Source: Naegleria gruberi (lineage: Eukaryota). Taken from it: a DNA stretch of 64,000 bases. Under the pieces are notes generated by a model. It was not told where the DNA came from. It did no database searches and was given only the letters and a program-made list of their open reading frames with translations. Below are positions 1 through 64,000 of the stretch, piece by piece. The number at the start of each line of letters is the position of its first letter. The first letter of the stretch is position 1. The DNA is taken from assembly GCA_000004985.1 (NCBI GenBank), contig GG738916.1, one strand, 5' to 3'. A program made the translations under genes and the position numbers.

Positions 1-1204
1 AATCAGTAATTTTTGAAAGTTGGGATATGTGATGCATACATCCACTTTTCATTACTACTTTTCTTAACTCTAAATAGGTTAGATTTTGGACTTTTTCACA
101 GAATTTTCGTATTACATATTCATCTATTTCAGTTCCTTGTTTTGTATTTAGAATGCATAAATATTTCAAATTAAGAAAGTTACCCTCACTCAATTCAGAG
201 AATGTATTATTGTCAACAGGACCAATTTCTAGGTGAGTGAGATTATTTTGAAGAGGTAATAAACATCTGTAAGGTAAATCTACTTCCAATTTTGATTGAA
301 AACAAAGTTTTTGGAGTGTATGAATTTTTCCAATTTGTTTCACACATTCACTATTTAAATGTGAGTGAAGAAAAGTCAATTCTCTCCATGAATTACCACT
401 ATTCAACACATTCATAATTGATTTTGTCGACATCTCCAAATCTATTGAAAAAGATTCAAGATTTGGTAAAATTGAACTATTAATTGGTGCTATGTATGAA
501 ATATTGTCTTTTTGAGATGATTCTGGAGGTCTTGCAACAAAGTTAATATGTTTCAAAGTTCTAATATTTCCTGGTTGAGTCAATATTTGATTAACACCTT
601 CATCTCCAATTCGATTACGAAGTGTAAGATGTGTTAGACGAGTCAACTTTGATTTGGTCAATACAAGTGTTGCCTTATAATCAAGTCCATTATCAATTAA
701 TGTTAGATCTGTTAAATTTAGTAAATTAGTGCATATAGTTCTTAAATTTTCAACTTCCATTTGAACACTTATTAATTTCAGTGTTGTAATTGGTGAAATA
801 TCTTTAGCAGGAATAACAATTGTAATAATATTAGTATTTTGTAATGTCAATAATTCCAGTTTTTTTGAATTGAATAACTTTTTAAAAAAAGATCTGTTAA
901 GAAAAATAGTTTCCTCAAATTCTGGAAAAGTTCTTATTTCCATTTGTGAGAATATTTGCAAGAGGTCACCTTTCATCAATCCACTCATTTCCTCCTCATC
1001 ATTTAATGATTCAAATCTGTATCTTGCTGATTTATGCTTCACATTTACACACTTGATTTCTCTAGTATCACTTTCTTTTACAATTCTTCTCCACTCGGAA
1101 CAAACTCCAGCAAAAGCAATCAAAGTATGCCAATTAAAATAGGGAATAATAACATTGCAAAATATATCTTGACTCAATTGTAATATTTTGGAATAAATCA
1201 TCAT
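1..1204 (-). CDS. F-box-like/leucine-rich-repeat protein, 5' part only (ATG at 1204, runs off the left edge); near-identical inverted copy of the gene at 30410-32128
   Basis: Reverse-complement translation from 1204 gives MMIYSKILQLSQDIFCNVIIPYFN...VCSEWRRIVKESDTR...LTHLTLRNRIGDEGVNQILTQPGNIRTLK..., matching residue-for-residue (a few substitutions) the 572-aa ORF at 30410. There are no internal stops down to position 1. An F-box-like motif is followed by LRR-like L/N-rich repeats. Confidence 0.7.
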   Translation of the reverse strand, partial: MMIYSKILQLSQDIFCNVIIPYFNWHTLIAFAGVCSEWRRIVKESDTREIKCVNVKHKSARYRFESLNDEEEMSGLMKGDLLQIFSQMEIRTFPEFEETIFLNRSFFKKLFNSKKLELLTLQNTNIITIVIPAKDISPITTLKLISVQMEVENLRTICTNLLNLTDLTLIDNGLDYKATLVLTKSKLTRLTHLTLRNRIGDEGVNQILTQPGNIRTLKHINFVARPPESSQKDNISYIAPINSSILPNLESFSIDLEMSTKSIMNVLNSGNSWRELTFLHSHLNSECVKQIGKIHTLQKLCFQSKLEVDLPYRCLLPLQNNLTHLEIGPVDNNTFSELSEGNFLNLKYLCILNTKQGTEIDEYVIRKFCEKVQNLTYLELRKVVMKSGCMHHISQLSKITD

Positions 1205-1469
1205 GTTAATACTATTATCTGTTGTTGTTGTGCTATTACTATCGGTTGTTGTGTTATTATTGATGGATTGATAGTGGGTACTTTCTCTAGAAAAACAACA
1301 GAATGATGGACAACAAGTTGTCAACATGCTCTCTTATTTTTTTTTGAACCTTAACTCCATTTTCCCCATTTTTCTTTTGATTCGGCAAAATACACAAAAA
1401 CGTACAAAAATGTAAAAAATATTACAACGATGACTTTTGAAAGAGTTTACCAAAACCGACTGTTAAAAA
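1205..1469. promoter_or_regulatory. Putative bidirectional promoter between the divergent LRR gene (-) and NHL/EGF gene (+); duplicated at 30190-30409
   Basis: A 265-bp AT-rich spacer between two divergent start codons. The same spacer sequence (aaaatggggaaaatggagttaaggttcaaaaaaa...) is conserved in the mirror copy. Confidence 0.3.
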
Positions 1470-2753
1470 ATGAAGAGAGCTCGAGATGAAATGAGAAGCG
1501 CAAACAACATTGTCCTGTTATTATTCTTGTTGATGATGATGACAATCTTTTCCACAACAACAACAGCAGCAACTACAAGTTCCACCACTAAATTATCATA
1601 TATTTCAACAATTGCAGGAAGTGGATTAATATCAGCAGCAGGTATGGAAGGAGATGGTGGTTTGGCTATCAATGCCCAATTAAATTCTCCCTCCTATTCA
1701 ATAAGTATTTCCCCTCTCAGCAATAATAATTACACTGAAACACTTATTGTCGATACACAAAATGGAAGAATTAGAAAAATATTTATGAATGGTACAATTT
1801 TCACATTACCAATTAATATGCAAACAGGTAACAAGTTTAAACCAACCATGGCTGTTTTATTTAGAAATGAATTATACATGACAGATGTGTTAAATCATAG
1901 AATTCTTTCTGTTTGCCTTTCACGTTATTTGGTGACCATTGTTTCTGGAAAGCAAAACTGTAATGAACATTCTGATTGTGATGGTTTTAGTGGTGATGGT
2001 GGTTTAGCTAGTAGAGCAAAATTAAATTCACCTAATGGTCTCTCTATTTCTCAGAATGGTGAAATTTACATTGCTGACACATTGAACCATAGAATCAGAA
2101 AGATTAATAGTTATGGAGTGATTTCAACTATTGCTGGAACTGGTAGAGCATCCTTTGGTGGTGATGGTGGATTTGCTGTTCTTTCACAATTAAACTCTCC
2201 AAATGGTGTTCATATTTCACAGAATGGTGAAATTTACATTGCTGATACATTGAACCATAGAATTAGAAAGATTAATAGTTATGGTGTGATTTCAACAGTG
2301 GCAGGAACTGGTAGAGCATCATTTGGTGGTGATGGTGGTTTGGCTATAAACTCTCAATTGAATTCACCATATGGCGTCCATGTTTCACAGAATGGTGAAA
2401 TTTACATTGCTGACACATTGAATCATCGAATTAGAAAGATATTTGTGAATGGAACTATTACAACCATTGCTGGAAGTAGTAGCGATGGATCATTTGGTGG
2501 TGATGGTGGTTTGTCAATTGCGAGTCGACTTAATTCTCCTAAAGGTGTTTTTGTTTCTCCAAATAATAATGAAATATTAATTGCAGACACATCAAATAAC
2601 AGGATTAGAAAGATCATTGAATGTGGTACAACTCTTCAATTTACACAAGATTTCAATGGAGCTATGAGTTGTGTGAATACATGCAATGGAACACGATCCA
2701 ATTCAAAATCAGTTTGTAATGGCAATGGTATCTGTAATGGTTTTAATGAATGT
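1470..2753 (+). CDS. Duplicated 5' fragment of the NHL-repeat/EGF membrane protein gene (signal peptide, NHL repeats, first EGF repeat), truncated by the gap at 2754
   Basis: The ORF MKRARDEMRSANNIVLLLFLLMMMTIFSTTTTAATT...NHRIRKI x6...CNGNGICNGFNEC runs into the N gap. It is nearly identical to 3142-4325 and to the 5' end of 23566-30189. It may be a true tandem partial duplicate or an assembly duplicate. Confidence 0.55.
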
Positions 2754-2803
2754 NNNNNNNNNNNNNNNNNNNNNNNNNNNNNNNNNNNNNNNNNNNNNNN
2801 NNN
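2754..2803. other. Assembly gap (50 N)
   Basis: Run of N. Confidence 1.
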
Positions 2804-3120
2804 CACCGAATAGTCACTGAATGTTTACCATATAATAACCGAATGGTTACTGAATATTTATTGAATAGTTACCCACCAATTTCATTCCTTTACCCAACAA
2901 TCAACCGACTACCAACCAACTAACACTGAACTAAAACGGTCAGGCGATTATGGGCTGATATTCGATTAATTTCTGGAAAATCGTTCAGTTATTTTCGGAA
3001 ACAAGTTGGGGGAAATTAGGGTTGTAGTCGGTGGTAGTAGGGTTGTGGATGGGGTTTAGACGGAACATAGCCAACTAAAAACCAACTATAACACTGTCTA
3101 TTACCCAAGTACTCCACTCT
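2804..3120. repeat. Compositionally atypical 317-bp segment at a contig end, with internal ccgaatRgtYactgaat-like direct repeats; possible repeat-element terminus or misjoin
   Basis: It is GC-richer than its surroundings (gggggaaattagggttgtagtcggtggtagtagggttgtggatggggtttagacgg) and contains repeated accgaatagtcactgaat / accgaatggttactgaat motifs. It replaces the promoter/5' sequence seen upstream of the other two copies of the same gene start, and sits immediately after a 50-N gap. Confidence 0.3.
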
Positions 3121-3141
3121 TAGGAGAGAGCTCGAGATGAA

Positions 3142-6100
3142 ATGAGAAGCGCAAACAACATTGTCCTGTTATTATTCTTGTTGTTGATGATGACACTCTT
3201 TTCCACAACAACAACAATAGGATACTTTTCGTATGTGAAAGCAACAACTGCAAGTTCCACCACTAAATTATCATATATTTCAACAATTGCAGGAAGTGGA
3301 TTAATGGCAGCATCAGGTATGGAAGGAGATGGTGGTTTGGCTATCAATGCCCAATTAAATGCTCCCTCCTATTCAATAAGTATTTCCCCTCTCAACAATA
3401 ATAATTACACTGAAACACTTATTATAGATACACAAAATGGAAGAATTAGAAAAATATTTATGAATGGTACAATTTTCACATTACCAATTAATATGCAAAC
3501 AGGTAACAAGTTTAAACCAACCGTGGCTGTTTTATTTAGAAATGAATTATACATGACAGATGTGTTAAATCATAGAATTCTTTCTGTTTCTCTGTCAAGT
3601 TATTTGGTGACCATTGTTTCTGGAAAGCAAAACTGTAATGGACATTCTGATTGTGATGGTTTTAGTGGTGATGGTGGTTTAGCTAGTAGAGCAAAATTAA
3701 ATTCACCAAATGGTCTCTCTATTTCTCAGAATGGTGAAATTTACATTGCTGACACATTGAACCATAGAATCAGAAAGATTAATAGTTATGGAGTGATTTC
3801 AACTATTGCTGGAACTGGTAGAGCATCCTTTGGTGGTGATGGTGGATTTGCTGTTCTTTCACAATTAAACTCTCCAAATGGTGTTCATATTTCACAGAAT
3901 GGTGAAATTTACATTGCTGATACATTGAACCATAGAATTAGAAAGATTAATAGTTATGGTGTGATTTCAACAGTGGCAGGAACTGGTAGAGCATCCTTTG
4001 GTGGTGATGGTGGTTTGGCTATAAACTCTCAATTGAATTCACCATATGGCGTCCATGTTTCACAGAATGGTGAAATTTACATTGCTGACACATTGAATCA
4101 TCGAATTAGAAAGATATTTGTGAATGGAACTATTACAACCATTGCTGGAAGTAGTAGCGATGGATCATTTGGTGGTGATGGTGGTTTGTCAATTGCGAGT
4201 CGACTTAATTCTCCTAAAGGTGTTTTTGTTTCTCCAAATAATAATGAAATATTAATTGCAGACACATCAAATAACAGGATTAGAAAGATCATTGAATGTG
4301 GTACAACTCTTCAATTACACAAGATNNNNNNNNNNNNNNNNNNNNNNNNNNNNNNNNNNNNNNNNNNNNNNNNNNNNNNNNNNNNNNNNNNNNNNNNNNN
4401 NNNNNNNNNNNNNNNNNNNNNNNNNNNNNNNNNNNNNNNNNNNNNNNNNNNNNNNNNNNNNNNNNNNNNNNNNNNNNNNNNNNNNNNNNNNNNNNNNNNN
4501 NNNNNNNNNNNNNNNNNNNNNNNNNNNNNNNNNNNNNNNNNNNNNNNNNNNNNNNNNNNNNNNNNNNNNNNNNNNNNNNNNNNNNNNNNNNNNNNNNNNN
4601 NNNNNNNNNNNNNNNNNNNNNNNNNNNNNNNNNNNNNNNNNNNNNNNNNNNNNNNNNNNNNNNNNNNNNNNNNNNNNNNNNNNNNNNNNNNNNNNNNNNN
4701 NNNNNNNNNNNNNNNNNNNNNNNNNNNNNNNNNNNNNNNNNNNNNNNNNNNNNNNNNNNNNNNNNNNNNNNNNNNNNNNNNNNNNNNNNNNNNNNNNNNN
4801 NNNNNNNNNNNNNNNNNNNNNNNNNNNNNNNNNNNNNNNNNNNNNNNNNNNNNNNNNNNNNNNNNNNNNNNNNNNNNNNNNNNNNNNNNNNNNNNNNNNN
4901 NNNNNNNNNNNNNNNNNNNNNNNNNNNNNNNNNNNNNNNNNNNNNNNNNNNNNNNNNNNNNNNNNNNNNNNNNNNNNNNNNNNNNNNNNNNNNNNNNNNN
5001 NNNNNNNNNNNNNNNNNNNNNNNNNNNNNNNNNNNNNNNNNNNNNNNNNNNNNNNNNNNNNNNNNNNNNNNNNNNNNNNNNNNNNNNNNNNNNNNNNNNN
5101 NNNNNNNNNNNNNNNNNNNNNNNNNNNNNNNNNNNNNNNNNNNNNNNNNNNNNNNNNNNNNNNNNNNNNNNNNNNNNNNNNNNNNNNNNNNNNNNNNNNN
5201 NNNNNNNNNNNNNNNNNNNNNNNNNNNNNNNNNNNNNNNNNNNNNNNNNNNNNNNNNNNNNNNNNNNNNNNNNNNNNNNNNNNNNNNNNNNNNNNNNNNN
5301 NNNNNNNNNNNNNNNNNNNNNNNNNNNNNNNNNNNNNNNNNGCCAATTCTGTGAAATTCCAATTTGTAATGGAACAATGGCAACTGATGCTTTGGTTTGT
5401 AATGGCAATGGTACATGTATTCAACCAGATATATGTAATTGTACTTCAGAATGGGGTGGACAGTATTGTGAAATTCCATATTGTAATGGAATATTGGCAA
5501 ATAATATATCTGCTTGTGAAGGACATGGTAACTGTATTAGCCCAAATATTTGTGAGTGTAATTCGACATATGGTGGAGAATTTTGTGAATCTCCAAAATG
5601 TAACTTTACACTGGCAACTGATCCTTATGTATGTACTGGAAATGGAGAATGTATTCAACCAGATGAATGTATTTGTAATACCAATTGGACTGGTCAATTC
5701 TGTCAAACTCCACTTTGTAATGGTACGAGTGCAACTGATGCATTGGTTTGTAATGGAAACGGTCAATGTGTGAGTCCAAATATTTGTGAATGTAATTCAA
5801 GTTGGTCAGGAGAACTTTGTGAAATTCCAATTTGTAATGGAACTTTGGCCATTGATGAATTTGTGTGTAGTGGTAATGGTGCATGTATTGGTCCAGATGT
5901 TTGTGAGTGCAATTCTACATGGGGTGGACAATATTGTGAATCTCCAAAATGTAACTCTACACTGGCAACTGATCCTTATGTATGCAATGGTAATGGAGAA
6001 TGTTTTCAACCCAATGAATGTATTTGTAATTCAAATTGGACAGGTCCATTTTGTGAAATTCCAATATGTAATGGTATTAAGGCTACCAATGATAGTAATT

Positions 6101-8006
6101 CAACTTTAACCACCAATGAAACAGTGGTGTGTAGTGGAAATGGTCTTTGCATTCGTCCAGACGAATGTTTATGTAATTCAAATTGGGCAGGTCAATATTG
6201 TGAAATTCCAATATGTGGAGATGTTTTGGCAACCAATGAAACAGCATGTAATGGCAATGGTAAATGTGTTCAACCAAATGAATGCATTTGCGACTCAAAT
6301 TGGACAGGTCAATTATGTGAAACTCCAATATGTAGTGGTATAATTTCCACTAATATATCTGTTTGTAGTAGAAAGGGTGATTGTGTTGGTGCCAATCTTT
6401 GTATCTGTTTAACTGGTTGGGGAGGTGAAGATTGTTCCACACCAATTTGTAATAATATTCTATCTACCAATGCTACTACCAATACTGATAGTAATGGAAC
6501 TATAGTTAGCAATAATACATTGGTGTGTAGTGGACATGGTGAATGTACTAGTCCAAATCAATGCAATTGTAATTTAAATTGGGGTGGTAAACAATGTGAA
6601 ATACCTAAATGTCAAGGTATTTTGGCTAATAATGAGGCAGTTTGCAACTCTAGAGGATATTGTGTCAATGAAAATCAATGTCAATGTAATGAAATGTGGG
6701 GAGGTCAATTTTGTGAAATTCCATTTTGTAATGGAACTTTAGCCACTGATTCAAATGTGTGTAATTCATTGGGAGTATGTGTTGGTCCAAATCAATGTAA
6801 ATGTCTCTCAGGTTGGGGTGGTAAACTATGTACAATACCATCATGTAATGGAATTCTTGCATTTGATGAGAATGAAGTGTGTATCGCAAAGAGTAATGCA
6901 TGTAGTGGAAATGGAAAGTGTATTGATCTTAATCGATGCAAATGTGACAAAGGTTGGACTGGACCATTATGTTCAACACCAACATGTAATGGAACATCGG
7001 CCACTGAACTAACTGTTTGTAATGGTTTTGGAGTGTGTGTTGCACCAGATACGTGTAATTGTTATAGANNNNNNNNNNNNNNNNNNNNNNNNNNNNNNNN
7101 NNNNNNNNNNNNNNNNNNGCAACACCAACATGTAATGGAATTGTTGCCACAGATCCAAACGTGTGCAATTCAAGTGGTGTTTGTGTCGATTNTGATAAGT
7201 GTGAATGTTTTTCTGGTTATGGAGATGCATTCTGTGGCACTCCAACTTGTAATGGAATTCTAGCAACTCAAATTAATGTAGAAGTAGCTGTTTGTAGTGG
7301 TCGTGGAGTGTGTTTGGGACCAAATAAGTGTGTCTGTGAACCGAATTGGGGTGGTTTCATGTGTAATATTCCAAAATGCTACGATATTGAAGGAGACAAG
7401 AAAGGTGCTTGCTTTGGAAATGGTGATTGTATAGCAGTTGACTCATGTAAATGTTATCAAGGTTATATTGGTTATGATTGTCGTACTGTTGCTCCTGATA
7501 ATAATTGTGGTGGATCAGGTTCAGGAACTACTTTTTGGGATGTTGTCTTGGAGGGTATGAAGATAATTCGTACAGTGTTATCCGGTGCAGTGTCACTAGC
7601 TAGTTCAATTAGTGATGTTATTTCATCCTTAGGAAAAGGTTTGATTGACCTTCTTGGAGGAATTGTTCCAAGCATTGCAAATATTTTCAGCTCCATTCCA
7701 AAATTAATAGAGAAAATTATTTCCTTTATTATCAGTACGGCAGAGAAGTTTATTAACTTTATTCTCGGTTTATGGACAAAGATATTAGATTTTATATCAT
7801 GGTTATTGACCTATCTTCCAAAAATATTTTCTGGAGTTACAACTCAACAAGTGGCAACAGTTTTGATTGTCATTGGTGTTGTCATACTTTTAATCATTAT
7901 TTGTGTATTGTTGTATTTACTTAGTCCATATGTTACATTGGTACTTGAATTTTTCAAAATTATTACCAGTTTTTGCTCAGCTCGTAAGAAGGCACTTAAG
8001 GAGTAG
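3142..8006 (+). CDS. NHL-repeat/EGF-like-repeat type-I membrane protein, left-arm copy, interrupted by gaps 4326-5341 and 7069-7118; paralog of 23566-30189
   Basis: It reads: signal peptide MRSANNIVLLLFLLLMMTLFSTTTT; six NHL repeats (GxGxxGxxGDGGxAxxAxLNxPxG...DTxNxRIRKI); a gap; then more than 30 EGF-like units of the form C-N-G-T-x-A-T-D-x-x-V-C-x-G-N-G-x-C-x-x-P-x-x-C-x-C-N-S-x-W-x-G-x-x-C; a gap; then a C-terminal TM helix (VATVLIVIGVVILLIIICVLLYLL) and a short tail before the stop at 8004-8006. It is in frame on both sides of each gap. It lacks two EGF units present in the right-arm copy. Confidence 0.75.
4326..5341. other. Assembly gap (1016 N). The mirror copy shows about 3 kb of coding sequence here, including the GPS-like region, so the gap size is underestimated
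   Basis: Run of N. In the intact paralog, aa ~400-1000 lie between the corresponding flanks. Confidence 0.9.
7069..7118. other. Assembly gap (50 N), coincident with the point where inter-arm identity drops
   Basis: Run of N. Confidence 1.
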
Positions 8007-8133
8007 TACAATTATAAACCATTTAGTTGTTGTTTCCAATAATCTCAAAAATATTAGATTTTTTCCCTTGGTCAACCAAAGTTTTCTTGATTAGTTTCAA
8101 AAGAAAAGAGACAATAATAAACAAATTCTCAAT

Positions 8134-10147
8134 TTATTTAGGTACCAACTTTTTCTTTTCAATAGAATCGCCAGAACAACAACATCTTGCAACACAACAG
8201 CAACAAATTGTCAATGAAATGGTAATCAATACAAATAAAACTGATACACCAACAACAACAGCAATAACTCTGTTTGTGTTAAGTGAAGAAGTATCAAGGA
8301 AATCTATAAAGATGAAAGAATCCAAAAAGTCAACAATAACTTGCTTCACTTTGTAGTAAACATATAAAAGTTCACCCCAGAAACTACTTGCTGGTGCTTT
8401 GTTATCAACTAATGTACCATTGGATGCAATGTAAAAATCATACTCAACTACGAGTGAGGAAGTATAGGTACCACAAGTGAGAGTCATCATTGCATAGCCT
8501 GTGAAATTTTTGGTTGGATAAATTGTAATTGAGTTTGTATCAGAATTTGACAAGGATACATAAGTTGGTGTAAATGAAGGTGTAGATGATTCAAAGAAAC
8601 AACCTTGTTGAGTTTTAGATTTAACTACACAAGATGTTGATAAACAACTGACAAGAGTTGGTTGTGAATTGTCAGTTGTCAATATTGTCATGTTACCAAC
8701 AATTTTCAATGAAACTGATGCTAATGAAACACCTTTAAATGAAATTGAAGAAAGAACTGTTGGATCAGTTGGTTCAACAGTAACTGGAATAAAAGATGCT
8801 CCATTACGTGTTTCACCTTTGAAAGAAACACGTTTAAGCATATTATCAGGCCAAGTATATGCTAATATTTGTGTATCTGCATCTCCTTTGATTAATTGTG
8901 GGTTAGAATCACCACCATCAGTATATCTCTCTATATAGATACAATTTGGTTCCTTGAAAAAAAGTTTGGTAGAAATGACTGGATTGGAGTTGATTGAATT
9001 TTCTTTGAAATTATAAATTTTAAAATTTCCAGTTATAGAACCACAAGTAGTTGATAAAGTAAGACTATTTGAAGTTTCAGTGGATTTCCAGCAAGAATTC
9101 CTTCAATATTGCTACCAATAATAATAGGTTCAGTTGAATCTATACCTAAATAACCAAATCCTAGAATATTTTCAGGCCTACTAATGGCATGTGAAATACA
9201 TCCTTTGAAGCAATGATGGATGCTTGTAAATTCAAATCTGAATATTCGGCAAATTTGGCCAAGAAAGAAGCTCTACTTGCAGCATGGGCCTCTAAAATAC
9301 GTCTAGTAATAGAGGCATTATCAAAAGAAGCTACAGTATAAGCAGGGGAACTTTCACAACCAGTTGAAAAGTGTACCATTGATTGAATTTCTGAGAGTTC
9401 AGGAAGTGTAACATCAAAATTACAACTACCTCTTGGTGATTGACAATTATATTTGATTTCACTGTTTTTAATATTGCTGACCTTAATCCAACCAATCTTT
9501 GAAATATCAGAAACGTTAAAACCATTTACTACTGAAGAAGGTAGTAAGTAAAAATCTGATTTAGATGTTAAATCAATAACTGAATAATCTGCAACAAATG
9601 GAAGGGTAGTTGAATTTAAATCCATAATGAAATTTAAACCAGTGTAACCAATTGGAATTGATGCTTGATTATTTACAACTGAAACTTGAGAAGAACTTCC
9701 TTGATATTTAACAGTAATAAAACCGCTATAGGTAGGAGGATCCAATTTACAAACTTTGAAACGTCTAAAAGCTTCAAATGCCAAATTATAACAAGAAGTA
9801 CTATAACCTGGGTCAGTGTTTGGAATACTAAAAGAAACGGTGTTCAAATAGTTATTACCTGTAAAATCAGGTGGAGAACAAACATTGCTTTTTGAGCAAG
9901 CAGAAGTATATCTTGGAATTGGATCATCTGTATAATAACAACTAGAAGATGATAATTTAACAATAAAATCCATTCCAAGTGTAATATCAACAATGGAATT
10001 GTCATCTGTAATCTTGAAACAAACTTTGTCATTCAATGTTCGGGTATAACCAGTATCAACAGAATAAATACAACTGGTTGAATTATTGGCACCAAGGCAT
10101 GACTTTTGTTGACCTTTAGAAAGTGCTATTGGAAGACACTGTTCATA
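8134..10147 (-). CDS. Paralog of the Cys-rich type-I membrane protein at 11582-13639. It is disrupted (frameshift near 9100, internal deletion relative to the paralog, N-terminus lost in the gap at 10148), so it is a possible pseudogene or assembly error
   Basis: Two ORFs (9161-10036 and 8134-8841) plus 10037-10147 translate to YEQCLPIALSKGQQKSCLGANNSTSCIYSVDTGYTRTLNDKVCFKITDDNSIVDITLGMDF...CYNLAFEAFRRFKVCKLDPPTYSG...SPRGSCNFDVTLPELSEIQSMVHFSTGCESSPAYTVASFDNASITRRILE... and then ...AYTWPDNMLKRVSFKGETRNGASFIPVTVEPTD...TM(VIAVVVGVSVLFVLITISLTICCC). These are colinear with the 709-aa paralog, but continuity requires a +/-1 shift at about 9095-9105. Confidence 0.5.
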
Positions 10148-10642
10148 NNNNNNNNNNNNNNNNNNNNNNNNNNNNNNNNNNNNNNNNNNNNNNNNNNNNN
10201 NNNNNNNNNNNNNNNNNNNNNNNNNNNNNNNNNNNNNNNNNNNNNNNNNNNNNNNNNNNNNNNNNNNNNNNNNNNNNNNNNNNNNNNNNNNNNNNNNNNN
10301 NNNNNNNNNNNNNNNNNNNNNNNNNNNNNNNNNNNNNNNNNNNNNNNNNNNNNNNNNNNNNNNNNNNNNNNNNNNNNNNNNNNNNNNNNNNNNNNNNNNN
10401 NNNNNNNNNNNNNNNNNNNNNNNNNNNNNNNNNNNNNNNNNNNNNNNNNNNNNNNNNNNNNNNNNNNNNNNNNNNNNNNNNNNNNNNNNNNNNNNNNNNN
10501 NNNNNNNNNNNNNNNNNNNNNNNNNNNNNNNNNNNNNNNNNNNNNNNNNNNNNNNNNNNNNNNNNNNNNNNNNNNNNNNNNNNNNNNNNNNNNNNNNNNN
10601 NNNNNNNNNNNNNNNNNNNNNNNNNNNNNNNNNNNNNNNNNN
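10148..10642. other. Assembly gap (495 N)
   Basis: Run of N. Confidence 1.
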
Positions 10643-10971
10643 TATTTATTTAGTAAAAATTGTGTAATCGGCAATTTAAATGTGCGAATGACTTTTGTGG
10701 CTCAATGGCTTGGTTGACTACCTACCTACGCTTTGGTGTGGCCACAACATGAACCACCTGGATTGTTGACTGGGATCCACACTCTTTTCACAACAATTTA
10801 CTCCCACAACGTGTATCAGAGAAACTAAACTAAAGGTACGAAACTAAACGAAACCAACCTAATCATCAAAGTTAACAAGAACATACAATTAGAATAACAA
10901 AATCACAATTGTACCATTCCTTTTCAACCAATTATTGATTGTGTTTTTCACAAATTCTTAAATTGATAAAA

Positions 10972-11430
10972 ATGAGCAAAATCCAAGAGACATTTTGTCC
11001 TGCCATTGAACAGTTGGATCTTACATTGAAAAAGTACAATTTTATTTCTCTATCTAAAGTGATTTATTTATACACATGGGTATCTTCAATTACATCAACA
11101 ACAATTGCTGCCACTTGTCTAATTTTTATGTTTTGTATAATGATTAGTTCCATTCCCGATATTTTCAAAACTAATGGAAAGCTTGGTAATTTTTTAGAGA
11201 AACGAAAGACAACCTCTACCATGTGGAGGATATTGACACAATACTCAATTCTATTACTTTATAGCTTTTGGACAGTTTTTACAAGAACATTTTCATGTGT
11301 ATTTTATATCGTTTCATCCATTCCTTTATTAATTCCATTATTAATGTACATGATAACTCTGTCAACTTATCGATTTTTATTACAGGAACTCACAGTAGTG
11401 GTTTTACAAATATGTAAAGGAGATTTCTAA
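10972..11430 (+). CDS. Hypothetical small multi-pass membrane protein (about 152 aa)
   Basis: The ORF starts at ATG 10972 (MSKIQETFCPAIEQLDL...) and contains 3-4 hydrophobic segments. I recognise no family. The track start at 10939 is a TTG. Confidence 0.4.
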   Translation: MSKIQETFCPAIEQLDLTLKKYNFISLSKVIYLYTWVSSITSTTIAATCLIFMFCIMISSIPDIFKTNGKLGNFLEKRKTTSTMWRILTQYSILLLYSFWTVFTRTFSCVFYIVSSIPLLIPLLMYMITLSTYRFLLQELTVVVLQICKGDF

Positions 11431-11581
11431 TAAATTATTGGATATCTATTCATTGAAATATTGTCATGATTCAATAATTTGGGTAGCAATCATTAAACAC
11501 CACAAGAGATTCTAACAGAATTTTAACTAATCTGTACGAAATCTTGAATGATCAAATCAAATGAAACTAATCTTTAAATGT

Positions 11582-13639
11582 TTATTGATTCATACAACAA
11601 AACAAGATGGTTACAATTATAGTTGTGAAAATAGCAAGTAAAGTAAAGATTCCAATAGTTATCAAGGCCCTCTTCAAACCAGATGTACCATAAAAAGAGG
11701 AGATATCATAGTCGAATGAGTCAAAAAACTCAACGAACACTTTCTTCATCTCAGCATATAAATAATTCAATTCAGTTGTCCAACTATTAGAAGGAGGATC
11801 AATGTCAACGACAGTACCATTAGGTAAGAGTTTGAAATTATAGTCCATCAATAAACTTGATGAGTATTTACCACAGGTAACTATCATTTCAATGGTACCT
11901 GTAAAGTCCTTGGTTGGATAGATCATTAGCTGATTTTTTCTTGAAACTTGAAGTGGTGCGTATGTAGGTCTAAAAACTGCTGGTTTTGACTCAAACCAAC
12001 AACCTTGTTCATCTTTTGAAGAAATTACACATGTTGTGGAGCTACAATTCATCAATGTTACTTGTGATCTTACTTTTGGTATTGGTATGGTCAATTCTCC
12101 ACCAACTTGAATAGAAATTGAAGTTAATGAAGAAAGTGAAATTGTAACTGTTGCAAGAGCAGTTGTATCAAGAGGTTCTACAGTTACTGGAATGAATCCA
12201 CGTTCAGTATTGTTACCATAAAAAGTAATACGCTTGAGCATATTATCAGGCCAAGTATATGCAGTCAACTCTGTGTTTTGTGGTGTATCATAACCACCAA
12301 GTCCTTGCCATGCAAAAGGTCCATCACGATTAATTGCATCATACCTTTGAATATATGTACATGAAGAATTGAAAGAGTACATATATGTAGAAACAGCAGT
12401 TGGATTATTTGGAATTGCCTTCTCAAGTGCATGATAAACTTTAGCATCTCCAGAAATAACGCCACAATTTGTCATTCTATCTGAAACAGTTTCTGTTGAT
12501 GAGTATGTAACACTTGGTATACCATTAATATCATTACCAATAATAATAGGTTCACCATTAGAATCCACACCCAAATAACCATATCCCAAAATATGCTCAG
12601 GTCTAGCAATCGCATGAGAGATGAAATCCTTACTAGCTGAAATGGATAAAGCTAAATTCTTGTCTGAATAAACGGATGATTTAGTTAGCATGGATGCTCT
12701 ATTGGCTGAATTGAGCTCTAAAATACGTCTTGTGATGGATGCATTATCAAATGAAAGAGTAGTGGTGCTAGGATTTTTACAATCTGTTGAAAAGTGCATT
12801 AGAGATTGTAATACTGAAGTTTGAGGAAGCGTTACATTAAAATTACATGTACCTCTTGGTGATTGACAATTAATCATTGATTCTGCGTTATTAACATTAT
12901 TAACTTTTACCCAACCAATTCTTGAAACATCATTGGTGCTTTCTGAATTTACCATTGAATAAGGTAAAAAGTAAAAATCTGTTTGCGCAGTCAAGTCAAC
13001 CACAACAAAATCAGTACTAAATGGGAGAGTAGATGATGTTAAATTAACTACAACACTGACACCAGAGGTTCCAAGTTTAACAACACCAACATTATTAGCA
13101 ATAGGTATGGTGTATGTTAATTCTTGATAGGTAGCAATCACTGAACCAGAATAGGTTGGTTTGTTTAATTTACAAACCTTAAAACGTCTAAAAGCTTCAA
13201 AGGCAACATTGTAACAAGCTCTACTGTAACCTTGCTGTTTGTAAGTTGGAGTTTTATATGAAAAACTAGAAGGATAAGTATTACCAGTAAAACTTGGTGG
13301 TGTACAAACATCAGTACTGCTACAAAATGCTGTATATCTTGGAAGAGGATCGTCAGTATAATAACAATAGGAAGATGACAATACAGCAGAAAAATCATCA
13401 CCTAAAGTAATATTTACCATAGAACTGTCATCGGTCAATTTAAAACAATAATTATCACCAGTATAGGAGGTTGTGAGAGCTGTGTTAATATTATACACAC
13501 AAGCTGTATCAGAACAGGATATCTGTTTTGTTGGAGAAATTGAAACAGGAAGACAATCCTGTTGGTGAGTGGAAGAAATAGAAACCAAAAGACATGACAA
13601 TATCAACAACAATACCACGGTGGTAGGAGTGAGCTGCAT
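11582..13639 (-). CDS. Cys-rich type-I membrane glycoprotein (signal peptide, large extracellular region, C-terminal TM); lineage-specific family with a damaged paralog at 8134-10147
   Basis: A 685-aa ORF from ATG (rc of 13637-13639) begins MQLTPTTVVLLLILSCLLVSISSTHQQDCLPVSISPTKQISCSDTAC...CYNVAFEAFRRFKVCKLNKPTYSG...SPRGTCNFNVTLPQTSVLQSLMHFSTDCKNP... and ends with the TM helix ALITIGIFTLLAIFTTIIVTILFCCMNQ and stop at 11582-11584. The track start at 13711 is a TTG. Confidence 0.7.
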   Translation of the reverse strand: MQLTPTTVVLLLILSCLLVSISSTHQQDCLPVSISPTKQISCSDTACVYNINTALTTSYTGDNYCFKLTDDSSMVNITLGDDFSAVLSSSYCYYTDDPLPRYTAFCSSTDVCTPPSFTGNTYPSSFSYKTPTYKQQGYSRACYNVAFEAFRRFKVCKLNKPTYSGSVIATYQELTYTIPIANNVGVVKLGTSGVSVVVNLTSSTLPFSTDFVVVDLTAQTDFYFLPYSMVNSESTNDVSRIGWVKVNNVNNAESMINCQSPRGTCNFNVTLPQTSVLQSLMHFSTDCKNPSTTTLSFDNASITRRILELNSANRASMLTKSSVYSDKNLALSISASKDFISHAIARPEHILGYGYLGVDSNGEPIIIGNDINGIPSVTYSSTETVSDRMTNCGVISGDAKVYHALEKAIPNNPTAVSTYMYSFNSSCTYIQRYDAINRDGPFAWQGLGGYDTPQNTELTAYTWPDNMLKRITFYGNNTERGFIPVTVEPLDTTALATVTISLSSLTSISIQVGGELTIPIPKVRSQVTLMNCSSTTCVISSKDEQGCWFESKPAVFRPTYAPLQVSRKNQLMIYPTKDFTGTIEMIVTCGKYSSSLLMDYNFKLLPNGTVVDIDPPSNSWTTELNYLYAEMKKVFVEFFDSFDYDISSFYGTSGLKRALITIGIFTLLAIFTTIIVTILFCCMNQ

Positions 13640-13779
13640 TTTTTCAAAGTCAATTTTACGATTTTGACCATTTTTACCACGATTATCATGACTACCAAAA
13701 CTGTTAAACAATACATGAAGAGCTCACAAGTCAAAAGTGTGCGAAAGGTTTTCGTGTAAAAAGGTTGCGTGTGAAAAAA

Positions 13780-16700
13780 ATGACAATTTTGAAAAGTGTG
13801 TTGCCTTCTAAAGCAGCACCTGTTATTGTTGCGTTTATTGGTGTGGTGATGGTATTGGTTCTCCATATTTCATTTGTGCAGTCCCAAATACGTTCTCTAT
13901 CGACTTTTTACTCTACAGGTACATGGATTTCGTCTGTTGTTGTTGATTCTAGCAATACAATTTATTTCGCATCAAACAATAGATTGTTTAGTCTTCCAAG
14001 TGGTTCAGAAACACCTACAGTAATTGCAGGCAGTGGTTTAAACGTATTTTCTGATGGACCAGCAATGAGTAGTGGAATTCAATCAGTTAAAGCAATGTAT
14101 TATTGTGCCAATAATGACATTTTATTTATTGACAATGACAGATTGAGAAAACTTTCACAAGGTATTGTTTCAACATTGGCAGGTACAAAAGAAGCTGGAT
14201 TTAATGGAGATGGTATTCCAGCTGTTAGTGCTCAGTTAAATTCACCATTAGGTGTTTCAATGTCAAAAGGCGGTGAAATTTATATTGCAGATAAACTAAA
14301 TCATAGAATTAGAAAGATTGATATCTTTGGTAAAATTACAACAATTGCAGGAACTGGACAAGCAGGTTATAATGGTTAGTATTTATTTAAATTCTTTTTT
14401 ACTAATAATCTTAAAGGTGAATCACAACCAGCAGAATCTGCCTATTTAAATGGTCCAGCAGGTATTTTTCTTGATGAAAATGATAACATTTTCATAGCAG
14501 AAGATTTGGGACATAGAGTAAGATTCATTGATAGATCCACCTCTCTTATTGTAACGTTGGCCGGAACTGGAGAACCAGGATATGGAGGTGATGGTTCTTT
14601 AGCAACTCAAGCTCAACTTAATGGACCAGAGGCTGTTATCCTTTCTGGAACTGGAGCTGTCATTATTTCTGATACATATAATCATGCTATAAGAACAATT
14701 TTAGATAATAATCTCATTACAATTGCTGGAACTCTTGGTACCAATGGAGATAGTGATGGTAGTTTGGAAACAAAGCTATATTATCCTATGGGTCTTACTA
14801 TTACACCATATCAAGCACTATTAATTGCCGACTCATGGAATGACAAAATCAAAATGTTAATTGATGAGGCCCCAATGATGGCGCTAGCAACAGATTGTAA
14901 TAATTTTGCCATGGCATGTTGTGTGAATGTTATTGATCGTAATCCATTTGCTACTCAATGCCATTGTATATCTGGATGGGATGGAACATATTGTGATATA
15001 CCAGTGTGTAATGGTGTGAGGGCTGATAGAGGTGCATGTGGTGGTTCATCTAAGGGAGATTGTACATCTCCAAATAAGTGCACTTGTAAGAATGGATATT
15101 ATGGTAGTGATTGCTCTCAATTTTCTTGTCCTGGACGTTATGAAGACAGTATAGATTGTTATGGTCATGGAACATGTATTGCTCCAAGTACTTGCTCTTG
15201 TGATGCTGGGTATTCAGGATATTTTTGTGATCAATTCCCTTGTCCAGATTGTCATGGACATGGAGTTTGTACTGGTCCAAACACTTGCTATTGTCTTACT
15301 GCTGGATGGAAAGGTTCAGATTGTTCCATTCCAATTTGTTTTGGAAATAGTCAGGATTCAGCATGTAGTGGTCCAACCAATGGTAAATGTACAAGCCCTG
15401 ATGGTTGTTCTTGTAACTCTGGATGGACAGGAAATAATTGCCAAACACCAACATGTACAAATAATTGTAATGGTCGTGGTGAATGTGTAGGTCCAAACAC
15501 TTGTTCATGTATCTCTGGATGGGGAGGTGTTGATTGTTCAATGCCTGCCTGTAATTGCCCAGCAGTTGGTTATCAATATTGTGCCGGCCCAAATACTTGT
15601 GCTTGTATTTCTGGATATTCAGGTCCAAATTGTGATATTCCTGTTTGTAGTGGTGGTTGTGGGAATGGTTATTGTTCAAGCCCAGGTACATGCACTTGTA
15701 ACCCAGGATGGACTGGTGCAGATTGTTCAACTTTTACATGCACAAATGGTTGTAACTCTCATCAACAGTGTACAGGTCCCAATACTTGTACTTGTAATGC
15801 TGGATATTCAGGTCCAAACTGTGAAAGTTTTTCATGTTCAAATAATTGCAATGGTCATGGAATGTGTGTTGCTCCAAACACTTGTGCTTGTTATTCTCGG
15901 TGGTCAGGTTCAGATTGTTCCATTCCTCAGTGTGATACTGGATGTAATGGACATGGTACTTGTGTTGGTCCAAATGTTTGTGTTTGTAATTCTGGATGGG
16001 CAAGTCATTCAACAGGTTGTAACACATTTACTTGTCCAAATGATTGTAGTGGTCATGGAACTTGTGATGGTCCAAACAGTTGTACTTGTAATTCTGGATG
16101 GACAGGCTTAGATTGTTCCATTGTTTTTTGTTTTGGAAATACTCAGGATTTAGCATGTAGTGGTCCAACAAATGGAAAATGTACAAGTCCAGATGTTTGT
16201 TCTTGTAATTCTGGATGGACAGGAAATAATTGCCAAACACCAATATGTACAAATGGATGTGGTTCAAATGGAGTTTGTACAGCTCCAAACACATGTACTT
16301 GTAATGATGGTTGGATGGGTAGTGATTGTTCACTTCCTATTTGCCCAAATCAATGCAGTGCTCATGGAAAATGTGTGTCTCCTGCTATTTGTTCTTGTAC
16401 TGCTGGTTGGACTGGAAATGATTGTGGTATGGCAATTTGTACTAGTGGATGTTTACAAGGAAGTTGTACATCTCCAAATACGTGTACTTGTAAAGAAGGA
16501 TGGAAAGGTACAGACTGTTCAATTCCTTCATGTTACGGAAACATTCAGAGTTTGGCATGTAGTGGTCCTACACATGGTAAATGTGTAAGTCCTGATATTT
16601 GTAATTGTACAAGTGAATGGACAGGTCTCAATGTGACAAACCAGTATGCATTAATGGATGTGGTAATTCAAATCAAGGATTGTGTGTAGCTCCAAATACA

Positions 16701-18206
16701 TGTGAATGTAAAGAAGGATGGAATGGTACAGACTGTTCAATTCCTATTTGTTTTGGAAATAGTCAAGATTCAGCATGTAATGGTCCTACACATGGTAAAT
16801 GTGTAATCTTGCTGTTTGCGATTGTACAAGTGAATGGACAGGATCTCAATGTGAAATCCCTGTATGTAGAGTGGATGTGGTAGTTCAAATCAAGGATTAT
16901 GCGTAGCTCCAAACACATGCGAATGTAAAGAAGGATGGACTGGAGCAGATTGCTCCATTGCTATTTGCTTTGGAAACATTCAGATTTGGCATGTAGTGGT
17001 CCTACACATGGTAAATGTTTGAGTCCAGATGCGTGTAATTGCACAAGTGAATGGACAGGTCCTCAATGTGACAAACCAGTATGCATTAATGGATGTGGTA
17101 ATTCAAATCAAGGATTGTGTGTAGCTCCAAATACATGTGAATGTAAAGAAGGATGGACTGGTACAGACTGTTTAACCCCTATTTGTTTTGGAAATAGTCA
17201 AGATTCATCATGTAATGGTCCTACACATGGTAAATGTGTAGATCTTGCTGTTTGCGATTGTACAAGTGAATGGACAGGATCTCAATGTGAAATCCCTGTA
17301 TGTAAGAGTGGATGTGGTAGTTCAAATCAAGGATTATGCGTAGCTCCAAACACATGCGAATGTAAAGAAGGATGGACTGGAGCAGATTGCTCCATTGCTA
17401 TTTGCTTTGGAAAAACTCAAGATTCAGCATGTAATGGTACAAATGGTAAATGTGTTAGTCCAGATGCCTGTAATTGCACAAGTGAATGGACAGGATCTGA
17501 ATGTGAAAAACCAGTATGCATTAATGGATGTGGTAATTCAAATCAAGGATTGTGTGTAGGTCCAAACATTTGTAGATGTAAAGAAGGATGGACGGGTAAA
17601 AATTGTTTAACTCCAATCTGTTTTGGAAAGGTAAATAACGCAGCCTGTAATAGTATACTACATGGACAATGTGTTTCTCCAAATGTTTGCCAATGCAATT
17701 CTGGTTGGATGGGACGTAATTGTACAATTCCTGTTTGTTTTGATGAATTTGGTGCTGTTACTGCATGTGGTTCTCCACAAGTGGTATGTGAATTGGGTTG
17801 GACAGGTATTGATTGTTCTGTTCCTGTTTGTTTTGATATTAATAATCCAGGTTGGGCAGGAGCAGATTGTACCACTCCTATTTGTTATGGAAAAATCAAT
17901 CCAAGTGCTTGTAGTGGTTCCTCTCATGGAAAATGTATTGCTCCTAATTTTTGTAAATGTGATCCAAAATGGATGGGAAAGGATTGTTCACAAACTGCAT
18001 GCTTTGGAATTTCACAATTCGATAATAATGTATGTAATGGAAGAGGAAAGTGTATTGATTATAATACGTGCCATTGTAATGATGGTTCTAGTGGCAACGC
18101 TTGTGAAAAACAAGATTTCTCATGGCAATATGTTATTGCCACTGCAATGATTTTATTGCCAACAATTGTTGTCTACTACTTTTCAAAATCCGAGTATTTT
18201 AAATAA
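13780..18206 (+). CDS. NHL-repeat/EGF-like-repeat type-I membrane protein (third paralog): exon 1 13780-14374, intron 14375-14416, exon 2 14417-18206. There are four frame disruptions confined to 16617-16985
   Basis: Signal peptide MTILKSVLPSKAAPVIVAFIGVVMVLVLHISFVQSQ. The NHL repeats (…AGTGQAGYNG|ESQPAESAYLNGPAGIFLDENDNIFIAEDLGHRVRFID...) run across a 42-nt GTTAGT...AAAG intron that preserves the frame (g + gt gives Gly). More than 30 EGF-like C-rich units follow, then a C-terminal TM helix (IATAMILLPTIVVYYF) and stop at 18204-18206. Between 16617 and 16985 the frame must shift four times relative to the intact tandem copy at 17000-17440. Confidence 0.65.
16490..17440 (+). repeat. Tandem duplication of a ~440-bp coding unit (3 EGF-like repeats) inside gene 13780-18206. 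The first unit carries four 1-2-bp deletions; the second is intact
   Basis: Direct alignment by eye shows acaggtctcaatgtgacaaacc vs acaggtcctcaatgtgacaaacc; gtgtaatcttgctg vs gtgtagatcttgctg; gtatgtagagtggatg vs gtatgtaagagtggatg; attcagatttggcatg vs attcagagtttggcatg. Confidence 0.6.
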
Positions 18207-19291
18207 TCAATCTCTTGGTAATGTTATTGGCTGAGTGCATTTTTTTCTTAAAAACCATCAAGGCGAAATTAAGGCTCGGCTAAGAACTGAACAACAAAGA
18301 GGTGAATAATAAATTGCTTAAATAATTGTTCATCTTGGATTAGAACAACCATTCCGGTGATAATATGTTAATTCTATTTTTTCCAAACTTCATAAAAAAA
18401 TATTCAACATTTCTTCTACTCAAGGAGACATGATGATTTTCGGAGTGGTTTTACATCATGAAACCACCAAACTTTCACATCATCATCTCAACATGATCTA
18501 TATAGTAATAATAATAGTAATTTTTATTGGTGGATTATCATCATGAAATTGGAATTTATTTTTCATGATGGAAAATCATAAGTTGGTGTTCCATCATCGG
18601 ATCATTCACCAACCATCGTCATTATTGTTTTCCATCAATATAATAATAGTATTTGTGGAAATTAATTTTTAGTAATGTAATTTTGGTGAAATGTCAAAAT
18701 TTTCACTAAATTCATCATCACTGCTGGATCTACTGGACAAGTTGGAAAACTGTCAATGTATTATTGTTCGGAATGGTCAATAGTAGGTAGGAGAACTTTC
18801 TCTTATCAATTTTGGTCAAGTTATGATAGGGATAGGTACATGTGAATTTTGAAAAAGTACATGGACCATAACTCAACATGTACTTCACCAACTTAAATCA
18901 TGTCTTTTAGTACTACTGTTTAAATAGATAATAAACATCATATTTATTATCAGATTTTCGTCATGTTGTCAATTTACCAAGTTCCGATATTTCATGCTAC
19001 CAGAGTTGATTCATAGCCCAATTACAAATCAAACAACAATAAAACAACAATAAAACAATAATCTAGGTCTTAATGCCCATTAATACTAGATATTAAAAAG
19101 TAATCTTCCTTTTTTTCCTTGCATTGGATCCATGACAGAATATTCTTGAAAATAGCAGGTCTTTTGAATAAAATTTGAGCTCTAACACAATCATTTATTA
19201 TGTTTTTGAGAAAACAGAGAGTTATTACGTCACAATGTACGAAGTGAGACTCAAGAAGAAGACATACTGAAATAATAACTTAATAAACAAT

Positions 19292-20182
19292 TTAATTATC
19301 TGATGCAAAACCAAGGACAGACTCTCTAAATTGTTGAACAGGATTAGCACCACAAAATAGAATCTTAATAAACTGTGCTTTCCAACCGTCTTCAACATCC
19401 TCAAAAAATCGGAAACAAATATAACAAATCAACCACAAAATTACTTGCAAAACACAAATTCCCAATGCACCACTAGCTACTGAAAGTTTAGGCAATGGAT
19501 CTCTTGCACCCTTTCCAAACATGTATGTAAAAGGATCACCAATTAAAAAGAGAGCACTAACCAATGCCAAAACAAATGAACAAAAAACTGAAACAACACA
19601 AAAACCAACCAATACTCTACTGAAGCGTAATTTAACCTCTTTGTTTCTGACACCAACTACAAAATTAGAAAAAAAGGAAATGCCTGCAGGAATTGCAATT
19701 ACAGTCAAGTAATTTCTAAAAAATTCATTGGTATTACTAAAGAAAGAAACAAAGAAAATTATTAAGTTTTCTCTCTCAGTTGGAGGATGATCATTATCAT
19801 ATGATACTTGTATAGTATTATAATTTGGATCTGTCAATAACTTTGAAACCAGTGTCCAGAAAACAGCATACGAAATTGAACTCAAAATAATCATTAAAAA
19901 AGAGATGAAACTAATGAATTTACCAACAATAATGGTAATGAATTCATCTTTTAACCAATTGTACATTTCATCTTCCTTTCCTTCCTTATCTTGAACTGCT
20001 TGAGCATATGGTAGAGGTAGAGTAAGCTTTTCAAACCTGGCTTCATGGTCTCCTAAACTTTCCATTTCCAATAACATATTAACAATATTGCCTTCTGACT
20101 TTTTTGTTGATGTTCGTGTATGTGGTGTTTTTGGTGTTGGAGTTATAATGGTGGTTGCTTCTCTAAAGTTGGGGTTTTGCAT
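19292..20182 (-). CDS. Hypothetical 4-TM membrane protein (296 aa)
   Basis: The ORF runs from ATG (rc of 20180-20182) to TAA. It has four hydrophobic helices (FITIIVGKFISFISFLMIILSSISYAVFW; LTVIAIPAGISFFSNFVV; GFCVVSVFCSFVLALVSALFLIG; ALGICVLQVILWLICYICF). I recognise no family. Confidence 0.5.
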   Translation of the reverse strand: MQNPNFREATTIITPTPKTPHTRTSTKKSEGNIVNMLLEMESLGDHEARFEKLTLPLPYAQAVQDKEGKEDEMYNWLKDEFITIIVGKFISFISFLMIILSSISYAVFWTLVSKLLTDPNYNTIQVSYDNDHPPTERENLIIFFVSFFSNTNEFFRNYLTVIAIPAGISFFSNFVVGVRNKEVKLRFSRVLVGFCVVSVFCSFVLALVSALFLIGDPFTYMFGKGARDPLPKLSVASGALGICVLQVILWLICYICFRFFEDVEDGWKAQFIKILFCGANPVQQFRESVLGFASDN

Positions 20183-20278
20183 TTTTTTTTGAATTTTTTA
20201 TTATTTATATTTTATCAAATTTTTTAAAATTGTACAAAATGGGTGCACATACATAAAAAGAAAGTAAACTCTTTAATA

Positions 20279-22039
20279 TTAAATAAATTTTTTTGGAAAG
20301 AGCCATACATATTCGTTTTGAAAATGATTTGCTGCTCTTTGTGAAACTTCATACTCACCAAAATTCATACCATCATTATATTGAGATGATGATGAAAATA
20401 TTCTTATACTGTTTTCACTTGCTTTAATTATTTGTAAATTTGGAAATAATGGTTGCAACCACCATGTATGGTTATTATCAAAACAATTACGAATTAGTAA
20501 AGTTTTCAATTTTGGTAAATTTGATATTTGAAAGAAATTTAATTCTTTCAAATTATGTGAATGAATTGAAAGTGTAGTTAGTGAATTAAAAGTAAAAGAT
20601 GTTTCACTATAAAATTCCAATCTAATATAAAGGTATTCTAAATTTGGTAATTTACAAAGTAATTTCAAATCAATTTCGCTAATAGGATTACGAAATGTTA
20701 AATCTCTCAATGTTGATATTTCAGATATGTGATGAAATATATTCTTATTATATTTTAAAGAAATGTTAAGAATTAATATTTCTAAATTTAATTTACTCAA
20801 TTCTGATAAATCAATATTATATTCTGATTCAAAATAAAAATATTTAATATTTTTAAATGATTCCACATTTAATCTATCAGGTAACGGAGTTTCCTTTATA
20901 AGATTTAAATGTAAATATTTTAGAGATGGCATTTTCACATTAGAGGCCAAATCCCATGGTTTTGAATATTTTGTAGTGGAATGATGTTTTTTTGCATATT
21001 CATCTATATATAATAATTCTAATGAAGGAAGATTATCAATATTTGTCATCATTTCTGTTCTATTTAAAAATAATTTTTTTAAATTTTGTAAATTTTCACT
21101 CGAATTAAATTGTAATTTTTCAATAACTTTTCTAATAGTTCCAAATCCAAATTCTTGTAATTTTGAAATATTATTTGAATTTAATACATTACTAATTGAT
21201 TCTAATGTATAAATATAGGTAATATCAAGAAATAAATATTTTAAATTTGGAAATGAATTAAAATCAAACGTAAAATTATTTAATTTTCCATTACTTGTTG
21301 TATAATATTCTTTTACAAATATTCTAATATCAATGAGATTGGATATTGTTGATGGATTAAATATTCCATTTAATAATTTTACAATTTTTTTTTGATTTTC
21401 AGGTAATAATTGTAAATGGAGTGTTTCTAATTTATGACAATGTGTACTCAGAAATGATTCCGTGTTAATTAAACATTCTGTTACTCCCATTCCTAAACTT
21501 AAATATTTCAAATTTGGAAGTGCATTAAATAAAGCACGTAAATCTTTCTTTTTCATTTTACAATTTAATCCTAATTCAGTAATATTGGATTGTTTTACAG
21601 AATTGAATGGTATATTATTTTTAACAATACAAGAATCAATAAATAAACTTTGTAATTTCATTGAAGAAAGTAGAGTTTTAAATGTTGATTTTGGTATTGT
21701 TTGAAACAAATTCAATGTTATGGAAGAAAAGAATTGAAAAAATTCAAATGCATTAGTAATAAATCTATAATAACCTATTGAATAAGAGTTTAAAATAAAA
21801 TTTGTAAATTCCTTTCGGAATGGTTGTTGAACAACAAATCTCCAATATCTACAAACAAATGATATTTTAATATAATCTTGTTGATTAAGAAATTGAAATA
21901 TTATTATTAAAATATCATTAGGAATAAAATTATTGTTATCACTATTATTATAATTATTGTTATCACTATTATTAGTATTATTATTGTTATTATTCTTGTT
22001 ATTGTTGTGTGTCAAAGCCTTGTGTAAAAAAGAAAGCAT
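20279..22039 (-). CDS. F-box/leucine-rich-repeat protein with a poly-Asn N-terminal tract (586 aa)
   Basis: It begins MLSFLHKALTHNNNKNNNNNNTNNSDNNNYNNSDNNNF, followed by the F-box-like motif IPNDILIIIFQFLNQQDYIKISFVCRYWRFVV, then L/N-rich repeats (LxxLxLxxN-type). The C-terminal 90 aa are about 90% identical to the partial ORF at 63689-64000. Confidence 0.75.
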   Translation of the reverse strand: MLSFLHKALTHNNNKNNNNNNTNNSDNNNYNNSDNNNFIPNDILIIIFQFLNQQDYIKISFVCRYWRFVVQQPFRKEFTNFILNSYSIGYYRFITNAFEFFQFFSSITLNLFQTIPKSTFKTLLSSMKLQSLFIDSCIVKNNIPFNSVKQSNITELGLNCKMKKKDLRALFNALPNLKYLSLGMGVTECLINTESFLSTHCHKLETLHLQLLPENQKKIVKLLNGIFNPSTISNLIDIRIFVKEYYTTSNGKLNNFTFDFNSFPNLKYLFLDITYIYTLESISNVLNSNNISKLQEFGFGTIRKVIEKLQFNSSENLQNLKKLFLNRTEMMTNIDNLPSLELLYIDEYAKKHHSTTKYSKPWDLASNVKMPSLKYLHLNLIKETPLPDRLNVESFKNIKYFYFESEYNIDLSELSKLNLEILILNISLKYNKNIFHHISEISTLRDLTFRNPISEIDLKLLCKLPNLEYLYIRLEFYSETSFTFNSLTTLSIHSHNLKELNFFQISNLPKLKTLLIRNCFDNNHTWWLQPLFPNLQIIKASENSIRIFSSSSQYNDGMNFGEYEVSQRAANHFQNEYVWLFPKKFI

Positions 22040-22179
22040 TTTTTTTAAAAGTCATGAGGAGGAATATGCCTTCCTTTTAAAATATTGAAACATTGAATCG
22101 TTCGTGTATTTAAATTTTCCAAACATAGCAACCAACTCAATTGAGACATTAAATTATTGTTGGTTGTGTTTAAAAAAAA

Positions 22180-23268
22180 ATGTTACCAGCAGAAAGAACG
22201 GATCGTTTCAATAAGAAGGAGGCTCAAAAGAAAAATGGAAATTTCTTGCAAATTCAAAGGAATGAATTACGTATGGAAGAGTTAAGAAAACAAATTGAGG
22301 AGCTAAAGATCGAAAATTCATTACTATATGAACAAAGTATTGAATTGGCCAACACTCAAGAAACATTAAAGAATACTAATGATGAGTACAAACGTGAAAA
22401 TTCAAAATTAGAACAAGAAAACATTGAACAAAAGAGTGATTTGGCCAAAATTAAAGGACTAACTAAATTCTTACCTCCTGAATTTACTGCAACTGATGGT
22501 TTTGAAGTTAGTCAACAAGTAACCACTACAAATGTTAAGAATGAGAATAGATCAAGATTGTGGTGTTTTTCACTTTTACAATTTATTACTTTAATGATTT
22601 GTGCAGCAACTTTGACACTTTATTGGATTAACGCTTCAAGATTATATACAGAACCTAACATTATTAAGATGGTAACTGCTGAATTTGAGTGTCCCGCCAA
22701 TAATTCTACTGTTAATTCAACAACAACTGATATTATTAGTTTCTATTCTACTACTAATTCAACTAGTAATGATAGCACTACTGAACCAATTACAAAAAGA
22801 ACAGAGGTTGCAACTATTGAAAGCGTTACAGGTTGGATCATGGTCTTGGATTTTTTTAGAACTTACTTGATGATTTTGATTATTCCTTCTTCAATTATTT
22901 GGTACACTTACTATACAGAAGATTATGAAACCAAAGAATTGAAACACAAATCAAACAAGTGTAATTTTACTTGTCAAGCCTTTATATGTTCACTTGCATT
23001 TGTATTATTGTTAGGATGTTTAATTTTCTTTGGTTATGCTGAGAATACTCTTTCATGGCAATGTCCAACAGTATCAAATCCATTGGTTATTTATCTTTCT
23101 ATGGGAATGTTTTTATGCTCTCTTTTATCTATTATTTTGTACTTTATACAAACTTGTTGTCACTCTAGACTATTTAAAGAAAAACCAATCAGAGATGGAA
23201 CTTTTAAAACAGGATTATTGGTCATAAGAAATATTAACAAGTTGCATGGCATTACAAAAAAAAAATAA
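22180..23268 (+). CDS. Hypothetical membrane protein with an N-terminal coiled-coil (362 aa)
   Basis: It starts at an ATG. Residues 25-95 form an E/K/L-rich heptad-like region (ELRKQIEELKIENSLLYEQSIELANTQETLKNTNDEYKRENSKLEQENIEQKSDL). Three or four hydrophobic helices follow. I recognise no family. Confidence 0.5.
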   Translation: MLPAERTDRFNKKEAQKKNGNFLQIQRNELRMEELRKQIEELKIENSLLYEQSIELANTQETLKNTNDEYKRENSKLEQENIEQKSDLAKIKGLTKFLPPEFTATDGFEVSQQVTTTNVKNENRSRLWCFSLLQFITLMICAATLTLYWINASRLYTEPNIIKMVTAEFECPANNSTVNSTTTDIISFYSTTNSTSNDSTTEPITKRTEVATIESVTGWIMVLDFFRTYLMILIIPSSIIWYTYYTEDYETKELKHKSNKCNFTCQAFICSLAFVLLLGCLIFFGYAENTLSWQCPTVSNPLVIYLSMGMFLCSLLSIILYFIQTCCHSRLFKEKPIRDGTFKTGLLVIRNINKLHGITKKK

Positions 23269-23565
23269 ATATGCTATTTGTTTTTAATTCCAACTTTATT
23301 GTTCATGTTTTACCATCAAACATGTTTGAAATTGACGTTAATCTGGTGATGAGCCTGTTGTGTGTCATAATTATCGCACGATGAGACTACCCCTGTTGTG
23401 TTGCCAAAAGTTGTTCTGGTGATTCTGTTGAAAATAAAAGTCCTAAATTGAGAATTGGTTTATTATCTCATGCAATAAAATCTATCTCTTTTGAAATAAT
23501 AAAGACAAAGAAAACTTTGGTTGACCAAGAGAAAAAAATCTTGTTTTTGAGATTGTTTGAAACAA

Positions 23566-26500
23566 CTACATGTTGTACTCCTTAAGAGCTTTTTCACTAC
23601 TTGCTAATGCACTCGAAACACCTTTGACAAATTGAAGTGCAATTGTAATATATGGACTAAGGAAAGATAACAATACTATAATAATGATCAAAAGTAGTGC
23701 AACACCAATGATTACTAAAACTGTTACCACTTGTTGAAGCGTAATTCCAGAAAATATTTTTGGAAAATAAATCACTGCCCATTCTATAAATTCAACAAAT
23801 GTTGTCCACAAATTGAGAATAAAGTTAATAAACTTCTCTGCATTGCTAATCAAAAAGTTCAGAATTTTCTCCATTAATTTTGGAATGGAGCTGAAAATAT
23901 CTGCAATGTTTGGAATAACTCCTCCAAAAAGGTCAATAAAACCAGTTCCTAAGGATTCAATAACATTACCAATTGAACTACCTATAGATGCTGCACCAGA
24001 TGCCATATCACCAATTAAATCCCAACCTTCCACAAGAACATCCCAAAAAGAGGCACCTCTACGTGAGTCACCACAATTCTTGTCAGGAACAACACTACTA
24101 CAATCATAATCCATATAACCCTGATAACATTTACATGTATCAACTGCTATACAATCACCATGTCCAGAACATACTTCTTTCTTGTCTCCTGAAATATCGA
24201 AACATTTTGGAAAGCCACACATGAAACCACCCCAATTCGGTTGACAGATACACTTATTTGGTCCCAAACACAATCCACGACCACTACACACAGCTCCTTC
24301 TACATTAATGTGAGTGGATAAAATGCTATTACAACTTAAAGTGCCACAGAATGCATCTCCATAACCAGAAAAACATTCACACTTATCAAAATCGACACAA
24401 ACACCACTTGAATTGCACACGTTTGGATCTGTGGCAACAATTCCATTACATGTTGGTGTTGCACATAATTTTCCACCCCATGAATTGCAACTACATTCAT
24501 CATTCTCAATACAAATACCCCTCGAGTTACATACTGTTGGATCTGTGGCCAAAGTTCCATTACATGTTGGAACGGTACAGAATTCACCTCCCCAATCTCT
24601 ATAACAATTACACTTATCTGGTGCAACACACACTCCAAAACCATTACAAACAGTTAGTTCAGTGGCCGATGTTCCATTACATGTTGGTGTTGAACATAAT
24701 GGTCCAGTCCAACCTTTCTCACATTTGCATCGATTAAGATCAATACACTTTCCATTTCCACTACATGCATTACTCTTTGCGATACACACTTCATTCTCAT
24801 CAAATGCAAGAATTCCATTACATGATGGTATTGTACATAGTTTACCACCCCAACCTGAGAGACATTTACATTGATTTGGACCAACACATACTCCCAATGA
24901 ATTACACACATTTGAATCAGTTGCTAAAGTTCCATTACAAAATGGAATTTCACAAAATTGACCTCCCCACATTTCATTACATTGACATTGATTTTCATTG
25001 ACACATTTTCCTCTAGAGTTGCAAACTGCCTCATTGTTAGCCAATATACCTTGACATTTAGGTATTTCACATTGTTTACCACCCCAATTTAAATTACAAT
25101 TGCATTGATTTGGACTAGTACATTCACCATGTCCACTACACACCAATGTATTATTGCTAACTATAGTTCCATTACTATCAGTATTGGTAGTAGCATTGGT
25201 AGATAGAATATTATTACAAATTGGTGTGGAACAATCTTCACCTCCCCAACCAGTTAAACAGATACAAAGATTGGCACCAATACAATCACCCTTTCTACTA
25301 CAAACAGATATATTAGTGGAAATTATACCACTACATATTGGAGTTTCACATAATTGATCTGTCCAATTTGAGTCGCAAATGCATTCATTTGGTTGAACAC
25401 ATTTACCATTGCCATTACATGCTGTTTCATTGGTTGCCAAAACATCTCCACATATTGGAATTTCACAATATTGACCTGCCCAATTTGAATTACATAAACA
25501 TTCGTCTGGACGAATGCAAAGACCATTTCCACTACACACCACTGTTTCATTGGTGGTTAAAGTTGAATTACTATCATTGGTAGCCTTAATACCATTACAT
25601 ATTGGAATTTCACAAAATGGACCTGTCCAATTTGAATTACAAATACATTCATTGGGTTGAAAACATTCTCCATTACCATTGCATACATAAGGATCAGTTG
25701 CCAGTGTAGAGTTGCATTTTGGAGATTCACAATATTGTCCACCCCATGTAGAATTGCACTCACAAACATCTGGACCAACACATGCACCATTACCACTACA
25801 CACAAATTCATAAATGGCCAAAGTTCCATTACAAATTGGAATTTCACAAAGTTCTCCTGACCAACTTGAATTACATTCACAAATATTTGGACTCACACAT
25901 TGACCGTTTCCACTACAAACCAAAACATCAGTTGCACTCGTACCATTGCAAAGTGGAGTTTGACAGAATTGACCAGTCCAATTACTATTACATAAACATT
26001 GGTCTGGATTAATACATATACCATTAGTGTTACAAACTGATTCATTTGTGGCTAAAGTTCCATTACAGATTGGAATTTCACACAAATAACCTCCCCATGT
26101 TGAATTACATTCACAGGTGTCTGGACTGACACAAATACCATTACCACTACAAACTGATAAATCTGTACCAGCTGTTCCATTACAAAGTGGAGTTTGACAG
26201 AATTGACCAGTCCAATTGGTATTACAAATACATTCATCTGGTTGAATACATTCACCATTTCCATTACATACATAAGGATCAGTTGCCAGTGTAGAGTTAC
26301 ATTTTGGAGATTCACAAAATTCTCCACCATATGTCGAATTACACTCACAAATATTTGGGCTAATACAGTTACCATGTCCTTCACAAACAGATATATTATT
26401 TGCCAATATTCCATTACAAAATGGAATTTCACAATACTGTCCACCCCATTCTGAAGTACAATTACATATATCTGGTTGAATACATGTACCATTGCCATTA

Positions 26501-29500
26501 CAAACCAAAGTATCAGTTGCCATTGTTCCATTACAAATTGGAATTTCACAAAATTGGCCTGTCCAATTGGAATTGCAAAAACATTCATCTGGATTAATAC
26601 AAATACCGTTGCTGTTGCACACTGTGTCATTGGTAGCTAACGTTCCATTACAAACTGGGACTTGACAAAATTGTCCACCCCATTCTGATGTACAAACACA
26701 TTCATCTGGTTGAATACATATTCCATTGCCATTACATACAGTTTCGTTGGTGGCTTCAGTACCATTACATATTGGAATTTCACAAAATTGACCTGTCCAA
26801 TTGTAATTGCAAAGACATTCGTCAGGTTGAATACATGCTCCATTGTTGTTACAAACAAAAGGATCAGTTGCGAGTGTAGAGTTGCATTTTGGAATTTCAC
26901 ATAAATCACCTCCCCATGTTGAATTGCAGTTACAAATATTTGGATTAATACATTCACCATTACCACTACAAACTGATAAATCTGTACCAGCTGTACCATT
27001 ACAAAGTGGTGTTTCACACAATTTACCAGTCCAATTTGTATTACAAATGCATTCATCTGGTTGAACACATTCGCCATTACCATTACAAACAGAATAGTTG
27101 TTAGCTAAAGTTCCATTACAAATTGGAATTTCACAAAATTCTCCACTATATGTCGAATTACACTGACAAAGATTTGGACCAACACATGCACCGTTACCGC
27201 TACATACAGATTCGTTAGTGGCTTCTGTTCCATTACAAATTGGAATTTCACAAAATTGCCCAGTCCAATTGGAATTACATAAACATTCATCTGGGCGAAT
27301 GCAAAGACCATTTCCACTACACGCCACTGTTTCATTGGTGGCTAATGTCGCATTGCTATCATTGGTAGCTTTAATACCTCCACAGATTGGAATTTCACAA
27401 TAAGGACCTGTCCAATTTGAATTACAAAAACATTCATCTGGCTGAATACATTCTCCATTACCATTACAAACAAAAGGATCAGTTGCATTTGTTCCATTAC
27501 ATACTGGAATTTCACAAAATTGACCAGTCCAATTCGAGTTACATTCACAAATATTTGGACTAATACATTTACCATGTCCTGCACAAACAGATGTATCATT
27601 AGCAAGAGTATCATTACATATTGGAATTTCACAAAATTCTCCACTCCAAGTTGAATTACATTCACAAACATCTGGACTAATACAAATACCATTACCACTA
27701 CATACTGTTGAGTTTGCATCCTCTAGGGTTACATTACAGAGAGGAAATTGACAAAATGGACCATAATACCCTGATTGACAATCGCAAGTGTCCAGTGAAG
27801 TACATATTCCATGAGAAGTACAAACTGTAGAATTTGTACTTTCAATTGAATTACAAGTTGTCATATTACAATAAGTTCCAAAGTATCCACTTGTACAAAC
27901 ACAATTATCACTTGAAATGCACAATCCATGAGAATTGCAAACAGTAGTTTCATTTCCTGAAATGTTAAAGCAAGTTGGAATTTCACATTGATATCCTGAA
28001 TAGCCATCATTACATACACATGTATCGTTTGCAACACATGTTCCGTTTTGATTATTACAAACCATTGAATCATTTCCCAATATTGAAAAACAAATTGGAA
28101 TTTCACAATATTGACCTGTAAATCCTGATTCACAATCACAAGTTTCTGGGCTAGTGCAATTACCAACACCATTACAAACACTTGAACTATTTGAAAGTGT
28201 ATTGTTACAAATAGAAAGCTCACAACACACTCCAGCATATCCCTGACAAATACAAGGATCATTAGTATCAATCAGAGCAAATGATGTTAAATGGGATGTT
28301 TCACAAATAACAGTACTAGAATTCACCATTTTAGTTCTTACACCATCAGATTTCCATGTATTTTCAATCCTATCCAAATACATACATGTTAAATTGGATG
28401 ATTTGGTTATGTTTTGTGAGTGTAATGGAATGATCAAAGTGATTGGCTTGTTCAATTGTTTTACAATAACTTCTTTACCACTATCACTCAGTAAAGAAAC
28501 AGAAACTATAGCACTTTTAACTTTAGGTGTTATCTTATCAATATAAATTGATGAAAATAGAATTAATGAGCTATCACTGTTCAATCCACTTGTTGAAATC
28601 AAATCACTACTCAATGTGGAAGGAAGTGAAATTTGAATACCCATATTAGTATTCGAATAACTATAAGAAACATAAATATTCTTCGAATTTAAATCACCCA
28701 ATTGATTTGCAACTTGATAATTGTAGGATGTGACATTTGTTGAAACAGCTATTGAACAATAAGATCCAATCCAACCGTAATTGCAAACACAAGTTTCTGG
28801 ACTAGTACAATTTCCAACACCATTACAAACCTTCTTACTTGTAGCAAGTGTACCATTACAAATTGGTGTTTGACAATATTGACCTCCCCAAGTTGAATTA
28901 CATTTACATTCATTAAAACCATTACAGATACCATTGCCATTACAAACTGATTTTGAATTGGATCGTGTTCCATTGCATGTATTCACACAACTCATAGCTC
29001 CATTGAAATCTTGTGTAAATTGAAGAGTTGTGCCACATTCAATGATCTTTCTAATCCTGTTATTGGATGTGTCTGCAATTAATATTTCATTATTATTTGG
29101 AGAAACAAAAACACCTTTAGGAGAATTAAGTCGACTCGCAATTGACAAACCACCATCACCACCAAATGATCCATCGCTACTACTTCCAGCAATGGTTGTA
29201 ATAGTTCCATTCACAAATATCTTTCTAATTCGATGATTCAATGTGTCAGCAATGTAAATTTCACCACTCTGTGAAACATGGACGCCATATGGTGAATTCA
29301 ATTGAGAGTTTATAGCCAAGCCACCATCACCACCAAATGATGCTCGACCAGTTCCTGCTACTGTTGTAATCAGTCCGTTAACAAATATCTTTCTAATTCT
29401 ATGGTTCAATGTATCAGCAATATAAATTTCACCATTCTGAGAAATATGAACACCATTTGGAGAGTTCAATGGTGAAAGAACAGCAAATCCACCGTCACCA

Positions 29501-30189
29501 CCAAATGATGCTCTACCAGTTCCAGCAATAGTTGAAATTACACCATAACTATTAATCTTTCTGATTCTATGGTTCAATGTGTCAGCAATGTAAATTTCAC
29601 CATTCTGAGAAATAGAGAGACCATTTGGTGAATTTAATTTTGCTCTACTAGCTAAACCACCATCACCACTAAAACCATCACAATCAGAATGTTCATTACA
29701 GTTTTGCTTTCCAGAAACAATGGTCACCAAATAACTTGACAGAGAAACGGAAAGAATTCTATGATTTAACACATCTGTCATGTATAATTCATTTCTAAAT
29801 AAAACAGCCATGGTTGGTTTAAACTTGTTACCTGTTTGCATATTAATTGGTAATGTGAAAATTGTACCATTCATAAATATTTTTCTAATTCTTCCATTTT
29901 GTGTATCGACAATAAGTGTTTCAGTGTAATTATTATTGTTGAGAGGTGAAATACTTATTGAATAGGAGGGAGAATTTAATTGGGCATTGATAGCCAAACC
30001 ACCATCTCCTTCCATACCTGCTGCTGCCATTAATCCACTTCCTGCAATTGTTGAAATATATGATAATTTAGTGGTGGAACTTGTAGTTGCTGCTGTTGTT
30101 GTTGTGGAAAAGATTGTCATCATCATCAACAAGAATAATAACAGGACAATGTTGTTTGCGCTTCTCATTTCATCCAGAGCTCTCTTCAT
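23566..30189 (-). CDS. Intact giant type-I membrane protein (2207 aa): signal peptide, 6 NHL repeats, 2 EGF, a GAIN/GPS-like region, about 45 EGF-like repeats, TM, short cytoplasmic tail
   Basis: It is a single uninterrupted ORF, MKRALDEMRSANNIVLLLFLLMMMTIFSTTTT... NHL repeat consensus GxGxxxFGGDGGxAxxSxLNSPxGVxxSxxGEIYIADTLNHRIRKI occurs six times. The GPS-like motif lies at aa 598-641. The EGF-like units have the form CNGT(L/S)ATDxxVCxGNGxCxxPDxCxCNSxWxGxxCEIP. The C-terminal TM helix is VVTVLVIIGVALLLIIIIVLLSFL, followed by ...KALKEYNM and a stop. Confidence 0.85.
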   Translation of the reverse strand: MKRALDEMRSANNIVLLLFLLMMMTIFSTTTTAATTSSTTKLSYISTIAGSGLMAAAGMEGDGGLAINAQLNSPSYSISISPLNNNNYTETLIVDTQNGRIRKIFMNGTIFTLPINMQTGNKFKPTMAVLFRNELYMTDVLNHRILSVSLSSYLVTIVSGKQNCNEHSDCDGFSGDGGLASRAKLNSPNGLSISQNGEIYIADTLNHRIRKINSYGVISTIAGTGRASFGGDGGFAVLSPLNSPNGVHISQNGEIYIADTLNHRIRKIFVNGLITTVAGTGRASFGGDGGLAINSQLNSPYGVHVSQSGEIYIADTLNHRIRKIFVNGTITTIAGSSSDGSFGGDGGLSIASRLNSPKGVFVSPNNNEILIADTSNNRIRKIIECGTTLQFTQDFNGAMSCVNTCNGTRSNSKSVCNGNGICNGFNECKCNSTWGGQYCQTPICNGTLATSKKVCNGVGNCTSPETCVCNYGWIGSYCSIAVSTNVTSYNYQVANQLGDLNSKNIYVSYSYSNTNMGIQISLPSTLSSDLISTSGLNSDSSLILFSSIYIDKITPKVKSAIVSVSLLSDSGKEVIVKQLNKPITLIIPLHSQNITKSSNLTCMYLDRIENTWKSDGVRTKMVNSSTVICETSHLTSFALIDTNDPCICQGYAGVCCELSICNNTLSNSSSVCNGVGNCTSPETCDCESGFTGQYCEIPICFSILGNDSMVCNNQNGTCVANDTCVCNDGYSGYQCEIPTCFNISGNETTVCNSHGLCISSDNCVCTSGYFGTYCNMTTCNSIESTNSTVCTSHGICTSLDTCDCQSGYYGPFCQFPLCNVTLEDANSTVCSGNGICISPDVCECNSTWSGEFCEIPICNDTLANDTSVCAGHGKCISPNICECNSNWTGQFCEIPVCNGTNATDPFVCNGNGECIQPDECFCNSNWTGPYCEIPICGGIKATNDSNATLATNETVACSGNGLCIRPDECLCNSNWTGQFCEIPICNGTEATNESVCSGNGACVGPNLCQCNSTYSGEFCEIPICNGTLANNYSVCNGNGECVQPDECICNTNWTGKLCETPLCNGTAGTDLSVCSGNGECINPNICNCNSTWGGDLCEIPKCNSTLATDPFVCNNNGACIQPDECLCNYNWTGQFCEIPICNGTEATNETVCNGNGICIQPDECVCTSEWGGQFCQVPVCNGTLATNDTVCNSNGICINPDECFCNSNWTGQFCEIPICNGTMATDTLVCNGNGTCIQPDICNCTSEWGGQYCEIPFCNGILANNISVCEGHGNCISPNICECNSTYGGEFCESPKCNSTLATDPYVCNGNGECIQPDECICNTNWTGQFCQTPLCNGTAGTDLSVCSGNGICVSPDTCECNSTWGGYLCEIPICNGTLATNESVCNTNGICINPDQCLCNSNWTGQFCQTPLCNGTSATDVLVCSGNGQCVSPNICECNSSWSGELCEIPICNGTLAIYEFVCSGNGACVGPDVCECNSTWGGQYCESPKCNSTLATDPYVCNGNGECFQPNECICNSNWTGPFCEIPICNGIKATNDSNSTLTTNETVVCSGNGLCIRPDECLCNSNWAGQYCEIPICGDVLATNETACNGNGKCVQPNECICDSNWTDQLCETPICSGIISTNISVCSRKGDCIGANLCICLTGWGGEDCSTPICNNILSTNATTNTDSNGTIVSNNTLVCSGHGECTSPNQCNCNLNWGGKQCEIPKCQGILANNEAVCNSRGKCVNENQCQCNEMWGGQFCEIPFCNGTLATDSNVCNSLGVCVGPNQCKCLSGWGGKLCTIPSCNGILAFDENEVCIAKSNACSGNGKCIDLNRCKCEKGWTGPLCSTPTCNGTSATELTVCNGFGVCVAPDKCNCYRDWGGEFCTVPTCNGTLATDPTVCNSRGICIENDECSCNSWGGKLCATPTCNGIVATDPNVCNSSGVCVDFDKCECFSGYGDAFCGTLSCNSILSTHINVEGAVCSGRGLCLGPNKCICQPNWGGFMCGFPKCFDISGDKKEVCSGHGDCIAVDTCKCYQGYMDYDCSSVVPDKNCGDSRRGASFWDVLVEGWDLIGDMASGAASIGSSIGNVIESLGTGFIDLFGGVIPNIADIFSSIPKLMEKILNFLISNAEKFINFILNLWTTFVEFIEWAVIYFPKIFSGITLQQVVTVLVIIGVALLLIIIIVLLSFLSPYITIALQFVKGVSSALASSEKALKEYNM
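24150..28260 (-). repeat. Tandem array of about 45 EGF-like Cys-rich coding repeats (~93-100 nt each) within gene 23566-30189
   Basis: A periodic C-x-G-x-x-C...C-x-C-x-x-x-W-x-G-x-x-C pattern repeats. The opposite strand yields many spurious His/Val-rich ORFs. Confidence 0.8.
28267..28308 (-). other. GPS (GPCR-proteolysis-site)-like motif VICETSHLTSFALID at aa 628-641 of the 2207-aa protein; putative autoproteolytic site HL|T
   Basis: The sequence tctagtactgttatttgtgaaacatcccatttaacatcatttgctctgattgat translates to SSTVICETSHLTSFALID. The upstream context LTCMYLDRIENTWKSDGVRTKMVNSSTV resembles the canonical GPS layout Cys ... Trp-x-x-x-Gly ... Cys-x-x-x-HL(S/T)xFA. Confidence 0.5.
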
Positions 30190-30409
30190 TTTTTAACAGT
30201 CGGTTTTGGTAAACTCTTTCAAAAGTCATCGTTGTAATATTTTTTACATTTTTGTACGTTTTTGTGTATTTTGCCGAATCAAAAGAAAAATGGGGAAAAT
30301 GGAGTTAAGGTTCAAAAAAAATAAGAGAGCATGTTGACAACTTGTTGTCCATCATTCTGTTGTTTTTCTAGAGAAAGTACCCACTATCAATCCATCGATA
30401 ATAACACAA
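30190..30409. promoter_or_regulatory. Putative bidirectional promoter between the divergent NHL/EGF gene (-) and LRR gene (+); mirror of 1205-1469
   Basis: A short AT-rich divergent spacer conserved between the two arms. Confidence 0.3.
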
Positions 30410-32128
30410 TTGCCGATGAAATATTCTAAAATATTGCAAGTGAGTCAAGATATATTTTGCAATGTAATTATTCCCTATTTTAATTCACATACTTTGATTG
30501 CTTTTGCTGGAGTTTGTTCCGAGTGGAGAAGAATTGTCAAAGAAAGTGATACTAGAGGAATCAAGTGTGTAAATGTAAAACATAAATCAGCAAGATACAG
30601 ATTTGAATCATTAAATGATGAGGAGGAAATGAGTGGATTAATGAAAGGTGACCTCTTGCAAATATTCTCACAAATGGAAATAAGAACTTTTCCAGAATTT
30701 GAGGAAACTATTTTTCTTAACAGATCTTTTTTTAAAAAGTTATTCAATTCAAAAAAATTGGAATTATTGACATTACAAAATACTAATATTATTACAATTA
30801 TTATTCCTGCTAAAGATATTTCACCAATTACAACACTGAAATTAATAAGTGTTCAAATGGAAGTTGAGAATTTAAGAACTATATGCACTAATTTACTAAA
30901 TTTAACAGATCTAACATTAATTGATAATGGACTTGATTATAAGGCAACACTTGTATTGACCAAATCAAAGTTGACTCGTCTAACACATCTTACACTTCGT
31001 AATCGAATTGGAGATGAAGGTGTTAATCAAATATTGACTCAACCAGGAAATATTAGAACTTTGAAATATATTAACTTTGTTGCAATACCTCCAGAATCAT
31101 CTCAAAAAGACAATATTTCATACATAGCACCAATTAATAGTTCAATTTTACCAAATCTTGAATATTTTTCAATAGATTTGGAGATGTCGACAAAATCAAT
31201 TATGAATGTGTTGAATAGTGGTAATTCATGGAGAGAATTGACCTTTCTTCACTCACATTTAAATAGTGAATGTGTGAAACAAATTGGAAAAATTCATACA
31301 CTCCAAAAACTTTGTTTTCAATCAAAATTGGAAGTAGATTTACCTTACAGATGTTTATTACCTCTTCAAAATAATCTCACTCATCTAGAAATTGGTCCTG
31401 TTGATAATAATACATTCTCTGAATTGAGTGAGGGTAACTTTCTTAATTTGAAATATTTATGCATTCTAAATACAAAACAAGGAAATGAAATAGATGAATA
31501 TGTAATACGAAAATTCTGTGAAAAAGTTCAAAATCTAACCTATTTAGAGTTAAGAAAAGTAGTAATGAAAAGTGGATGTATGAATCACATATCCCAACTT
31601 TCAAAAATAACTGATTTACGAATTATTCAAACACATATTGATAGTGAAGGAATGAAATATTTATCAAGAATGAGTAACATGACAACATTATATTTAGGAA
31701 GTGAAATTACATTTGATGGTATTTCATATTTATGCAAGGGAAATTTACTAAATTTACACACTTTAAAGTTTACAAGAGTTCCTTCAGGCAAGTTCAAATA
31801 TGACTCAAAGTTTACATCAAGTTTAGCTCATTCAAATTTTCCAAAATTAAGATATTTGAGTTTTTATTATGAATTTGATATTTATGCAACTGATATGTTA
31901 CATTCTGGACCATCTCTGAAAAATTTGATACATTTAGAACTTTATTGGGTAGATTTAACAATTACACCTATTTTAGTACCTATAGTCAATAATCTGGCAC
32001 CTAAATATCTGACTGGAATTGGAGGTTTTGCAGCCCTTAAAGCAAAAGTCATATCACAATTAAGACAACCAACAAAAATCAACTATTTGATTGCATATAC
32101 AGATATACGAATTGATGAATTTATTTAA
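30410..32128 (+). CDS. F-box-like/leucine-rich-repeat protein (572 aa), intact copy
   Basis: ORF from ATG to TAA, MPMKYSKILQVSQDIFCNVIIPYFNSHTLIAFAGVCSEWRRIV... followed by LRR-like repeats. It is duplicated in inverted orientation at 1-1204. Confidence 0.8.
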   Translation: MPMKYSKILQVSQDIFCNVIIPYFNSHTLIAFAGVCSEWRRIVKESDTRGIKCVNVKHKSARYRFESLNDEEEMSGLMKGDLLQIFSQMEIRTFPEFEETIFLNRSFFKKLFNSKKLELLTLQNTNIITIIIPAKDISPITTLKLISVQMEVENLRTICTNLLNLTDLTLIDNGLDYKATLVLTKSKLTRLTHLTLRNRIGDEGVNQILTQPGNIRTLKYINFVAIPPESSQKDNISYIAPINSSILPNLEYFSIDLEMSTKSIMNVLNSGNSWRELTFLHSHLNSECVKQIGKIHTLQKLCFQSKLEVDLPYRCLLPLQNNLTHLEIGPVDNNTFSELSEGNFLNLKYLCILNTKQGNEIDEYVIRKFCEKVQNLTYLELRKVVMKSGCMNHISQLSKITDLRIIQTHIDSEGMKYLSRMSNMTTLYLGSEITFDGISYLCKGNLLNLHTLKFTRVPSGKFKYDSKFTSSLAHSNFPKLRYLSFYYEFDIYATDMLHSGPSLKNLIHLELYWVDLTITPILVPIVNNLAPKYLTGIGGFAALKAKVISQLRQPTKINYLIAYTDIRIDEFI

Positions 32129-32458
32129 CAATTCTACAACTCTTGCTTCTAACACTCTAGAGAATATCATAAAATCAAGATATAACCCTAGTACAAATTG
32201 CCATACCACAATCATTTCCAGTCCAACCAGCATTACAAGAACAAAGACACACATTTTCCGTGAGCATTGCATTGATTTGGGCACAACATAAGTTAGAACA
32301 TCCAGGTCCAAATGATTTTCAGAAACGGATGGATTTTGGTTATATAGAAACCCAACAGTTCTCTTTAAAATTTGACAACAATGTAATTGAGAAATATGCA
32401 GTAATGTAGTTTAACAAATCTGTCTGCAAAGTTTCCAACAAATATCACATTAAAGAAT

Positions 32459-33743
32459 TTATTGTTGAGGAATTGATGGAAAATATTGATCAACTAAATG
32501 CTTTGAAAGTAATTGGTCAACCATTTCACATGGAATCAATTCTGGATAGTAAACTCCCATTATACATCCAGTAATAGCTCCATATGTATCAGCATCTGCT
32601 CCAGTTAATACTGAAAATATGACAGATTCGAAACCTCTTGGTTGATCCTCAAATACCCATGAAGGTAATTGAGGAGGACATTCAACTTTTCTATCAAAGT
32701 TTACCGAATCAACTTTAGCAGAGTGATAAAGACACCATAAAGCAATCTTTAAACTCAAAACACTCCATCCTGAAATATTCTTGTAATTGAAATTGTATGG
32801 ATTAAATGTTTCGAACTCTTTCAAGTTTCCTAAAACTTTCTTTTCTTCCATTTCTAATGCCTTCTTTCCACCATTATTCTTAATCCATTCCAAAATTATA
32901 GGATGAACCTTCTTTTCATTACATAATTGTTTAAAATTGAACCATTCACCTGTCTTTCCACATAAAATATTAGTAACAGTTTCAGTAGTAATAATTTCTA
33001 ATGGTTTTTGATTTCTATACGATTCCAAAGCTCTATGAATTACAATTGAATGAACAATACATGGAAGAATTGCCTCAAATGTATAATGAGTAATAATAGA
33101 ATGTAATATAGTCCATTCCAATATCTGTGAAATGTCACTACTCAATAATGGAATAACTCCATTTCTCATGAGAGCTCCATTTGAAGGTGGAGATTGATTT
33201 TCATTAAACAATTCCAAAGATCCACAACTCCAATAATTTTCCTTACTTTGTGAATGAGCTCTTTTAGCATATAAAAGTGATTTTCTTGTTGTAAAACCAA
33301 CATCCTTTGGTTCCTTATTGAGCCATTCTAAAAATTTATCACAAACATGTTCTGGATTGAATTGAGAATTACACTCGTGAAAACTTTGTAAAATTGCCAA
33401 GGCCATCTGATGGTAATTTTGTAAATATTTCAATAATTATTACAATAAATTTACAATAACATACATCACTATCATCTGTTGATTCACCCTTCTTCCAAGT
33501 TAAATTAGCACACAATTCAAATGGCCATCCAGCTTTTTCACTCTTAATTAAATTTTGAACTTGATTTGGATGTTTGAATTCACTTGTGGATCCCAAACAA
33601 TCTCCGATAATTAGTCCGAAAATGGTTGATTTTTTAATATCGGACAAGTTGGAAGAGAAATTGTAATAGTTTATCAATGGGATAGATGAGTCAGAGGAGG
33701 ATGGAAAGAGCTTGCGAGTAGTGGTACTTGGATGTTGAGACAT
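32459..33743 (-). CDS. ADP-ribosylglycohydrolase family protein: exon 1 33465-33743, intron 33407-33464 (58 nt, GTATGT..CAG), exon 2 32459-33406
   Basis: Exon 1 holds the N-terminal motif IFGLIIGDCLGSTSEF (ARH G-x-x-x-G-D-A/C-L-G). The splice joins ...KGESTDDSD|MALAILQSF..., reconstituting the family hallmark TDD(S/T)xMALA. The C-terminal motif LTGADADTYGAITGCIMGVYY matches the ARH Asp-rich metal-binding motif. The spliced frame is continuous (279 + 948 nt). Confidence 0.75.
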
Positions 33744-33869
33744 TTTTTTTTATGAAATTTTTATTGTTGTAAAATTCTTCTTTTTTTGTAACGTGACGAT
33801 ATCAAGTTCACAGTTCATTGATGTAAATTGTAAACTTCAATAATAATAATAAATCTTTCTGTAAATAGT

Positions 33870-35332
33870 TTATTCAACTGTTGATGTTTCTTTTTGATAC
33901 ATTGTCCAAAATCTATTCAAAACCCTTTTGATAATTTCCATTTTTGGTTTTACAACAGTGGAAATTGACAATGATACAGAATCTTGAAATTTTCTAATTC
34001 TATCATTTTCATTTGCTTCCTTTTCTTCAGTTACTGAATAGATTACAATTCCAATAACAAGAATCACCAATGAAACAACATCAAACATACTCAATTGAGA
34101 TTCCAATGCTTCTCCTGCAATGAATTTCAATAAAAAGAAGAGATTTGAAAGAGCTAATCTGGAAACAGCTGCAATGACAGCTAGTGTTGAACTTCCATAT
34201 TGGAAAACATATAACTTTCCAAAATTAGAAAATTCCAAATATGTAAAACTTACTTCTAAGGTTGCGTAGGTAAAATTAAAGAATATATCTGCCCAGAAAA
34301 CAAGTGGAAATGATTCACATCTATCAGGTGATGATCCACCAACAATTGAATTAATTCCAACACTACATTTAATCCCATTCCAAATATAGGTATTTAAATC
34401 AGACCATGAAATTGAAACTGTTTGTGGAATTGGTACAAAAACAAATACAGATGTAATAATACCAAATAAAACTTGCCAAACTGAAACCCAATAATTAACT
34501 AACCATACATCCAATTTTTCCTTTTTTAAACATTTTTCCTTATATACATTACTTGCTGCTTGTGGAATATTGGAACAAAATAAAAGTAAAATCCACAACC
34601 AATCCATAGATGATGATGAAGCAATACTAGATGCATCTTCCTGTGCAAAAACTGGATATAAATTAATTATCAAACCACATAAAACAAGTAAAACTCCTGA
34701 AAAGTGAAAAGTATTGTAACGAGTGTGGAGGAATGTGAAACTCATGATAATGTTAATGAGAATTACGGATTGACTGAGCATGGTATTGAGACTACCACTG
34801 ACATAGGCTGCTGGAATGGTTTGGAGTGTGTTTGTGGCATTATCTAGGAAGGCCATGATTACATACTTAATTTGGGAAGTACTATTTTTGGAAATAGTTG
34901 TAAAAATTAATAGTTTGAATTTGATACATACTCTCATTTTTTTTGTAATTTTACCTCTCCATATTTGAAATACAACAATTGGAGCCAAAATTACAACATA
35001 CACAACATTTACCAAATTTGTCAACATGTAACTGTTACTAATTCTACCAAATATGTTACATCTTTCACTACTTACATGTAATTTTGAATTTCATATGTTA
35101 ATCTCACATATAAAACAGTATCACAACTTCTAGCAATGACCATAATACATGTCAATGCATAAACAATTAGAAATCTCCACCATTTAGATTTCTTACTTGG
35201 CAAATTAACATCTTTTTGTGCTTCATCACTGCTTGTTTGCATGTTATCTTGATTATCAATATTGTCATCATCTTGAATTGAAGTGTTAATTGAGAAATCC
35301 TTTGCTAAAAGTGCAGTTTCTTCTTGAGCCAT
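33870..35332 (-). CDS. CRT-like (chloroquine-resistance-transporter family, DMT superfamily) membrane transporter: exon 1 35076-35332, intron 35032-35075 (44 nt, GTAAGT..AACAG), exon 2 33870-35031
   Basis: About 10 TM helices. The C-terminal block KFIAGEALESQLSMFDVVSLVILVIGIVIYS aligns with the PfCRT block [30 protein letters not shown]. Exon 1 (MAQEETALLAKDF...RLTYEIQNY) joins exon 2 (I-YMLTNLVNVVYVVILAPIV...) in phase 2 with no stop. Confidence 0.6.
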
Positions 35333-35993
35333 TTTTTATGTGTTTTGTTTTGATAAACTGTTGAAAATGGAGCAGTGAAATAGTTCTACGACGGAGTTGG
35401 AGTGAGAATAAGAAGGATATGTGTGTGAAATTGGTAGAATAAAGTGCATTTTCGAATTGGAGGAAGGAAAATCACCGAGAATCAAGTGCAAATACCATTA
35501 TCTATTCTCATGGATATGGAAACAAGTATTATTCAGAACATGAATTCCATACCAAGATACTCAATATGATTCAATTGCATTTTAAGGAAAATAAGGTAAA
35601 CTGTAAAATTCTTTCCTTAACAACAATCATTATTCGAAAATGACTAGTAGAATTACCATATATTACAAGGAAAGAGATAAACTTAAGATGCAATCAAACT
35701 TAGTATGTGTTTAGAAATTACTATATATGAATTGGCGCCAAATTTTCCCGTTCACTATCCCATCAAAAAAAATACAACAACGATATTTTAATGTTTGTTG
35801 ACTTGTTCCGAGCATGAAAATTTTCATTGGAACCAACATCAAAGCCTATAAATCAATACATGTTCGGAAGAGATGATGGAAATATTAACCTGAGAGGGGT
35901 TCTATCAACAACTATCAACAACTTACTAAAACATCAACAACTTTATAATTGCTTCATAATAACAAAAGCAAAAAGAATTCAATTAATATATAT

Positions 35994-38644
35994 ATGACTA
36001 GAGTATCACCCTATATTGTCGATCATCAACAAGAACAACCGAATGCTGAAAAGAATGATGATGGTGGTGTTGGAGCAGCACAATTATTTTCTGATACCGC
36101 CGATAATGCTTCTTCACTAATGAGTAGTAGTGAATATTCGACAACTCATAAAAGTGTTTCCTTCTTTACTTCTATTAAATTTTGTTTAATATTGGCAAAG
36201 TTTATGGTTGTCTTGTTGAGTGTATCAACATTGTCTATTATTTGGATTAGTAGTTTTGCACCAACTGTTTCAGAATTAAGTAGTAAAGTGAGAGATTCTG
36301 AAATTAATGTAATTATTAAGAATACTGTCAATACATTGAGTGAGATTGCTCATGTTGGAAAGATAATGAGACAACAAGTTTTAAGTTATGGATATGGAAT
36401 ATCAGATTATTCAAAGGTTGAAGTTAGTATGTATGGAAATTATAAGGTAAGACTTGTTGTTGTTTTTAATTGTCAATTAATTGTCATTTATTGTAAACAA
36501 CTAACATGTCATCATCATGAAACAACTTACATGTATAGACCTCTCAAGAATTATATGGTGGTGTAACTATTGCTAGTTATATTGGAGATCCATATAATAA
36601 TTGTTTTGGAACAATGACATGGACATCTACTGCATCAGGAGCTGCCACATTTAACATTACACCAACTGATTTTCAAATCTTTTATTGTGCTAGTATGTCA
36701 GATAATGAAAGATGTATTAGAGATTCAACTCCAAATGAGGTGTTAGGATTCTATGATATGAAAATACTTATTGAATCATGTAATAATTATCCAAATGATG
36801 TGGTATTTACACCTAGTTTTGCTGATCCTATACTTCCTCAATATACTTGGGTCAGTATGCTTTCATGTGTACCAAGAACAACACCTGATGCATATGGAAA
36901 TAAGTTTTCTCTCTATTATGGAATGGATTTGACAATTACTTCCATTTCTGATTTTTTGAAGAATAAGACTAGATCAATATATGGAGCTAGAGGATTCTTT
37001 ATAGAAACCAAGTCAAGTTACCTAATTGCAGTTGATAGTGATATTCCCACATCTAAATCTCTATCAGATGGAACTATTCAAAGATTTACCATTTACACAA
37101 TTGATGATAAGGAAGTAGTCATGTTTTCACAAACTATTCTCTCATCAATTGGATCATTAACAACATTAACATGTAACTCTCTCAATATTATATCAGATTC
37201 ATCTCATTACATTCTTTCATATAGACTTTGTACAGATACTCATATTGATTGGGTTTTAGTTTATGTTGTTCCTCAATGGAATTACATTTCTTCTACAATT
37301 ATTGCTGTCATTATTGCCATGATTGGTAGTATTTTAATTATTTGTATTGGTATCATTGTTGCTACATTTGTTTCTCTCAAGATTGTTAAACCATTTTATA
37401 GTTTAATTTGAAAGTGTAGCGAATATGAATTTGGATGAAATGTCAATAAGAGAATCTGGTTTCTCTGAAGTTAAACAACTTCAAAAACAGTTCATTTTCA
37501 TGGTTAATCGTATCAAGTTATACAAGTCATTCATACCTTCACATTTGTTATCTGAAATTGAGAATAATTCTGCAGAAAATTTACCAATGATGGTAAGAGA
37601 TGACAAGACAGCAAGTCTAGCAGAAGAATCAACACAAGTGGGAGAAGAACAATCCTCTATTACAGGTTCAAGATTTTCACATGATGATAGCCATAGACAG
37701 AGTTTTAAGAAAATCAAAAGAAGAATGGAAAATATCAATAGATTTGCATTATATCTTGAAACTAAATCTGTAACACTATTAATGACCAAACTAAGAGGAT
37801 TGAATGAGTGGGTTGAACATCTTCTACCAAGTGAAACTGTCATATTATTAACTGATGTTTTTGATATCATGAATGGCATTTCTAGACTTGCTAGAGGTGC
37901 TCATTTGAGTCTTTTTGAAAATGATTCAATCATGTTGAGTTTTAATGCAGTTGGTCAAGAAGAATCAAATCATCAAGAGAAGGCACTTAATGCTTCTAGA
38001 ATGCTCGTTGAAAAACTTTCAAATGTAAAGTCTACAAAATGGAGGAATCATCAACTTTTGAGTAAGAGACCAAAACTTGCAGATGCACTCAAATTCAATT
38101 TTGCCATCACTACACAAGAGAGTGTATGTGGTAATATTGGAACCAAAGATTCAAAATACTTTACAATTATGGGAAGTGGAAAGAATAATTTGGAAAACAT
38201 GTTACACTCTTCTAGCTCATTAGATGTTCAAATAGTTTGTTCAGATAATGTTAAATTAGTTTGTGAAAATAGTTTCATGATGAGATTACTCTTTCCATTC
38301 ACTTTCTTAAATGATAGCTCACTATCTAATAGACAAGATGAATCAATCACAAGAAATGGATATGTCTATCAAGTAGGTTCAGCACTTGCCACCTCCAATG
38401 ATGATGAATGGATGTAAGTAACTTAAATTTAAATCAAAACTAACTCATTTTAAACAATAGGTATGAACTTGAAGATCAACAAAAGAAGAATATTTGGAAT
38501 TTATATAATGAAGGAGCACAACTCTTCCAACAACAAGCATATGAGAGTGCATTGGAAAAGTTTGAAAAGTTCAGTAATGAAAATCCAAATGATAAAGCTG
38601 TTCGACACATGATTTCCCTTTGTAGCATTCCATCAACCAAATGA
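35994..38644 (+). CDS. Receptor-type protein with a cytoplasmic degenerate (pseudo) class-III nucleotidyl-cyclase homology domain. Exons: 35994-36446, 36539-37411 (join to the next exon unresolved), 37425-38413, 38461-38644; introns 36447-36538 and 38414-38460
   Basis: The N-terminal signal-anchor TM is FCLILAKFMVVLLSVSTLSIIWISSF, followed by a ~330-aa extracellular region and a second TM (ISSTIIAVIIAMIGSILIICIGIIVATFV). The cytoplasmic part then begins ...KQLQKQFIFMVNRIKLYKSFIPSHLLSEIE, a cyclase-linker-like LPxxVAxxL helix. A CHD-like region follows, colinear with a class-III cyclase domain; the alignment and catalytic-residue substitutions are given in the finding at 37343-38417. The last intron (GTAAGT...AATAG, 47 nt) joins ...DDEW|M YELEDQQKKNIWNLYNEGAQLF...STK before a TGA stop. 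Confidence 0.55.
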
Positions 38645-38668
38645 ATCAGAGTTCTATAACACACTTGT

Positions 38669-39424
38669 TTACTTCTTTTTTTTAGAAGGAGGATCATCAT
38701 CTGAAGAAGAAGGAGGTGGTGCTATTGTTGTTGGAACTACCAATACCTTTCCTTTTCTCAATCTCTTCAATTGAGAGGGAAGTCCTGGCATTACTTGCTC
38801 TGAAAAAGCAACACAATGATTCTGTTCAACATGTGTTTTGAGTTCATTCATGCTAAATACCTCATAAACATTTTCCTTACAAACTTTACAATATTTAACA
38901 TTTGGAGAGACAACTTTAAAGGCATTTGATTTAAGTGGACATTCATATTCCCATTCACAATTCTCAATGAATTGACTATCCTTATCAATTCTAAACACCT
39001 TATCAATGGATGTATTGATCACTCTCTCTTTCAAAAGTGGTAATTCATTTGGAAATTTGTTTTGCAAGTGAGTCACTCTTCTTCTCATGACATGCATCCA
39101 ATTCTTTATATTCAAAGTTTGTGAATAATTTGGAAAATAATGGAGAACGATAGGTTTCCAAATGACTTGTTGAACAACATTACACGATTCATCCTTCTTA
39201 TAATTATCCTTGATAGCAATCAATTGAGCATCAATATTCTTCTTACTCAAATCTTTCTTTCTCTTTGCAATGGCTTCAACTTTTTCCACTGTCAAGTTGA
39301 AGAATACTTCCAACATGTTTTTATCACATCTTGCAAAGTTGTTCAAATCTCCAAGTGGAAGAAAAGCACCAACTGCAATGAGCATATCCTTGTTCAAAGA
39401 GGTTCCGTTCAGTGTGGATGCCAT
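38669..39424 (-). CDS. Hypothetical protein with an N-terminal F-box-like motif and a Cys/His-rich C-terminal region (251 aa)
   Basis: ORF from ATG to TAA. It starts MASTLNGTSLNKDMLIAVGAFLPLGDLNNFARCDKNMLEVF (F-box-like), and later has CEWEYECPL...YCKVCKENVYEVFSMNELKTHVEQNHC, a possible Zn-binding C2H2-like arrangement. Low certainty. Confidence 0.5.
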   Translation of the reverse strand: MASTLNGTSLNKDMLIAVGAFLPLGDLNNFARCDKNMLEVFFNLTVEKVEAIAKRKKDLSKKNIDAQLIAIKDNYKKDESCNVVQQVIWKPIVLHYFPNYSQTLNIKNWMHVMRRRVTHLQNKFPNELPLLKERVINTSIDKVFRIDKDSQFIENCEWEYECPLKSNAFKVVSPNVKYCKVCKENVYEVFSMNELKTHVEQNHCVAFSEQVMPGLPSQLKRLRKGKVLVVPTTIAPPPSSSDDDPPSKKKK

Positions 39425-39558
39425 TTTTTTGGATTTTGGATTTTTAGTGTCATGCTAAATTTCAAATCTTACAATTATGGCATGTATTAATTGGGCATGT
39501 AACCCCTCATCTTGTTAAAATAATCCTTTTTATTAAGAAAATAAATTCTCATTCATTC

Positions 39559-41250
39559 TCATTCCACCAATGAAGCAATAAAATCATTTTGATCCACTAA
39601 TCGTTGTTGTAAATCTAATAAATCTTGTAAACATAAAGTTTCAACATTTTCAAATAATTCAATTGGAATATTTGTTTCATCTTTTTCAATAATATTTAAT
39701 AAATCTCTTCTCATAACATTTATATTTGGTAAATTTAATTCCAATGGAGCAGATAGACTAATATAGGAATCAATCATTTTCAAAGCCTTTTCTTTTCTAT
39801 CCTTTTTAGGTAATTTTTTAAATTTTTGAATATCAGTCCAACATAATACTGGTTCAGGTGTATAACTTCTACGTGCAAAATCTAGAAATATTGAATATGT
39901 TTTTGGATCTTTAAGTAATATTTCAGTTGTACTAAATGAAGTAATATTTCTATTTTTACTATTTATAGAAAATAATCCACCATTTCTAATAAAATCCAAT
40001 CTAATATCATAACATACAGGTAATACAACACATACAAATATTTCAAATACACTTCCTGCTAATAAAACTAATAAGTAAGGTACAAAATAATCAACTAATT
40101 CAGCAATTATAGGAATACTTCCCAAAACAATAAATAAAATTACTAAAAATGGTTGAACAATAACATGTACAAGTGTTTCCTTTTTAATATTCCATGTATC
40201 TCTATCTGATCTAATACATAATACTAATGTAATCCATTCAACTATATAATAAACTAATGCTTCTGCTATAATTATACCAAACATGGCACTAGATCCAATA
40301 CATCCATATGAGAATTGAAAAAATCCAGGAATTACAAAGAAATGAGGTTCATTTTCATTTTTAGTATTGGAATGAATAATTTCATCAATTCCACCTAAAA
40401 TTATCCAAAATAGAATTTGACTAAGAAAACATAAAAAATAGGCTGAAATTACAAATGTATGACTTGTCATGAATTGATAAAATTTAAATATTCTCCATTC
40501 TTTTTTTGTTATTAATCTCTTTTCTATATTATTTTCATTATTTTCATTATTTAATTCTATATTAGTATTTTCATTATTATTTTCATTGATATTTAATTCT
40601 ATATTATTTTCATCATTTAATTCTATAGAATTAGAAATATGAATACTATTATTTAATTCAATTTCTTTTATATTATTTTTTAATTCCATATTAGTAAGTG
40701 ATATTCCATTTTTAGAATTAATAATTAAATAATTATCATTATATATTCTAGTTTTAAATAAATTTAATTTATAACTAAAATATAATTTTAAACATCTACA
40801 AGTGACAGGTAAACTAGTTAATGGACCAGCAACAAAGAAACTCAAAGTATATAAACTACATGGAAATACCTTTCTTCCAATAATTATTCGAAGTGAAAAT
40901 ATGACAACAAAAAAACAAGATGAAAGCATTGTTAAAAACATGTGTGAAATACTTCTAGCTTGAATATTACCTGATTTACGTTTCCAAATAATTGAAATTG
41001 ATGTGAAAAATAATAAAAAAAGATAAAATATTAGAAAGGCTAACATTAATGCGAATGATACATTAGTATCGGGACACATTTGATTTTCAATACTGGGATT
41101 TAATTCTCTACTTAGACCTATTGTAAATAATATTGGATGACAATAAGTTGTTGTCGTGTTATTAGTAGTGGAATTAGTAGAATTACTATTCGAAAGTGCA
41201 ATAATATTACTATTCGAAAGTAGTTGTTGTGCGATAGTTTCCAGCATCAT
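39559..41250 (-). CDS. Seven-TM protein with a C-terminal RGS (regulator of G-protein signalling) domain (563 aa), and an Asn/Glu-rich low-complexity insert
   Basis: About 7 hydrophobic helices lie between aa 60-420, with a NENNNENTNIELNNENNENN insert in a loop. The C-terminal region FLDFARRSYTPEPVLCWTDIQKFKK...KALKMIDSYISLSAPLELNLPNINVMRRDLLNII matches the RGS-box pattern FxxFLxxExSxENLxFW...AxxIYxxYIxxxAxxEVNL. Confidence 0.6.
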   Translation of the reverse strand: MMLETIAQQLLSNSNIIALSNSNSTNSTTNNTTTTYCHPILFTIGLSRELNPSIENQMCPDTNVSFALMLAFLIFYLFLLFFTSISIIWKRKSGNIQARSISHMFLTMLSSCFFVVIFSLRIIIGRKVFPCSLYTLSFFVAGPLTSLPVTCRCLKLYFSYKLNLFKTRIYNDNYLIINSKNGISLTNMELKNNIKEIELNNSIHISNSIELNDENNIELNINENNNENTNIELNNENNENNIEKRLITKKEWRIFKFYQFMTSHTFVISAYFLCFLSQILFWIILGGIDEIIHSNTKNENEPHFFVIPGFFQFSYGCIGSSAMFGIIIAEALVYYIVEWITLVLCIRSDRDTWNIKKETLVHVIVQPFLVILFIVLGSIPIIAELVDYFVPYLLVLLAGSVFEIFVCVVLPVCYDIRLDFIRNGGLFSINSKNRNITSFSTTEILLKDPKTYSIFLDFARRSYTPEPVLCWTDIQKFKKLPKKDRKEKALKMIDSYISLSAPLELNLPNINVMRRDLLNIIEKDETNIPIELFENVETLCLQDLLDLQQRLVDQNDFIASLVE

Positions 41251-41791
41251 TTCTTGTTGATGATGAAGTTGTGATTGTGTGATGTTTTTTTAAAGTGGAA
41301 ACAGTCAACACAGATGATTATGATATTTCTCCACAACAATATGGAAATGCAACTGTTACAAGAGAGAATCTCAACTAGAATTGGCAGAGCCTTTTAAAGA
41401 AAAATTATGGCGCCAAATAATGATTTTGGTTTGTTCGAAAAATATTGTATCGCATTGTATCAAGGCTAATGATGATGGTGATGGTGTTAAATAGATATCA
41501 TTTCTAAATAGATGTCAGGGAATTTTGCATCTCATCATTGAAACTTTCCATATCATTCAAAATGGAAATTTGTAATATTCGGATATGATTATTTAATACC
41601 CGAAATCCGAAACACCTTCCATTTAAATTTCTATAAATCGAATGAAATCCAATTTCATTAAAGCCTTAACACTTCTCATTGACCAATGTAATATAAATAA
41701 TAATTAAATTAAATGATAATTAATATAAAATGAATTTAAATAAATAATAATAAATAAATAATATAAATGAATTTTTGAATAAATTTAAAAT

Positions 41792-42817
41792 TTAATGAAT
41801 ACCAAATACAGAATGTAAAACCAATGACATGAGAGTAAGTGAAAAAGCAGATAAACAATGAGCTTCATATCCTTGATAAAGTGCTAATACACCTTCTTCT
41901 CTAATAATTTTTTTAGCACATTGAATTGTATTTGTAAATTTTCTATCTTCAGATTTTTTACATGCTTGTAATTGTAATCTTCTACTAATAGTATCTAATG
42001 GATAAGCTAATGCAGATGCACTAGCAATACATAATTGTGCTAATATAATTTCAGATATTACAATACTCCATTGTGACATGTTGTCAAAATAGAGTGATGG
42101 ACGAATATTTCTCAATATTTGATAAATTAATGAAAATGATTTTCTATAAATTAAACCACCTAATATATAAGTAATAAATCCATGATAATGTGATACTAAT
42201 CCACTTTCATTACTTCTCTTAATAAAGTAATCAATTACACCTGAATATTGTTTTTCATTATTATGAATATTATTATTACCATCATTCTTATTCTTATTAT
42301 TATTATTATTAGCACCACCATAATTTAAATGATGAACATGTTCATCTACCAATAATATTGTTTTACATTGTTCTAATGGATAGGAAATGATTGAATTAAT
42401 AATTGAGGCTAAAAGTGGAGAGTTTGAAATATTGGTAAATACAAATCTAGACACTGGAATGGTTGAATAATGAACCAATAAAACACTTGCTAATTGTGCT
42501 GAAAAACCTTTCCATAAACTGAGAATACCTTCTTGTTTAATTATTTTAATTCCACAATCTATTACATTACTACTATTACTGGTATTATTATTATTAGTAT
42601 TATTAGTATTATTGGATGATGATGATTTTAATGATGATGGATCGGAAAGGCTTTGTTTAGTAGTATTGGTAGTAGTTTTAATATCATTTTGTGTTTGAAG
42701 GATAATTCTAATTCTATTGAATGGTGATGATATGATGGCACGTGAGATGGGACTAACAAGTCCAATTAATTGTTCACTTAGAATGGCTGATGCTGATAAT
42801 GTAAATGTTGTTGACAT
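41792..42817 (-). CDS. Mitochondrial carrier family (SLC25-like) protein with poly-Asn/Ser low-complexity inserts (341 aa from the first ATG)
   Basis: Three carrier signature-like motifs, P-x-(D/E/N)-x-x-(K/R)-x-(K/R)-x-Q, are present: SPFNRIRIILQTQ, YPLEQCKTILLVD and YPLDTISRRLQLQ, each followed by hydrophobic helices. The track start at 42826 is a TTG, and the first ATG is at 42815-42817. Confidence 0.7.
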   Translation of the reverse strand: MSTTFTLSASAILSEQLIGLVSPISRAIISSPFNRIRIILQTQNDIKTTTNTTKQSLSDPSSLKSSSSNNTNNTNNNNTSNSSNVIDCGIKIIKQEGILSLWKGFSAQLASVLLVHYSTIPVSRFVFTNISNSPLLASIINSIISYPLEQCKTILLVDEHVHHLNYGGANNNNNKNKNDGNNNIHNNEKQYSGVIDYFIKRSNESGLVSHYHGFITYILGGLIYRKSFSLIYQILRNIRPSLYFDNMSQWSIVISEIILAQLCIASASALAYPLDTISRRLQLQACKKSEDRKFTNTIQCAKKIIREEGVLALYQGYEAHCLSAFSLTLMSLVLHSVFGIH

Positions 42818-43036
42818 TTTTTTCAATCAATTTCAATTATAAAAAGTTGCACAAAGCCTTCAATTTTATTATTCACAAGCCTTGATGTTGTTCGTGATGA
42901 TATGGTTTAATCATCTAAATAACTTATGTTGAACAATAATGGAGAATGGAAGTCCGTATCATTTTCATCCAATATTATCATTTGCAAATTGAATTGTAAT
43001 TCATCCAATTAAATATTAATATTTCTTTTTAATAAT

Positions 43037-43609
43037 TTATTTTCTTTCTTTTGAATTTGGTTGAATTGAAACATTTTCATCTTGTTGTTTACGTTTCCTC
43101 TTTTTATTACTATTATTATCAACGTCAAGATTACCATTTATATCAATTTCATTCAATTGATCATTTTCATTCATGATATCAATAAATTGAATGGATAACA
43201 TTTTTTCAATTAAATCATCTCTCATACAAATAGGTAATTGTTTAAATTTTTGTAATAAATTTAAATATTTATAATTTTCAATTGCAAAATTAATTAAATT
43301 AATTCTTAATTGTTTAAATAAATCCAAATCAACATCATTATATAAACTTTTAATTAAATCATAAAAAGATTCAATTGTAATATCTATATTATTATATACT
43401 AATTCATATAATTCATTCATTTCATGTTCATGTGATTTTTTTAATACTTGTATTACTATATTTGGTGGAATTGGTTTTATTATTCCATAACAATATTCAA
43501 TTATATATTTAACTTCTATTGGATAGATATCTTGTTGACTTGTTTCACTTGATTTACACCAATTACCTGTAAAATAGGCTGAAAATATGTTGATGATGAT
43601 GATAATATT
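43037..43609 (-). CDS. C-terminal fragment of an unknown gene; the 5' part is lost in the 19-kb gap
   Basis: The ORF is open from the gap edge to TAA at 43037: ...FSAYFTGNWCKSSETSQQDIYPIEVKYIIEYCYGIIKPIPPNIVIQVLKKSHEHEMNELYELVYNNIDITIESFYDLIKSLYN...KKRKRKQQDENVSIQPNSKERK. The basic C-terminal tail is NLS-like. Confidence 0.4.
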   Translation of the reverse strand, partial: NIIIIINIFSAYFTGNWCKSSETSQQDIYPIEVKYIIEYCYGIIKPIPPNIVIQVLKKSHEHEMNELYELVYNNIDITIESFYDLIKSLYNDVDLDLFKQLRINLINFAIENYKYLNLLQKFKQLPICMRDDLIEKMLSIQFIDIMNENDQLNEIDINGNLDVDNNSNKKRKRKQQDENVSIQPNSKERK

Positions 43610-46600
43610 NNNNNNNNNNNNNNNNNNNNNNNNNNNNNNNNNNNNNNNNNNNNNNNNNNNNNNNNNNNNNNNNNNNNNNNNNNNNNNNNNNNNNNNNNNN
43701 NNNNNNNNNNNNNNNNNNNNNNNNNNNNNNNNNNNNNNNNNNNNNNNNNNNNNNNNNNNNNNNNNNNNNNNNNNNNNNNNNNNNNNNNNNNNNNNNNNNN
43801 NNNNNNNNNNNNNNNNNNNNNNNNNNNNNNNNNNNNNNNNNNNNNNNNNNNNNNNNNNNNNNNNNNNNNNNNNNNNNNNNNNNNNNNNNNNNNNNNNNNN
43901 NNNNNNNNNNNNNNNNNNNNNNNNNNNNNNNNNNNNNNNNNNNNNNNNNNNNNNNNNNNNNNNNNNNNNNNNNNNNNNNNNNNNNNNNNNNNNNNNNNNN
44001 NNNNNNNNNNNNNNNNNNNNNNNNNNNNNNNNNNNNNNNNNNNNNNNNNNNNNNNNNNNNNNNNNNNNNNNNNNNNNNNNNNNNNNNNNNNNNNNNNNNN
44101 NNNNNNNNNNNNNNNNNNNNNNNNNNNNNNNNNNNNNNNNNNNNNNNNNNNNNNNNNNNNNNNNNNNNNNNNNNNNNNNNNNNNNNNNNNNNNNNNNNNN
44201 NNNNNNNNNNNNNNNNNNNNNNNNNNNNNNNNNNNNNNNNNNNNNNNNNNNNNNNNNNNNNNNNNNNNNNNNNNNNNNNNNNNNNNNNNNNNNNNNNNNN
44301 NNNNNNNNNNNNNNNNNNNNNNNNNNNNNNNNNNNNNNNNNNNNNNNNNNNNNNNNNNNNNNNNNNNNNNNNNNNNNNNNNNNNNNNNNNNNNNNNNNNN
44401 NNNNNNNNNNNNNNNNNNNNNNNNNNNNNNNNNNNNNNNNNNNNNNNNNNNNNNNNNNNNNNNNNNNNNNNNNNNNNNNNNNNNNNNNNNNNNNNNNNNN
44501 NNNNNNNNNNNNNNNNNNNNNNNNNNNNNNNNNNNNNNNNNNNNNNNNNNNNNNNNNNNNNNNNNNNNNNNNNNNNNNNNNNNNNNNNNNNNNNNNNNNN
44601 NNNNNNNNNNNNNNNNNNNNNNNNNNNNNNNNNNNNNNNNNNNNNNNNNNNNNNNNNNNNNNNNNNNNNNNNNNNNNNNNNNNNNNNNNNNNNNNNNNNN
44701 NNNNNNNNNNNNNNNNNNNNNNNNNNNNNNNNNNNNNNNNNNNNNNNNNNNNNNNNNNNNNNNNNNNNNNNNNNNNNNNNNNNNNNNNNNNNNNNNNNNN
44801 NNNNNNNNNNNNNNNNNNNNNNNNNNNNNNNNNNNNNNNNNNNNNNNNNNNNNNNNNNNNNNNNNNNNNNNNNNNNNNNNNNNNNNNNNNNNNNNNNNNN
44901 NNNNNNNNNNNNNNNNNNNNNNNNNNNNNNNNNNNNNNNNNNNNNNNNNNNNNNNNNNNNNNNNNNNNNNNNNNNNNNNNNNNNNNNNNNNNNNNNNNNN
45001 NNNNNNNNNNNNNNNNNNNNNNNNNNNNNNNNNNNNNNNNNNNNNNNNNNNNNNNNNNNNNNNNNNNNNNNNNNNNNNNNNNNNNNNNNNNNNNNNNNNN
45101 NNNNNNNNNNNNNNNNNNNNNNNNNNNNNNNNNNNNNNNNNNNNNNNNNNNNNNNNNNNNNNNNNNNNNNNNNNNNNNNNNNNNNNNNNNNNNNNNNNNN
45201 NNNNNNNNNNNNNNNNNNNNNNNNNNNNNNNNNNNNNNNNNNNNNNNNNNNNNNNNNNNNNNNNNNNNNNNNNNNNNNNNNNNNNNNNNNNNNNNNNNNN
45301 NNNNNNNNNNNNNNNNNNNNNNNNNNNNNNNNNNNNNNNNNNNNNNNNNNNNNNNNNNNNNNNNNNNNNNNNNNNNNNNNNNNNNNNNNNNNNNNNNNNN
45401 NNNNNNNNNNNNNNNNNNNNNNNNNNNNNNNNNNNNNNNNNNNNNNNNNNNNNNNNNNNNNNNNNNNNNNNNNNNNNNNNNNNNNNNNNNNNNNNNNNNN
45501 NNNNNNNNNNNNNNNNNNNNNNNNNNNNNNNNNNNNNNNNNNNNNNNNNNNNNNNNNNNNNNNNNNNNNNNNNNNNNNNNNNNNNNNNNNNNNNNNNNNN
45601 NNNNNNNNNNNNNNNNNNNNNNNNNNNNNNNNNNNNNNNNNNNNNNNNNNNNNNNNNNNNNNNNNNNNNNNNNNNNNNNNNNNNNNNNNNNNNNNNNNNN
45701 NNNNNNNNNNNNNNNNNNNNNNNNNNNNNNNNNNNNNNNNNNNNNNNNNNNNNNNNNNNNNNNNNNNNNNNNNNNNNNNNNNNNNNNNNNNNNNNNNNNN
45801 NNNNNNNNNNNNNNNNNNNNNNNNNNNNNNNNNNNNNNNNNNNNNNNNNNNNNNNNNNNNNNNNNNNNNNNNNNNNNNNNNNNNNNNNNNNNNNNNNNNN
45901 NNNNNNNNNNNNNNNNNNNNNNNNNNNNNNNNNNNNNNNNNNNNNNNNNNNNNNNNNNNNNNNNNNNNNNNNNNNNNNNNNNNNNNNNNNNNNNNNNNNN
46001 NNNNNNNNNNNNNNNNNNNNNNNNNNNNNNNNNNNNNNNNNNNNNNNNNNNNNNNNNNNNNNNNNNNNNNNNNNNNNNNNNNNNNNNNNNNNNNNNNNNN
46101 NNNNNNNNNNNNNNNNNNNNNNNNNNNNNNNNNNNNNNNNNNNNNNNNNNNNNNNNNNNNNNNNNNNNNNNNNNNNNNNNNNNNNNNNNNNNNNNNNNNN
46201 NNNNNNNNNNNNNNNNNNNNNNNNNNNNNNNNNNNNNNNNNNNNNNNNNNNNNNNNNNNNNNNNNNNNNNNNNNNNNNNNNNNNNNNNNNNNNNNNNNNN
46301 NNNNNNNNNNNNNNNNNNNNNNNNNNNNNNNNNNNNNNNNNNNNNNNNNNNNNNNNNNNNNNNNNNNNNNNNNNNNNNNNNNNNNNNNNNNNNNNNNNNN
46401 NNNNNNNNNNNNNNNNNNNNNNNNNNNNNNNNNNNNNNNNNNNNNNNNNNNNNNNNNNNNNNNNNNNNNNNNNNNNNNNNNNNNNNNNNNNNNNNNNNNN
46501 NNNNNNNNNNNNNNNNNNNNNNNNNNNNNNNNNNNNNNNNNNNNNNNNNNNNNNNNNNNNNNNNNNNNNNNNNNNNNNNNNNNNNNNNNNNNNNNNNNNN

Positions 46601-49600
46601 NNNNNNNNNNNNNNNNNNNNNNNNNNNNNNNNNNNNNNNNNNNNNNNNNNNNNNNNNNNNNNNNNNNNNNNNNNNNNNNNNNNNNNNNNNNNNNNNNNNN
46701 NNNNNNNNNNNNNNNNNNNNNNNNNNNNNNNNNNNNNNNNNNNNNNNNNNNNNNNNNNNNNNNNNNNNNNNNNNNNNNNNNNNNNNNNNNNNNNNNNNNN
46801 NNNNNNNNNNNNNNNNNNNNNNNNNNNNNNNNNNNNNNNNNNNNNNNNNNNNNNNNNNNNNNNNNNNNNNNNNNNNNNNNNNNNNNNNNNNNNNNNNNNN
46901 NNNNNNNNNNNNNNNNNNNNNNNNNNNNNNNNNNNNNNNNNNNNNNNNNNNNNNNNNNNNNNNNNNNNNNNNNNNNNNNNNNNNNNNNNNNNNNNNNNNN
47001 NNNNNNNNNNNNNNNNNNNNNNNNNNNNNNNNNNNNNNNNNNNNNNNNNNNNNNNNNNNNNNNNNNNNNNNNNNNNNNNNNNNNNNNNNNNNNNNNNNNN
47101 NNNNNNNNNNNNNNNNNNNNNNNNNNNNNNNNNNNNNNNNNNNNNNNNNNNNNNNNNNNNNNNNNNNNNNNNNNNNNNNNNNNNNNNNNNNNNNNNNNNN
47201 NNNNNNNNNNNNNNNNNNNNNNNNNNNNNNNNNNNNNNNNNNNNNNNNNNNNNNNNNNNNNNNNNNNNNNNNNNNNNNNNNNNNNNNNNNNNNNNNNNNN
47301 NNNNNNNNNNNNNNNNNNNNNNNNNNNNNNNNNNNNNNNNNNNNNNNNNNNNNNNNNNNNNNNNNNNNNNNNNNNNNNNNNNNNNNNNNNNNNNNNNNNN
47401 NNNNNNNNNNNNNNNNNNNNNNNNNNNNNNNNNNNNNNNNNNNNNNNNNNNNNNNNNNNNNNNNNNNNNNNNNNNNNNNNNNNNNNNNNNNNNNNNNNNN
47501 NNNNNNNNNNNNNNNNNNNNNNNNNNNNNNNNNNNNNNNNNNNNNNNNNNNNNNNNNNNNNNNNNNNNNNNNNNNNNNNNNNNNNNNNNNNNNNNNNNNN
47601 NNNNNNNNNNNNNNNNNNNNNNNNNNNNNNNNNNNNNNNNNNNNNNNNNNNNNNNNNNNNNNNNNNNNNNNNNNNNNNNNNNNNNNNNNNNNNNNNNNNN
47701 NNNNNNNNNNNNNNNNNNNNNNNNNNNNNNNNNNNNNNNNNNNNNNNNNNNNNNNNNNNNNNNNNNNNNNNNNNNNNNNNNNNNNNNNNNNNNNNNNNNN
47801 NNNNNNNNNNNNNNNNNNNNNNNNNNNNNNNNNNNNNNNNNNNNNNNNNNNNNNNNNNNNNNNNNNNNNNNNNNNNNNNNNNNNNNNNNNNNNNNNNNNN
47901 NNNNNNNNNNNNNNNNNNNNNNNNNNNNNNNNNNNNNNNNNNNNNNNNNNNNNNNNNNNNNNNNNNNNNNNNNNNNNNNNNNNNNNNNNNNNNNNNNNNN
48001 NNNNNNNNNNNNNNNNNNNNNNNNNNNNNNNNNNNNNNNNNNNNNNNNNNNNNNNNNNNNNNNNNNNNNNNNNNNNNNNNNNNNNNNNNNNNNNNNNNNN
48101 NNNNNNNNNNNNNNNNNNNNNNNNNNNNNNNNNNNNNNNNNNNNNNNNNNNNNNNNNNNNNNNNNNNNNNNNNNNNNNNNNNNNNNNNNNNNNNNNNNNN
48201 NNNNNNNNNNNNNNNNNNNNNNNNNNNNNNNNNNNNNNNNNNNNNNNNNNNNNNNNNNNNNNNNNNNNNNNNNNNNNNNNNNNNNNNNNNNNNNNNNNNN
48301 NNNNNNNNNNNNNNNNNNNNNNNNNNNNNNNNNNNNNNNNNNNNNNNNNNNNNNNNNNNNNNNNNNNNNNNNNNNNNNNNNNNNNNNNNNNNNNNNNNNN
48401 NNNNNNNNNNNNNNNNNNNNNNNNNNNNNNNNNNNNNNNNNNNNNNNNNNNNNNNNNNNNNNNNNNNNNNNNNNNNNNNNNNNNNNNNNNNNNNNNNNNN
48501 NNNNNNNNNNNNNNNNNNNNNNNNNNNNNNNNNNNNNNNNNNNNNNNNNNNNNNNNNNNNNNNNNNNNNNNNNNNNNNNNNNNNNNNNNNNNNNNNNNNN
48601 NNNNNNNNNNNNNNNNNNNNNNNNNNNNNNNNNNNNNNNNNNNNNNNNNNNNNNNNNNNNNNNNNNNNNNNNNNNNNNNNNNNNNNNNNNNNNNNNNNNN
48701 NNNNNNNNNNNNNNNNNNNNNNNNNNNNNNNNNNNNNNNNNNNNNNNNNNNNNNNNNNNNNNNNNNNNNNNNNNNNNNNNNNNNNNNNNNNNNNNNNNNN
48801 NNNNNNNNNNNNNNNNNNNNNNNNNNNNNNNNNNNNNNNNNNNNNNNNNNNNNNNNNNNNNNNNNNNNNNNNNNNNNNNNNNNNNNNNNNNNNNNNNNNN
48901 NNNNNNNNNNNNNNNNNNNNNNNNNNNNNNNNNNNNNNNNNNNNNNNNNNNNNNNNNNNNNNNNNNNNNNNNNNNNNNNNNNNNNNNNNNNNNNNNNNNN
49001 NNNNNNNNNNNNNNNNNNNNNNNNNNNNNNNNNNNNNNNNNNNNNNNNNNNNNNNNNNNNNNNNNNNNNNNNNNNNNNNNNNNNNNNNNNNNNNNNNNNN
49101 NNNNNNNNNNNNNNNNNNNNNNNNNNNNNNNNNNNNNNNNNNNNNNNNNNNNNNNNNNNNNNNNNNNNNNNNNNNNNNNNNNNNNNNNNNNNNNNNNNNN
49201 NNNNNNNNNNNNNNNNNNNNNNNNNNNNNNNNNNNNNNNNNNNNNNNNNNNNNNNNNNNNNNNNNNNNNNNNNNNNNNNNNNNNNNNNNNNNNNNNNNNN
49301 NNNNNNNNNNNNNNNNNNNNNNNNNNNNNNNNNNNNNNNNNNNNNNNNNNNNNNNNNNNNNNNNNNNNNNNNNNNNNNNNNNNNNNNNNNNNNNNNNNNN
49401 NNNNNNNNNNNNNNNNNNNNNNNNNNNNNNNNNNNNNNNNNNNNNNNNNNNNNNNNNNNNNNNNNNNNNNNNNNNNNNNNNNNNNNNNNNNNNNNNNNNN
49501 NNNNNNNNNNNNNNNNNNNNNNNNNNNNNNNNNNNNNNNNNNNNNNNNNNNNNNNNNNNNNNNNNNNNNNNNNNNNNNNNNNNNNNNNNNNNNNNNNNNN

Positions 49601-52600
49601 NNNNNNNNNNNNNNNNNNNNNNNNNNNNNNNNNNNNNNNNNNNNNNNNNNNNNNNNNNNNNNNNNNNNNNNNNNNNNNNNNNNNNNNNNNNNNNNNNNNN
49701 NNNNNNNNNNNNNNNNNNNNNNNNNNNNNNNNNNNNNNNNNNNNNNNNNNNNNNNNNNNNNNNNNNNNNNNNNNNNNNNNNNNNNNNNNNNNNNNNNNNN
49801 NNNNNNNNNNNNNNNNNNNNNNNNNNNNNNNNNNNNNNNNNNNNNNNNNNNNNNNNNNNNNNNNNNNNNNNNNNNNNNNNNNNNNNNNNNNNNNNNNNNN
49901 NNNNNNNNNNNNNNNNNNNNNNNNNNNNNNNNNNNNNNNNNNNNNNNNNNNNNNNNNNNNNNNNNNNNNNNNNNNNNNNNNNNNNNNNNNNNNNNNNNNN
50001 NNNNNNNNNNNNNNNNNNNNNNNNNNNNNNNNNNNNNNNNNNNNNNNNNNNNNNNNNNNNNNNNNNNNNNNNNNNNNNNNNNNNNNNNNNNNNNNNNNNN
50101 NNNNNNNNNNNNNNNNNNNNNNNNNNNNNNNNNNNNNNNNNNNNNNNNNNNNNNNNNNNNNNNNNNNNNNNNNNNNNNNNNNNNNNNNNNNNNNNNNNNN
50201 NNNNNNNNNNNNNNNNNNNNNNNNNNNNNNNNNNNNNNNNNNNNNNNNNNNNNNNNNNNNNNNNNNNNNNNNNNNNNNNNNNNNNNNNNNNNNNNNNNNN
50301 NNNNNNNNNNNNNNNNNNNNNNNNNNNNNNNNNNNNNNNNNNNNNNNNNNNNNNNNNNNNNNNNNNNNNNNNNNNNNNNNNNNNNNNNNNNNNNNNNNNN
50401 NNNNNNNNNNNNNNNNNNNNNNNNNNNNNNNNNNNNNNNNNNNNNNNNNNNNNNNNNNNNNNNNNNNNNNNNNNNNNNNNNNNNNNNNNNNNNNNNNNNN
50501 NNNNNNNNNNNNNNNNNNNNNNNNNNNNNNNNNNNNNNNNNNNNNNNNNNNNNNNNNNNNNNNNNNNNNNNNNNNNNNNNNNNNNNNNNNNNNNNNNNNN
50601 NNNNNNNNNNNNNNNNNNNNNNNNNNNNNNNNNNNNNNNNNNNNNNNNNNNNNNNNNNNNNNNNNNNNNNNNNNNNNNNNNNNNNNNNNNNNNNNNNNNN
50701 NNNNNNNNNNNNNNNNNNNNNNNNNNNNNNNNNNNNNNNNNNNNNNNNNNNNNNNNNNNNNNNNNNNNNNNNNNNNNNNNNNNNNNNNNNNNNNNNNNNN
50801 NNNNNNNNNNNNNNNNNNNNNNNNNNNNNNNNNNNNNNNNNNNNNNNNNNNNNNNNNNNNNNNNNNNNNNNNNNNNNNNNNNNNNNNNNNNNNNNNNNNN
50901 NNNNNNNNNNNNNNNNNNNNNNNNNNNNNNNNNNNNNNNNNNNNNNNNNNNNNNNNNNNNNNNNNNNNNNNNNNNNNNNNNNNNNNNNNNNNNNNNNNNN
51001 NNNNNNNNNNNNNNNNNNNNNNNNNNNNNNNNNNNNNNNNNNNNNNNNNNNNNNNNNNNNNNNNNNNNNNNNNNNNNNNNNNNNNNNNNNNNNNNNNNNN
51101 NNNNNNNNNNNNNNNNNNNNNNNNNNNNNNNNNNNNNNNNNNNNNNNNNNNNNNNNNNNNNNNNNNNNNNNNNNNNNNNNNNNNNNNNNNNNNNNNNNNN
51201 NNNNNNNNNNNNNNNNNNNNNNNNNNNNNNNNNNNNNNNNNNNNNNNNNNNNNNNNNNNNNNNNNNNNNNNNNNNNNNNNNNNNNNNNNNNNNNNNNNNN
51301 NNNNNNNNNNNNNNNNNNNNNNNNNNNNNNNNNNNNNNNNNNNNNNNNNNNNNNNNNNNNNNNNNNNNNNNNNNNNNNNNNNNNNNNNNNNNNNNNNNNN
51401 NNNNNNNNNNNNNNNNNNNNNNNNNNNNNNNNNNNNNNNNNNNNNNNNNNNNNNNNNNNNNNNNNNNNNNNNNNNNNNNNNNNNNNNNNNNNNNNNNNNN
51501 NNNNNNNNNNNNNNNNNNNNNNNNNNNNNNNNNNNNNNNNNNNNNNNNNNNNNNNNNNNNNNNNNNNNNNNNNNNNNNNNNNNNNNNNNNNNNNNNNNNN
51601 NNNNNNNNNNNNNNNNNNNNNNNNNNNNNNNNNNNNNNNNNNNNNNNNNNNNNNNNNNNNNNNNNNNNNNNNNNNNNNNNNNNNNNNNNNNNNNNNNNNN
51701 NNNNNNNNNNNNNNNNNNNNNNNNNNNNNNNNNNNNNNNNNNNNNNNNNNNNNNNNNNNNNNNNNNNNNNNNNNNNNNNNNNNNNNNNNNNNNNNNNNNN
51801 NNNNNNNNNNNNNNNNNNNNNNNNNNNNNNNNNNNNNNNNNNNNNNNNNNNNNNNNNNNNNNNNNNNNNNNNNNNNNNNNNNNNNNNNNNNNNNNNNNNN
51901 NNNNNNNNNNNNNNNNNNNNNNNNNNNNNNNNNNNNNNNNNNNNNNNNNNNNNNNNNNNNNNNNNNNNNNNNNNNNNNNNNNNNNNNNNNNNNNNNNNNN
52001 NNNNNNNNNNNNNNNNNNNNNNNNNNNNNNNNNNNNNNNNNNNNNNNNNNNNNNNNNNNNNNNNNNNNNNNNNNNNNNNNNNNNNNNNNNNNNNNNNNNN
52101 NNNNNNNNNNNNNNNNNNNNNNNNNNNNNNNNNNNNNNNNNNNNNNNNNNNNNNNNNNNNNNNNNNNNNNNNNNNNNNNNNNNNNNNNNNNNNNNNNNNN
52201 NNNNNNNNNNNNNNNNNNNNNNNNNNNNNNNNNNNNNNNNNNNNNNNNNNNNNNNNNNNNNNNNNNNNNNNNNNNNNNNNNNNNNNNNNNNNNNNNNNNN
52301 NNNNNNNNNNNNNNNNNNNNNNNNNNNNNNNNNNNNNNNNNNNNNNNNNNNNNNNNNNNNNNNNNNNNNNNNNNNNNNNNNNNNNNNNNNNNNNNNNNNN
52401 NNNNNNNNNNNNNNNNNNNNNNNNNNNNNNNNNNNNNNNNNNNNNNNNNNNNNNNNNNNNNNNNNNNNNNNNNNNNNNNNNNNNNNNNNNNNNNNNNNNN
52501 NNNNNNNNNNNNNNNNNNNNNNNNNNNNNNNNNNNNNNNNNNNNNNNNNNNNNNNNNNNNNNNNNNNNNNNNNNNNNNNNNNNNNNNNNNNNNNNNNNNN

Positions 52601-55600
52601 NNNNNNNNNNNNNNNNNNNNNNNNNNNNNNNNNNNNNNNNNNNNNNNNNNNNNNNNNNNNNNNNNNNNNNNNNNNNNNNNNNNNNNNNNNNNNNNNNNNN
52701 NNNNNNNNNNNNNNNNNNNNNNNNNNNNNNNNNNNNNNNNNNNNNNNNNNNNNNNNNNNNNNNNNNNNNNNNNNNNNNNNNNNNNNNNNNNNNNNNNNNN
52801 NNNNNNNNNNNNNNNNNNNNNNNNNNNNNNNNNNNNNNNNNNNNNNNNNNNNNNNNNNNNNNNNNNNNNNNNNNNNNNNNNNNNNNNNNNNNNNNNNNNN
52901 NNNNNNNNNNNNNNNNNNNNNNNNNNNNNNNNNNNNNNNNNNNNNNNNNNNNNNNNNNNNNNNNNNNNNNNNNNNNNNNNNNNNNNNNNNNNNNNNNNNN
53001 NNNNNNNNNNNNNNNNNNNNNNNNNNNNNNNNNNNNNNNNNNNNNNNNNNNNNNNNNNNNNNNNNNNNNNNNNNNNNNNNNNNNNNNNNNNNNNNNNNNN
53101 NNNNNNNNNNNNNNNNNNNNNNNNNNNNNNNNNNNNNNNNNNNNNNNNNNNNNNNNNNNNNNNNNNNNNNNNNNNNNNNNNNNNNNNNNNNNNNNNNNNN
53201 NNNNNNNNNNNNNNNNNNNNNNNNNNNNNNNNNNNNNNNNNNNNNNNNNNNNNNNNNNNNNNNNNNNNNNNNNNNNNNNNNNNNNNNNNNNNNNNNNNNN
53301 NNNNNNNNNNNNNNNNNNNNNNNNNNNNNNNNNNNNNNNNNNNNNNNNNNNNNNNNNNNNNNNNNNNNNNNNNNNNNNNNNNNNNNNNNNNNNNNNNNNN
53401 NNNNNNNNNNNNNNNNNNNNNNNNNNNNNNNNNNNNNNNNNNNNNNNNNNNNNNNNNNNNNNNNNNNNNNNNNNNNNNNNNNNNNNNNNNNNNNNNNNNN
53501 NNNNNNNNNNNNNNNNNNNNNNNNNNNNNNNNNNNNNNNNNNNNNNNNNNNNNNNNNNNNNNNNNNNNNNNNNNNNNNNNNNNNNNNNNNNNNNNNNNNN
53601 NNNNNNNNNNNNNNNNNNNNNNNNNNNNNNNNNNNNNNNNNNNNNNNNNNNNNNNNNNNNNNNNNNNNNNNNNNNNNNNNNNNNNNNNNNNNNNNNNNNN
53701 NNNNNNNNNNNNNNNNNNNNNNNNNNNNNNNNNNNNNNNNNNNNNNNNNNNNNNNNNNNNNNNNNNNNNNNNNNNNNNNNNNNNNNNNNNNNNNNNNNNN
53801 NNNNNNNNNNNNNNNNNNNNNNNNNNNNNNNNNNNNNNNNNNNNNNNNNNNNNNNNNNNNNNNNNNNNNNNNNNNNNNNNNNNNNNNNNNNNNNNNNNNN
53901 NNNNNNNNNNNNNNNNNNNNNNNNNNNNNNNNNNNNNNNNNNNNNNNNNNNNNNNNNNNNNNNNNNNNNNNNNNNNNNNNNNNNNNNNNNNNNNNNNNNN
54001 NNNNNNNNNNNNNNNNNNNNNNNNNNNNNNNNNNNNNNNNNNNNNNNNNNNNNNNNNNNNNNNNNNNNNNNNNNNNNNNNNNNNNNNNNNNNNNNNNNNN
54101 NNNNNNNNNNNNNNNNNNNNNNNNNNNNNNNNNNNNNNNNNNNNNNNNNNNNNNNNNNNNNNNNNNNNNNNNNNNNNNNNNNNNNNNNNNNNNNNNNNNN
54201 NNNNNNNNNNNNNNNNNNNNNNNNNNNNNNNNNNNNNNNNNNNNNNNNNNNNNNNNNNNNNNNNNNNNNNNNNNNNNNNNNNNNNNNNNNNNNNNNNNNN
54301 NNNNNNNNNNNNNNNNNNNNNNNNNNNNNNNNNNNNNNNNNNNNNNNNNNNNNNNNNNNNNNNNNNNNNNNNNNNNNNNNNNNNNNNNNNNNNNNNNNNN
54401 NNNNNNNNNNNNNNNNNNNNNNNNNNNNNNNNNNNNNNNNNNNNNNNNNNNNNNNNNNNNNNNNNNNNNNNNNNNNNNNNNNNNNNNNNNNNNNNNNNNN
54501 NNNNNNNNNNNNNNNNNNNNNNNNNNNNNNNNNNNNNNNNNNNNNNNNNNNNNNNNNNNNNNNNNNNNNNNNNNNNNNNNNNNNNNNNNNNNNNNNNNNN
54601 NNNNNNNNNNNNNNNNNNNNNNNNNNNNNNNNNNNNNNNNNNNNNNNNNNNNNNNNNNNNNNNNNNNNNNNNNNNNNNNNNNNNNNNNNNNNNNNNNNNN
54701 NNNNNNNNNNNNNNNNNNNNNNNNNNNNNNNNNNNNNNNNNNNNNNNNNNNNNNNNNNNNNNNNNNNNNNNNNNNNNNNNNNNNNNNNNNNNNNNNNNNN
54801 NNNNNNNNNNNNNNNNNNNNNNNNNNNNNNNNNNNNNNNNNNNNNNNNNNNNNNNNNNNNNNNNNNNNNNNNNNNNNNNNNNNNNNNNNNNNNNNNNNNN
54901 NNNNNNNNNNNNNNNNNNNNNNNNNNNNNNNNNNNNNNNNNNNNNNNNNNNNNNNNNNNNNNNNNNNNNNNNNNNNNNNNNNNNNNNNNNNNNNNNNNNN
55001 NNNNNNNNNNNNNNNNNNNNNNNNNNNNNNNNNNNNNNNNNNNNNNNNNNNNNNNNNNNNNNNNNNNNNNNNNNNNNNNNNNNNNNNNNNNNNNNNNNNN
55101 NNNNNNNNNNNNNNNNNNNNNNNNNNNNNNNNNNNNNNNNNNNNNNNNNNNNNNNNNNNNNNNNNNNNNNNNNNNNNNNNNNNNNNNNNNNNNNNNNNNN
55201 NNNNNNNNNNNNNNNNNNNNNNNNNNNNNNNNNNNNNNNNNNNNNNNNNNNNNNNNNNNNNNNNNNNNNNNNNNNNNNNNNNNNNNNNNNNNNNNNNNNN
55301 NNNNNNNNNNNNNNNNNNNNNNNNNNNNNNNNNNNNNNNNNNNNNNNNNNNNNNNNNNNNNNNNNNNNNNNNNNNNNNNNNNNNNNNNNNNNNNNNNNNN
55401 NNNNNNNNNNNNNNNNNNNNNNNNNNNNNNNNNNNNNNNNNNNNNNNNNNNNNNNNNNNNNNNNNNNNNNNNNNNNNNNNNNNNNNNNNNNNNNNNNNNN
55501 NNNNNNNNNNNNNNNNNNNNNNNNNNNNNNNNNNNNNNNNNNNNNNNNNNNNNNNNNNNNNNNNNNNNNNNNNNNNNNNNNNNNNNNNNNNNNNNNNNNN

Positions 55601-58600
55601 NNNNNNNNNNNNNNNNNNNNNNNNNNNNNNNNNNNNNNNNNNNNNNNNNNNNNNNNNNNNNNNNNNNNNNNNNNNNNNNNNNNNNNNNNNNNNNNNNNNN
55701 NNNNNNNNNNNNNNNNNNNNNNNNNNNNNNNNNNNNNNNNNNNNNNNNNNNNNNNNNNNNNNNNNNNNNNNNNNNNNNNNNNNNNNNNNNNNNNNNNNNN
55801 NNNNNNNNNNNNNNNNNNNNNNNNNNNNNNNNNNNNNNNNNNNNNNNNNNNNNNNNNNNNNNNNNNNNNNNNNNNNNNNNNNNNNNNNNNNNNNNNNNNN
55901 NNNNNNNNNNNNNNNNNNNNNNNNNNNNNNNNNNNNNNNNNNNNNNNNNNNNNNNNNNNNNNNNNNNNNNNNNNNNNNNNNNNNNNNNNNNNNNNNNNNN
56001 NNNNNNNNNNNNNNNNNNNNNNNNNNNNNNNNNNNNNNNNNNNNNNNNNNNNNNNNNNNNNNNNNNNNNNNNNNNNNNNNNNNNNNNNNNNNNNNNNNNN
56101 NNNNNNNNNNNNNNNNNNNNNNNNNNNNNNNNNNNNNNNNNNNNNNNNNNNNNNNNNNNNNNNNNNNNNNNNNNNNNNNNNNNNNNNNNNNNNNNNNNNN
56201 NNNNNNNNNNNNNNNNNNNNNNNNNNNNNNNNNNNNNNNNNNNNNNNNNNNNNNNNNNNNNNNNNNNNNNNNNNNNNNNNNNNNNNNNNNNNNNNNNNNN
56301 NNNNNNNNNNNNNNNNNNNNNNNNNNNNNNNNNNNNNNNNNNNNNNNNNNNNNNNNNNNNNNNNNNNNNNNNNNNNNNNNNNNNNNNNNNNNNNNNNNNN
56401 NNNNNNNNNNNNNNNNNNNNNNNNNNNNNNNNNNNNNNNNNNNNNNNNNNNNNNNNNNNNNNNNNNNNNNNNNNNNNNNNNNNNNNNNNNNNNNNNNNNN
56501 NNNNNNNNNNNNNNNNNNNNNNNNNNNNNNNNNNNNNNNNNNNNNNNNNNNNNNNNNNNNNNNNNNNNNNNNNNNNNNNNNNNNNNNNNNNNNNNNNNNN
56601 NNNNNNNNNNNNNNNNNNNNNNNNNNNNNNNNNNNNNNNNNNNNNNNNNNNNNNNNNNNNNNNNNNNNNNNNNNNNNNNNNNNNNNNNNNNNNNNNNNNN
56701 NNNNNNNNNNNNNNNNNNNNNNNNNNNNNNNNNNNNNNNNNNNNNNNNNNNNNNNNNNNNNNNNNNNNNNNNNNNNNNNNNNNNNNNNNNNNNNNNNNNN
56801 NNNNNNNNNNNNNNNNNNNNNNNNNNNNNNNNNNNNNNNNNNNNNNNNNNNNNNNNNNNNNNNNNNNNNNNNNNNNNNNNNNNNNNNNNNNNNNNNNNNN
56901 NNNNNNNNNNNNNNNNNNNNNNNNNNNNNNNNNNNNNNNNNNNNNNNNNNNNNNNNNNNNNNNNNNNNNNNNNNNNNNNNNNNNNNNNNNNNNNNNNNNN
57001 NNNNNNNNNNNNNNNNNNNNNNNNNNNNNNNNNNNNNNNNNNNNNNNNNNNNNNNNNNNNNNNNNNNNNNNNNNNNNNNNNNNNNNNNNNNNNNNNNNNN
57101 NNNNNNNNNNNNNNNNNNNNNNNNNNNNNNNNNNNNNNNNNNNNNNNNNNNNNNNNNNNNNNNNNNNNNNNNNNNNNNNNNNNNNNNNNNNNNNNNNNNN
57201 NNNNNNNNNNNNNNNNNNNNNNNNNNNNNNNNNNNNNNNNNNNNNNNNNNNNNNNNNNNNNNNNNNNNNNNNNNNNNNNNNNNNNNNNNNNNNNNNNNNN
57301 NNNNNNNNNNNNNNNNNNNNNNNNNNNNNNNNNNNNNNNNNNNNNNNNNNNNNNNNNNNNNNNNNNNNNNNNNNNNNNNNNNNNNNNNNNNNNNNNNNNN
57401 NNNNNNNNNNNNNNNNNNNNNNNNNNNNNNNNNNNNNNNNNNNNNNNNNNNNNNNNNNNNNNNNNNNNNNNNNNNNNNNNNNNNNNNNNNNNNNNNNNNN
57501 NNNNNNNNNNNNNNNNNNNNNNNNNNNNNNNNNNNNNNNNNNNNNNNNNNNNNNNNNNNNNNNNNNNNNNNNNNNNNNNNNNNNNNNNNNNNNNNNNNNN
57601 NNNNNNNNNNNNNNNNNNNNNNNNNNNNNNNNNNNNNNNNNNNNNNNNNNNNNNNNNNNNNNNNNNNNNNNNNNNNNNNNNNNNNNNNNNNNNNNNNNNN
57701 NNNNNNNNNNNNNNNNNNNNNNNNNNNNNNNNNNNNNNNNNNNNNNNNNNNNNNNNNNNNNNNNNNNNNNNNNNNNNNNNNNNNNNNNNNNNNNNNNNNN
57801 NNNNNNNNNNNNNNNNNNNNNNNNNNNNNNNNNNNNNNNNNNNNNNNNNNNNNNNNNNNNNNNNNNNNNNNNNNNNNNNNNNNNNNNNNNNNNNNNNNNN
57901 NNNNNNNNNNNNNNNNNNNNNNNNNNNNNNNNNNNNNNNNNNNNNNNNNNNNNNNNNNNNNNNNNNNNNNNNNNNNNNNNNNNNNNNNNNNNNNNNNNNN
58001 NNNNNNNNNNNNNNNNNNNNNNNNNNNNNNNNNNNNNNNNNNNNNNNNNNNNNNNNNNNNNNNNNNNNNNNNNNNNNNNNNNNNNNNNNNNNNNNNNNNN
58101 NNNNNNNNNNNNNNNNNNNNNNNNNNNNNNNNNNNNNNNNNNNNNNNNNNNNNNNNNNNNNNNNNNNNNNNNNNNNNNNNNNNNNNNNNNNNNNNNNNNN
58201 NNNNNNNNNNNNNNNNNNNNNNNNNNNNNNNNNNNNNNNNNNNNNNNNNNNNNNNNNNNNNNNNNNNNNNNNNNNNNNNNNNNNNNNNNNNNNNNNNNNN
58301 NNNNNNNNNNNNNNNNNNNNNNNNNNNNNNNNNNNNNNNNNNNNNNNNNNNNNNNNNNNNNNNNNNNNNNNNNNNNNNNNNNNNNNNNNNNNNNNNNNNN
58401 NNNNNNNNNNNNNNNNNNNNNNNNNNNNNNNNNNNNNNNNNNNNNNNNNNNNNNNNNNNNNNNNNNNNNNNNNNNNNNNNNNNNNNNNNNNNNNNNNNNN
58501 NNNNNNNNNNNNNNNNNNNNNNNNNNNNNNNNNNNNNNNNNNNNNNNNNNNNNNNNNNNNNNNNNNNNNNNNNNNNNNNNNNNNNNNNNNNNNNNNNNNN

Positions 58601-61600
58601 NNNNNNNNNNNNNNNNNNNNNNNNNNNNNNNNNNNNNNNNNNNNNNNNNNNNNNNNNNNNNNNNNNNNNNNNNNNNNNNNNNNNNNNNNNNNNNNNNNNN
58701 NNNNNNNNNNNNNNNNNNNNNNNNNNNNNNNNNNNNNNNNNNNNNNNNNNNNNNNNNNNNNNNNNNNNNNNNNNNNNNNNNNNNNNNNNNNNNNNNNNNN
58801 NNNNNNNNNNNNNNNNNNNNNNNNNNNNNNNNNNNNNNNNNNNNNNNNNNNNNNNNNNNNNNNNNNNNNNNNNNNNNNNNNNNNNNNNNNNNNNNNNNNN
58901 NNNNNNNNNNNNNNNNNNNNNNNNNNNNNNNNNNNNNNNNNNNNNNNNNNNNNNNNNNNNNNNNNNNNNNNNNNNNNNNNNNNNNNNNNNNNNNNNNNNN
59001 NNNNNNNNNNNNNNNNNNNNNNNNNNNNNNNNNNNNNNNNNNNNNNNNNNNNNNNNNNNNNNNNNNNNNNNNNNNNNNNNNNNNNNNNNNNNNNNNNNNN
59101 NNNNNNNNNNNNNNNNNNNNNNNNNNNNNNNNNNNNNNNNNNNNNNNNNNNNNNNNNNNNNNNNNNNNNNNNNNNNNNNNNNNNNNNNNNNNNNNNNNNN
59201 NNNNNNNNNNNNNNNNNNNNNNNNNNNNNNNNNNNNNNNNNNNNNNNNNNNNNNNNNNNNNNNNNNNNNNNNNNNNNNNNNNNNNNNNNNNNNNNNNNNN
59301 NNNNNNNNNNNNNNNNNNNNNNNNNNNNNNNNNNNNNNNNNNNNNNNNNNNNNNNNNNNNNNNNNNNNNNNNNNNNNNNNNNNNNNNNNNNNNNNNNNNN
59401 NNNNNNNNNNNNNNNNNNNNNNNNNNNNNNNNNNNNNNNNNNNNNNNNNNNNNNNNNNNNNNNNNNNNNNNNNNNNNNNNNNNNNNNNNNNNNNNNNNNN
59501 NNNNNNNNNNNNNNNNNNNNNNNNNNNNNNNNNNNNNNNNNNNNNNNNNNNNNNNNNNNNNNNNNNNNNNNNNNNNNNNNNNNNNNNNNNNNNNNNNNNN
59601 NNNNNNNNNNNNNNNNNNNNNNNNNNNNNNNNNNNNNNNNNNNNNNNNNNNNNNNNNNNNNNNNNNNNNNNNNNNNNNNNNNNNNNNNNNNNNNNNNNNN
59701 NNNNNNNNNNNNNNNNNNNNNNNNNNNNNNNNNNNNNNNNNNNNNNNNNNNNNNNNNNNNNNNNNNNNNNNNNNNNNNNNNNNNNNNNNNNNNNNNNNNN
59801 NNNNNNNNNNNNNNNNNNNNNNNNNNNNNNNNNNNNNNNNNNNNNNNNNNNNNNNNNNNNNNNNNNNNNNNNNNNNNNNNNNNNNNNNNNNNNNNNNNNN
59901 NNNNNNNNNNNNNNNNNNNNNNNNNNNNNNNNNNNNNNNNNNNNNNNNNNNNNNNNNNNNNNNNNNNNNNNNNNNNNNNNNNNNNNNNNNNNNNNNNNNN
60001 NNNNNNNNNNNNNNNNNNNNNNNNNNNNNNNNNNNNNNNNNNNNNNNNNNNNNNNNNNNNNNNNNNNNNNNNNNNNNNNNNNNNNNNNNNNNNNNNNNNN
60101 NNNNNNNNNNNNNNNNNNNNNNNNNNNNNNNNNNNNNNNNNNNNNNNNNNNNNNNNNNNNNNNNNNNNNNNNNNNNNNNNNNNNNNNNNNNNNNNNNNNN
60201 NNNNNNNNNNNNNNNNNNNNNNNNNNNNNNNNNNNNNNNNNNNNNNNNNNNNNNNNNNNNNNNNNNNNNNNNNNNNNNNNNNNNNNNNNNNNNNNNNNNN
60301 NNNNNNNNNNNNNNNNNNNNNNNNNNNNNNNNNNNNNNNNNNNNNNNNNNNNNNNNNNNNNNNNNNNNNNNNNNNNNNNNNNNNNNNNNNNNNNNNNNNN
60401 NNNNNNNNNNNNNNNNNNNNNNNNNNNNNNNNNNNNNNNNNNNNNNNNNNNNNNNNNNNNNNNNNNNNNNNNNNNNNNNNNNNNNNNNNNNNNNNNNNNN
60501 NNNNNNNNNNNNNNNNNNNNNNNNNNNNNNNNNNNNNNNNNNNNNNNNNNNNNNNNNNNNNNNNNNNNNNNNNNNNNNNNNNNNNNNNNNNNNNNNNNNN
60601 NNNNNNNNNNNNNNNNNNNNNNNNNNNNNNNNNNNNNNNNNNNNNNNNNNNNNNNNNNNNNNNNNNNNNNNNNNNNNNNNNNNNNNNNNNNNNNNNNNNN
60701 NNNNNNNNNNNNNNNNNNNNNNNNNNNNNNNNNNNNNNNNNNNNNNNNNNNNNNNNNNNNNNNNNNNNNNNNNNNNNNNNNNNNNNNNNNNNNNNNNNNN
60801 NNNNNNNNNNNNNNNNNNNNNNNNNNNNNNNNNNNNNNNNNNNNNNNNNNNNNNNNNNNNNNNNNNNNNNNNNNNNNNNNNNNNNNNNNNNNNNNNNNNN
60901 NNNNNNNNNNNNNNNNNNNNNNNNNNNNNNNNNNNNNNNNNNNNNNNNNNNNNNNNNNNNNNNNNNNNNNNNNNNNNNNNNNNNNNNNNNNNNNNNNNNN
61001 NNNNNNNNNNNNNNNNNNNNNNNNNNNNNNNNNNNNNNNNNNNNNNNNNNNNNNNNNNNNNNNNNNNNNNNNNNNNNNNNNNNNNNNNNNNNNNNNNNNN
61101 NNNNNNNNNNNNNNNNNNNNNNNNNNNNNNNNNNNNNNNNNNNNNNNNNNNNNNNNNNNNNNNNNNNNNNNNNNNNNNNNNNNNNNNNNNNNNNNNNNNN
61201 NNNNNNNNNNNNNNNNNNNNNNNNNNNNNNNNNNNNNNNNNNNNNNNNNNNNNNNNNNNNNNNNNNNNNNNNNNNNNNNNNNNNNNNNNNNNNNNNNNNN
61301 NNNNNNNNNNNNNNNNNNNNNNNNNNNNNNNNNNNNNNNNNNNNNNNNNNNNNNNNNNNNNNNNNNNNNNNNNNNNNNNNNNNNNNNNNNNNNNNNNNNN
61401 NNNNNNNNNNNNNNNNNNNNNNNNNNNNNNNNNNNNNNNNNNNNNNNNNNNNNNNNNNNNNNNNNNNNNNNNNNNNNNNNNNNNNNNNNNNNNNNNNNNN
61501 NNNNNNNNNNNNNNNNNNNNNNNNNNNNNNNNNNNNNNNNNNNNNNNNNNNNNNNNNNNNNNNNNNNNNNNNNNNNNNNNNNNNNNNNNNNNNNNNNNNN

Positions 61601-62699
61601 NNNNNNNNNNNNNNNNNNNNNNNNNNNNNNNNNNNNNNNNNNNNNNNNNNNNNNNNNNNNNNNNNNNNNNNNNNNNNNNNNNNNNNNNNNNNNNNNNNNN
61701 NNNNNNNNNNNNNNNNNNNNNNNNNNNNNNNNNNNNNNNNNNNNNNNNNNNNNNNNNNNNNNNNNNNNNNNNNNNNNNNNNNNNNNNNNNNNNNNNNNNN
61801 NNNNNNNNNNNNNNNNNNNNNNNNNNNNNNNNNNNNNNNNNNNNNNNNNNNNNNNNNNNNNNNNNNNNNNNNNNNNNNNNNNNNNNNNNNNNNNNNNNNN
61901 NNNNNNNNNNNNNNNNNNNNNNNNNNNNNNNNNNNNNNNNNNNNNNNNNNNNNNNNNNNNNNNNNNNNNNNNNNNNNNNNNNNNNNNNNNNNNNNNNNNN
62001 NNNNNNNNNNNNNNNNNNNNNNNNNNNNNNNNNNNNNNNNNNNNNNNNNNNNNNNNNNNNNNNNNNNNNNNNNNNNNNNNNNNNNNNNNNNNNNNNNNNN
62101 NNNNNNNNNNNNNNNNNNNNNNNNNNNNNNNNNNNNNNNNNNNNNNNNNNNNNNNNNNNNNNNNNNNNNNNNNNNNNNNNNNNNNNNNNNNNNNNNNNNN
62201 NNNNNNNNNNNNNNNNNNNNNNNNNNNNNNNNNNNNNNNNNNNNNNNNNNNNNNNNNNNNNNNNNNNNNNNNNNNNNNNNNNNNNNNNNNNNNNNNNNNN
62301 NNNNNNNNNNNNNNNNNNNNNNNNNNNNNNNNNNNNNNNNNNNNNNNNNNNNNNNNNNNNNNNNNNNNNNNNNNNNNNNNNNNNNNNNNNNNNNNNNNNN
62401 NNNNNNNNNNNNNNNNNNNNNNNNNNNNNNNNNNNNNNNNNNNNNNNNNNNNNNNNNNNNNNNNNNNNNNNNNNNNNNNNNNNNNNNNNNNNNNNNNNNN
62501 NNNNNNNNNNNNNNNNNNNNNNNNNNNNNNNNNNNNNNNNNNNNNNNNNNNNNNNNNNNNNNNNNNNNNNNNNNNNNNNNNNNNNNNNNNNNNNNNNNNN
62601 NNNNNNNNNNNNNNNNNNNNNNNNNNNNNNNNNNNNNNNNNNNNNNNNNNNNNNNNNNNNNNNNNNNNNNNNNNNNNNNNNNNNNNNNNNNNNNNNNNN
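43610..62699. other. Assembly gap (19,090 N), probably spanning repeat/transposon-rich sequence
   Basis: Run of N. It is flanked on the right by a degenerate retroelement fragment. Confidence 0.95.
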
Positions 62700-63300
62700 A
62701 GTTGGTATTTCTCCACTCTTCCAACTTTTTTGTTTACAATCTGTTCAACTTGTTCGCTNTTAGGAATTCTTGTATTATATCTAATGCTGTGGATTGTTTG
62801 TTGGAAGGAATTTACACAATACCTGTTAAAAGATACACAACCCCAGGAATTCTAAGTCAGGGAGTAAAGACACCCTTTTCTTTCTGAATTTTAGGAAGGT
62901 TTTTAAATCTTTCGTGACTATCTCTGTGTACAGTTGAGTTATCTCCTTGTCGTTACTTAGAATCAAAATGTCGTCTATATAACTAAACACCATAATACCT
63001 TGTTGTCTCCACTTGGTTACCAATTTTTTCATAATCTTGGTGAGTTCCTGGGAGCTTGGCTAATTCCAAATGAAAGGCATTTGAATTGGTAAACTTGAAG
63101 GAACTGTCCTTTATTCCAAAAGTGACCTTCCTTAGATCCAGAATAAAGCGAAATTGATCTGAACCCTTCTTGGGTACAATGTTTATTCTGTTCAATCTCT
63201 ATAATATTTGAATTCAGCATCTCTTGAACCATCCAAGAGGTTTCTCCACTAAAAATGGGTTTTTGCAACTTCTTCAATCAAACCTTCCTCTGAGAAGATT
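62700..63300 (-). mobile_element. Degenerate fragment of an LTR-retroelement reverse transcriptase (Ty3/gypsy- or DIRS-like) with at least 2 frameshifts, abutting the large gap
   Basis: Three overlapping minus-strand ORFs give RT motifs in the canonical order: IVPKKGSDQFRFILDLRKV (motifs 1/2/A), FQFKCLSFGISQAPR (motif B, PFGLxNAP) and MVFSYIDDILILSND...LEFLG (motif C, YxDD). The region is GC-richer than the flanking DNA. Confidence 0.65.
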
Positions 63301-63688
63301 TTCTCAACTCCCTTCCCAATTCCTAGGAACGATGGAATTTGTAATGAGAAGGATCTAAATATATTGAAAGATCTGATTCAGGATCACAGTGGAATTCCCT
63401 TCGAACTGAATTCAAATTAGTTTCCACAAATATTACTATTATAATGATGATAAATAACAACTATGATGATGGTTGGTAGTTTTTCCGATGATGATGTACC
63501 AACTTTTTATTTGAATTTTTTGAAAAATAGGATTTGAAATGTTTACAAACATAATCATTGTCAACTTTGGCCTTCTCAGCATTGGCTTGCTTGAATTCAC
63601 CATTTGAAACCAAAGATATTGGCTGAAGGAGATCCTTCTAAAAAATCAACTTTGACCAAGGAGAAACCTCTGATACAGAGCTTTAATG

Positions 63689-64000
63689 TTAAATAAATTT
63701 TTTTGGAAAGAGCCATACGTATTCATTTTGAAAATAATTTGCTGCTCTTTGTGAAACTTCATACTCACCAAAATTCATACCATCATTATATTGAGATGAT
63801 GTTAAAAATATTCCTATACTGCTAGTACTTGCTTTAATTATTTGTAAATTTGGAAACAATTGTTGCAGCCACCATGTATGGTTATTATCAAAAGGATTAC
63901 GAATTATTAAAGTTTTCAATTTTGGTAAATTTGATATTTGAAAGAAATTTAATCCTTTCAAATTTTTTGAATAAATTGAGAGCGTAGTTAGTGAATTAAA
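63689..64000 (-). CDS. 3' part of a second F-box/LRR gene copy (paralog of 20279-22039); the CDS continues beyond the right window edge
   Basis: It translates to ...FNSLTTLSIYSKNLKGLNFFQISNLPKLKTLIIRNPFDNNHTWWLQQLFPNLQIIKASTSSIGIFLTSSQYNDGMNFGEYEVSQRAANYFQNEYVWLFPKKFI*, versus ...FNSLTTLSIHSHNLKELNFFQISNLPKLKTLLIRNCFDNNHTWWLQPLFPNLQIIKASENSIRIFSSSSQYNDGMNFGEYEVSQRAANHFQNEYVWLFPKKFI* in the full copy. The 3' flank is also shared (aaataaatttttttggaaagagccatac). Confidence 0.65.
   Translation of the reverse strand, partial: FNSLTTLSIYSKNLKGLNFFQISNLPKLKTLIIRNPFDNNHTWWLQQLFPNLQIIKASTSSIGIFLTSSQYNDGMNFGEYEVSQRAANYFQNEYVWLFPKKFI

What the first reader, a model, noticed from the sequence alone, without database searches (positions are those of the whole stretch)
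1..32128. Mirror-image segmental duplication of a gene pair, with an identity step inside a gene
Two arms of at least 8 kb (1-8006 and 23566-32128) are reverse complements. Each arm carries an F-box-like/LRR gene, a ~220-265-bp divergent spacer and a giant NHL/EGF membrane protein gene. Identity is about 98-99% from the LRR gene through most of the EGF array, then drops to about 75% aa over the last ~0.9 kb (the membrane-proximal EGF units, TM and tail). The step falls at 7069-7118 (left) and ~24400 (right). This fits recent gene conversion or duplication with a breakpoint inside the gene, leaving older, diverged 3' ends. The alternative is collapse or duplication of allelic haplotypes in a draft assembly. 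The left arm also has an extra 5' gene fragment (1470-2753) and two fewer EGF units.
Basis: seen in the sequence. Interest (0 to 1): 0.6.

Follow-up and report, generated by a model that had tools for sequence, protein, structure and literature searches.

The report
Inverted gene-pair duplication in Naegleria draft
Two mirror-image copies of a surface-protein/LRR gene pair in a gapped draft scaffold of the amoeba Naegleria gruberi are about 98% identical up to a sharp point inside the big gene and about 80% beyond it, which is most likely an ordinary gene-conversion boundary in a multi-copy family, with part of the left copy looking like an assembly artefact.

Summary
The window is part of a 245-kb Naegleria gruberi NEG-M draft scaffold. 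The inverted repeat is real in the assembly. It covers left 1-8088 (weakly to about 8200) and right 23508-31616, and continues to 32128 by protein evidence. The high-identity part is 98.1% identical (88 substitutions in 4561 nt), spacer included. The left arm has one 234-nt deletion, exactly two 117-nt EGF units.

7069-7118 is a run of 50 N. The step lies at left 7241|7242 and right 24340|24339, in register, at an EGF-unit junction, 123 nt inside the next contig. Beyond it identity is about 80% nt and 65% aa (dS 0.27, dN/dS 0.84, against dS 0.02-0.08 before).

The "extra 5' fragment" is a redundant neighbouring contig across a 50-N gap, probably a split haplotype or an unresolved extra copy.

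The arms themselves do not look like haplotigs: they are inverted, 15 kb apart, and have unrelated inner flanks. At least four near-identical LRR copies exist, and they share variants in a reticulate pattern.

Best reading: an old inverted duplication, later homogenised by gene conversion. This is an ordinary kind of event, of modest interest.

The parts
1..1201 (-). Left LRR gene, first 400 codons. It is NAEGRDRAFT_74682 (P0006, 570 aa) and runs about 511 nt off the window start.
   Evidence: The translation is identical to P0006 residues 1-400. It is 97.8% nt identical to 31616-30415. Pfam LRR_14 scores below its cut-off.
1202..1469 (.). Left head-to-head spacer (268 nt).
   Evidence: 1249-1469 aligns to 30409-30190 within the 97.6% block. 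A roughly 41-nt indel lies next to the LRR start.
1470..2753 (+). Contig A copy of the giant gene's 5' end (428 open codons, NHL repeats). It ends at a gap.
   Evidence: Pfam NHL and TEN_NHL. 97.6% identical to the right arm. dS 0.076.
2754..2803 (.). Assembly gap (50 N) between the redundant contigs A and B.
2804..3124 (.). Sequence upstream of the contig B gene start, found nowhere else in the window.
   Evidence: It matches only itself in the window.
3125..4325 (+). Contig B copy of the same giant-gene 5' end (ATG at 3142, open to the gap). It is redundant with A 1474-2651.
   Evidence: A vs B is 96.3% identical, with 19 mismatches and 25 gap columns. A equals B over A 2117-2651 (one difference), but they differ by 19 substitutions and a 24-nt indel over 1474-2033.
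4326..5341 (.). Assembly gap (1016 N). The matching right-arm interval, 29007-26559, is 2449 nt and holds the GPS region and the first EGF units.
5342..7068 (+). Contig C, an EGF array (open frame from 5344). It is two EGF units (234 nt) shorter than the right arm, at 5718/5719.
   Evidence: Global alignment gives 22 mismatches in 1727 nt and one 234-nt gap. Pfam EGF families.
7069..7118 (.). Assembly gap (50 N). The matching right-arm interval, 24597-24463, is 135 nt.
7119..7241 (+). The last 123 nt of the high-identity segment, at the start of contig D.
   Evidence: No substitutions against 24462-24340. One N at 7192.
7242..8006 (+). Diverged 3' end of the left giant gene: the last two EGF units, stalk, TM and short tail, up to the stop codon.
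   Evidence: About 80% nt and 65% aa identity to 24339-23566. dS 0.27, dN/dS 0.84. TM predicted.
8007..8200 (.). Weak residual 3'-flank homology, marking the inner end of the old duplication.
   Evidence: 8030-8088 vs 23565-23508 is 88% identical. 8151-8200 vs 23439-23393 is 82%.
23393..23565 (.). Right-arm counterpart of the weak 3'-flank homology.
23566..24339 (-). Diverged 3' end of the right giant gene (codons 1951-2207 plus the stop).
24340..30189 (-). High-identity body of the right giant gene (codons 1-1950): signal-like segment, NHL repeats, 2 EGF units, a GPS motif and 33 further EGF units. It lies in one uninterrupted 33-kb contig.
   Evidence: Intact 2207-aa ORF. Pfam. No N between 10643 and 43609.
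30190..30415 (.). Right head-to-head spacer (226 nt).
30416..32128 (+). Right LRR gene (570 aa). The annotated model P0007, NAEGRDRAFT_74692, is an N-terminally truncated version of it.
   Evidence: P0007 equals the last 499 aa of this ORF. It is 97.5% aa identical to P0006.
8134..10045 (-). X1, a gene or pseudogene in two ORFs (8134-8841 is NAEGRDRAFT_81884). It is the unique inner flank of the left arm and a roughly 50% aa paralogue of X2.
11582..18206 (.). A third, much older head-to-head pair of the same design: X2 at 11582-13711(-) and an NHL/EGF gene at 13765-18206(+), the latter split into three ORFs.
   Evidence: Pfam. 36-40% aa identity to the right giant protein.

Best explanation
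The two arms are paralogous loci in the N. gruberi genome. A module of at least 8.7 kb was duplicated in inverted orientation long ago. The module is an LRR gene, a spacer and a giant NHL-GPS-EGF type I membrane protein gene; synonymous divergence of the surviving old part is about 0.27.

Later, homologous recombination without crossover (interlocus gene conversion, or an equivalent homology-guided re-copying) overwrote one arm with the other. The overwritten stretch runs from beyond the LRR gene, through the spacer, to the junction between EGF units 35 and 36. The tract ended at left 7241|7242 and right 24340|24339. The last two EGF units, stalk, TM and tail therefore kept their old, fast-evolving sequence.

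The same recombination activity acts at smaller scale. Two 117-nt EGF units were lost or gained by unequal exchange. A 28-nt patch was copied between neighbouring NHL blades. Variants are shuffled among at least four LRR copies.

Near-identity of the arms, probably together with heterozygosity, broke the Sanger assembly of the left arm into four contigs. One contig break lies about 170 nt before the fork. The 'extra 5' fragment' is a redundant contig (a split haplotype or an unresolved further copy), not a proven tandem fragment.

Shown: the identities, the in-register junction inside a contig, homogenised silent and intergenic sites, the mosaic variant patterns and the gaps.
Inferred: that both arms exist in vivo as placed, the direction and timing of conversion, and the nature of contigs A and B.
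For: - The junction is sharp and in register. 123 nt of identity are followed at once by about 20% divergence, at homologous positions and at an EGF-unit boundary, inside contig D. An 82%-identical old paralogue would show 123 identical nt by chance with probability about 0.82^123.
- Homogenisation is at the DNA level, not from selection on the protein. The spacer is 98% identical. dS is 0.066 (LRR), 0.076 (NHL) and 0.018 (EGF), against 0.27 in the tail.
- The arms are inverted and 15.3 kb apart, and their inner flanks are unrelated. X1 on the left is instead a paralogue of X2. The right arm lies in a 33-kb gap-free contig with unique flanks.
- Variant sharing is reticulate. All three possible bipartitions occur among the four reference LRR copies. 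An independent Logan contig shares 14 sites with the right arm and 12 with the left, interleaved. In the A/B/R comparison the relationship switches at about 2100.
- Twelve clustered substitutions at 2273-2300 match the neighbouring NHL blade 168 nt upstream.
- There is an exact two-unit (234-nt) indel in the 117-nt-period array.
Against: - The left arm is joined only by scaffolding across three gaps. Two of these are placeholder-sized at 50 N.
- The start of contig D carries an N at 7192, which suggests thin coverage over the junction.
- The source strain is a heterozygous diploid (PMC9081340; PMC9928731). Some of the 2% divergence among copies could therefore be allelic.
- The LRR copies fall into two pairs, each about 2.4% apart in aa (L/R and P0001/P0008). 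This is what two loci with two alleles each would give.
- No reads, depth data or independent NEG-M assembly could be reached.
Confidence: 0.6

Rival explanations
1. The left arm is a scaffolding artefact. Contigs A, B and C are alternative haplotypes of the right arm, or pieces of other family copies elsewhere (near P0001 or P0008). They were wrongly threaded in front of contig D, which is the true 3' end of an older paralogue. On this view the 'step' is a join between unrelated contigs.
For: - The left arm consists of small contigs separated by N runs, and all its anomalies sit at gaps.
- A and B are redundant.
- The strain is a heterozygous diploid.
- The LRR copies form two pairs, each about 2.4% apart in aa.
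- The false-duplication signature is described in PMC2864568.
Against: - The step is 123 nt inside contig D, not at the gap, and it is in register.
- Haplotigs are normally placed in the same orientation at the same place (PMC2864568). These arms are inverted and 15 kb apart.
- A, C and D (and B, apart from its redundancy with A) lie in the order and orientation of one complete gene, and each piece keeps an open frame.
- No 80%-identical gene body that could belong to contig D is present in the window.
Confidence: 0.2
2. Tail swap rather than body homogenisation. The two arms are a recent duplication of about 2% divergence throughout. One copy later had its last 0.85 kb replaced by ectopic conversion from a third, more distant family member.
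For: The family has more members: P0001, P0008 and the middle pair. Conversion is evidently active. This reading gives the same sharp in-register junction.
Against: - The weak homology continues about 200 nt past the stop codons and then ends in both arms. That fits an old duplication boundary shared by both tails.
- No other tail of this type was found in 5.8 billion proteins or in the window.
- The point is untestable without the other copies' giant genes.
Confidence: 0.12
3. No recombination is involved. It is a uniform old duplication in which strong purifying selection keeps the gene bodies alike and relaxed or diversifying selection lets the tails drift.
For: The tail has dN/dS 0.84, against 0.17-0.5 in the body.
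Against: Synonymous divergence itself drops from 0.27 to 0.02-0.08. The non-coding spacer is 98% identical. The transition happens within a single nucleotide position.
Confidence: 0.02
4. The two arms are the two alleles of one locus, duplicated by the assembler.
For: About 2% divergence in a heterozygous diploid.
Against: The orientation is inverted. The inner flanks are unrelated, and 15.3 kb of unique genes lie between the arms. The tails differ by 20% with different 3' neighbours.
Confidence: 0.05

Closest known systems
Inverted segmental duplications (palindromes) kept alike by arm-to-arm gene conversion, such as the ampliconic palindromes of the human Y chromosome. This comparison rests on my own knowledge and was not checked in a paper here.
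   Same: Two inverted arms carry genes and are separated by a unique spacer. Coding and non-coding sequence are near-identical. The edge of the homogenised region is sharp.
   Different: - The arms are only about 98% identical rather than above 99.9%.
- The homogenised tract ends inside a gene, leaving an older duplicated remainder.
- The arms belong to a family with further copies.
- The evidence comes from a gapped draft scaffold, not from finished sequence.
False segmental duplications caused by split haplotypes in whole-genome shotgun assemblies (Kelley and Salzberg 2010, PMC2864568).
   Same: Contigs A and B are neighbours in the same orientation across a gap. They are more than 96% identical and come from a heterozygous diploid.
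   Different: The main left and right arms are inverted, 15 kb apart and have different flanks. B also carries 321 nt with no counterpart in A.
Concerted evolution by gene conversion and unequal exchange in multigene families that encode repeat-rich surface proteins (general knowledge).
   Same: Variant sharing among copies is mosaic. Repeat arrays show whole-unit indels. Short conversion patches occur between internal repeats.
   Different: No function, expression or population data exist for this family. The diverged part is the membrane-proximal end rather than the distal ectodomain.
Teneurins and GPS-motif adhesion proteins (domain-level resemblance of the giant protein only).
   Same: Pfam TEN_NHL, EGF_TEN and EGF_Teneurin hits, and a GPS motif above its cut-off.
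   Different: The predicted topology is type I, with N-terminal NHL repeats and 37 EGF-like units. No YD or Rhs shell is detected. There is a single TM about 1500 aa away from the GPS motif. Teneurins are type II proteins (PMC3278476).

Membership tests
Inverted segmental duplication homogenised by gene conversion | Two arms in inverted orientation on one molecule | tested here: met
   This holds only at scaffold level, because the left arm spans three N gaps.
Inverted segmental duplication homogenised by gene conversion | High identity at silent and non-coding sites, not only at the protein level | tested here: met
   The spacer is about 98% identical. dS is 0.018-0.076 in the body against 0.27 in the tail.
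Inverted segmental duplication homogenised by gene conversion | Sharp, in-register boundary between homogenised and old sequence | tested here: met
   7241|7242 corresponds to 24340|24339, inside contig D.
Inverted segmental duplication homogenised by gene conversion | Both arms physically present in the genome (read depth, spanning reads) | not testable with these tools
   No reads or independent NEG-M assembly could be reached.
False duplication from haplotype splitting (Kelley and Salzberg) | The source is a heterozygous diploid | tested here: met
   Literature only: PMC9081340 and PMC9928731.
False duplication from haplotype splitting (Kelley and Salzberg) | Duplicate contigs placed adjacent, in the same orientation, next to a gap, at 96% identity or more | tested here: met
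   Met for contigs A and B (criteria).
False duplication from haplotype splitting (Kelley and Salzberg) | The same signature for the main left and right arms | tested here: not met
   The arms are inverted, 15.3 kb apart and have unrelated inner flanks.
False duplication from haplotype splitting (Kelley and Salzberg) | Mate pairs and read depth consistent with a single locus | not testable with these tools
   Read and mate-pair data are not available here.
Teneurin | Type II topology with an N-terminal intracellular domain | tested here: not met
   There is a hydrophobic segment at aa 14-32 and a single TM at aa 2154-2172, which gives type I topology. The definition comes from PMC3278476.
Teneurin | YD/Rhs shell and toxin-like C-terminus | tested here: not met
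   Pfam finds only EGF and NHL families and a GPS motif.
Adhesion-GPCR/polycystin-type GAIN-GPS proteins | GPS motif | tested here: met
   PF01825 scores 29.3 bits against a cut-off of 22.5, E 1.2e-6.
Adhesion-GPCR/polycystin-type GAIN-GPS proteins | GPS immediately before a multi-pass membrane domain | tested here: not met
   The single TM is about 1500 aa downstream, with 35 EGF units in between.
F-box/LRR protein (the partner gene) | F-box domain | tested here: inconclusive
   F-box-like scores 13.9 bits against a cut-off of 24.3. The N. lovaniensis homologue scores 17.6 bits.
F-box/LRR protein (the partner gene) | Leucine-rich repeats | tested here: inconclusive
   LRR_14 scores 31.5-33.2 bits, E 1e-7 to 3e-8, below the curated cut-off of 40.

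The most novel reading that the evidence does not exclude
The head-to-head LRR / NHL-GPS-EGF pairs may be a recombining cell-surface recognition locus of Naegleria (self/non-self or mating-partner recognition). This would be loosely analogous to polymorphic head-to-head receptor/ligand pairs in other amoebae. Gene conversion would shuffle the ectodomains among at least four copies, while the membrane-proximal EGF units, TM and tail diversify (dN/dS about 0.84). Under this reading the identity step marks a functional module boundary rather than an accidental tract end. The remnant NHL-TM gene head-to-head with the LRR homologue in N. lovaniensis would then indicate that the pairing is old.
Probability: 0.06. 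Interest if true: 0.6.

Novelty: new member of a known kind. Interest (0 to 1): 0.25.

Why it matters
If both arms are real, this locus is a clean small example of interlocus gene conversion with a nucleotide-sharp tract end inside a gene, in a heterolobosean. It would show that large repeat-rich surface-protein genes of Naegleria evolve in concert.

The practical value is greater. The left arm is unreliable draft sequence, with a redundant gene start and three gaps. The giant genes appear to be missing from the public proteome. Gene counts and family analyses based on this assembly will therefore be wrong here. The structure also predicts a possible inversion polymorphism of the 15-kb segment between the arms.

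Tried and rejected
1. I tried to fetch the rest of the 245-kb scaffold and the 9.7-kb scaffold that carries the fourth LRR copy. The look-up of encoding contigs has no record for the N. gruberi models P0001, P0006, P0008, P0004 or P0005. The outer end of the left arm, the third copy's neighbour and any haplotig could therefore not be examined.

2. A protein search with the left tail found only a weak EGF hit. Neither tail appears in any annotated or metagenomic protein, so there is no independent check of the junction and no other tails for a phylogeny.

3. A protein search with the first 700 aa of the right giant protein was swamped by bacterial NHL-repeat proteins. It showed no near-identical N. 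gruberi model, so it gave no copy number.

4. Only one independent contig was obtained: Logan ERR1078381, L001. It matches neither arm exactly (98.6% to the right arm, 97.7% to the left) and is mosaic. Its strain is unknown. A mosaic could also come from a de Bruijn-graph path through several copies, so I treat it as weak evidence.

5. The Fritz-Laylin 2010 genome paper is not held. Statements on NEG-M diploidy and heterozygosity rest on later papers that cite it.

6. I rejected selection alone as the cause of the step, because dS and spacer identity argue against it.

7. I rejected an allelic relation between the arms, because of the unrelated inner flanks and the inverted orientation.

8. 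I rejected teneurin membership.

9. I checked whether the inner flanks extend the old duplication. They do not. X1 matches X2, not the right-arm flank.

Full report
**Source and state of the sequence**

The LRR ORF of the right arm finds only Naegleria proteins. Two small ORFs of the window (8137-8841 and 22180-23265) are exact matches to the N. gruberi models NAEGRDRAFT_81884 and NAEGRDRAFT_74690, both on a 245,038-bp scaffold. The window is therefore part of the NEG-M draft assembly.

It contains seven runs of N:
- 2754-2803 (50 N)
- 4326-5341 (1016 N)
- 7069-7118 (50 N)
- 7192 (1 N)
- 10148-10642 (495 N)
- 43610-62699 (19,090 N)
- 62759 (1 N)

The left arm is thus four contigs: A 1-2753, B 2804-4325, C 5342-7068 and D 7119-10147. 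The right arm lies inside a gap-free 33-kb contig (10643-43609).

**Checking the observation**

The inverted repeat is real:
- 1-1202 vs 31616-30415: 97.8%
- 1249-2753 vs 30409-28906: 97.6%
- 5342-7068 vs 26558-24598: 22 mismatches in 1727 aligned nt, plus a single 234-nt gap in the left arm at 5718/5719
- 7119-8088 vs 24462-23508: 82.3%

Summed over the high-identity part there are 88 substitutions in 4561 nt, or 98.1% identity.

The left LRR translation equals P0006 residues 1-400, and P0006 is 570 aa long. The left arm therefore continues about 511 nt beyond the window start. The right arm correspondingly reaches at least the LRR stop at 32128.

The EGF array has a 39-aa (117-nt) period, with 37 CxC units in the right protein.

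**The step**

A residue-by-residue alignment shows that 7119-7241 is identical to 24462-24340, apart from the N at 7192. Divergence begins abruptly at 7242/24339.

After that point identity is about 80% nt and 65% aa. Over the last 295 aa it is 69.5%.

In the protein the switch falls after codon 1950 of 2207. This is the junction between EGF units 35 and 36 (...CECFSGYGDAFCGT | PTCNG... against ...| LSCNS...). The diverged part therefore comprises the last two EGF units, a roughly 110-aa stalk, the single TM (aa 2154-2172) and a short tail.

Weak similarity continues about 200 nt beyond the stop codons and then ends.

So the step exists. It is also in register. A random chimeric clone, or a mis-join of unrelated contigs, would not produce that.

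**Nature of the difference across the step**

Nei-Gojobori estimates:

| Segment | dS | dN/dS |
|---|---|---|
| LRR | 0.066 | 0.17 |
| NHL, contig A | 0.076 | 0.20 |
| EGF, contig C | 0.018 | 0.52 |
| First 123 nt of D | 0 | n/a |
| Tail | 0.27 | 0.84 |

The non-coding spacer is as similar as the genes. The step is therefore a change in the age of the DNA, not a change in protein constraint. That excludes the selection-only explanation.

**The 'extra 5' fragment'**

Contig A ends inside the NHL region, at 2753. After 50 N, contig B starts with 321 nt that occur nowhere else in the window. B then repeats the gene from just before its ATG (3125-4325 vs A 1474-2651 and vs right 30185-29008).

A three-way comparison shows the following:
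- A and B are practically identical over A 2117-2651 (one difference), where both differ from the right arm at 24 sites.
- Over 1474-2033 A and B differ from each other at 19 sites plus a 24-nt in-frame indel. Neither is closer to the right arm there.

So two alternative left-hand continuations are attached to the same sequence, and they are placed in series, in the same orientation, across a placeholder-sized gap. This is the signature of the duplicated contained or overlapping contigs described for heterozygous shotgun assemblies (PMC2864568). NEG/NEG-M is described as a diploid that arose from a mating (PMC9081340), and Naegleria as mainly a heterozygous diploid (PMC9928731).

I therefore regard the tandem fragment as probably not a real tandem feature. 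It is either a split haplotype or an unresolved further copy. The B-specific upstream sequence leaves a real partial duplication possible.

**Are the arms themselves an artefact?**

The haplotig signature does not fit them. They are inverted and 15.3 kb apart. Their inner flanks are unrelated. Left 8134-10045 (X1) is instead a roughly 50% aa paralogue of 11582-13711 (X2), and nothing there resembles 20279-23268.

Contigs A, C and D follow the order and orientation of one complete gene, and every piece, B included, keeps an open frame. The break between C and D lies about 170 nt before the point where two nearly identical sequences fork. An overlap assembler is expected to break in such a place.

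Against this, the left arm is held together only by scaffolding, and the N at 7192 suggests thin coverage. The LRR copies also fall into two pairs, each about 2.4% apart in aa: L/R, and P0001/P0008, the latter on a 9.7-kb scaffold. That is the pattern two loci with two alleles each would give.

I could not reach reads, the rest of the scaffold or an independent NEG-M assembly. This remains the main uncertainty.

**Evidence for recombination among copies**

- There are at least four LRR copies more than 94% identical in the reference proteome. Three are on this scaffold: P0001 upstream of the window, P0006 (left) and P0007 (right).
- Their variable residues support all three possible bipartitions of four sequences. 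Examples are columns 247/285/328 (L,R | P0001,P0008), columns 170/489 (L,P0008 | R,P0001) and column 482 (L,P0001 | R,P0008).
- An independent Logan contig shares 14 variant sites with the right arm and 12 with the left, interleaved. A graph-assembly mosaic cannot be excluded for that contig.
- The twelve substitutions clustered at 2273-2300 make the left copies resemble the neighbouring NHL blade 168 nt upstream: 5 mismatches in 36, against 13-15 for the right-arm version. This is a short intragenic conversion patch.

Together with the whole-unit indel, these findings show that homologous exchange is common in this family.

**Most likely mechanism**

1. An old inverted duplication copied the LRR/giant-gene module. 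Its inner end lies about 200 nt 3' of the giant gene.
2. One or more non-crossover homologous repair events then copied one arm onto the other, from beyond the LRR gene to the junction of EGF units 35 and 36.
3. The conserved inter-unit junction sequence of the array is a plausible place for a tract to end.

I cannot distinguish this from replacement of one tail by a third family member without the other giant-gene copies. I give the real-paralogue, conversion-boundary reading about 0.6, a left-arm scaffolding artefact about 0.2, and the tail swap about 0.12.

**What the genes are**

The giant protein has the following parts, in order:
- an N-terminal hydrophobic segment
- NHL repeats
- two EGF units
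- a domain with a Pfam GPS motif above threshold (aa ~601-639, ...VICETSHLTSFALID...)
- 35 further EGF units
- a stalk, one TM and a short tail

It hits the teneurin-named Pfam models for NHL and EGF. It is not a teneurin, because it has type I topology and no YD shell.

The partner protein is LRR-like below Pfam cut-offs and has only a faint F-box-like signal.

The head-to-head design recurs in the window: X2 with the NHL/EGF gene at 13765-18206. In N. lovaniensis, short NHL-repeat ORFs ending in a TM lie head-to-head with the LRR homologue. N. fowleri shows no such neighbour.

**Verdict**

Its alternative fits the extra fragment better than it fits the arms. The phenomenon is a familiar one: a segmental duplication with a conversion boundary, in a recombining multigene family, seen through a fragmented draft. 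Interest is modest.

Noticed in passing
window 28273-28389 (-), aa ~601-639 of the right giant protein: A GPS (GPCR proteolysis site) motif scores above the Pfam cut-off: PF01825, 29.3 bits, E 1.2e-6, sequence ...VICETSHLTSFALID.... It lies between the NHL head and the EGF array, about 1500 aa from the only TM. This is an unusual position for a GPS motif, and it occurs in a heterolobosean.
   Followed up: partly
L002 (N. lovaniensis PYSW02000018.1) 9164-10048 (-), next to 10001-11842 (+): Short NHL-repeat ORFs ending in a TM segment lie head-to-head with the LRR homologue P0002. The LRR/NHL-TM pairing may therefore predate N. gruberi. The N. fowleri locus L003 shows no NHL neighbour.
   Followed up: partly
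window 8134-10045 (-) and 11582-13711 (-): X1 (two ORFs; 8134-8841 is NAEGRDRAFT_81884) is a roughly 50% aa paralogue, in tandem orientation, of the 709-aa ORF X2. Neither has any Pfam hit. X1 may be a split or decaying copy.
   Followed up: partly
window 13765-18206 (+): This is a third NHL/EGF gene, split into three ORFs (13765-14379, 14506-16689, 16935-18206), either by introns or by frameshifts. It is 36-40% identical to the giant protein, has DUF7949 hits and contains internal repeats of 82-92% identity at 16472-17674.
   Followed up: no
window 23566-30189 (-) and 1470-8006 (+): Neither the N-terminal 700 aa nor the C-terminal tail of the giant proteins finds a near-identical N. gruberi entry among 5.8 billion proteins. 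The exact 2207-aa product is also absent. The giant genes therefore seem to be unmodelled or badly modelled in the public annotation.
   Followed up: partly
window 2273-2300 (also 3948-3975 in contig B): Twelve substitutions relative to the right arm fall within 28 nt. The left version matches the adjacent NHL blade 168 nt upstream, which indicates a short intragenic conversion patch.
   Followed up: yes
window 2804-3124: This 321-nt stretch upstream of the contig B gene start has no counterpart elsewhere in the window. It contains repeated ACCGAATRGTYACTGAATRTTTA-like motifs. Its origin is unknown; it could be a repeat element or the promoter of another copy.
   Followed up: no
window 43610-62699: This is a 19,090-N scaffold gap. 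Only about 43.3 kb of the 64-kb window is real sequence. The very long 'ORFs' listed there are artefacts of the N run.
   Followed up: yes
window 20279-22039 (-): A separate F-box/LRR gene (F-box 31.9 bits and F-box-like 32.4 bits, both above their cut-offs) sits between the arms. It is only distantly related to the paired LRR genes.
   Followed up: no
L001 (Logan ERR1078381 contig, 1807 nt): This is a fifth LRR variant (P0009), 98.6% identical to the right arm and 97.7% to the left. Its variants are shared with both arms in an interleaved pattern, and 8 sites are private. The strain or sample is unknown, and no paper mentions the run.
   Followed up: partly

Follow-up and report, generated by a model that had tools for sequence, protein, structure and literature searches.

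To our knowledge, work on GAIN domains has dealt almost entirely with their role as a membrane-proximal switch in adhesion GPCRs and polycystins. A consensus site does not guarantee cleavage, as some GAIN domains that have one stay uncleaved. Each of the GAIN domains analysed by Arac et al. (2012) directly precedes the first transmembrane (TM) helix. Cleavage requires the GAIN domain and needs nothing beyond it, the fragments stay associated afterwards, and latrophilin-1 was no longer cleaved once its subdomain A had been deleted (PMC3321182). Cleavage persists where subdomain A is shortened to 2–3 helices, and dissociation of GAIN and Stachel occurs at 10–20 pN (PMC13197933). The reference GPS of CL1 has two disulfides, C801–C832 (C1–C3) and C820–C834 (C2–C4).

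We analysed a window of DNA (the whole stretch, 64,000 nucleotides) in which a single unbroken frame, with no N inside it, encodes a 2207-aa protein that combines a GPS with NHL and EGF repeats. Its features are as follows.

23566..30189, minus strand: complete 2207-aa open reading frame (ATG to stop), an NHL-EGF-GAIN-B-EGF-TM protein
30085..30189, minus strand: signal peptide region, aa 1–~35, with a hydrophobic core at aa ~14–27 (hydropathy segment aa 8–35)
29035..30072, minus strand: six-bladed NHL β-propeller, aa ~40–385 (PF01436 and PF25021 TEN_NHL matches)
28756..29004, minus strand: EGF units 1–2, aa 396–478, immediately adjoining GAIN-B (Pfam and unit count)
28255..28749, minus strand: GAIN subdomain-B β-sandwich, aa 481–645, with no preceding helical subdomain A (profiles and predicted structure)
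28267..28389, minus strand: GPS motif, aa 601–641, with C602, W612, G616, C629, H633-L634-T635 and F637 (PF01825)
28285..28293, minus strand: putative cleavage site H633-L634|T635, with the Stachel-like strand TSFALID after it (sequence and model)
28222..28254, minus strand: half-EGF, aa 646–656, CICQGYAGVCC, apparently C4, C5 and C6 of a unit with an additional Cys (from presumed disulfide pairing)
24100..28221, minus strand: 34-unit EGF array, aa 657–2030, mostly 39 aa per unit and heavily sequon-rich (Pfam and unit count)
23755..24099, minus strand: juxtamembrane module, aa 2031–2145, rich in Gly/Ser/Ile and aromatic residues, of no known family
23635..23736, minus strand: hydrophobic membrane-spanning segment, aa 2152–2185 (hydropathy)
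23569..23634, minus strand: short C-terminal tail, aa 2186–2207, presumed cytoplasmic (from the translation)

From the N-terminus, the order is thus signal peptide, six-bladed propeller, two EGF units, a GAIN subdomain-B of ~165 aa with its GPS and an intact HL|T, half-EGF, 34 EGF units, a juxtamembrane module of ~115 aa, hydrophobic segment and short tail. The signal peptide, 80 NxS/T sequons and 228 cysteines are consistent with an extracellular protein. Apart from the signal peptide, hydropathy analysis of the whole protein gave only one strong hydrophobic segment (aa ~2152–2185). The preliminary description of this locus, a single-pass type-I scaffold joining a teneurin-like NHL and EGF mix to a GAIN of the adhesion GPCR/polycystin type, was accurate at the domain level. 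Its six NHL repeats passed the profile search: in a Pfam scan of the whole 2207-aa protein, PF01436 scored 88.9 bits and PF25021 TEN_NHL 96.3 bits, and six copies of 'LNSP..G....ADT.NHRIRKI' can be read directly in the translation. The DNA of this region has a 168-nt tandem period, and its product is 40–48% identical to bacterial NHL proteins. The EGF units, originally put at ~45, number 36, both by reading the units and by the 36 stretches matched by Pfam EGF_Teneurin; two complete units lie before GAIN-B and 34 after it, with one half-unit in addition. The array DNA has a 117-nt period (14.8 copies, 66% matches). Searches with the juxtamembrane module gave no Pfam matches, no homologues and no PDB matches.

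The region described as GAIN-like has subdomain B and lacks the helical subdomain A, there being no helical segment between the end of EGF2 (aa 478) and the first GAIN-B strand (~aa 486). The proposed GPS motif scored above threshold when aa 470–660 were scanned alone (PF01825, 30.7 bits, E=4.5e-7, cut-off 22.5); PF01825 was absent from the matches at E≤1 when the whole 2207-aa protein was scanned. A leave-one-out GAIN-B profile gave 139 bits for the window sequence, and the full alignment profile, with the window row included, matched 23 solved adhesion GPCR GAIN chains (best E=1e-18). This alignment holds 34 relatives that are only 20–35% identical to the window sequence. Across it, the H of HLT is invariant, L, T and F are at least 90% conserved, and the Stachel-like pattern T-x-F-A-[LIV]-[LI] is retained; all of the GPS residues listed above fall in invariant or near-invariant columns. 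The AF2 model of GAIN-B (pLDDT 86.9, pTM 0.81) has the GAIN-B fold, a twisted β-sandwich of ~13 strands in which the GPS supplies the final ones. As the check proposed for aa 480–650 required, HL|T occupies the turn between the last two strands (157–162 and 167–172), in a high-pLDDT segment. The C1–C3 disulfide pair is present (C602 and C629) and the C2–C4 pair is absent, with V617 and T631 in those positions. Naegleria relatives likewise have a two-Cys GPS without the C2–C4 pair.

The most unusual point, on which the preliminary description was silent, is the distance of the GPS from the membrane. Between HLT (aa 633–635) and the TM segment (aa ~2152–2185) there are about 1,500 residues and 34 EGF units. 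The generalisation that GAIN domains always adjoin the first TM helix (Arac et al., 2012) does not hold for this protein. For the relatives found, a TM segment lies within 60 residues of 92 of the 138 GPS-like sites, and none of these 138 relatives has EGF units after the GPS. Homologue searches gave no orthologue that shares this arrangement.

The window contains three further members of the family.

1470..2753, plus strand: paralog copy A, reduced by a 50-N gap to its N-terminal 428 aa (against the 2207-aa protein, aa identity 97%, dS 0.076)
3142..8006, plus strand: paralog copy B, with NHL, a 1016-N gap at the expected place of the GAIN, EGF array, C-terminal module and TM
13765..18206, plus strand: distant member, with NHL, ~30 shorter EGF units and TM, in three ORF pieces (two presumed introns)

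Three paralogs had been placed in a 30-kb neighbourhood. Two close inverted copies and a distant member are indeed there, but the close copies are broken by gaps and the distant one has no GAIN/GPS. At the DNA level, copy A aligns over 818–2753 (95% nt) and copy B over 3125–4325, 5345–7068 and 7119–8200 (95%, 93% and 80% nt, respectively); a 50-N gap at 7069–7118 disrupts the frame of copy B. Any GAIN in copies A and B would be hidden by the N gaps, and the GAIN-to-EGF junction is visible only in the copy with the complete frame. The variation suggested for EGF copy number and for the membrane-proximal region was confirmed: copy B has two EGF units (78 aa) fewer, and its C-terminal module is much more divergent, at 67.6% aa identity. 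Over the NHL and EGF parts, dN/dS against the paralogs is 0.2–0.5; the juxtamembrane module is conserved in copy B yet fast-evolving, with a dN/dS of ~1.0. Partly homogenised tandem paralogs with a variable EGF number and a fast-evolving membrane-proximal module suggest a recognition or adhesion locus.

The reading that we favour, at somewhat under even confidence, is that GAIN-B forms a self-cleaved, force-releasable joint beneath the head of an adhesion protein. The gene product, probably an adhesion protein, would be a heavily glycosylated type-I surface protein in which the NHL propeller serves as the distal binding head and GAIN subdomain-B links it to the 34 EGF units, which would form a long, stiff stalk. 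Self-cleavage is the most likely mechanism, since both the H-L|T triad and the hydrophobic strand TSFALID are intact; it would take place in the course of biosynthesis, between L634 and T635. The resulting head (NHL, two EGF units and GAIN-B) and stalk (strand, EGF array and TM) would stay together non-covalently, since the last β-strand would be buried in the sandwich. Once the head has attached to prey, to a substrate or to another cell, tension would pull the strand out and the head would be shed, so that the GAIN would act as a force-limited breakaway joint. The protein has no 7TM domain on which a tethered agonist could act.

The reading that competes most directly, and to which we give a substantial but smaller likelihood, is that GAIN-B does not cleave and has a structural or ligand-binding role in an adhesion or recognition molecule whose chain stays covalently continuous, with HLT kept for folding of the turn and not for catalysis. 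Subdomain A, which latrophilin-1 needs for cleavage, is wholly missing, as is C2–C4, one of the two disulfides that stabilise the turn, and uncleaved GAINs (BAI3 and BAI2) are among the structural matches. Two further points weigh against the joint itself: no orthologue with its arrangement was found, and the GAIN-to-EGF junction is seen in one copy only. Against a non-cleaving module, the invariance or near-invariance of H, L, T and F among such distant relatives argues for selection on the cleavage site. Known non-cleavers often have a degenerate triad, such as the Arg for His in BAI3, and a subdomain A reduced to 2–3 helices is still compatible with cleavage elsewhere. Alternatively, after cleavage and loss of the head, TSFALID at the tip of the EGF stalk might engage a separate receptor as its ligand, either in cis or in trans, giving a split form of tethered agonism. 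We consider this improbable. The T-x-F-A-[LIV]-[LI] pattern resembles that of adhesion GPCR tethered agonists, and the N. lovaniensis relative P0122 ends 13 residues past HLT with no TM, such that cleavage would release a short peptide; but a structural role within the sandwich explains the conservation of the strand equally well, no receptor candidate was found, and the adjoining ORF (22180–23268) encodes a 4-TM coiled-coil protein, not a 7TM protein.

The ORF might also be an artefact, either a mis-assembly that fused an NHL-EGF-GAIN gene with a gene for an EGF array or a decaying pseudogene, which we regard as very improbable. The gap-rich draft window has seven N runs, one of 19 kb, EGF repeats and near-identical paralogs favour mis-joins, the closest Naegleria relative ends right after the GPS, and four window ORFs were looked up, of which none is on record. 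Against this, an open frame of 6.6 kb with no N in DNA of ~33–37% GC is unexpected for a pseudogene, and the dN/dS against the paralogs over NHL and EGF indicates purifying selection. The units flanking GAIN-B, EGF2 and EGF3, are only 68% identical at the nucleotide level and share short exact matches, too little to drive a collapse, and EGF units overall are 66% alike.

If the self-cleaved joint is the correct reading, a broader and more doubtful proposal is that a GAIN can serve as a stand-alone mechanical joint partway along an extracellular stalk, here in organisms (probably Heterolobosea) that are only very remotely related to animals. Force-dependent release of a head could then be an older and more general function of the GAIN than tethered agonism of a 7TM domain, and the smallest unit capable of autoproteolysis would be a B-only GAIN with one disulfide. 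This protein, in which GAIN-B is predicted with confidence and has an intact triad but no 7TM, no subdomain A and a single GPS disulfide, is a natural minimal test case, which bears on the requirements for autoproteolysis, on a purely mechanical, shedding role of the GAIN and on the shuffling of the module among surface proteins before animals. The paralog locus is worth examining in free-living or pathogenic amoeboflagellates.

With the GAINs of adhesion GPCRs (latrophilin/CL1 4DLQ, BAI3 4DLO, ADGRG6 6V55 and CD97 9MQR), the present domain shares the GPS motif, an HL|T triad in the turn between the final two strands, a hydrophobic Stachel-like strand and the C1–C3 disulfide. Unlike them, it has no subdomain A and no C2–C4 disulfide, is not membrane-proximal and is not followed by a 7TM domain. 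An adhesion GPCR (class B2) identity was rejected, as there is one hydrophobic segment, no 7tm Pfam match and no 7TM neighbour gene. Teneurin-derived Pfam models match strongly (TEN_NHL 96 bits, EGF_Teneurin 443 bits, EGF_TEN 374 bits), and teneurins are also single-pass proteins with an NHL propeller and EGF repeats. However, teneurins are type II, with the EGF repeats near the membrane, a YD/Rhs shell and toxin-like C-terminus after the NHL, and no GAIN, whereas here a type-I protein has an N-terminal NHL ahead of the EGF units and a GAIN. A teneurin identity was rejected on the N-terminal signal peptide, the C-terminal TM, the NHL-before-EGF order and the lack of an RHS/YD or Tox-GHH match. 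Members of the Polycystin-1/REJ family are likewise non-GPCR membrane proteins that use GAIN/GPS for cis-autoproteolysis, which is putative here, and protist REJ+GPS proteins were among the weaker matches; in PKD1, in contrast, the GPS adjoins TM1. This identity was rejected too, there being no multi-pass region, REJ or PLAT (none in the Pfam scan at E≤1).

The nearest relatives are proteins of Naegleria and Percolomonas (Heterolobosea), rather than of the dictyostelids, which were among the groups proposed for comparison. Examples are N. lovaniensis XP_044547328.1 ('GAIN-B domain-containing protein'), N. fowleri XP_044559250.1 and N. gruberi XP_002678376.1 ('NHL repeat domain-containing protein'); we found no paper on Naegleria NHL-EGF-GAIN-B proteins, whose annotation is automatic only. 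Over the whole GAIN-B, identity to the Naegleria relatives is 35–43% (best E=1.7e-15). The present protein shares with this heterolobosean NHL-EGF-GAIN-B-TM group the signal peptide, NHL propeller, EGF units and GAIN-B, in that order, as well as the two-Cys GPS, HLTSFA and the absence of a helical subdomain A. In the Naegleria relatives other than P0122, the GPS lies ~25–40 residues ahead of the single C-terminal TM; in the present protein, 34 EGF units and the ~115-aa module lie between the GPS and the membrane.

The stretch is part of an AT-rich eukaryotic draft and is rich in gaps, with runs of N at 2754-2803, 4326-5341, 7069-7118, 10148-10642 and 43610-62699. The last of these, 19,090 N in a row, takes up 30% of the whole stretch, and the giant 'ORFs' that span it are artefacts produced by translation of N. 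The target ORF (23566..30189, minus strand) is unbroken, free of N and encodes 2207 aa, including 228 cysteines and 80 NxS/T sequons. The following features of the protein are needed here:

aa ~14-27: N-terminal hydrophobic core, from hydropathy
aa 646-656 (28222-28254, minus strand): orphan half-EGF, CICQGYAGVCC, directly after the Stachel-like strand
aa 2031-2145 (23755-24099, minus strand; 7500-7900 in copy B, a paralog): orphan juxtamembrane module
aa ~2152-2185: the one strong C-terminal hydrophobic segment, from hydropathy

Since the hydrophobic core and the C-terminal segment frame a sequence rich in cysteines and sequons, the arrangement indicates a glycosylated type-I surface protein, in agreement with the single-pass scaffold proposed in the preliminary description. 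The six NHL repeats proposed there are also borne out: a Pfam scan of the whole protein gave 88.9 bits for NHL and 96.3 bits for TEN_NHL, and six blades can be read by eye between aa ~40 and 385. The propeller (29035-30072) is 40-48% identical to bacterial NHL proteins from Acidobacteriota, Bacteroidota and Myxococcota. The sole Naegleria protein in the NHL match list has 41% identity, so that bacterial proteins are equally close or closer, which hints that the propeller may be of bacterial type. A bacterial-type propeller origin has been proposed for teneurins. A word-indexed homology search with aa 1-700 contained no orthologue, its output being swamped by bacterial multi-NHL proteins.

The identity of the GAIN-B region was established by profile methods. 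At E<=1, Pfam did not list GPS for the complete protein; when aa 470-660 (191 aa) were scanned alone, PF01825 scored 30.7 bits (E=4.5e-7; cut-off 22.5). When long proteins with many Cys-rich repeats are annotated automatically, embedded GPS motifs may be missed as a matter of routine. The word-indexed search with the GAIN region gave zero matches at E<=1e-3, and a single-sequence search of PDB sequences matched the ADGRG3 GAIN domain alone (E=0.028). An exhaustive HMMER search over 1.84 billion representatives yielded 138 hits at E<=1e-3. The best full-length matches covered query positions 20-174 with 35-43% identity and E-values down to 1.7e-15, and came from Naegleria lovaniensis, N. fowleri and N. 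gruberi. At source these Naegleria proteins are named 'GAIN-B domain-containing', 'EGF-like domain-containing' or 'NHL repeat domain-containing', and Pfam finds NHL, EGF and GPS in them.

The corresponding regions of 33 relatives were aligned with the window sequence, to which they are only 20-35% identical. C602, C629 and H633 are invariant in this alignment, and P523, W612, G616, L634, T635 and F637 are at least 90% conserved. When the window sequence was left out of the profile, it still scored 139 bits over aa 483-644, and the alignment profile matched 23 adhesion-GPCR GAIN chains of solved structure across the whole of subdomain B (best ADGRG6, E=1e-18). AlphaFold gave no usable model of aa 434-680 from the single sequence (pLDDT 39.8); AlphaFold2 with the alignment returned an all-beta sandwich of 12 strands and two short helices (pLDDT 86.9, pTM 0.81), in which the putative scissile site, H633-L634-T635 (HLT), is located in the turn joining the last two strands. 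The GAIN-B fold is thus confidently predicted, and the H-L|T-x-F motif is shown to be intact and conserved. Both grounds on which the earlier assignments could have been dismissed therefore fall away: the GPS/GAIN domain scores above the PF01825 cut-off and against a profile that leaves it out, with the predicted beta-sandwich present and HLT at an inter-strand turn, and the NHL assignment holds in the profile search.

The domain departs from canonical GAINs in several respects. The helical subdomain A is absent, EGF2 ending at aa 478 and the sandwich starting ~8 residues on. Only the C1-C3 disulfide of the GPS is present, V617 and T631 occupying the C2 and C4 positions; this agrees with the latrophilin-1 pairing (C801-C832 and C820-C834), and a single GPS disulfide is common to the target and its Naegleria relatives. 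The largest departure is in position. All GAINs analysed by Arac et al. sit immediately before the first TM helix (PMC3321182), whereas the target GPS lies ~1,500 residues from the membrane, separated from it by the half-EGF, 34 EGF units and the 115-aa module. Of the 138 GPS-like sites in the HMMER hits, 92 lie within 60 residues of a hydrophobic segment and none is followed by EGF units. GPS motifs far from the membrane do have some precedent: in a catfish (Tachysurus vachellii) protein, six GPS-like HMT.FA sites in six stretches precede a C-terminal cluster of hydrophobic segments, and one metagenome protein has two GPS-like sites.

Pfam assigns 36 stretches of the target to EGF_Teneurin (443 bits) and 35 to EGF_2. 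Cutting the array at every C-x-C...C signature gave two units ahead of aa 478 and 34 complete units, mostly of 39 aa, at aa 657-2030; the ~45 units of the preliminary description are thus reduced to 36. The array units are ~66% alike at the nucleotide level, so the array is neither a recent repeat nor a collapsed one. A metagenome scan returned nothing beyond generic EGF contigs. The half-EGF comprises the C4-C5-C6 part of a unit and one additional cysteine, which could stand in for the missing C2 partner. EGF2 and EGF3, which flank GAIN-B, have in common a 45-nt core, VCNGVGNCTSPETC, that is ~93% identical. Both the half-EGF and this core look like recombination scars, and together they suggest that GAIN-B joined an EGF array by insertion or by fusion. 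A rival explanation is that the target is an assembly artefact, and the GAIN-to-EGF junction is seen in a single assembly copy. Mis-assembly via identical EGF repeats around the GAIN is unlikely, however, because the flanking EGF units are only 68% identical.

The gene lies among the following features:

1470-2753: copy A, 428 aa readable up to a gap, 97% identical to the target
3142-8006: copy B, broken by N gaps, two EGF units (78 aa) fewer than the target
13765-18206, plus strand: distant family member with signal peptide, NHL propeller, EGF, TM and short tail
20279-22039, minus strand: F-box/LRR protein, immediate neighbour of the target
22180-23268, plus strand: 362-aa protein with a coiled coil at the N terminus and four hydrophobic segments (4-TM), immediate neighbour of the target
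30410-32128, plus strand: LRR protein, immediate neighbour of the target

Other genes in the window encode an RGS protein, an ADP-ribosylglycohydrolase, a CRT-like transporter and a mitochondrial carrier. The two close copies lie upstream of the target in inverted orientation. The three-paralog locus described earlier stands in its two close copies and, for copy B, in the variation in EGF number, with the reservation that both are broken by gaps; in copy B, the gap at 4326-5341 (1016 N) falls exactly where GAIN-B would be expected. No further GAIN copy was detected in the readable window by the GAIN profile.

The C-terminal part of copy B is 67.6% identical to the target, and dS varies about tenfold among gene segments. 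Past aa 2030, dS is 0.27 and dN/dS about 1.0, a value that for two sequences (n=2) does not separate relaxed from positive selection; the remaining segments have dS of 0.02-0.08 and dN/dS of 0.2-0.5. This mosaic fits a gene conversion that would homogenise the 5′ and middle parts only, with the membrane-proximal module escaping and evolving fast, and is consistent with the earlier remark on 'concerted or diversifying' evolution. The module is Gly/Ser/Ile-rich and then aromatic-rich (FWDV...GAASIGSSIGNVIESLGTGFIDLFGG...FINFILNLWTTFVEFIEWAVIYFPKIF), a composition that recalls membrane-active or interfacial helices; no relatives of it were found in Pfam, PDB or word-indexed database searches. The distant member has ~30 shorter EGF units (31-33 aa) and lacks a GAIN. 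Its three ORF pieces imply two short introns, at about 14380-14505 and 16690-16934. The NHL-EGF-TM scaffold thus occurs without GAIN at the same locus.

GAIN domains self-cleave at HL|T, and the buried last strand keeps the fragments together (PMC3321182). By analogy, the target would cut itself in two, an NHL/EGF/GAIN head and a fragment made up of the EGF stalk and TM, and the cleaved joint would permit force-limited release; GAIN-Stachel dissociation occurs at 10-20 pN (PMC13197933). Alternatively, GAIN-B could be a structural, non-cleaving module. Cleavage is abolished in latrophilin-1 lacking subdomain A (PMC3321182), which is a caveat for the target, as is its missing GPS disulfide; in GAINs whose subdomain A is reduced, cleavage still takes place (PMC13197933). 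In the target, a tethered agonist would have no 7TM as its object, and another alternative to force-limited release is that the Stachel peptide acts in trans. The protein at 22180-23268, considered as a 7TM partner, was assigned to no family and instead combines a coiled coil with four hydrophobic segments; there is no 7TM gene among the neighbours listed.

The best GAIN-B relatives are from Naegleria spp. and Percolomonas (Heterolobosea), followed by Protostelium (Amoebozoa); the sequence is thus probably heterolobosean, and among the relatives retrieved there is no specific link to the dictyostelids suggested earlier. Exact look-ups of four ORFs from the window matched no recorded entry. When all retrieved proteins were compared with the window by tblastn, identity reached 49% at most. 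The closest relative, P0122 (XP_044551478.1; locus L001, 10001-11953; Naegleria lovaniensis PYSW02000013.1), has the NHL-EGF2-GAIN-B order of the target but differs in stopping 13 residues past HLT (..HLTSFGVVDINGFG, then stop), without a TM. Its gene lies 3.4 kb from a contig end, and continuation into an EGF array past the annotated stop was rejected: the reading frame stops there, and the DNA beyond contains nothing EGF-like. Among the relatives retrieved, a GAIN leading into an EGF array was therefore found in no other protein. Were P0122 to cleave, it would amount to a secreted GAIN that holds or releases a peptide of 12 residues.

GAIN domains are already known in protists, namely Dictyostelium and Tetrahymena (PMC3321182). 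Further contexts among the HMMER hits (P0159, P0162/P0171 and P0121) come from Protostelium nocturnum, a metagenome and catfish. The P. nocturnum protein combines Chlam_PMP repeats, GPS, a single TM and a tyrosine-kinase-like domain, making it a GAIN receptor kinase, and the metagenome proteins have REJ and GPS, one of them also fibrinogen-C and beta-helix domains. For the target, identity as an adhesion GPCR was rejected because 7TM is absent, as a teneurin on account of the opposite topology and the missing YD shell, and as a polycystin because REJ, PLAT and the multi-pass region are absent. We found no paper on the automatically annotated Naegleria NHL-EGF-GAIN-B-TM proteins. Judged by its domains, the target is predicted to work like a GAIN-containing surface protein; it belongs with these Naegleria proteins, from which it differs by its membrane-distal GAIN.

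What the first reader, a model, noticed from the sequence alone, without database searches (positions are those of the whole stretch)
35994..38644. Receptor-like protein whose cytoplasmic domain is a catalytically degenerate nucleotidyl-cyclase homology domain
The layout is a signal-anchor, a ~330-aa extracellular domain, a TM, a cyclase-type linker helix (FIPSHLLSEIE resembles the LPxxVAxxL helix of receptor guanylyl/adenylyl cyclases), then a class-III CHD-like fold. The metal-binding Asp of the FADIVGF strand, and the transition-state Arg (NTASRM becomes NNLENM here), are substituted, although other fold landmarks are retained (GNIGTKDSKYFTIMGSG, DVQIVCSDNV). That predicts a pseudo-cyclase, which might act as a regulatory or dimerisation partner rather than as an enzyme. 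The gene model has three clean introns, but the join between the TM exon (stop at 37409-37411) and the cytoplasmic exon (ATG 37425) is unresolved. All three frames contain stops in 37404-37419.
Basis: partly seen in the sequence, partly recalled or inferred. Interest (0 to 1): 0.6.

Follow-up and report, generated by a model that had tools for sequence, protein, structure and literature searches.

The report
Frameshifted dead-cyclase receptor gene in Naegleria
This Naegleria gruberi gene encodes a bacterial-style surface sensor whose internal cyclase domain has lost the residues needed to make cAMP or cGMP, it belongs to a large and apparently undescribed family of such dead-cyclase receptors in Naegleria and its relatives, and this copy is also broken by an 8-base deletion.

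Summary
Window 35994-38644 (+) is the Naegleria gruberi gene annotated only as "predicted protein" (P0001). It has two introns, not three.

The architecture is TM1, double-Cache ectodomain, TM2, HAMP-like module, cyclase-transducer helix (FIPSHLL), disordered Ser-rich linker, class III cyclase-homology domain (CHD), one TPR-like repeat.

- **CHD homology:** it fails Pfam PF00211 on the single sequence. A family profile hits CyaB at E=2e-11, and the AlphaFold model hits class III cyclases at E=1e-10.
- **Catalytic residues:** four of six are lost. Asp1 is Lys, the substrate Lys is Leu, Asp/Thr is Tyr and the transition-state Arg is Met. Asp2 and Asn remain.
- **Family:** the same degeneracy runs through the relatives aligned, drawn from 158 clusters (E<1e-30) across Heterolobosea. 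One paralogue pair gives CHD dN/dS of 0.19.
- **The unresolved join:** it is neither an intron nor a 1-bp error. The window lacks 8 nt (CAATTATT in N. lovaniensis) inside HAMP helix AS1, which 106 of 107 relatives keep. The database model hides this with an ad hoc 52-nt intron and omits the last exon.

Most likely this is a recently frameshifted, or mis-assembled, member of a non-catalytic receptor family. Output by protein-protein interaction is inferred, not shown.

The parts
35994..36446 (+). Exon 1 (151 codons): N-terminal cytoplasmic tail, TM1 and the start of the ectodomain.
   Evidence: The translation is identical to P0001 and colinear with P0002-P0011.
36447..36538 (+). Intron 1, 92 nt, GTAAGA...TATAG.
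   Evidence: Removing it gives ...GNYK|TSQELYGG, as in P0001, with no gap against relatives.
36539..38413 (+). Exon 2. It holds the rest of the ectodomain, TM2, the HAMP-like module, the transducer helix, the linker and the cyclase-homology domain. It is interrupted by a frameshift at 37406-37409.
37403..37411 (+). Frameshift point, TTA ATT TGA. The upstream frame ends ...KPFYSLI*. The downstream frame (TTT GAA AGT..., from 37407) reads FESVANMNLDEM. Eight nucleotides are missing relative to the family.
   Evidence: All 10 close relatives read KPFxxLIxxFE(S/W/M)V (KPFWNLIELFDSL in P0011). 106 of 107 wider relatives have 12 residues from Pro to Val, and the window has 10. N. lovaniensis DNA is TTA ATT CAA TTA TTC GAG against the window's TTA ATT T GAA.
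38414..38460 (+). Intron 2, 47 nt, GTAAGT...AATAG.
   Evidence: Removing it gives DDEWM|YELEDQQKK, which matches the conserved DEWMYEL motif (W at 0.99 in the family). The database model P0001 omits it and stops at DDEWM.
38461..38644 (+). Exon 3: the TPR-like tail and the TGA stop (38642-38644).
36162..36257 (+). TM1 (signal anchor), residues 57-88.
   Evidence: Kyte-Doolittle 19-residue windows above 1.8 start at residues 55-72. The SIK..LI...LSV..LS.IW motif is conserved.
36258..37285 (+). Extracellular double-Cache (dCache) fold sensor domain, residues 89-400. It spans intron 1.
   Evidence: AlphaFold model pLDDT 75.9, pTM 0.76. Foldseek against PDB returns dCache ligand-binding domains of chemoreceptors and histidine kinases: PctD 7prq 5.4e-9, TlpQ, Tlp3, mmHK1S-Z3. 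There is no sequence-level hit in Pfam or PDB.
37286..37378 (+). TM2, residues 401-431.
   Evidence: Hydropathy reaches 3.1. Conserved in the family.
37379..37523 (+). HAMP-like module (KIVKPFYSLI/FESVANMNLDEMSIRESGFSEVKQLQKQFIFMVNRIKLY), broken in its first helix by the 8-nt deficit.
   Evidence: The family profile's top PDB hit is the NarQ HAMP, aligned end to end at residues 176-228, but only at E=0.08. hhalign to the Af1503 HAMP gives E=0.0046 but probability only 7.6%, in register. The Pro and Glu hallmarks are 100% and 98% conserved. Pfam HAMP gives no hit.
37524..37562 (+). Cyclase-transducer-element-like helix, KSFIPSHLLSEIE.
   Evidence: In the family F is 96% and P 100% conserved. 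The same F(I/V)Pxxx(L) motif lies about 27 residues before strand beta1 in the catalytically intact relative P0111.
37563..37739 (+). Low-complexity Ser- and charge-rich linker, inserted between the transducer helix and the CHD.
   Evidence: pLDDT is below 50 for residues 55-109 of the model. Its length and sequence vary among relatives. It is absent from canonical P0111.
37740..38384 (+). Class III cyclase-homology domain, catalytically degenerate.
37788..37790 (+). Lys at the position of metal-binding Asp1 (MTKLRGLN against FSDIRGFT).
   Evidence: HMMER alignments to CyaB and Cya2. Among the 146 aligned stretches (about 128 covering this column) this column is mostly K/R/H/Y/L/Q/F.
37911..37913 (+). 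Leu at the position of the substrate-defining Lys/Glu.
37923..37925 (+). Retained Asp at the metal-binding Asp2 position (FENDSIM).
   Evidence: It is D in only 44 of about 128 aligned stretches covering this column, and S/N/E/G/K/Q in most of the rest.
38157..38159 (+). Tyr at the position of the second substrate-defining residue (Asp or Thr in adenylyl cyclases).
38187..38189 (+). Retained Asn of the transition-state Asn/Arg pair.
   Evidence: Invariant among the Naegleria-clade members.
38199..38201 (+). Met at the position of the transition-state Arg (NNLENM against VNLASR).
   Evidence: This column is L/M/I in 113 of about 123 aligned stretches covering it.
38400..38641 (+). Conserved DEWMYEL motif plus one TPR-like repeat. 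It spans intron 2.
   Evidence: The tail profile hits consensus TPR proteins (2.4e-9, inflated by repeats) and an SRP72 TPR (8e-7). Pfam TPR_2 is weak, E=0.016-0.07. W345, D390 and A376 are 0.99, 0.98 and 0.93 conserved.
37401..37452 (+). The 52-nt 'intron' used by the database gene model P0001 to bridge the frameshift. I judge it not to be real.
   Evidence: P0001 reads KPFY|KSGFSEVK, deleting about 19 conserved HAMP residues. Its donor GTTTAA differs from the two supported introns. All relatives are colinear through this stretch.

Best explanation
Window 35994-38644 (+) is a Naegleria gruberi gene for a type-II-anchored, presumably dimeric, receptor.

**Architecture.** TM1, extracellular double-Cache sensor, TM2, HAMP-like module, cyclase-transducer helix, disordered Ser-rich linker, class III cyclase-homology domain, one TPR-like repeat.

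**Origin.** It descends from the Cache/HAMP receptor adenylyl cyclases of Discoba. It belongs to a large heterolobosean branch in which the cyclase domain has lost the first metal-binding Asp, the substrate-defining residues and the transition-state Arg. It therefore cannot make cAMP or cGMP.

**How the family most likely works (inferred).** Ligand binding to the dCache domain is transmitted through HAMP and the transducer helix to a non-catalytic CHD dimer. The conformation of that dimer, together with the strongly conserved C-terminal DEWMYEL/TPR module and the probably phosphorylatable linker, controls binding of cytoplasmic partners. Alternatively, the protein forms dead heterodimers with catalytically intact paralogues and so damps their output.

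**This copy.** It carries an 8-nt deletion inside HAMP helix AS1. The reading frame ends 7 residues after the conserved Pro (KPFYSLI*), and the whole cytoplasmic region is left out of frame. Nothing else in the gene has decayed. It is therefore most likely a very recent pseudogene or null allele (about 0.6). Less likely, it is an intact gene with a cloning or assembly error (about 0.3).
For: **Identity**
- P0001, 'predicted protein [Naegleria gruberi]', is 97% identical.

**Fold of the cytoplasmic domain**
- The family profile against PDB gives CyaB at 2e-11, Cya2 at 2.4e-9 and CyaC at 1.3e-7.
- The AlphaFold CHD core has pLDDT above 90.
- The top Foldseek PDB hits (50 listed) are all class III cyclases, E=1e-10, TM up to 0.81.
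- Distant family members pass PF00211: P0060 at 25.1 bits, P0087 at 22.5 and P0146 at 41.3, against a cut-off of 21.9.

**Degeneracy**
- Residue-level alignments give K, L, D, Y, N, M at the six catalytic positions.
- In 146 aligned stretches from family members, Asp1 is mostly K/R/H/Y/L/Q/F and Arg is L/M/I.
- Only the bottom-ranked P0111 (Willaertia) has all six canonical residues, and it scores 7.4e-20 against PF00211. P0146 and P0087 also keep an Asp at the Asp1 column, but both lack the Arg.

**Ectodomain**
- AlphaFold and Foldseek give dCache ligand-binding domains.

**HAMP, transducer helix and TPR**
-.

**Family size and spread**
- 158 clusters at E<1e-30.
- Members come from N. gruberi, N. 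lovaniensis, N. fowleri, Willaertia, Percolomonas and Pharyngomonas.

**Selection**
- The paralogue pair P0006/P0008 gives dN/dS 0.19 over 246 CHD codons and 0.21 overall.
- Long intact ORFs are kept across deep heterolobosean splits.

**Deletion**
- A two-column gap unique to the window.
- DNA comparison shows CAATTATT missing between TTAATT and the F codon, next to a TTAATT/TTATT near-repeat.
- The window protein deviates at only 6 of 119 highly conserved positions, against 0-5 for close relatives.

**Precedent**
- Expanded protist receptor-cyclase families carry many pseudogenes (Trichomonas, PMC2914791, from its title and abstract; trypanosomatids, PMC7719234).
Against: - No enzymatic, expression or read-level data exist here.
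- Inactivity is inferred from alignment. Asp2 and Asn are retained, and many relatives (not this protein) have an acidic residue two positions after the lost Asp1.
- Pfam PF00211, HAMP and dCache models do not detect the domains in this protein.
- HAMP support is weak: E=0.08 against PDB, and hhalign probability only 7.6%.
- Whether the 8-nt deficit exists in the organism could not be checked. No independent copy of the locus was found, and the scaffold has several assembly gaps.
- The dN/dS estimate rests on 24 substitutions in one paralogue pair that also shows gene conversion.
- No interaction partner or ligand is known.
Confidence: 0.7

Rival explanations
1. The gene is intact in the organism, and the 8-nt deficit is a cloning, sequencing or assembly artefact, or it exists in only one haplotype. 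The real product would be an 839-aa full-length dCache-HAMP-pseudo-cyclase receptor.
For: - Both frames are otherwise perfectly open, and the protein keeps every family-invariant residue.
- The window is draft sequence with five N-runs, including a 19-kb gap.
- The missing bases lie next to a short near-repeat (TTAATT / TTATT), which is prone to slippage in vivo and in clones alike.
Against: - By general knowledge of Sanger assemblies, base-calling errors are typically 1-bp indels, not 8 bp.
- The public annotation was built on the same frameshifted sequence.
- No second copy of the locus was found to compare.
Confidence: 0.3
2. The frame break is bridged in the mRNA. Either the 52-nt GT..AG intron of the database model (37401-37452) or one of the reader's 70-76-nt non-canonical introns is real, giving a receptor without a normal HAMP.
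For: - The 52-nt segment has GT and AG ends and restores the frame.
Against: - It removes about 19 residues that are conserved and colinear in every relative, including the AS1 helix and connector.
- Its donor GTTTAA is unlike the two supported introns (GTAAGA, GTAAGT).
- A single 8-nt deletion explains both the 2-residue gap and the frame change.
Confidence: 0.04
3. The two ORFs are expressed as separate products, or are joined by translational recoding. One route is gene fission into a sensor-only membrane protein and a soluble pseudo-cyclase starting at ATG 37425. The other is a +1 ribosomal frameshift at AUU UGA A.
For: - An ATG lies 14 nt after the stop.
- AUU-UGA-A superficially resembles stop-codon-stimulated +1 sites such as RF2 CUU UGA C (my own knowledge).
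- The downstream ORF is intact.
Against: - By general knowledge, reinitiation after a 441-codon ORF is very inefficient in eukaryotes.
- No relative out of more than 100 is split or frameshifted here.
- The +1 product would lack 3 AS1 residues.
- tRNA-Ile re-pairing on UUU is poor (general knowledge).
- No promoter or transcript evidence is available.
Confidence: 0.03
4. The domain is still an active nucleotidyl cyclase, or another nucleotidyl-transfer enzyme, that uses non-canonical catalytic residues.
For: - Asp2 and the Asn are kept.
- Many relatives have Asp or Glu two residues after the lost Asp1 (IHLDGL, IHIEGL).
- Automated databases label relatives 'guanylate cyclase domain-containing' or 'class 3 adenylate cyclase'.
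- Some mycobacterial cyclases tolerate non-canonical substrate-defining residues (my own knowledge).
Against: - The window protein has Lys and Arg, not acids, at both candidate positions (TKLRG).
- The transition-state Arg is hydrophobic in nearly the whole family.
- The substrate Lys/Glu and Asp/Thr positions are both lost.
- By established knowledge of class III cyclases, two metal-binding Asp residues and the Arg are required in every characterised enzyme.
Confidence: 0.05

Closest known systems
Cache/HAMP receptor-type class III adenylyl cyclases of Discoba and bacteria. Examples: the 'bacterial-type adenylate cyclase' with Cache in Naegleria noted by Upadhyay et al. 2016 (PMC4822843), the NCIII + HAMP + Cache1 subfamily of Euglena and N. 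gruberi in Ebenezer et al. 2019 (PMC6366073), and the catalytically intact Willaertia magna protein P0111.
   Same: - The same order of modules: TM, dCache, TM, HAMP, transducer helix, CHD, TPR-like tail.
- P0111's ectodomain matches the family profile, and its FVPVKVL helix and C-terminal TPR-like region are present.
- Homologous CHD fold.
   Different: - Four of the six catalytic residues are replaced.
- A 50-90-residue disordered linker separates the transducer helix from the CHD.
- Pfam models for Cache, HAMP and the cyclase domain all miss the protein.
Pseudomonas aeruginosa CyaB catalytic domain (PDB 3r5g) and Synechocystis Cya2 (2w01).
   Same: - They are the best sequence-profile and fold matches: E=2e-11 and 2.4e-9, with Foldseek TM 0.81 and 0.75 normalised to the target.
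- Shared core motifs: the G of GFT, the GD strand (here ND), GN.G, and the N of the Asn/Arg pair.
   Different: - They are active homodimeric cyclases with the full catalytic set.
- Only 15-18% identical.
Degenerate half-sites of pseudo-heterodimeric cyclases (mammalian membrane AC C1/C2, soluble guanylyl cyclase alpha/beta). This entry rests on my own knowledge of the field.
   Same: - A CHD that has lost part of the catalytic set but is kept as a structural and regulatory partner in a dimer.
   Different: - In those enzymes the two halves complement each other. One supplies both Asp residues, the other Lys/Asp/Asn/Arg, so one site works.
- Here both the Asp1 side and the Lys/Arg side are lost in the same chain.
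- Neither a homodimer nor a heterodimer with a canonical chain could therefore form a complete site.
Pseudogenised members of expanded protist receptor-cyclase families: Trichomonas TMACs (PMC2914791) and trypanosomatid RACs (PMC7719234). Also Leishmania RAC-B, which I recall as a non-active negative regulator of RAC-A (Sanchez et al. 1995).
   Same: - Lineage-specific expansion of receptor cyclases with frequent gene disablement.
- A possible dominant-negative role for an inactive paralogue.
   Different: - Those families use different ectodomains (periplasmic-binding-protein-like in trypanosomatids).
- Their catalytic motifs are canonical in the intact members.
- Here the loss of catalytic residues is fixed across a whole conserved family, and this copy's frameshift comes on top of that.
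Cache-HAMP receptors without enzymatic output that signal by protein-protein contact (Cache_heme-HAMP receptor of Pseudomonas azotoformans, bioRxiv 10.64898/2026.05.25.727664; abstract only).
   Same: - An extracytoplasmic Cache sensor plus HAMP whose output is binding to a partner rather than catalysis. This is an analogy for the proposed mechanism.
   Different: - It is bacterial.
- It has no cyclase-homology domain and no TPR tail.
- Its partner, a Ser/Thr kinase, is known, whereas none is known here.

Membership tests
Class III nucleotidyl cyclase (catalytically competent enzyme) | Cyclase-homology-domain fold. | tested here: met
   The AlphaFold model has a core pLDDT above 90. Foldseek PDB top hits are all class III cyclases, E=1e-10. 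The family profile against PDB gives CyaB at 2e-11.
Class III nucleotidyl cyclase (catalytically competent enzyme) | Pfam PF00211 match above the gathering score (21.9 bits). | tested here: not met
   No hit at E<=1 for the window protein. Only 3 of 11 close relatives match, best E=0.042. Distant members P0060, P0087 and P0146 do pass.
Class III nucleotidyl cyclase (catalytically competent enzyme) | Two metal-binding Asp residues. | tested here: not met
   Asp1 is Lys (37788-90). Asp2 is retained (37923-25). Asp1 is absent from almost all of the 146 aligned stretches. The exceptions are distant P0111, P0146 and P0087.
Class III nucleotidyl cyclase (catalytically competent enzyme) | Substrate-defining pair (Lys + Asp/Thr for ATP; Glu + Cys/Ser for GTP). 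| tested here: not met
   Leu and Tyr occupy these positions in the window protein. The family has Ser/Asn and Asn/Ser/Phe/Gln.
Class III nucleotidyl cyclase (catalytically competent enzyme) | Transition-state Asn and Arg. | tested here: not met
   Asn is retained (38187-89). Arg is replaced by Met, and by L/M/I in 113 of about 123 aligned stretches covering that column.
Class III nucleotidyl cyclase (catalytically competent enzyme) | Formation of cAMP or cGMP. | not testable with these tools
   This needs an enzyme assay.
HAMP domain | About 50 residues directly after the last TM helix, with Pro at the start of helix AS1 and Glu at the start of AS2. | tested here: met
   The module starts 1 residue after TM2. 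Pro is 100% and Glu 98% conserved in the family.
HAMP domain | Significant match to HAMP profiles or structures. | tested here: inconclusive
   Pfam HAMP does not match. The top PDB hit of the family profile is the NarQ HAMP, end to end, but at E=0.08. hhalign to Af1503 gives E=0.0046 with probability 7.6%.
HAMP domain | Intact AS1 helix of canonical length. | tested here: not met
   The window has 10 residues from Pro to Val, where 106 of 107 relatives have 12, and the frame is broken there.
dCache (double Cache) extracellular sensor | Long N-terminal helix followed by two PAS-like alpha/beta modules, located between two TM helices. | tested here: met
   The AlphaFold model has helix 5-47 and then two beta-sheet modules. 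The top Foldseek PDB hits (50 listed) are almost all dCache ligand-binding domains or dCache receptors, best 5.4e-9.
dCache (double Cache) extracellular sensor | Match to Pfam dCache or Cache models. | tested here: not met
   No Cache family at E<=1 for the window protein or its 10 close relatives. The ectodomain profile gives no PDB sequence hit. There is a weak MCP-like_PDC_1 hit in distant member P0060.
dCache (double Cache) extracellular sensor | Ligand-binding pocket residues or a known ligand. | not tested
Heterolobosean sensor-HAMP-degenerate-CHD-TPR receptor family (defined here) | Full-length colinear homology including the FIPxHLL helix, the CGNxG strand and the DEWMYEL + TPR tail. 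| tested here: met
   E-values run from 8.3e-208 to 2.3e-70 against N. lovaniensis, N. gruberi and N. fowleri members. All family-invariant residues are present.
TPR repeat | 34-residue helix-turn-helix with the W-x2-Y/L-G/A-x3-Y/F-x6-A-x3-F/Y-x2-A-x4-P pattern. | tested here: met
   The tail profile aligns WxxYNxAxxxYxxxxYxxAxxxFxxxL to consensus TPR (per-repeat i-E of 5-11, summed E=2.4e-9) and to an SRP72 TPR (8e-7). Pfam TPR_2 is below threshold on the single sequence. There is only one repeat.

The most novel reading that the evidence does not exclude
Heterolobosean amoebae keep a large family of membrane receptors in which diverse sensor modules are wired through HAMP and the cyclase transducer helix to a class III cyclase domain that has been turned into a non-catalytic output module. 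The family spans at least 158 clusters at 50% identity.

- The sensor modules seen are dCache here, NIT in P0049, a solute-binding-protein domain in the borderline member P0146 (which still keeps both metal Asp residues and lacks only the Arg), and ankyrin-plus-dCache in P0060.
- The cyclase domain always comes with a conserved DEWMYEL/TPR tail.
- A substantial part of the much-cited count of about 100 Naegleria 'cyclases' would then not make cyclic nucleotides at all. They would instead form a new ligand-to-protein-interaction signalling system.
Probability: 0.5. Interest if true: 0.6.

Novelty: new variant of a known kind. Interest (0 to 1): 0.45.

Why it matters
**Effect on cyclase counts.** Naegleria is repeatedly cited for an exceptional number of adenylyl and guanylyl cyclases: at least 81 in the pangenome paper PMC9928731, and 108 is the figure I recall from the genome paper, which I did not read here. 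Databases label relatives of this protein 'guanylate cyclase domain-containing' or 'class 3 adenylate cyclase'. If a whole conserved branch lacks the catalytic residues, those counts overstate cyclic-nucleotide signalling capacity. A separate, unexplored receptor system would then exist in these amoebae, including the pathogen N. fowleri.

**Effect on Cache domain counts.** Fold-level evidence suggests Cache sensors are more common in Naegleria than the single protein found by sequence models (PMC4822843).

**Effect on annotation.** The public model for this gene hides a frameshift with an invented intron and omits the last exon.

Tried and rejected
- **Pfam on the single protein and on each of 11 relatives.** No PF00211, HAMP or Cache hit passed threshold. 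Homology had to come from profiles and folds.
- **Ectodomain profile against PDB sequences.** Zero hits. Only the fold search identified dCache.
- **Independent copies of the locus, to test the frameshift.** Exact look-ups of the 330-aa ORF, the 265-aa ORF and P0001 found nothing. A gapped DNA pattern across the junction found nothing in metagenome contigs. Look-ups for the N. gruberi paralogues P0003 and P0004 also failed, so dN/dS could only be done on an N. lovaniensis pair.
- **Second word-indexed homologue search, with the cytoplasmic profile.** It returned only 13 proteins and did not help to count N. gruberi members.
- **Synteny with the best N. lovaniensis relative.** The neighbours differ (RIO1, nucleoside hydrolase, CoA-transferase against CRT-like transporter, 7TM-RGS). 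Strict orthology is therefore unproven.
- **Explanations rejected for the junction.**
  - The database's 52-nt intron.
  - A 1-bp error. The protein gap is 2 residues and the DNA deficit 8 nt.
  - +1 recoding and reinitiation. I consider them unlikely but they are not excluded.
- **Literature searches.** Searches for pseudo-cyclases and for Naegleria with HAMP and Cache found no description of this family. The library does not cover subscription journals.

Full report
**What is in the sequence**

The window is AT-rich eukaryotic DNA, about 30% GC, with several assembly gaps. Between 35994 and 38644 on the + strand there are long open frames. Joined by two short GT..AG introns, they encode one protein colinear with a set of Naegleria proteins.

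The nearest database entry is P0001, 'predicted protein [Naegleria gruberi]', at 97% identity. The window is therefore N. gruberi.

The supported gene model:

| Feature | Coordinates | Notes |
|---|---|---|
| Exon 1 | 35994-36446 | |
| Intron 1 | 36447-36538 | GTAAGA..TATAG |
| Exon 2 | 36539-38413 | contains the frameshift |
| Intron 2 | 38414-38460 | GTAAGT..AATAG |
| Exon 3 | 38461-38644 | ends with TGA |

The claim of three clean introns is not supported: there are two.

**The junction**

All ten close relatives read continuously KPFxxLIxxFE(S/W/M)V..M.L(D/E) across the point where the window changes frame (P0011 reads FDSL). The window reads KPFYSLI* in one frame and FESVANMNLDEM in the next. 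The alignment places a gap of exactly two residues there.

Among 107 wider family members that cover this helix, 106 have 12 residues from the conserved Pro to the Val. The window has 10.

At the DNA level N. lovaniensis has TTA ATT CAA TTA TTC GAG where the window has TTA ATT T GAA. Loss of eight bases (CAATTATT), next to a TTAATT/TTATT near-repeat, explains both the 2-residue gap and the frame change as one event.

The public model P0001 bridges the break with a 52-nt GT..AG segment (37401-37452). That deletes about 19 conserved residues, and the model also stops at DDEWM, missing intron 2 and the last exon. I regard both bridges as artefacts of gene modelling.

I could not decide whether the 8-nt deficit exists in the amoeba or only in the assembly. 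No independent copy of the locus was found. The rest of the gene shows no decay: there are no stops in 837 codons, and only 6 of 119 highly conserved positions deviate, against 0-5 in close relatives. If the deletion is real, it is therefore very recent.

**Domain by domain**

- **Transmembrane segments.** Two hydrophobic segments, residues 57-88 and 401-431, flank a 312-residue ectodomain.
- **Ectodomain.** It has no sequence-level match in Pfam or PDB. Its AlphaFold model (pLDDT 75.9, pTM 0.76) has a long N-terminal helix followed by two alpha/beta modules. Foldseek returns almost only double-Cache ligand-binding domains and dCache receptors from chemoreceptors and histidine kinases, such as PctD at 5.4e-9, TlpQ, Tlp3 and mmHK1S-Z3.
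- **HAMP-like module.** Directly after TM2 comes a roughly 50-residue module with the HAMP hallmarks (Pro 100% and Glu 98% conserved). Its family profile has the NarQ HAMP as top PDB hit, aligned end to end, and aligns in register to Af1503. Both matches are statistically weak, at E=0.08 and hhalign probability 7.6%.
- **Transducer helix.** Next is KSFIPSHLLSEIE, with F at 96% and P at 100% in the family. In the catalytically intact Willaertia relative P0111, the same motif (KFVPVKVLENIL) sits about 27 residues before the DIENFT strand.
- **Linker.** In this family a 50-90-residue Ser-rich segment, predicted disordered, is inserted after that helix.

**The cyclase-homology domain**

| Test | Result |
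|---|---|
| Pfam PF00211, window protein | no hit at E<=1 |
| Pfam PF00211, 11 close relatives | 3 match, best E=0.042 |
| phmmer against PDB | CyaB 0.002, Cya2 0.003 |
| Family profile against PDB | CyaB 2e-11, Cya2 2.4e-9, CyaC 1.3e-7 |
| AlphaFold model | CHD core pLDDT above 90 |
| Foldseek against PDB | top hits all class III cyclases, E=1e-10, TM 0.81 to CyaB |
| Pfam PF00211, distant members | P0060, P0087, P0146 pass |

The alignments map the six canonical catalytic positions as follows:

| Canonical residue | Window residue | Coordinates |
|---|---|---|
| Metal Asp1 | Lys | 37788-90 |
| Substrate Lys/Glu | Leu | 37911-13 |
| Metal Asp2 | Asp (retained) | 37923-25 |
| Substrate Asp/Thr | Tyr | 38157-59 |
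| Transition-state Asn | Asn (retained) | 38187-89 |
| Transition-state Arg | Met | 38199-201 |

Both the Asp1 side and the Lys/Arg side of the site are lost in the same chain. From the known architecture of class III dimers, neither a homodimer nor a heterodimer with a canonical chain could assemble a complete active site.

**It is a family trait**

A profile of the full-length family, scored against 1.84 billion representative proteins, gives 158 clusters at E<1e-30. The best 150 hits were aligned as 146 stretches, not all of which cover every column. In them the Asp1 position is mostly K/R/H/Y/L/Q/F and the Arg position is L/M/I. Only the bottom-ranked P0111 carries all six canonical residues (DIENFT, GD, NFASRLE), and P0146 and P0087 keep an Asp at Asp1 but lack the Arg.

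Named members come from N. gruberi, N. lovaniensis, N. fowleri, Willaertia magna, Percolomonas cosmopolitus and Pharyngomonas kirbyi. Others come from unassigned metagenome contigs. The family is thus at least Heterolobosea-wide.

The degenerate CHD-plus-tail module is combined with different sensors. These are dCache here, NIT in P0049, and ankyrin repeats plus dCache in P0060. P0146 carries a solute-binding-protein domain, but it keeps both metal Asp residues and passes PF00211 at 41.3 bits, so it is a borderline member.

The most conserved cytoplasmic features are the HAMP and transducer residues, a few structural CHD residues (N, H, GN.G, R), and the C-terminal DEWMYEL motif followed by one TPR-like repeat.

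For the N. lovaniensis paralogue pair P0006/P0008, dN/dS is 0.19 over the 246 CHD codons and 0.21 overall. This is consistent with purifying selection on the non-catalytic domain. The estimate rests on few substitutions, and the pair shows gene conversion in TM2 and HAMP.

**How it most likely works**

*Shown:*
- the domain architecture;
- the loss of catalytic residues;
- conservation of the family.

*Inferred:*
- The receptor is a dimer, as HAMP and CHD proteins are.
- A small-molecule ligand binds the dCache module.
- The signal passes through TM2, HAMP and the transducer helix to a CHD dimer that cannot cyclise nucleotides.
- The output is either ligand-dependent binding of cytoplasmic partners, through the CHD surface, the conserved DEWMYEL/TPR tail and the Ser-rich linker, or formation of dead heterodimers with catalytically intact Cache-HAMP cyclases of the same cell.

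As the sequence stands, this copy would yield only TM1-dCache-TM2 plus 10 residues (KIVKPFYSLI), the first 7 of them from the conserved Pro. The best reading is a recent pseudogene or null allele of a functional family (about 0.6), with an assembly or cloning error as the main rival (about 0.3).

**Comparison with what is known**

- Cache-HAMP-cyclase receptors are known in bacteria and have been noted in Euglena and N. gruberi (PMC6366073).
- One Naegleria Cache-cyclase was noted by Upadhyay et al. (PMC4822843).
- Degenerate half-sites are classical in mammalian adenylyl cyclases and soluble guanylyl cyclase (my own knowledge).
- Expanded protist receptor-cyclase families are known to carry many pseudogenes (PMC2914791; PMC7719234).
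- I found no description of a conserved, family-wide catalytically dead branch in Heterolobosea. The searchable library is incomplete.

I therefore rate the finding a new variant of a known kind. It is of moderate interest as a single, probably broken, gene. It would be of higher interest if the family-level reading is confirmed.

Noticed in passing
window 39559-41250 (-): A 563-aa ORF with multiple N-terminal hydrophobic segments and a C-terminal RGS domain (PF00615, 3.1e-8). It looks like the seven-transmembrane RGS proteins described for Naegleria fowleri (PMC9283941). It lies about 900 bp downstream of the receptor gene on the opposite strand.
   Followed up: partly
window 14506-18206 (+) and 23566-30189 (-): Very large ORFs made of teneurin-like EGF repeats. 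The 2207-aa one also has NHL repeats (EGF_Teneurin 3.4e-136, TEN_NHL 2.4e-27). That is a metazoan-looking adhesion architecture in an amoeboflagellate.
   Followed up: no
window 33870-35332 (-): A CRT-like (chloroquine-resistance-transporter-like) membrane transporter gene (PF08627, 3.2e-45). It is apparently split by a short intron between the ORFs 33870-35027 and 35072-35332.
   Followed up: no
window 2754-2803, 4326-5341, 7069-7118, 10148-10642, 43610-62699: Runs of N, which are assembly gaps, including a 19-kb gap. The long 'ORFs' listed across 43037-62855 are artefacts of this gap.
   Followed up: yes
window 37401-37452 and 38414-38644, compared with protein P0001: The public N. gruberi gene model hides the frameshift with an unsupported 52-nt intron and ends at DDEWM. 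It misses the real last intron and the 61-codon TPR-like exon.
   Followed up: yes
L003 and L004 (N. lovaniensis PYSW02000011.1, about 20 kb apart, opposite strands): Paralogues P0006 and P0008 have no differences at all across the 99 codons of TM2, HAMP and the transducer helix. Their ectodomain segment has dS of 0.51. This suggests gene conversion of the transmission module.
   Followed up: partly
proteins P0049, P0146, P0060, P0087 (relatives, not in the window): The CHD-plus-tail module is fused to other sensors. These are a NIT domain (N. lovaniensis), a bacterial solute-binding-protein domain plus C-terminal SAM (Pharyngomonas), and N-terminal ankyrin repeats plus dCache (metagenome contigs of unknown organism). 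The Pharyngomonas protein P0146 keeps both metal Asp residues and is less degenerate than the rest.
   Followed up: partly
window 36258-37285 and relatives: Upadhyay et al. 2016 state that Cache is found in a single Naegleria protein. Fold-level evidence here points to a dCache ectodomain in this gene and, by homology, in its relatives that share the ectodomain. Pfam Cache models miss all of them.
   Followed up: partly
window 38669-39424 (-): A 251-aa ORF immediately downstream on the opposite strand, with a Cys/His-rich middle and a poly-Lys C-terminus. It has no Pfam match.
   Followed up: no
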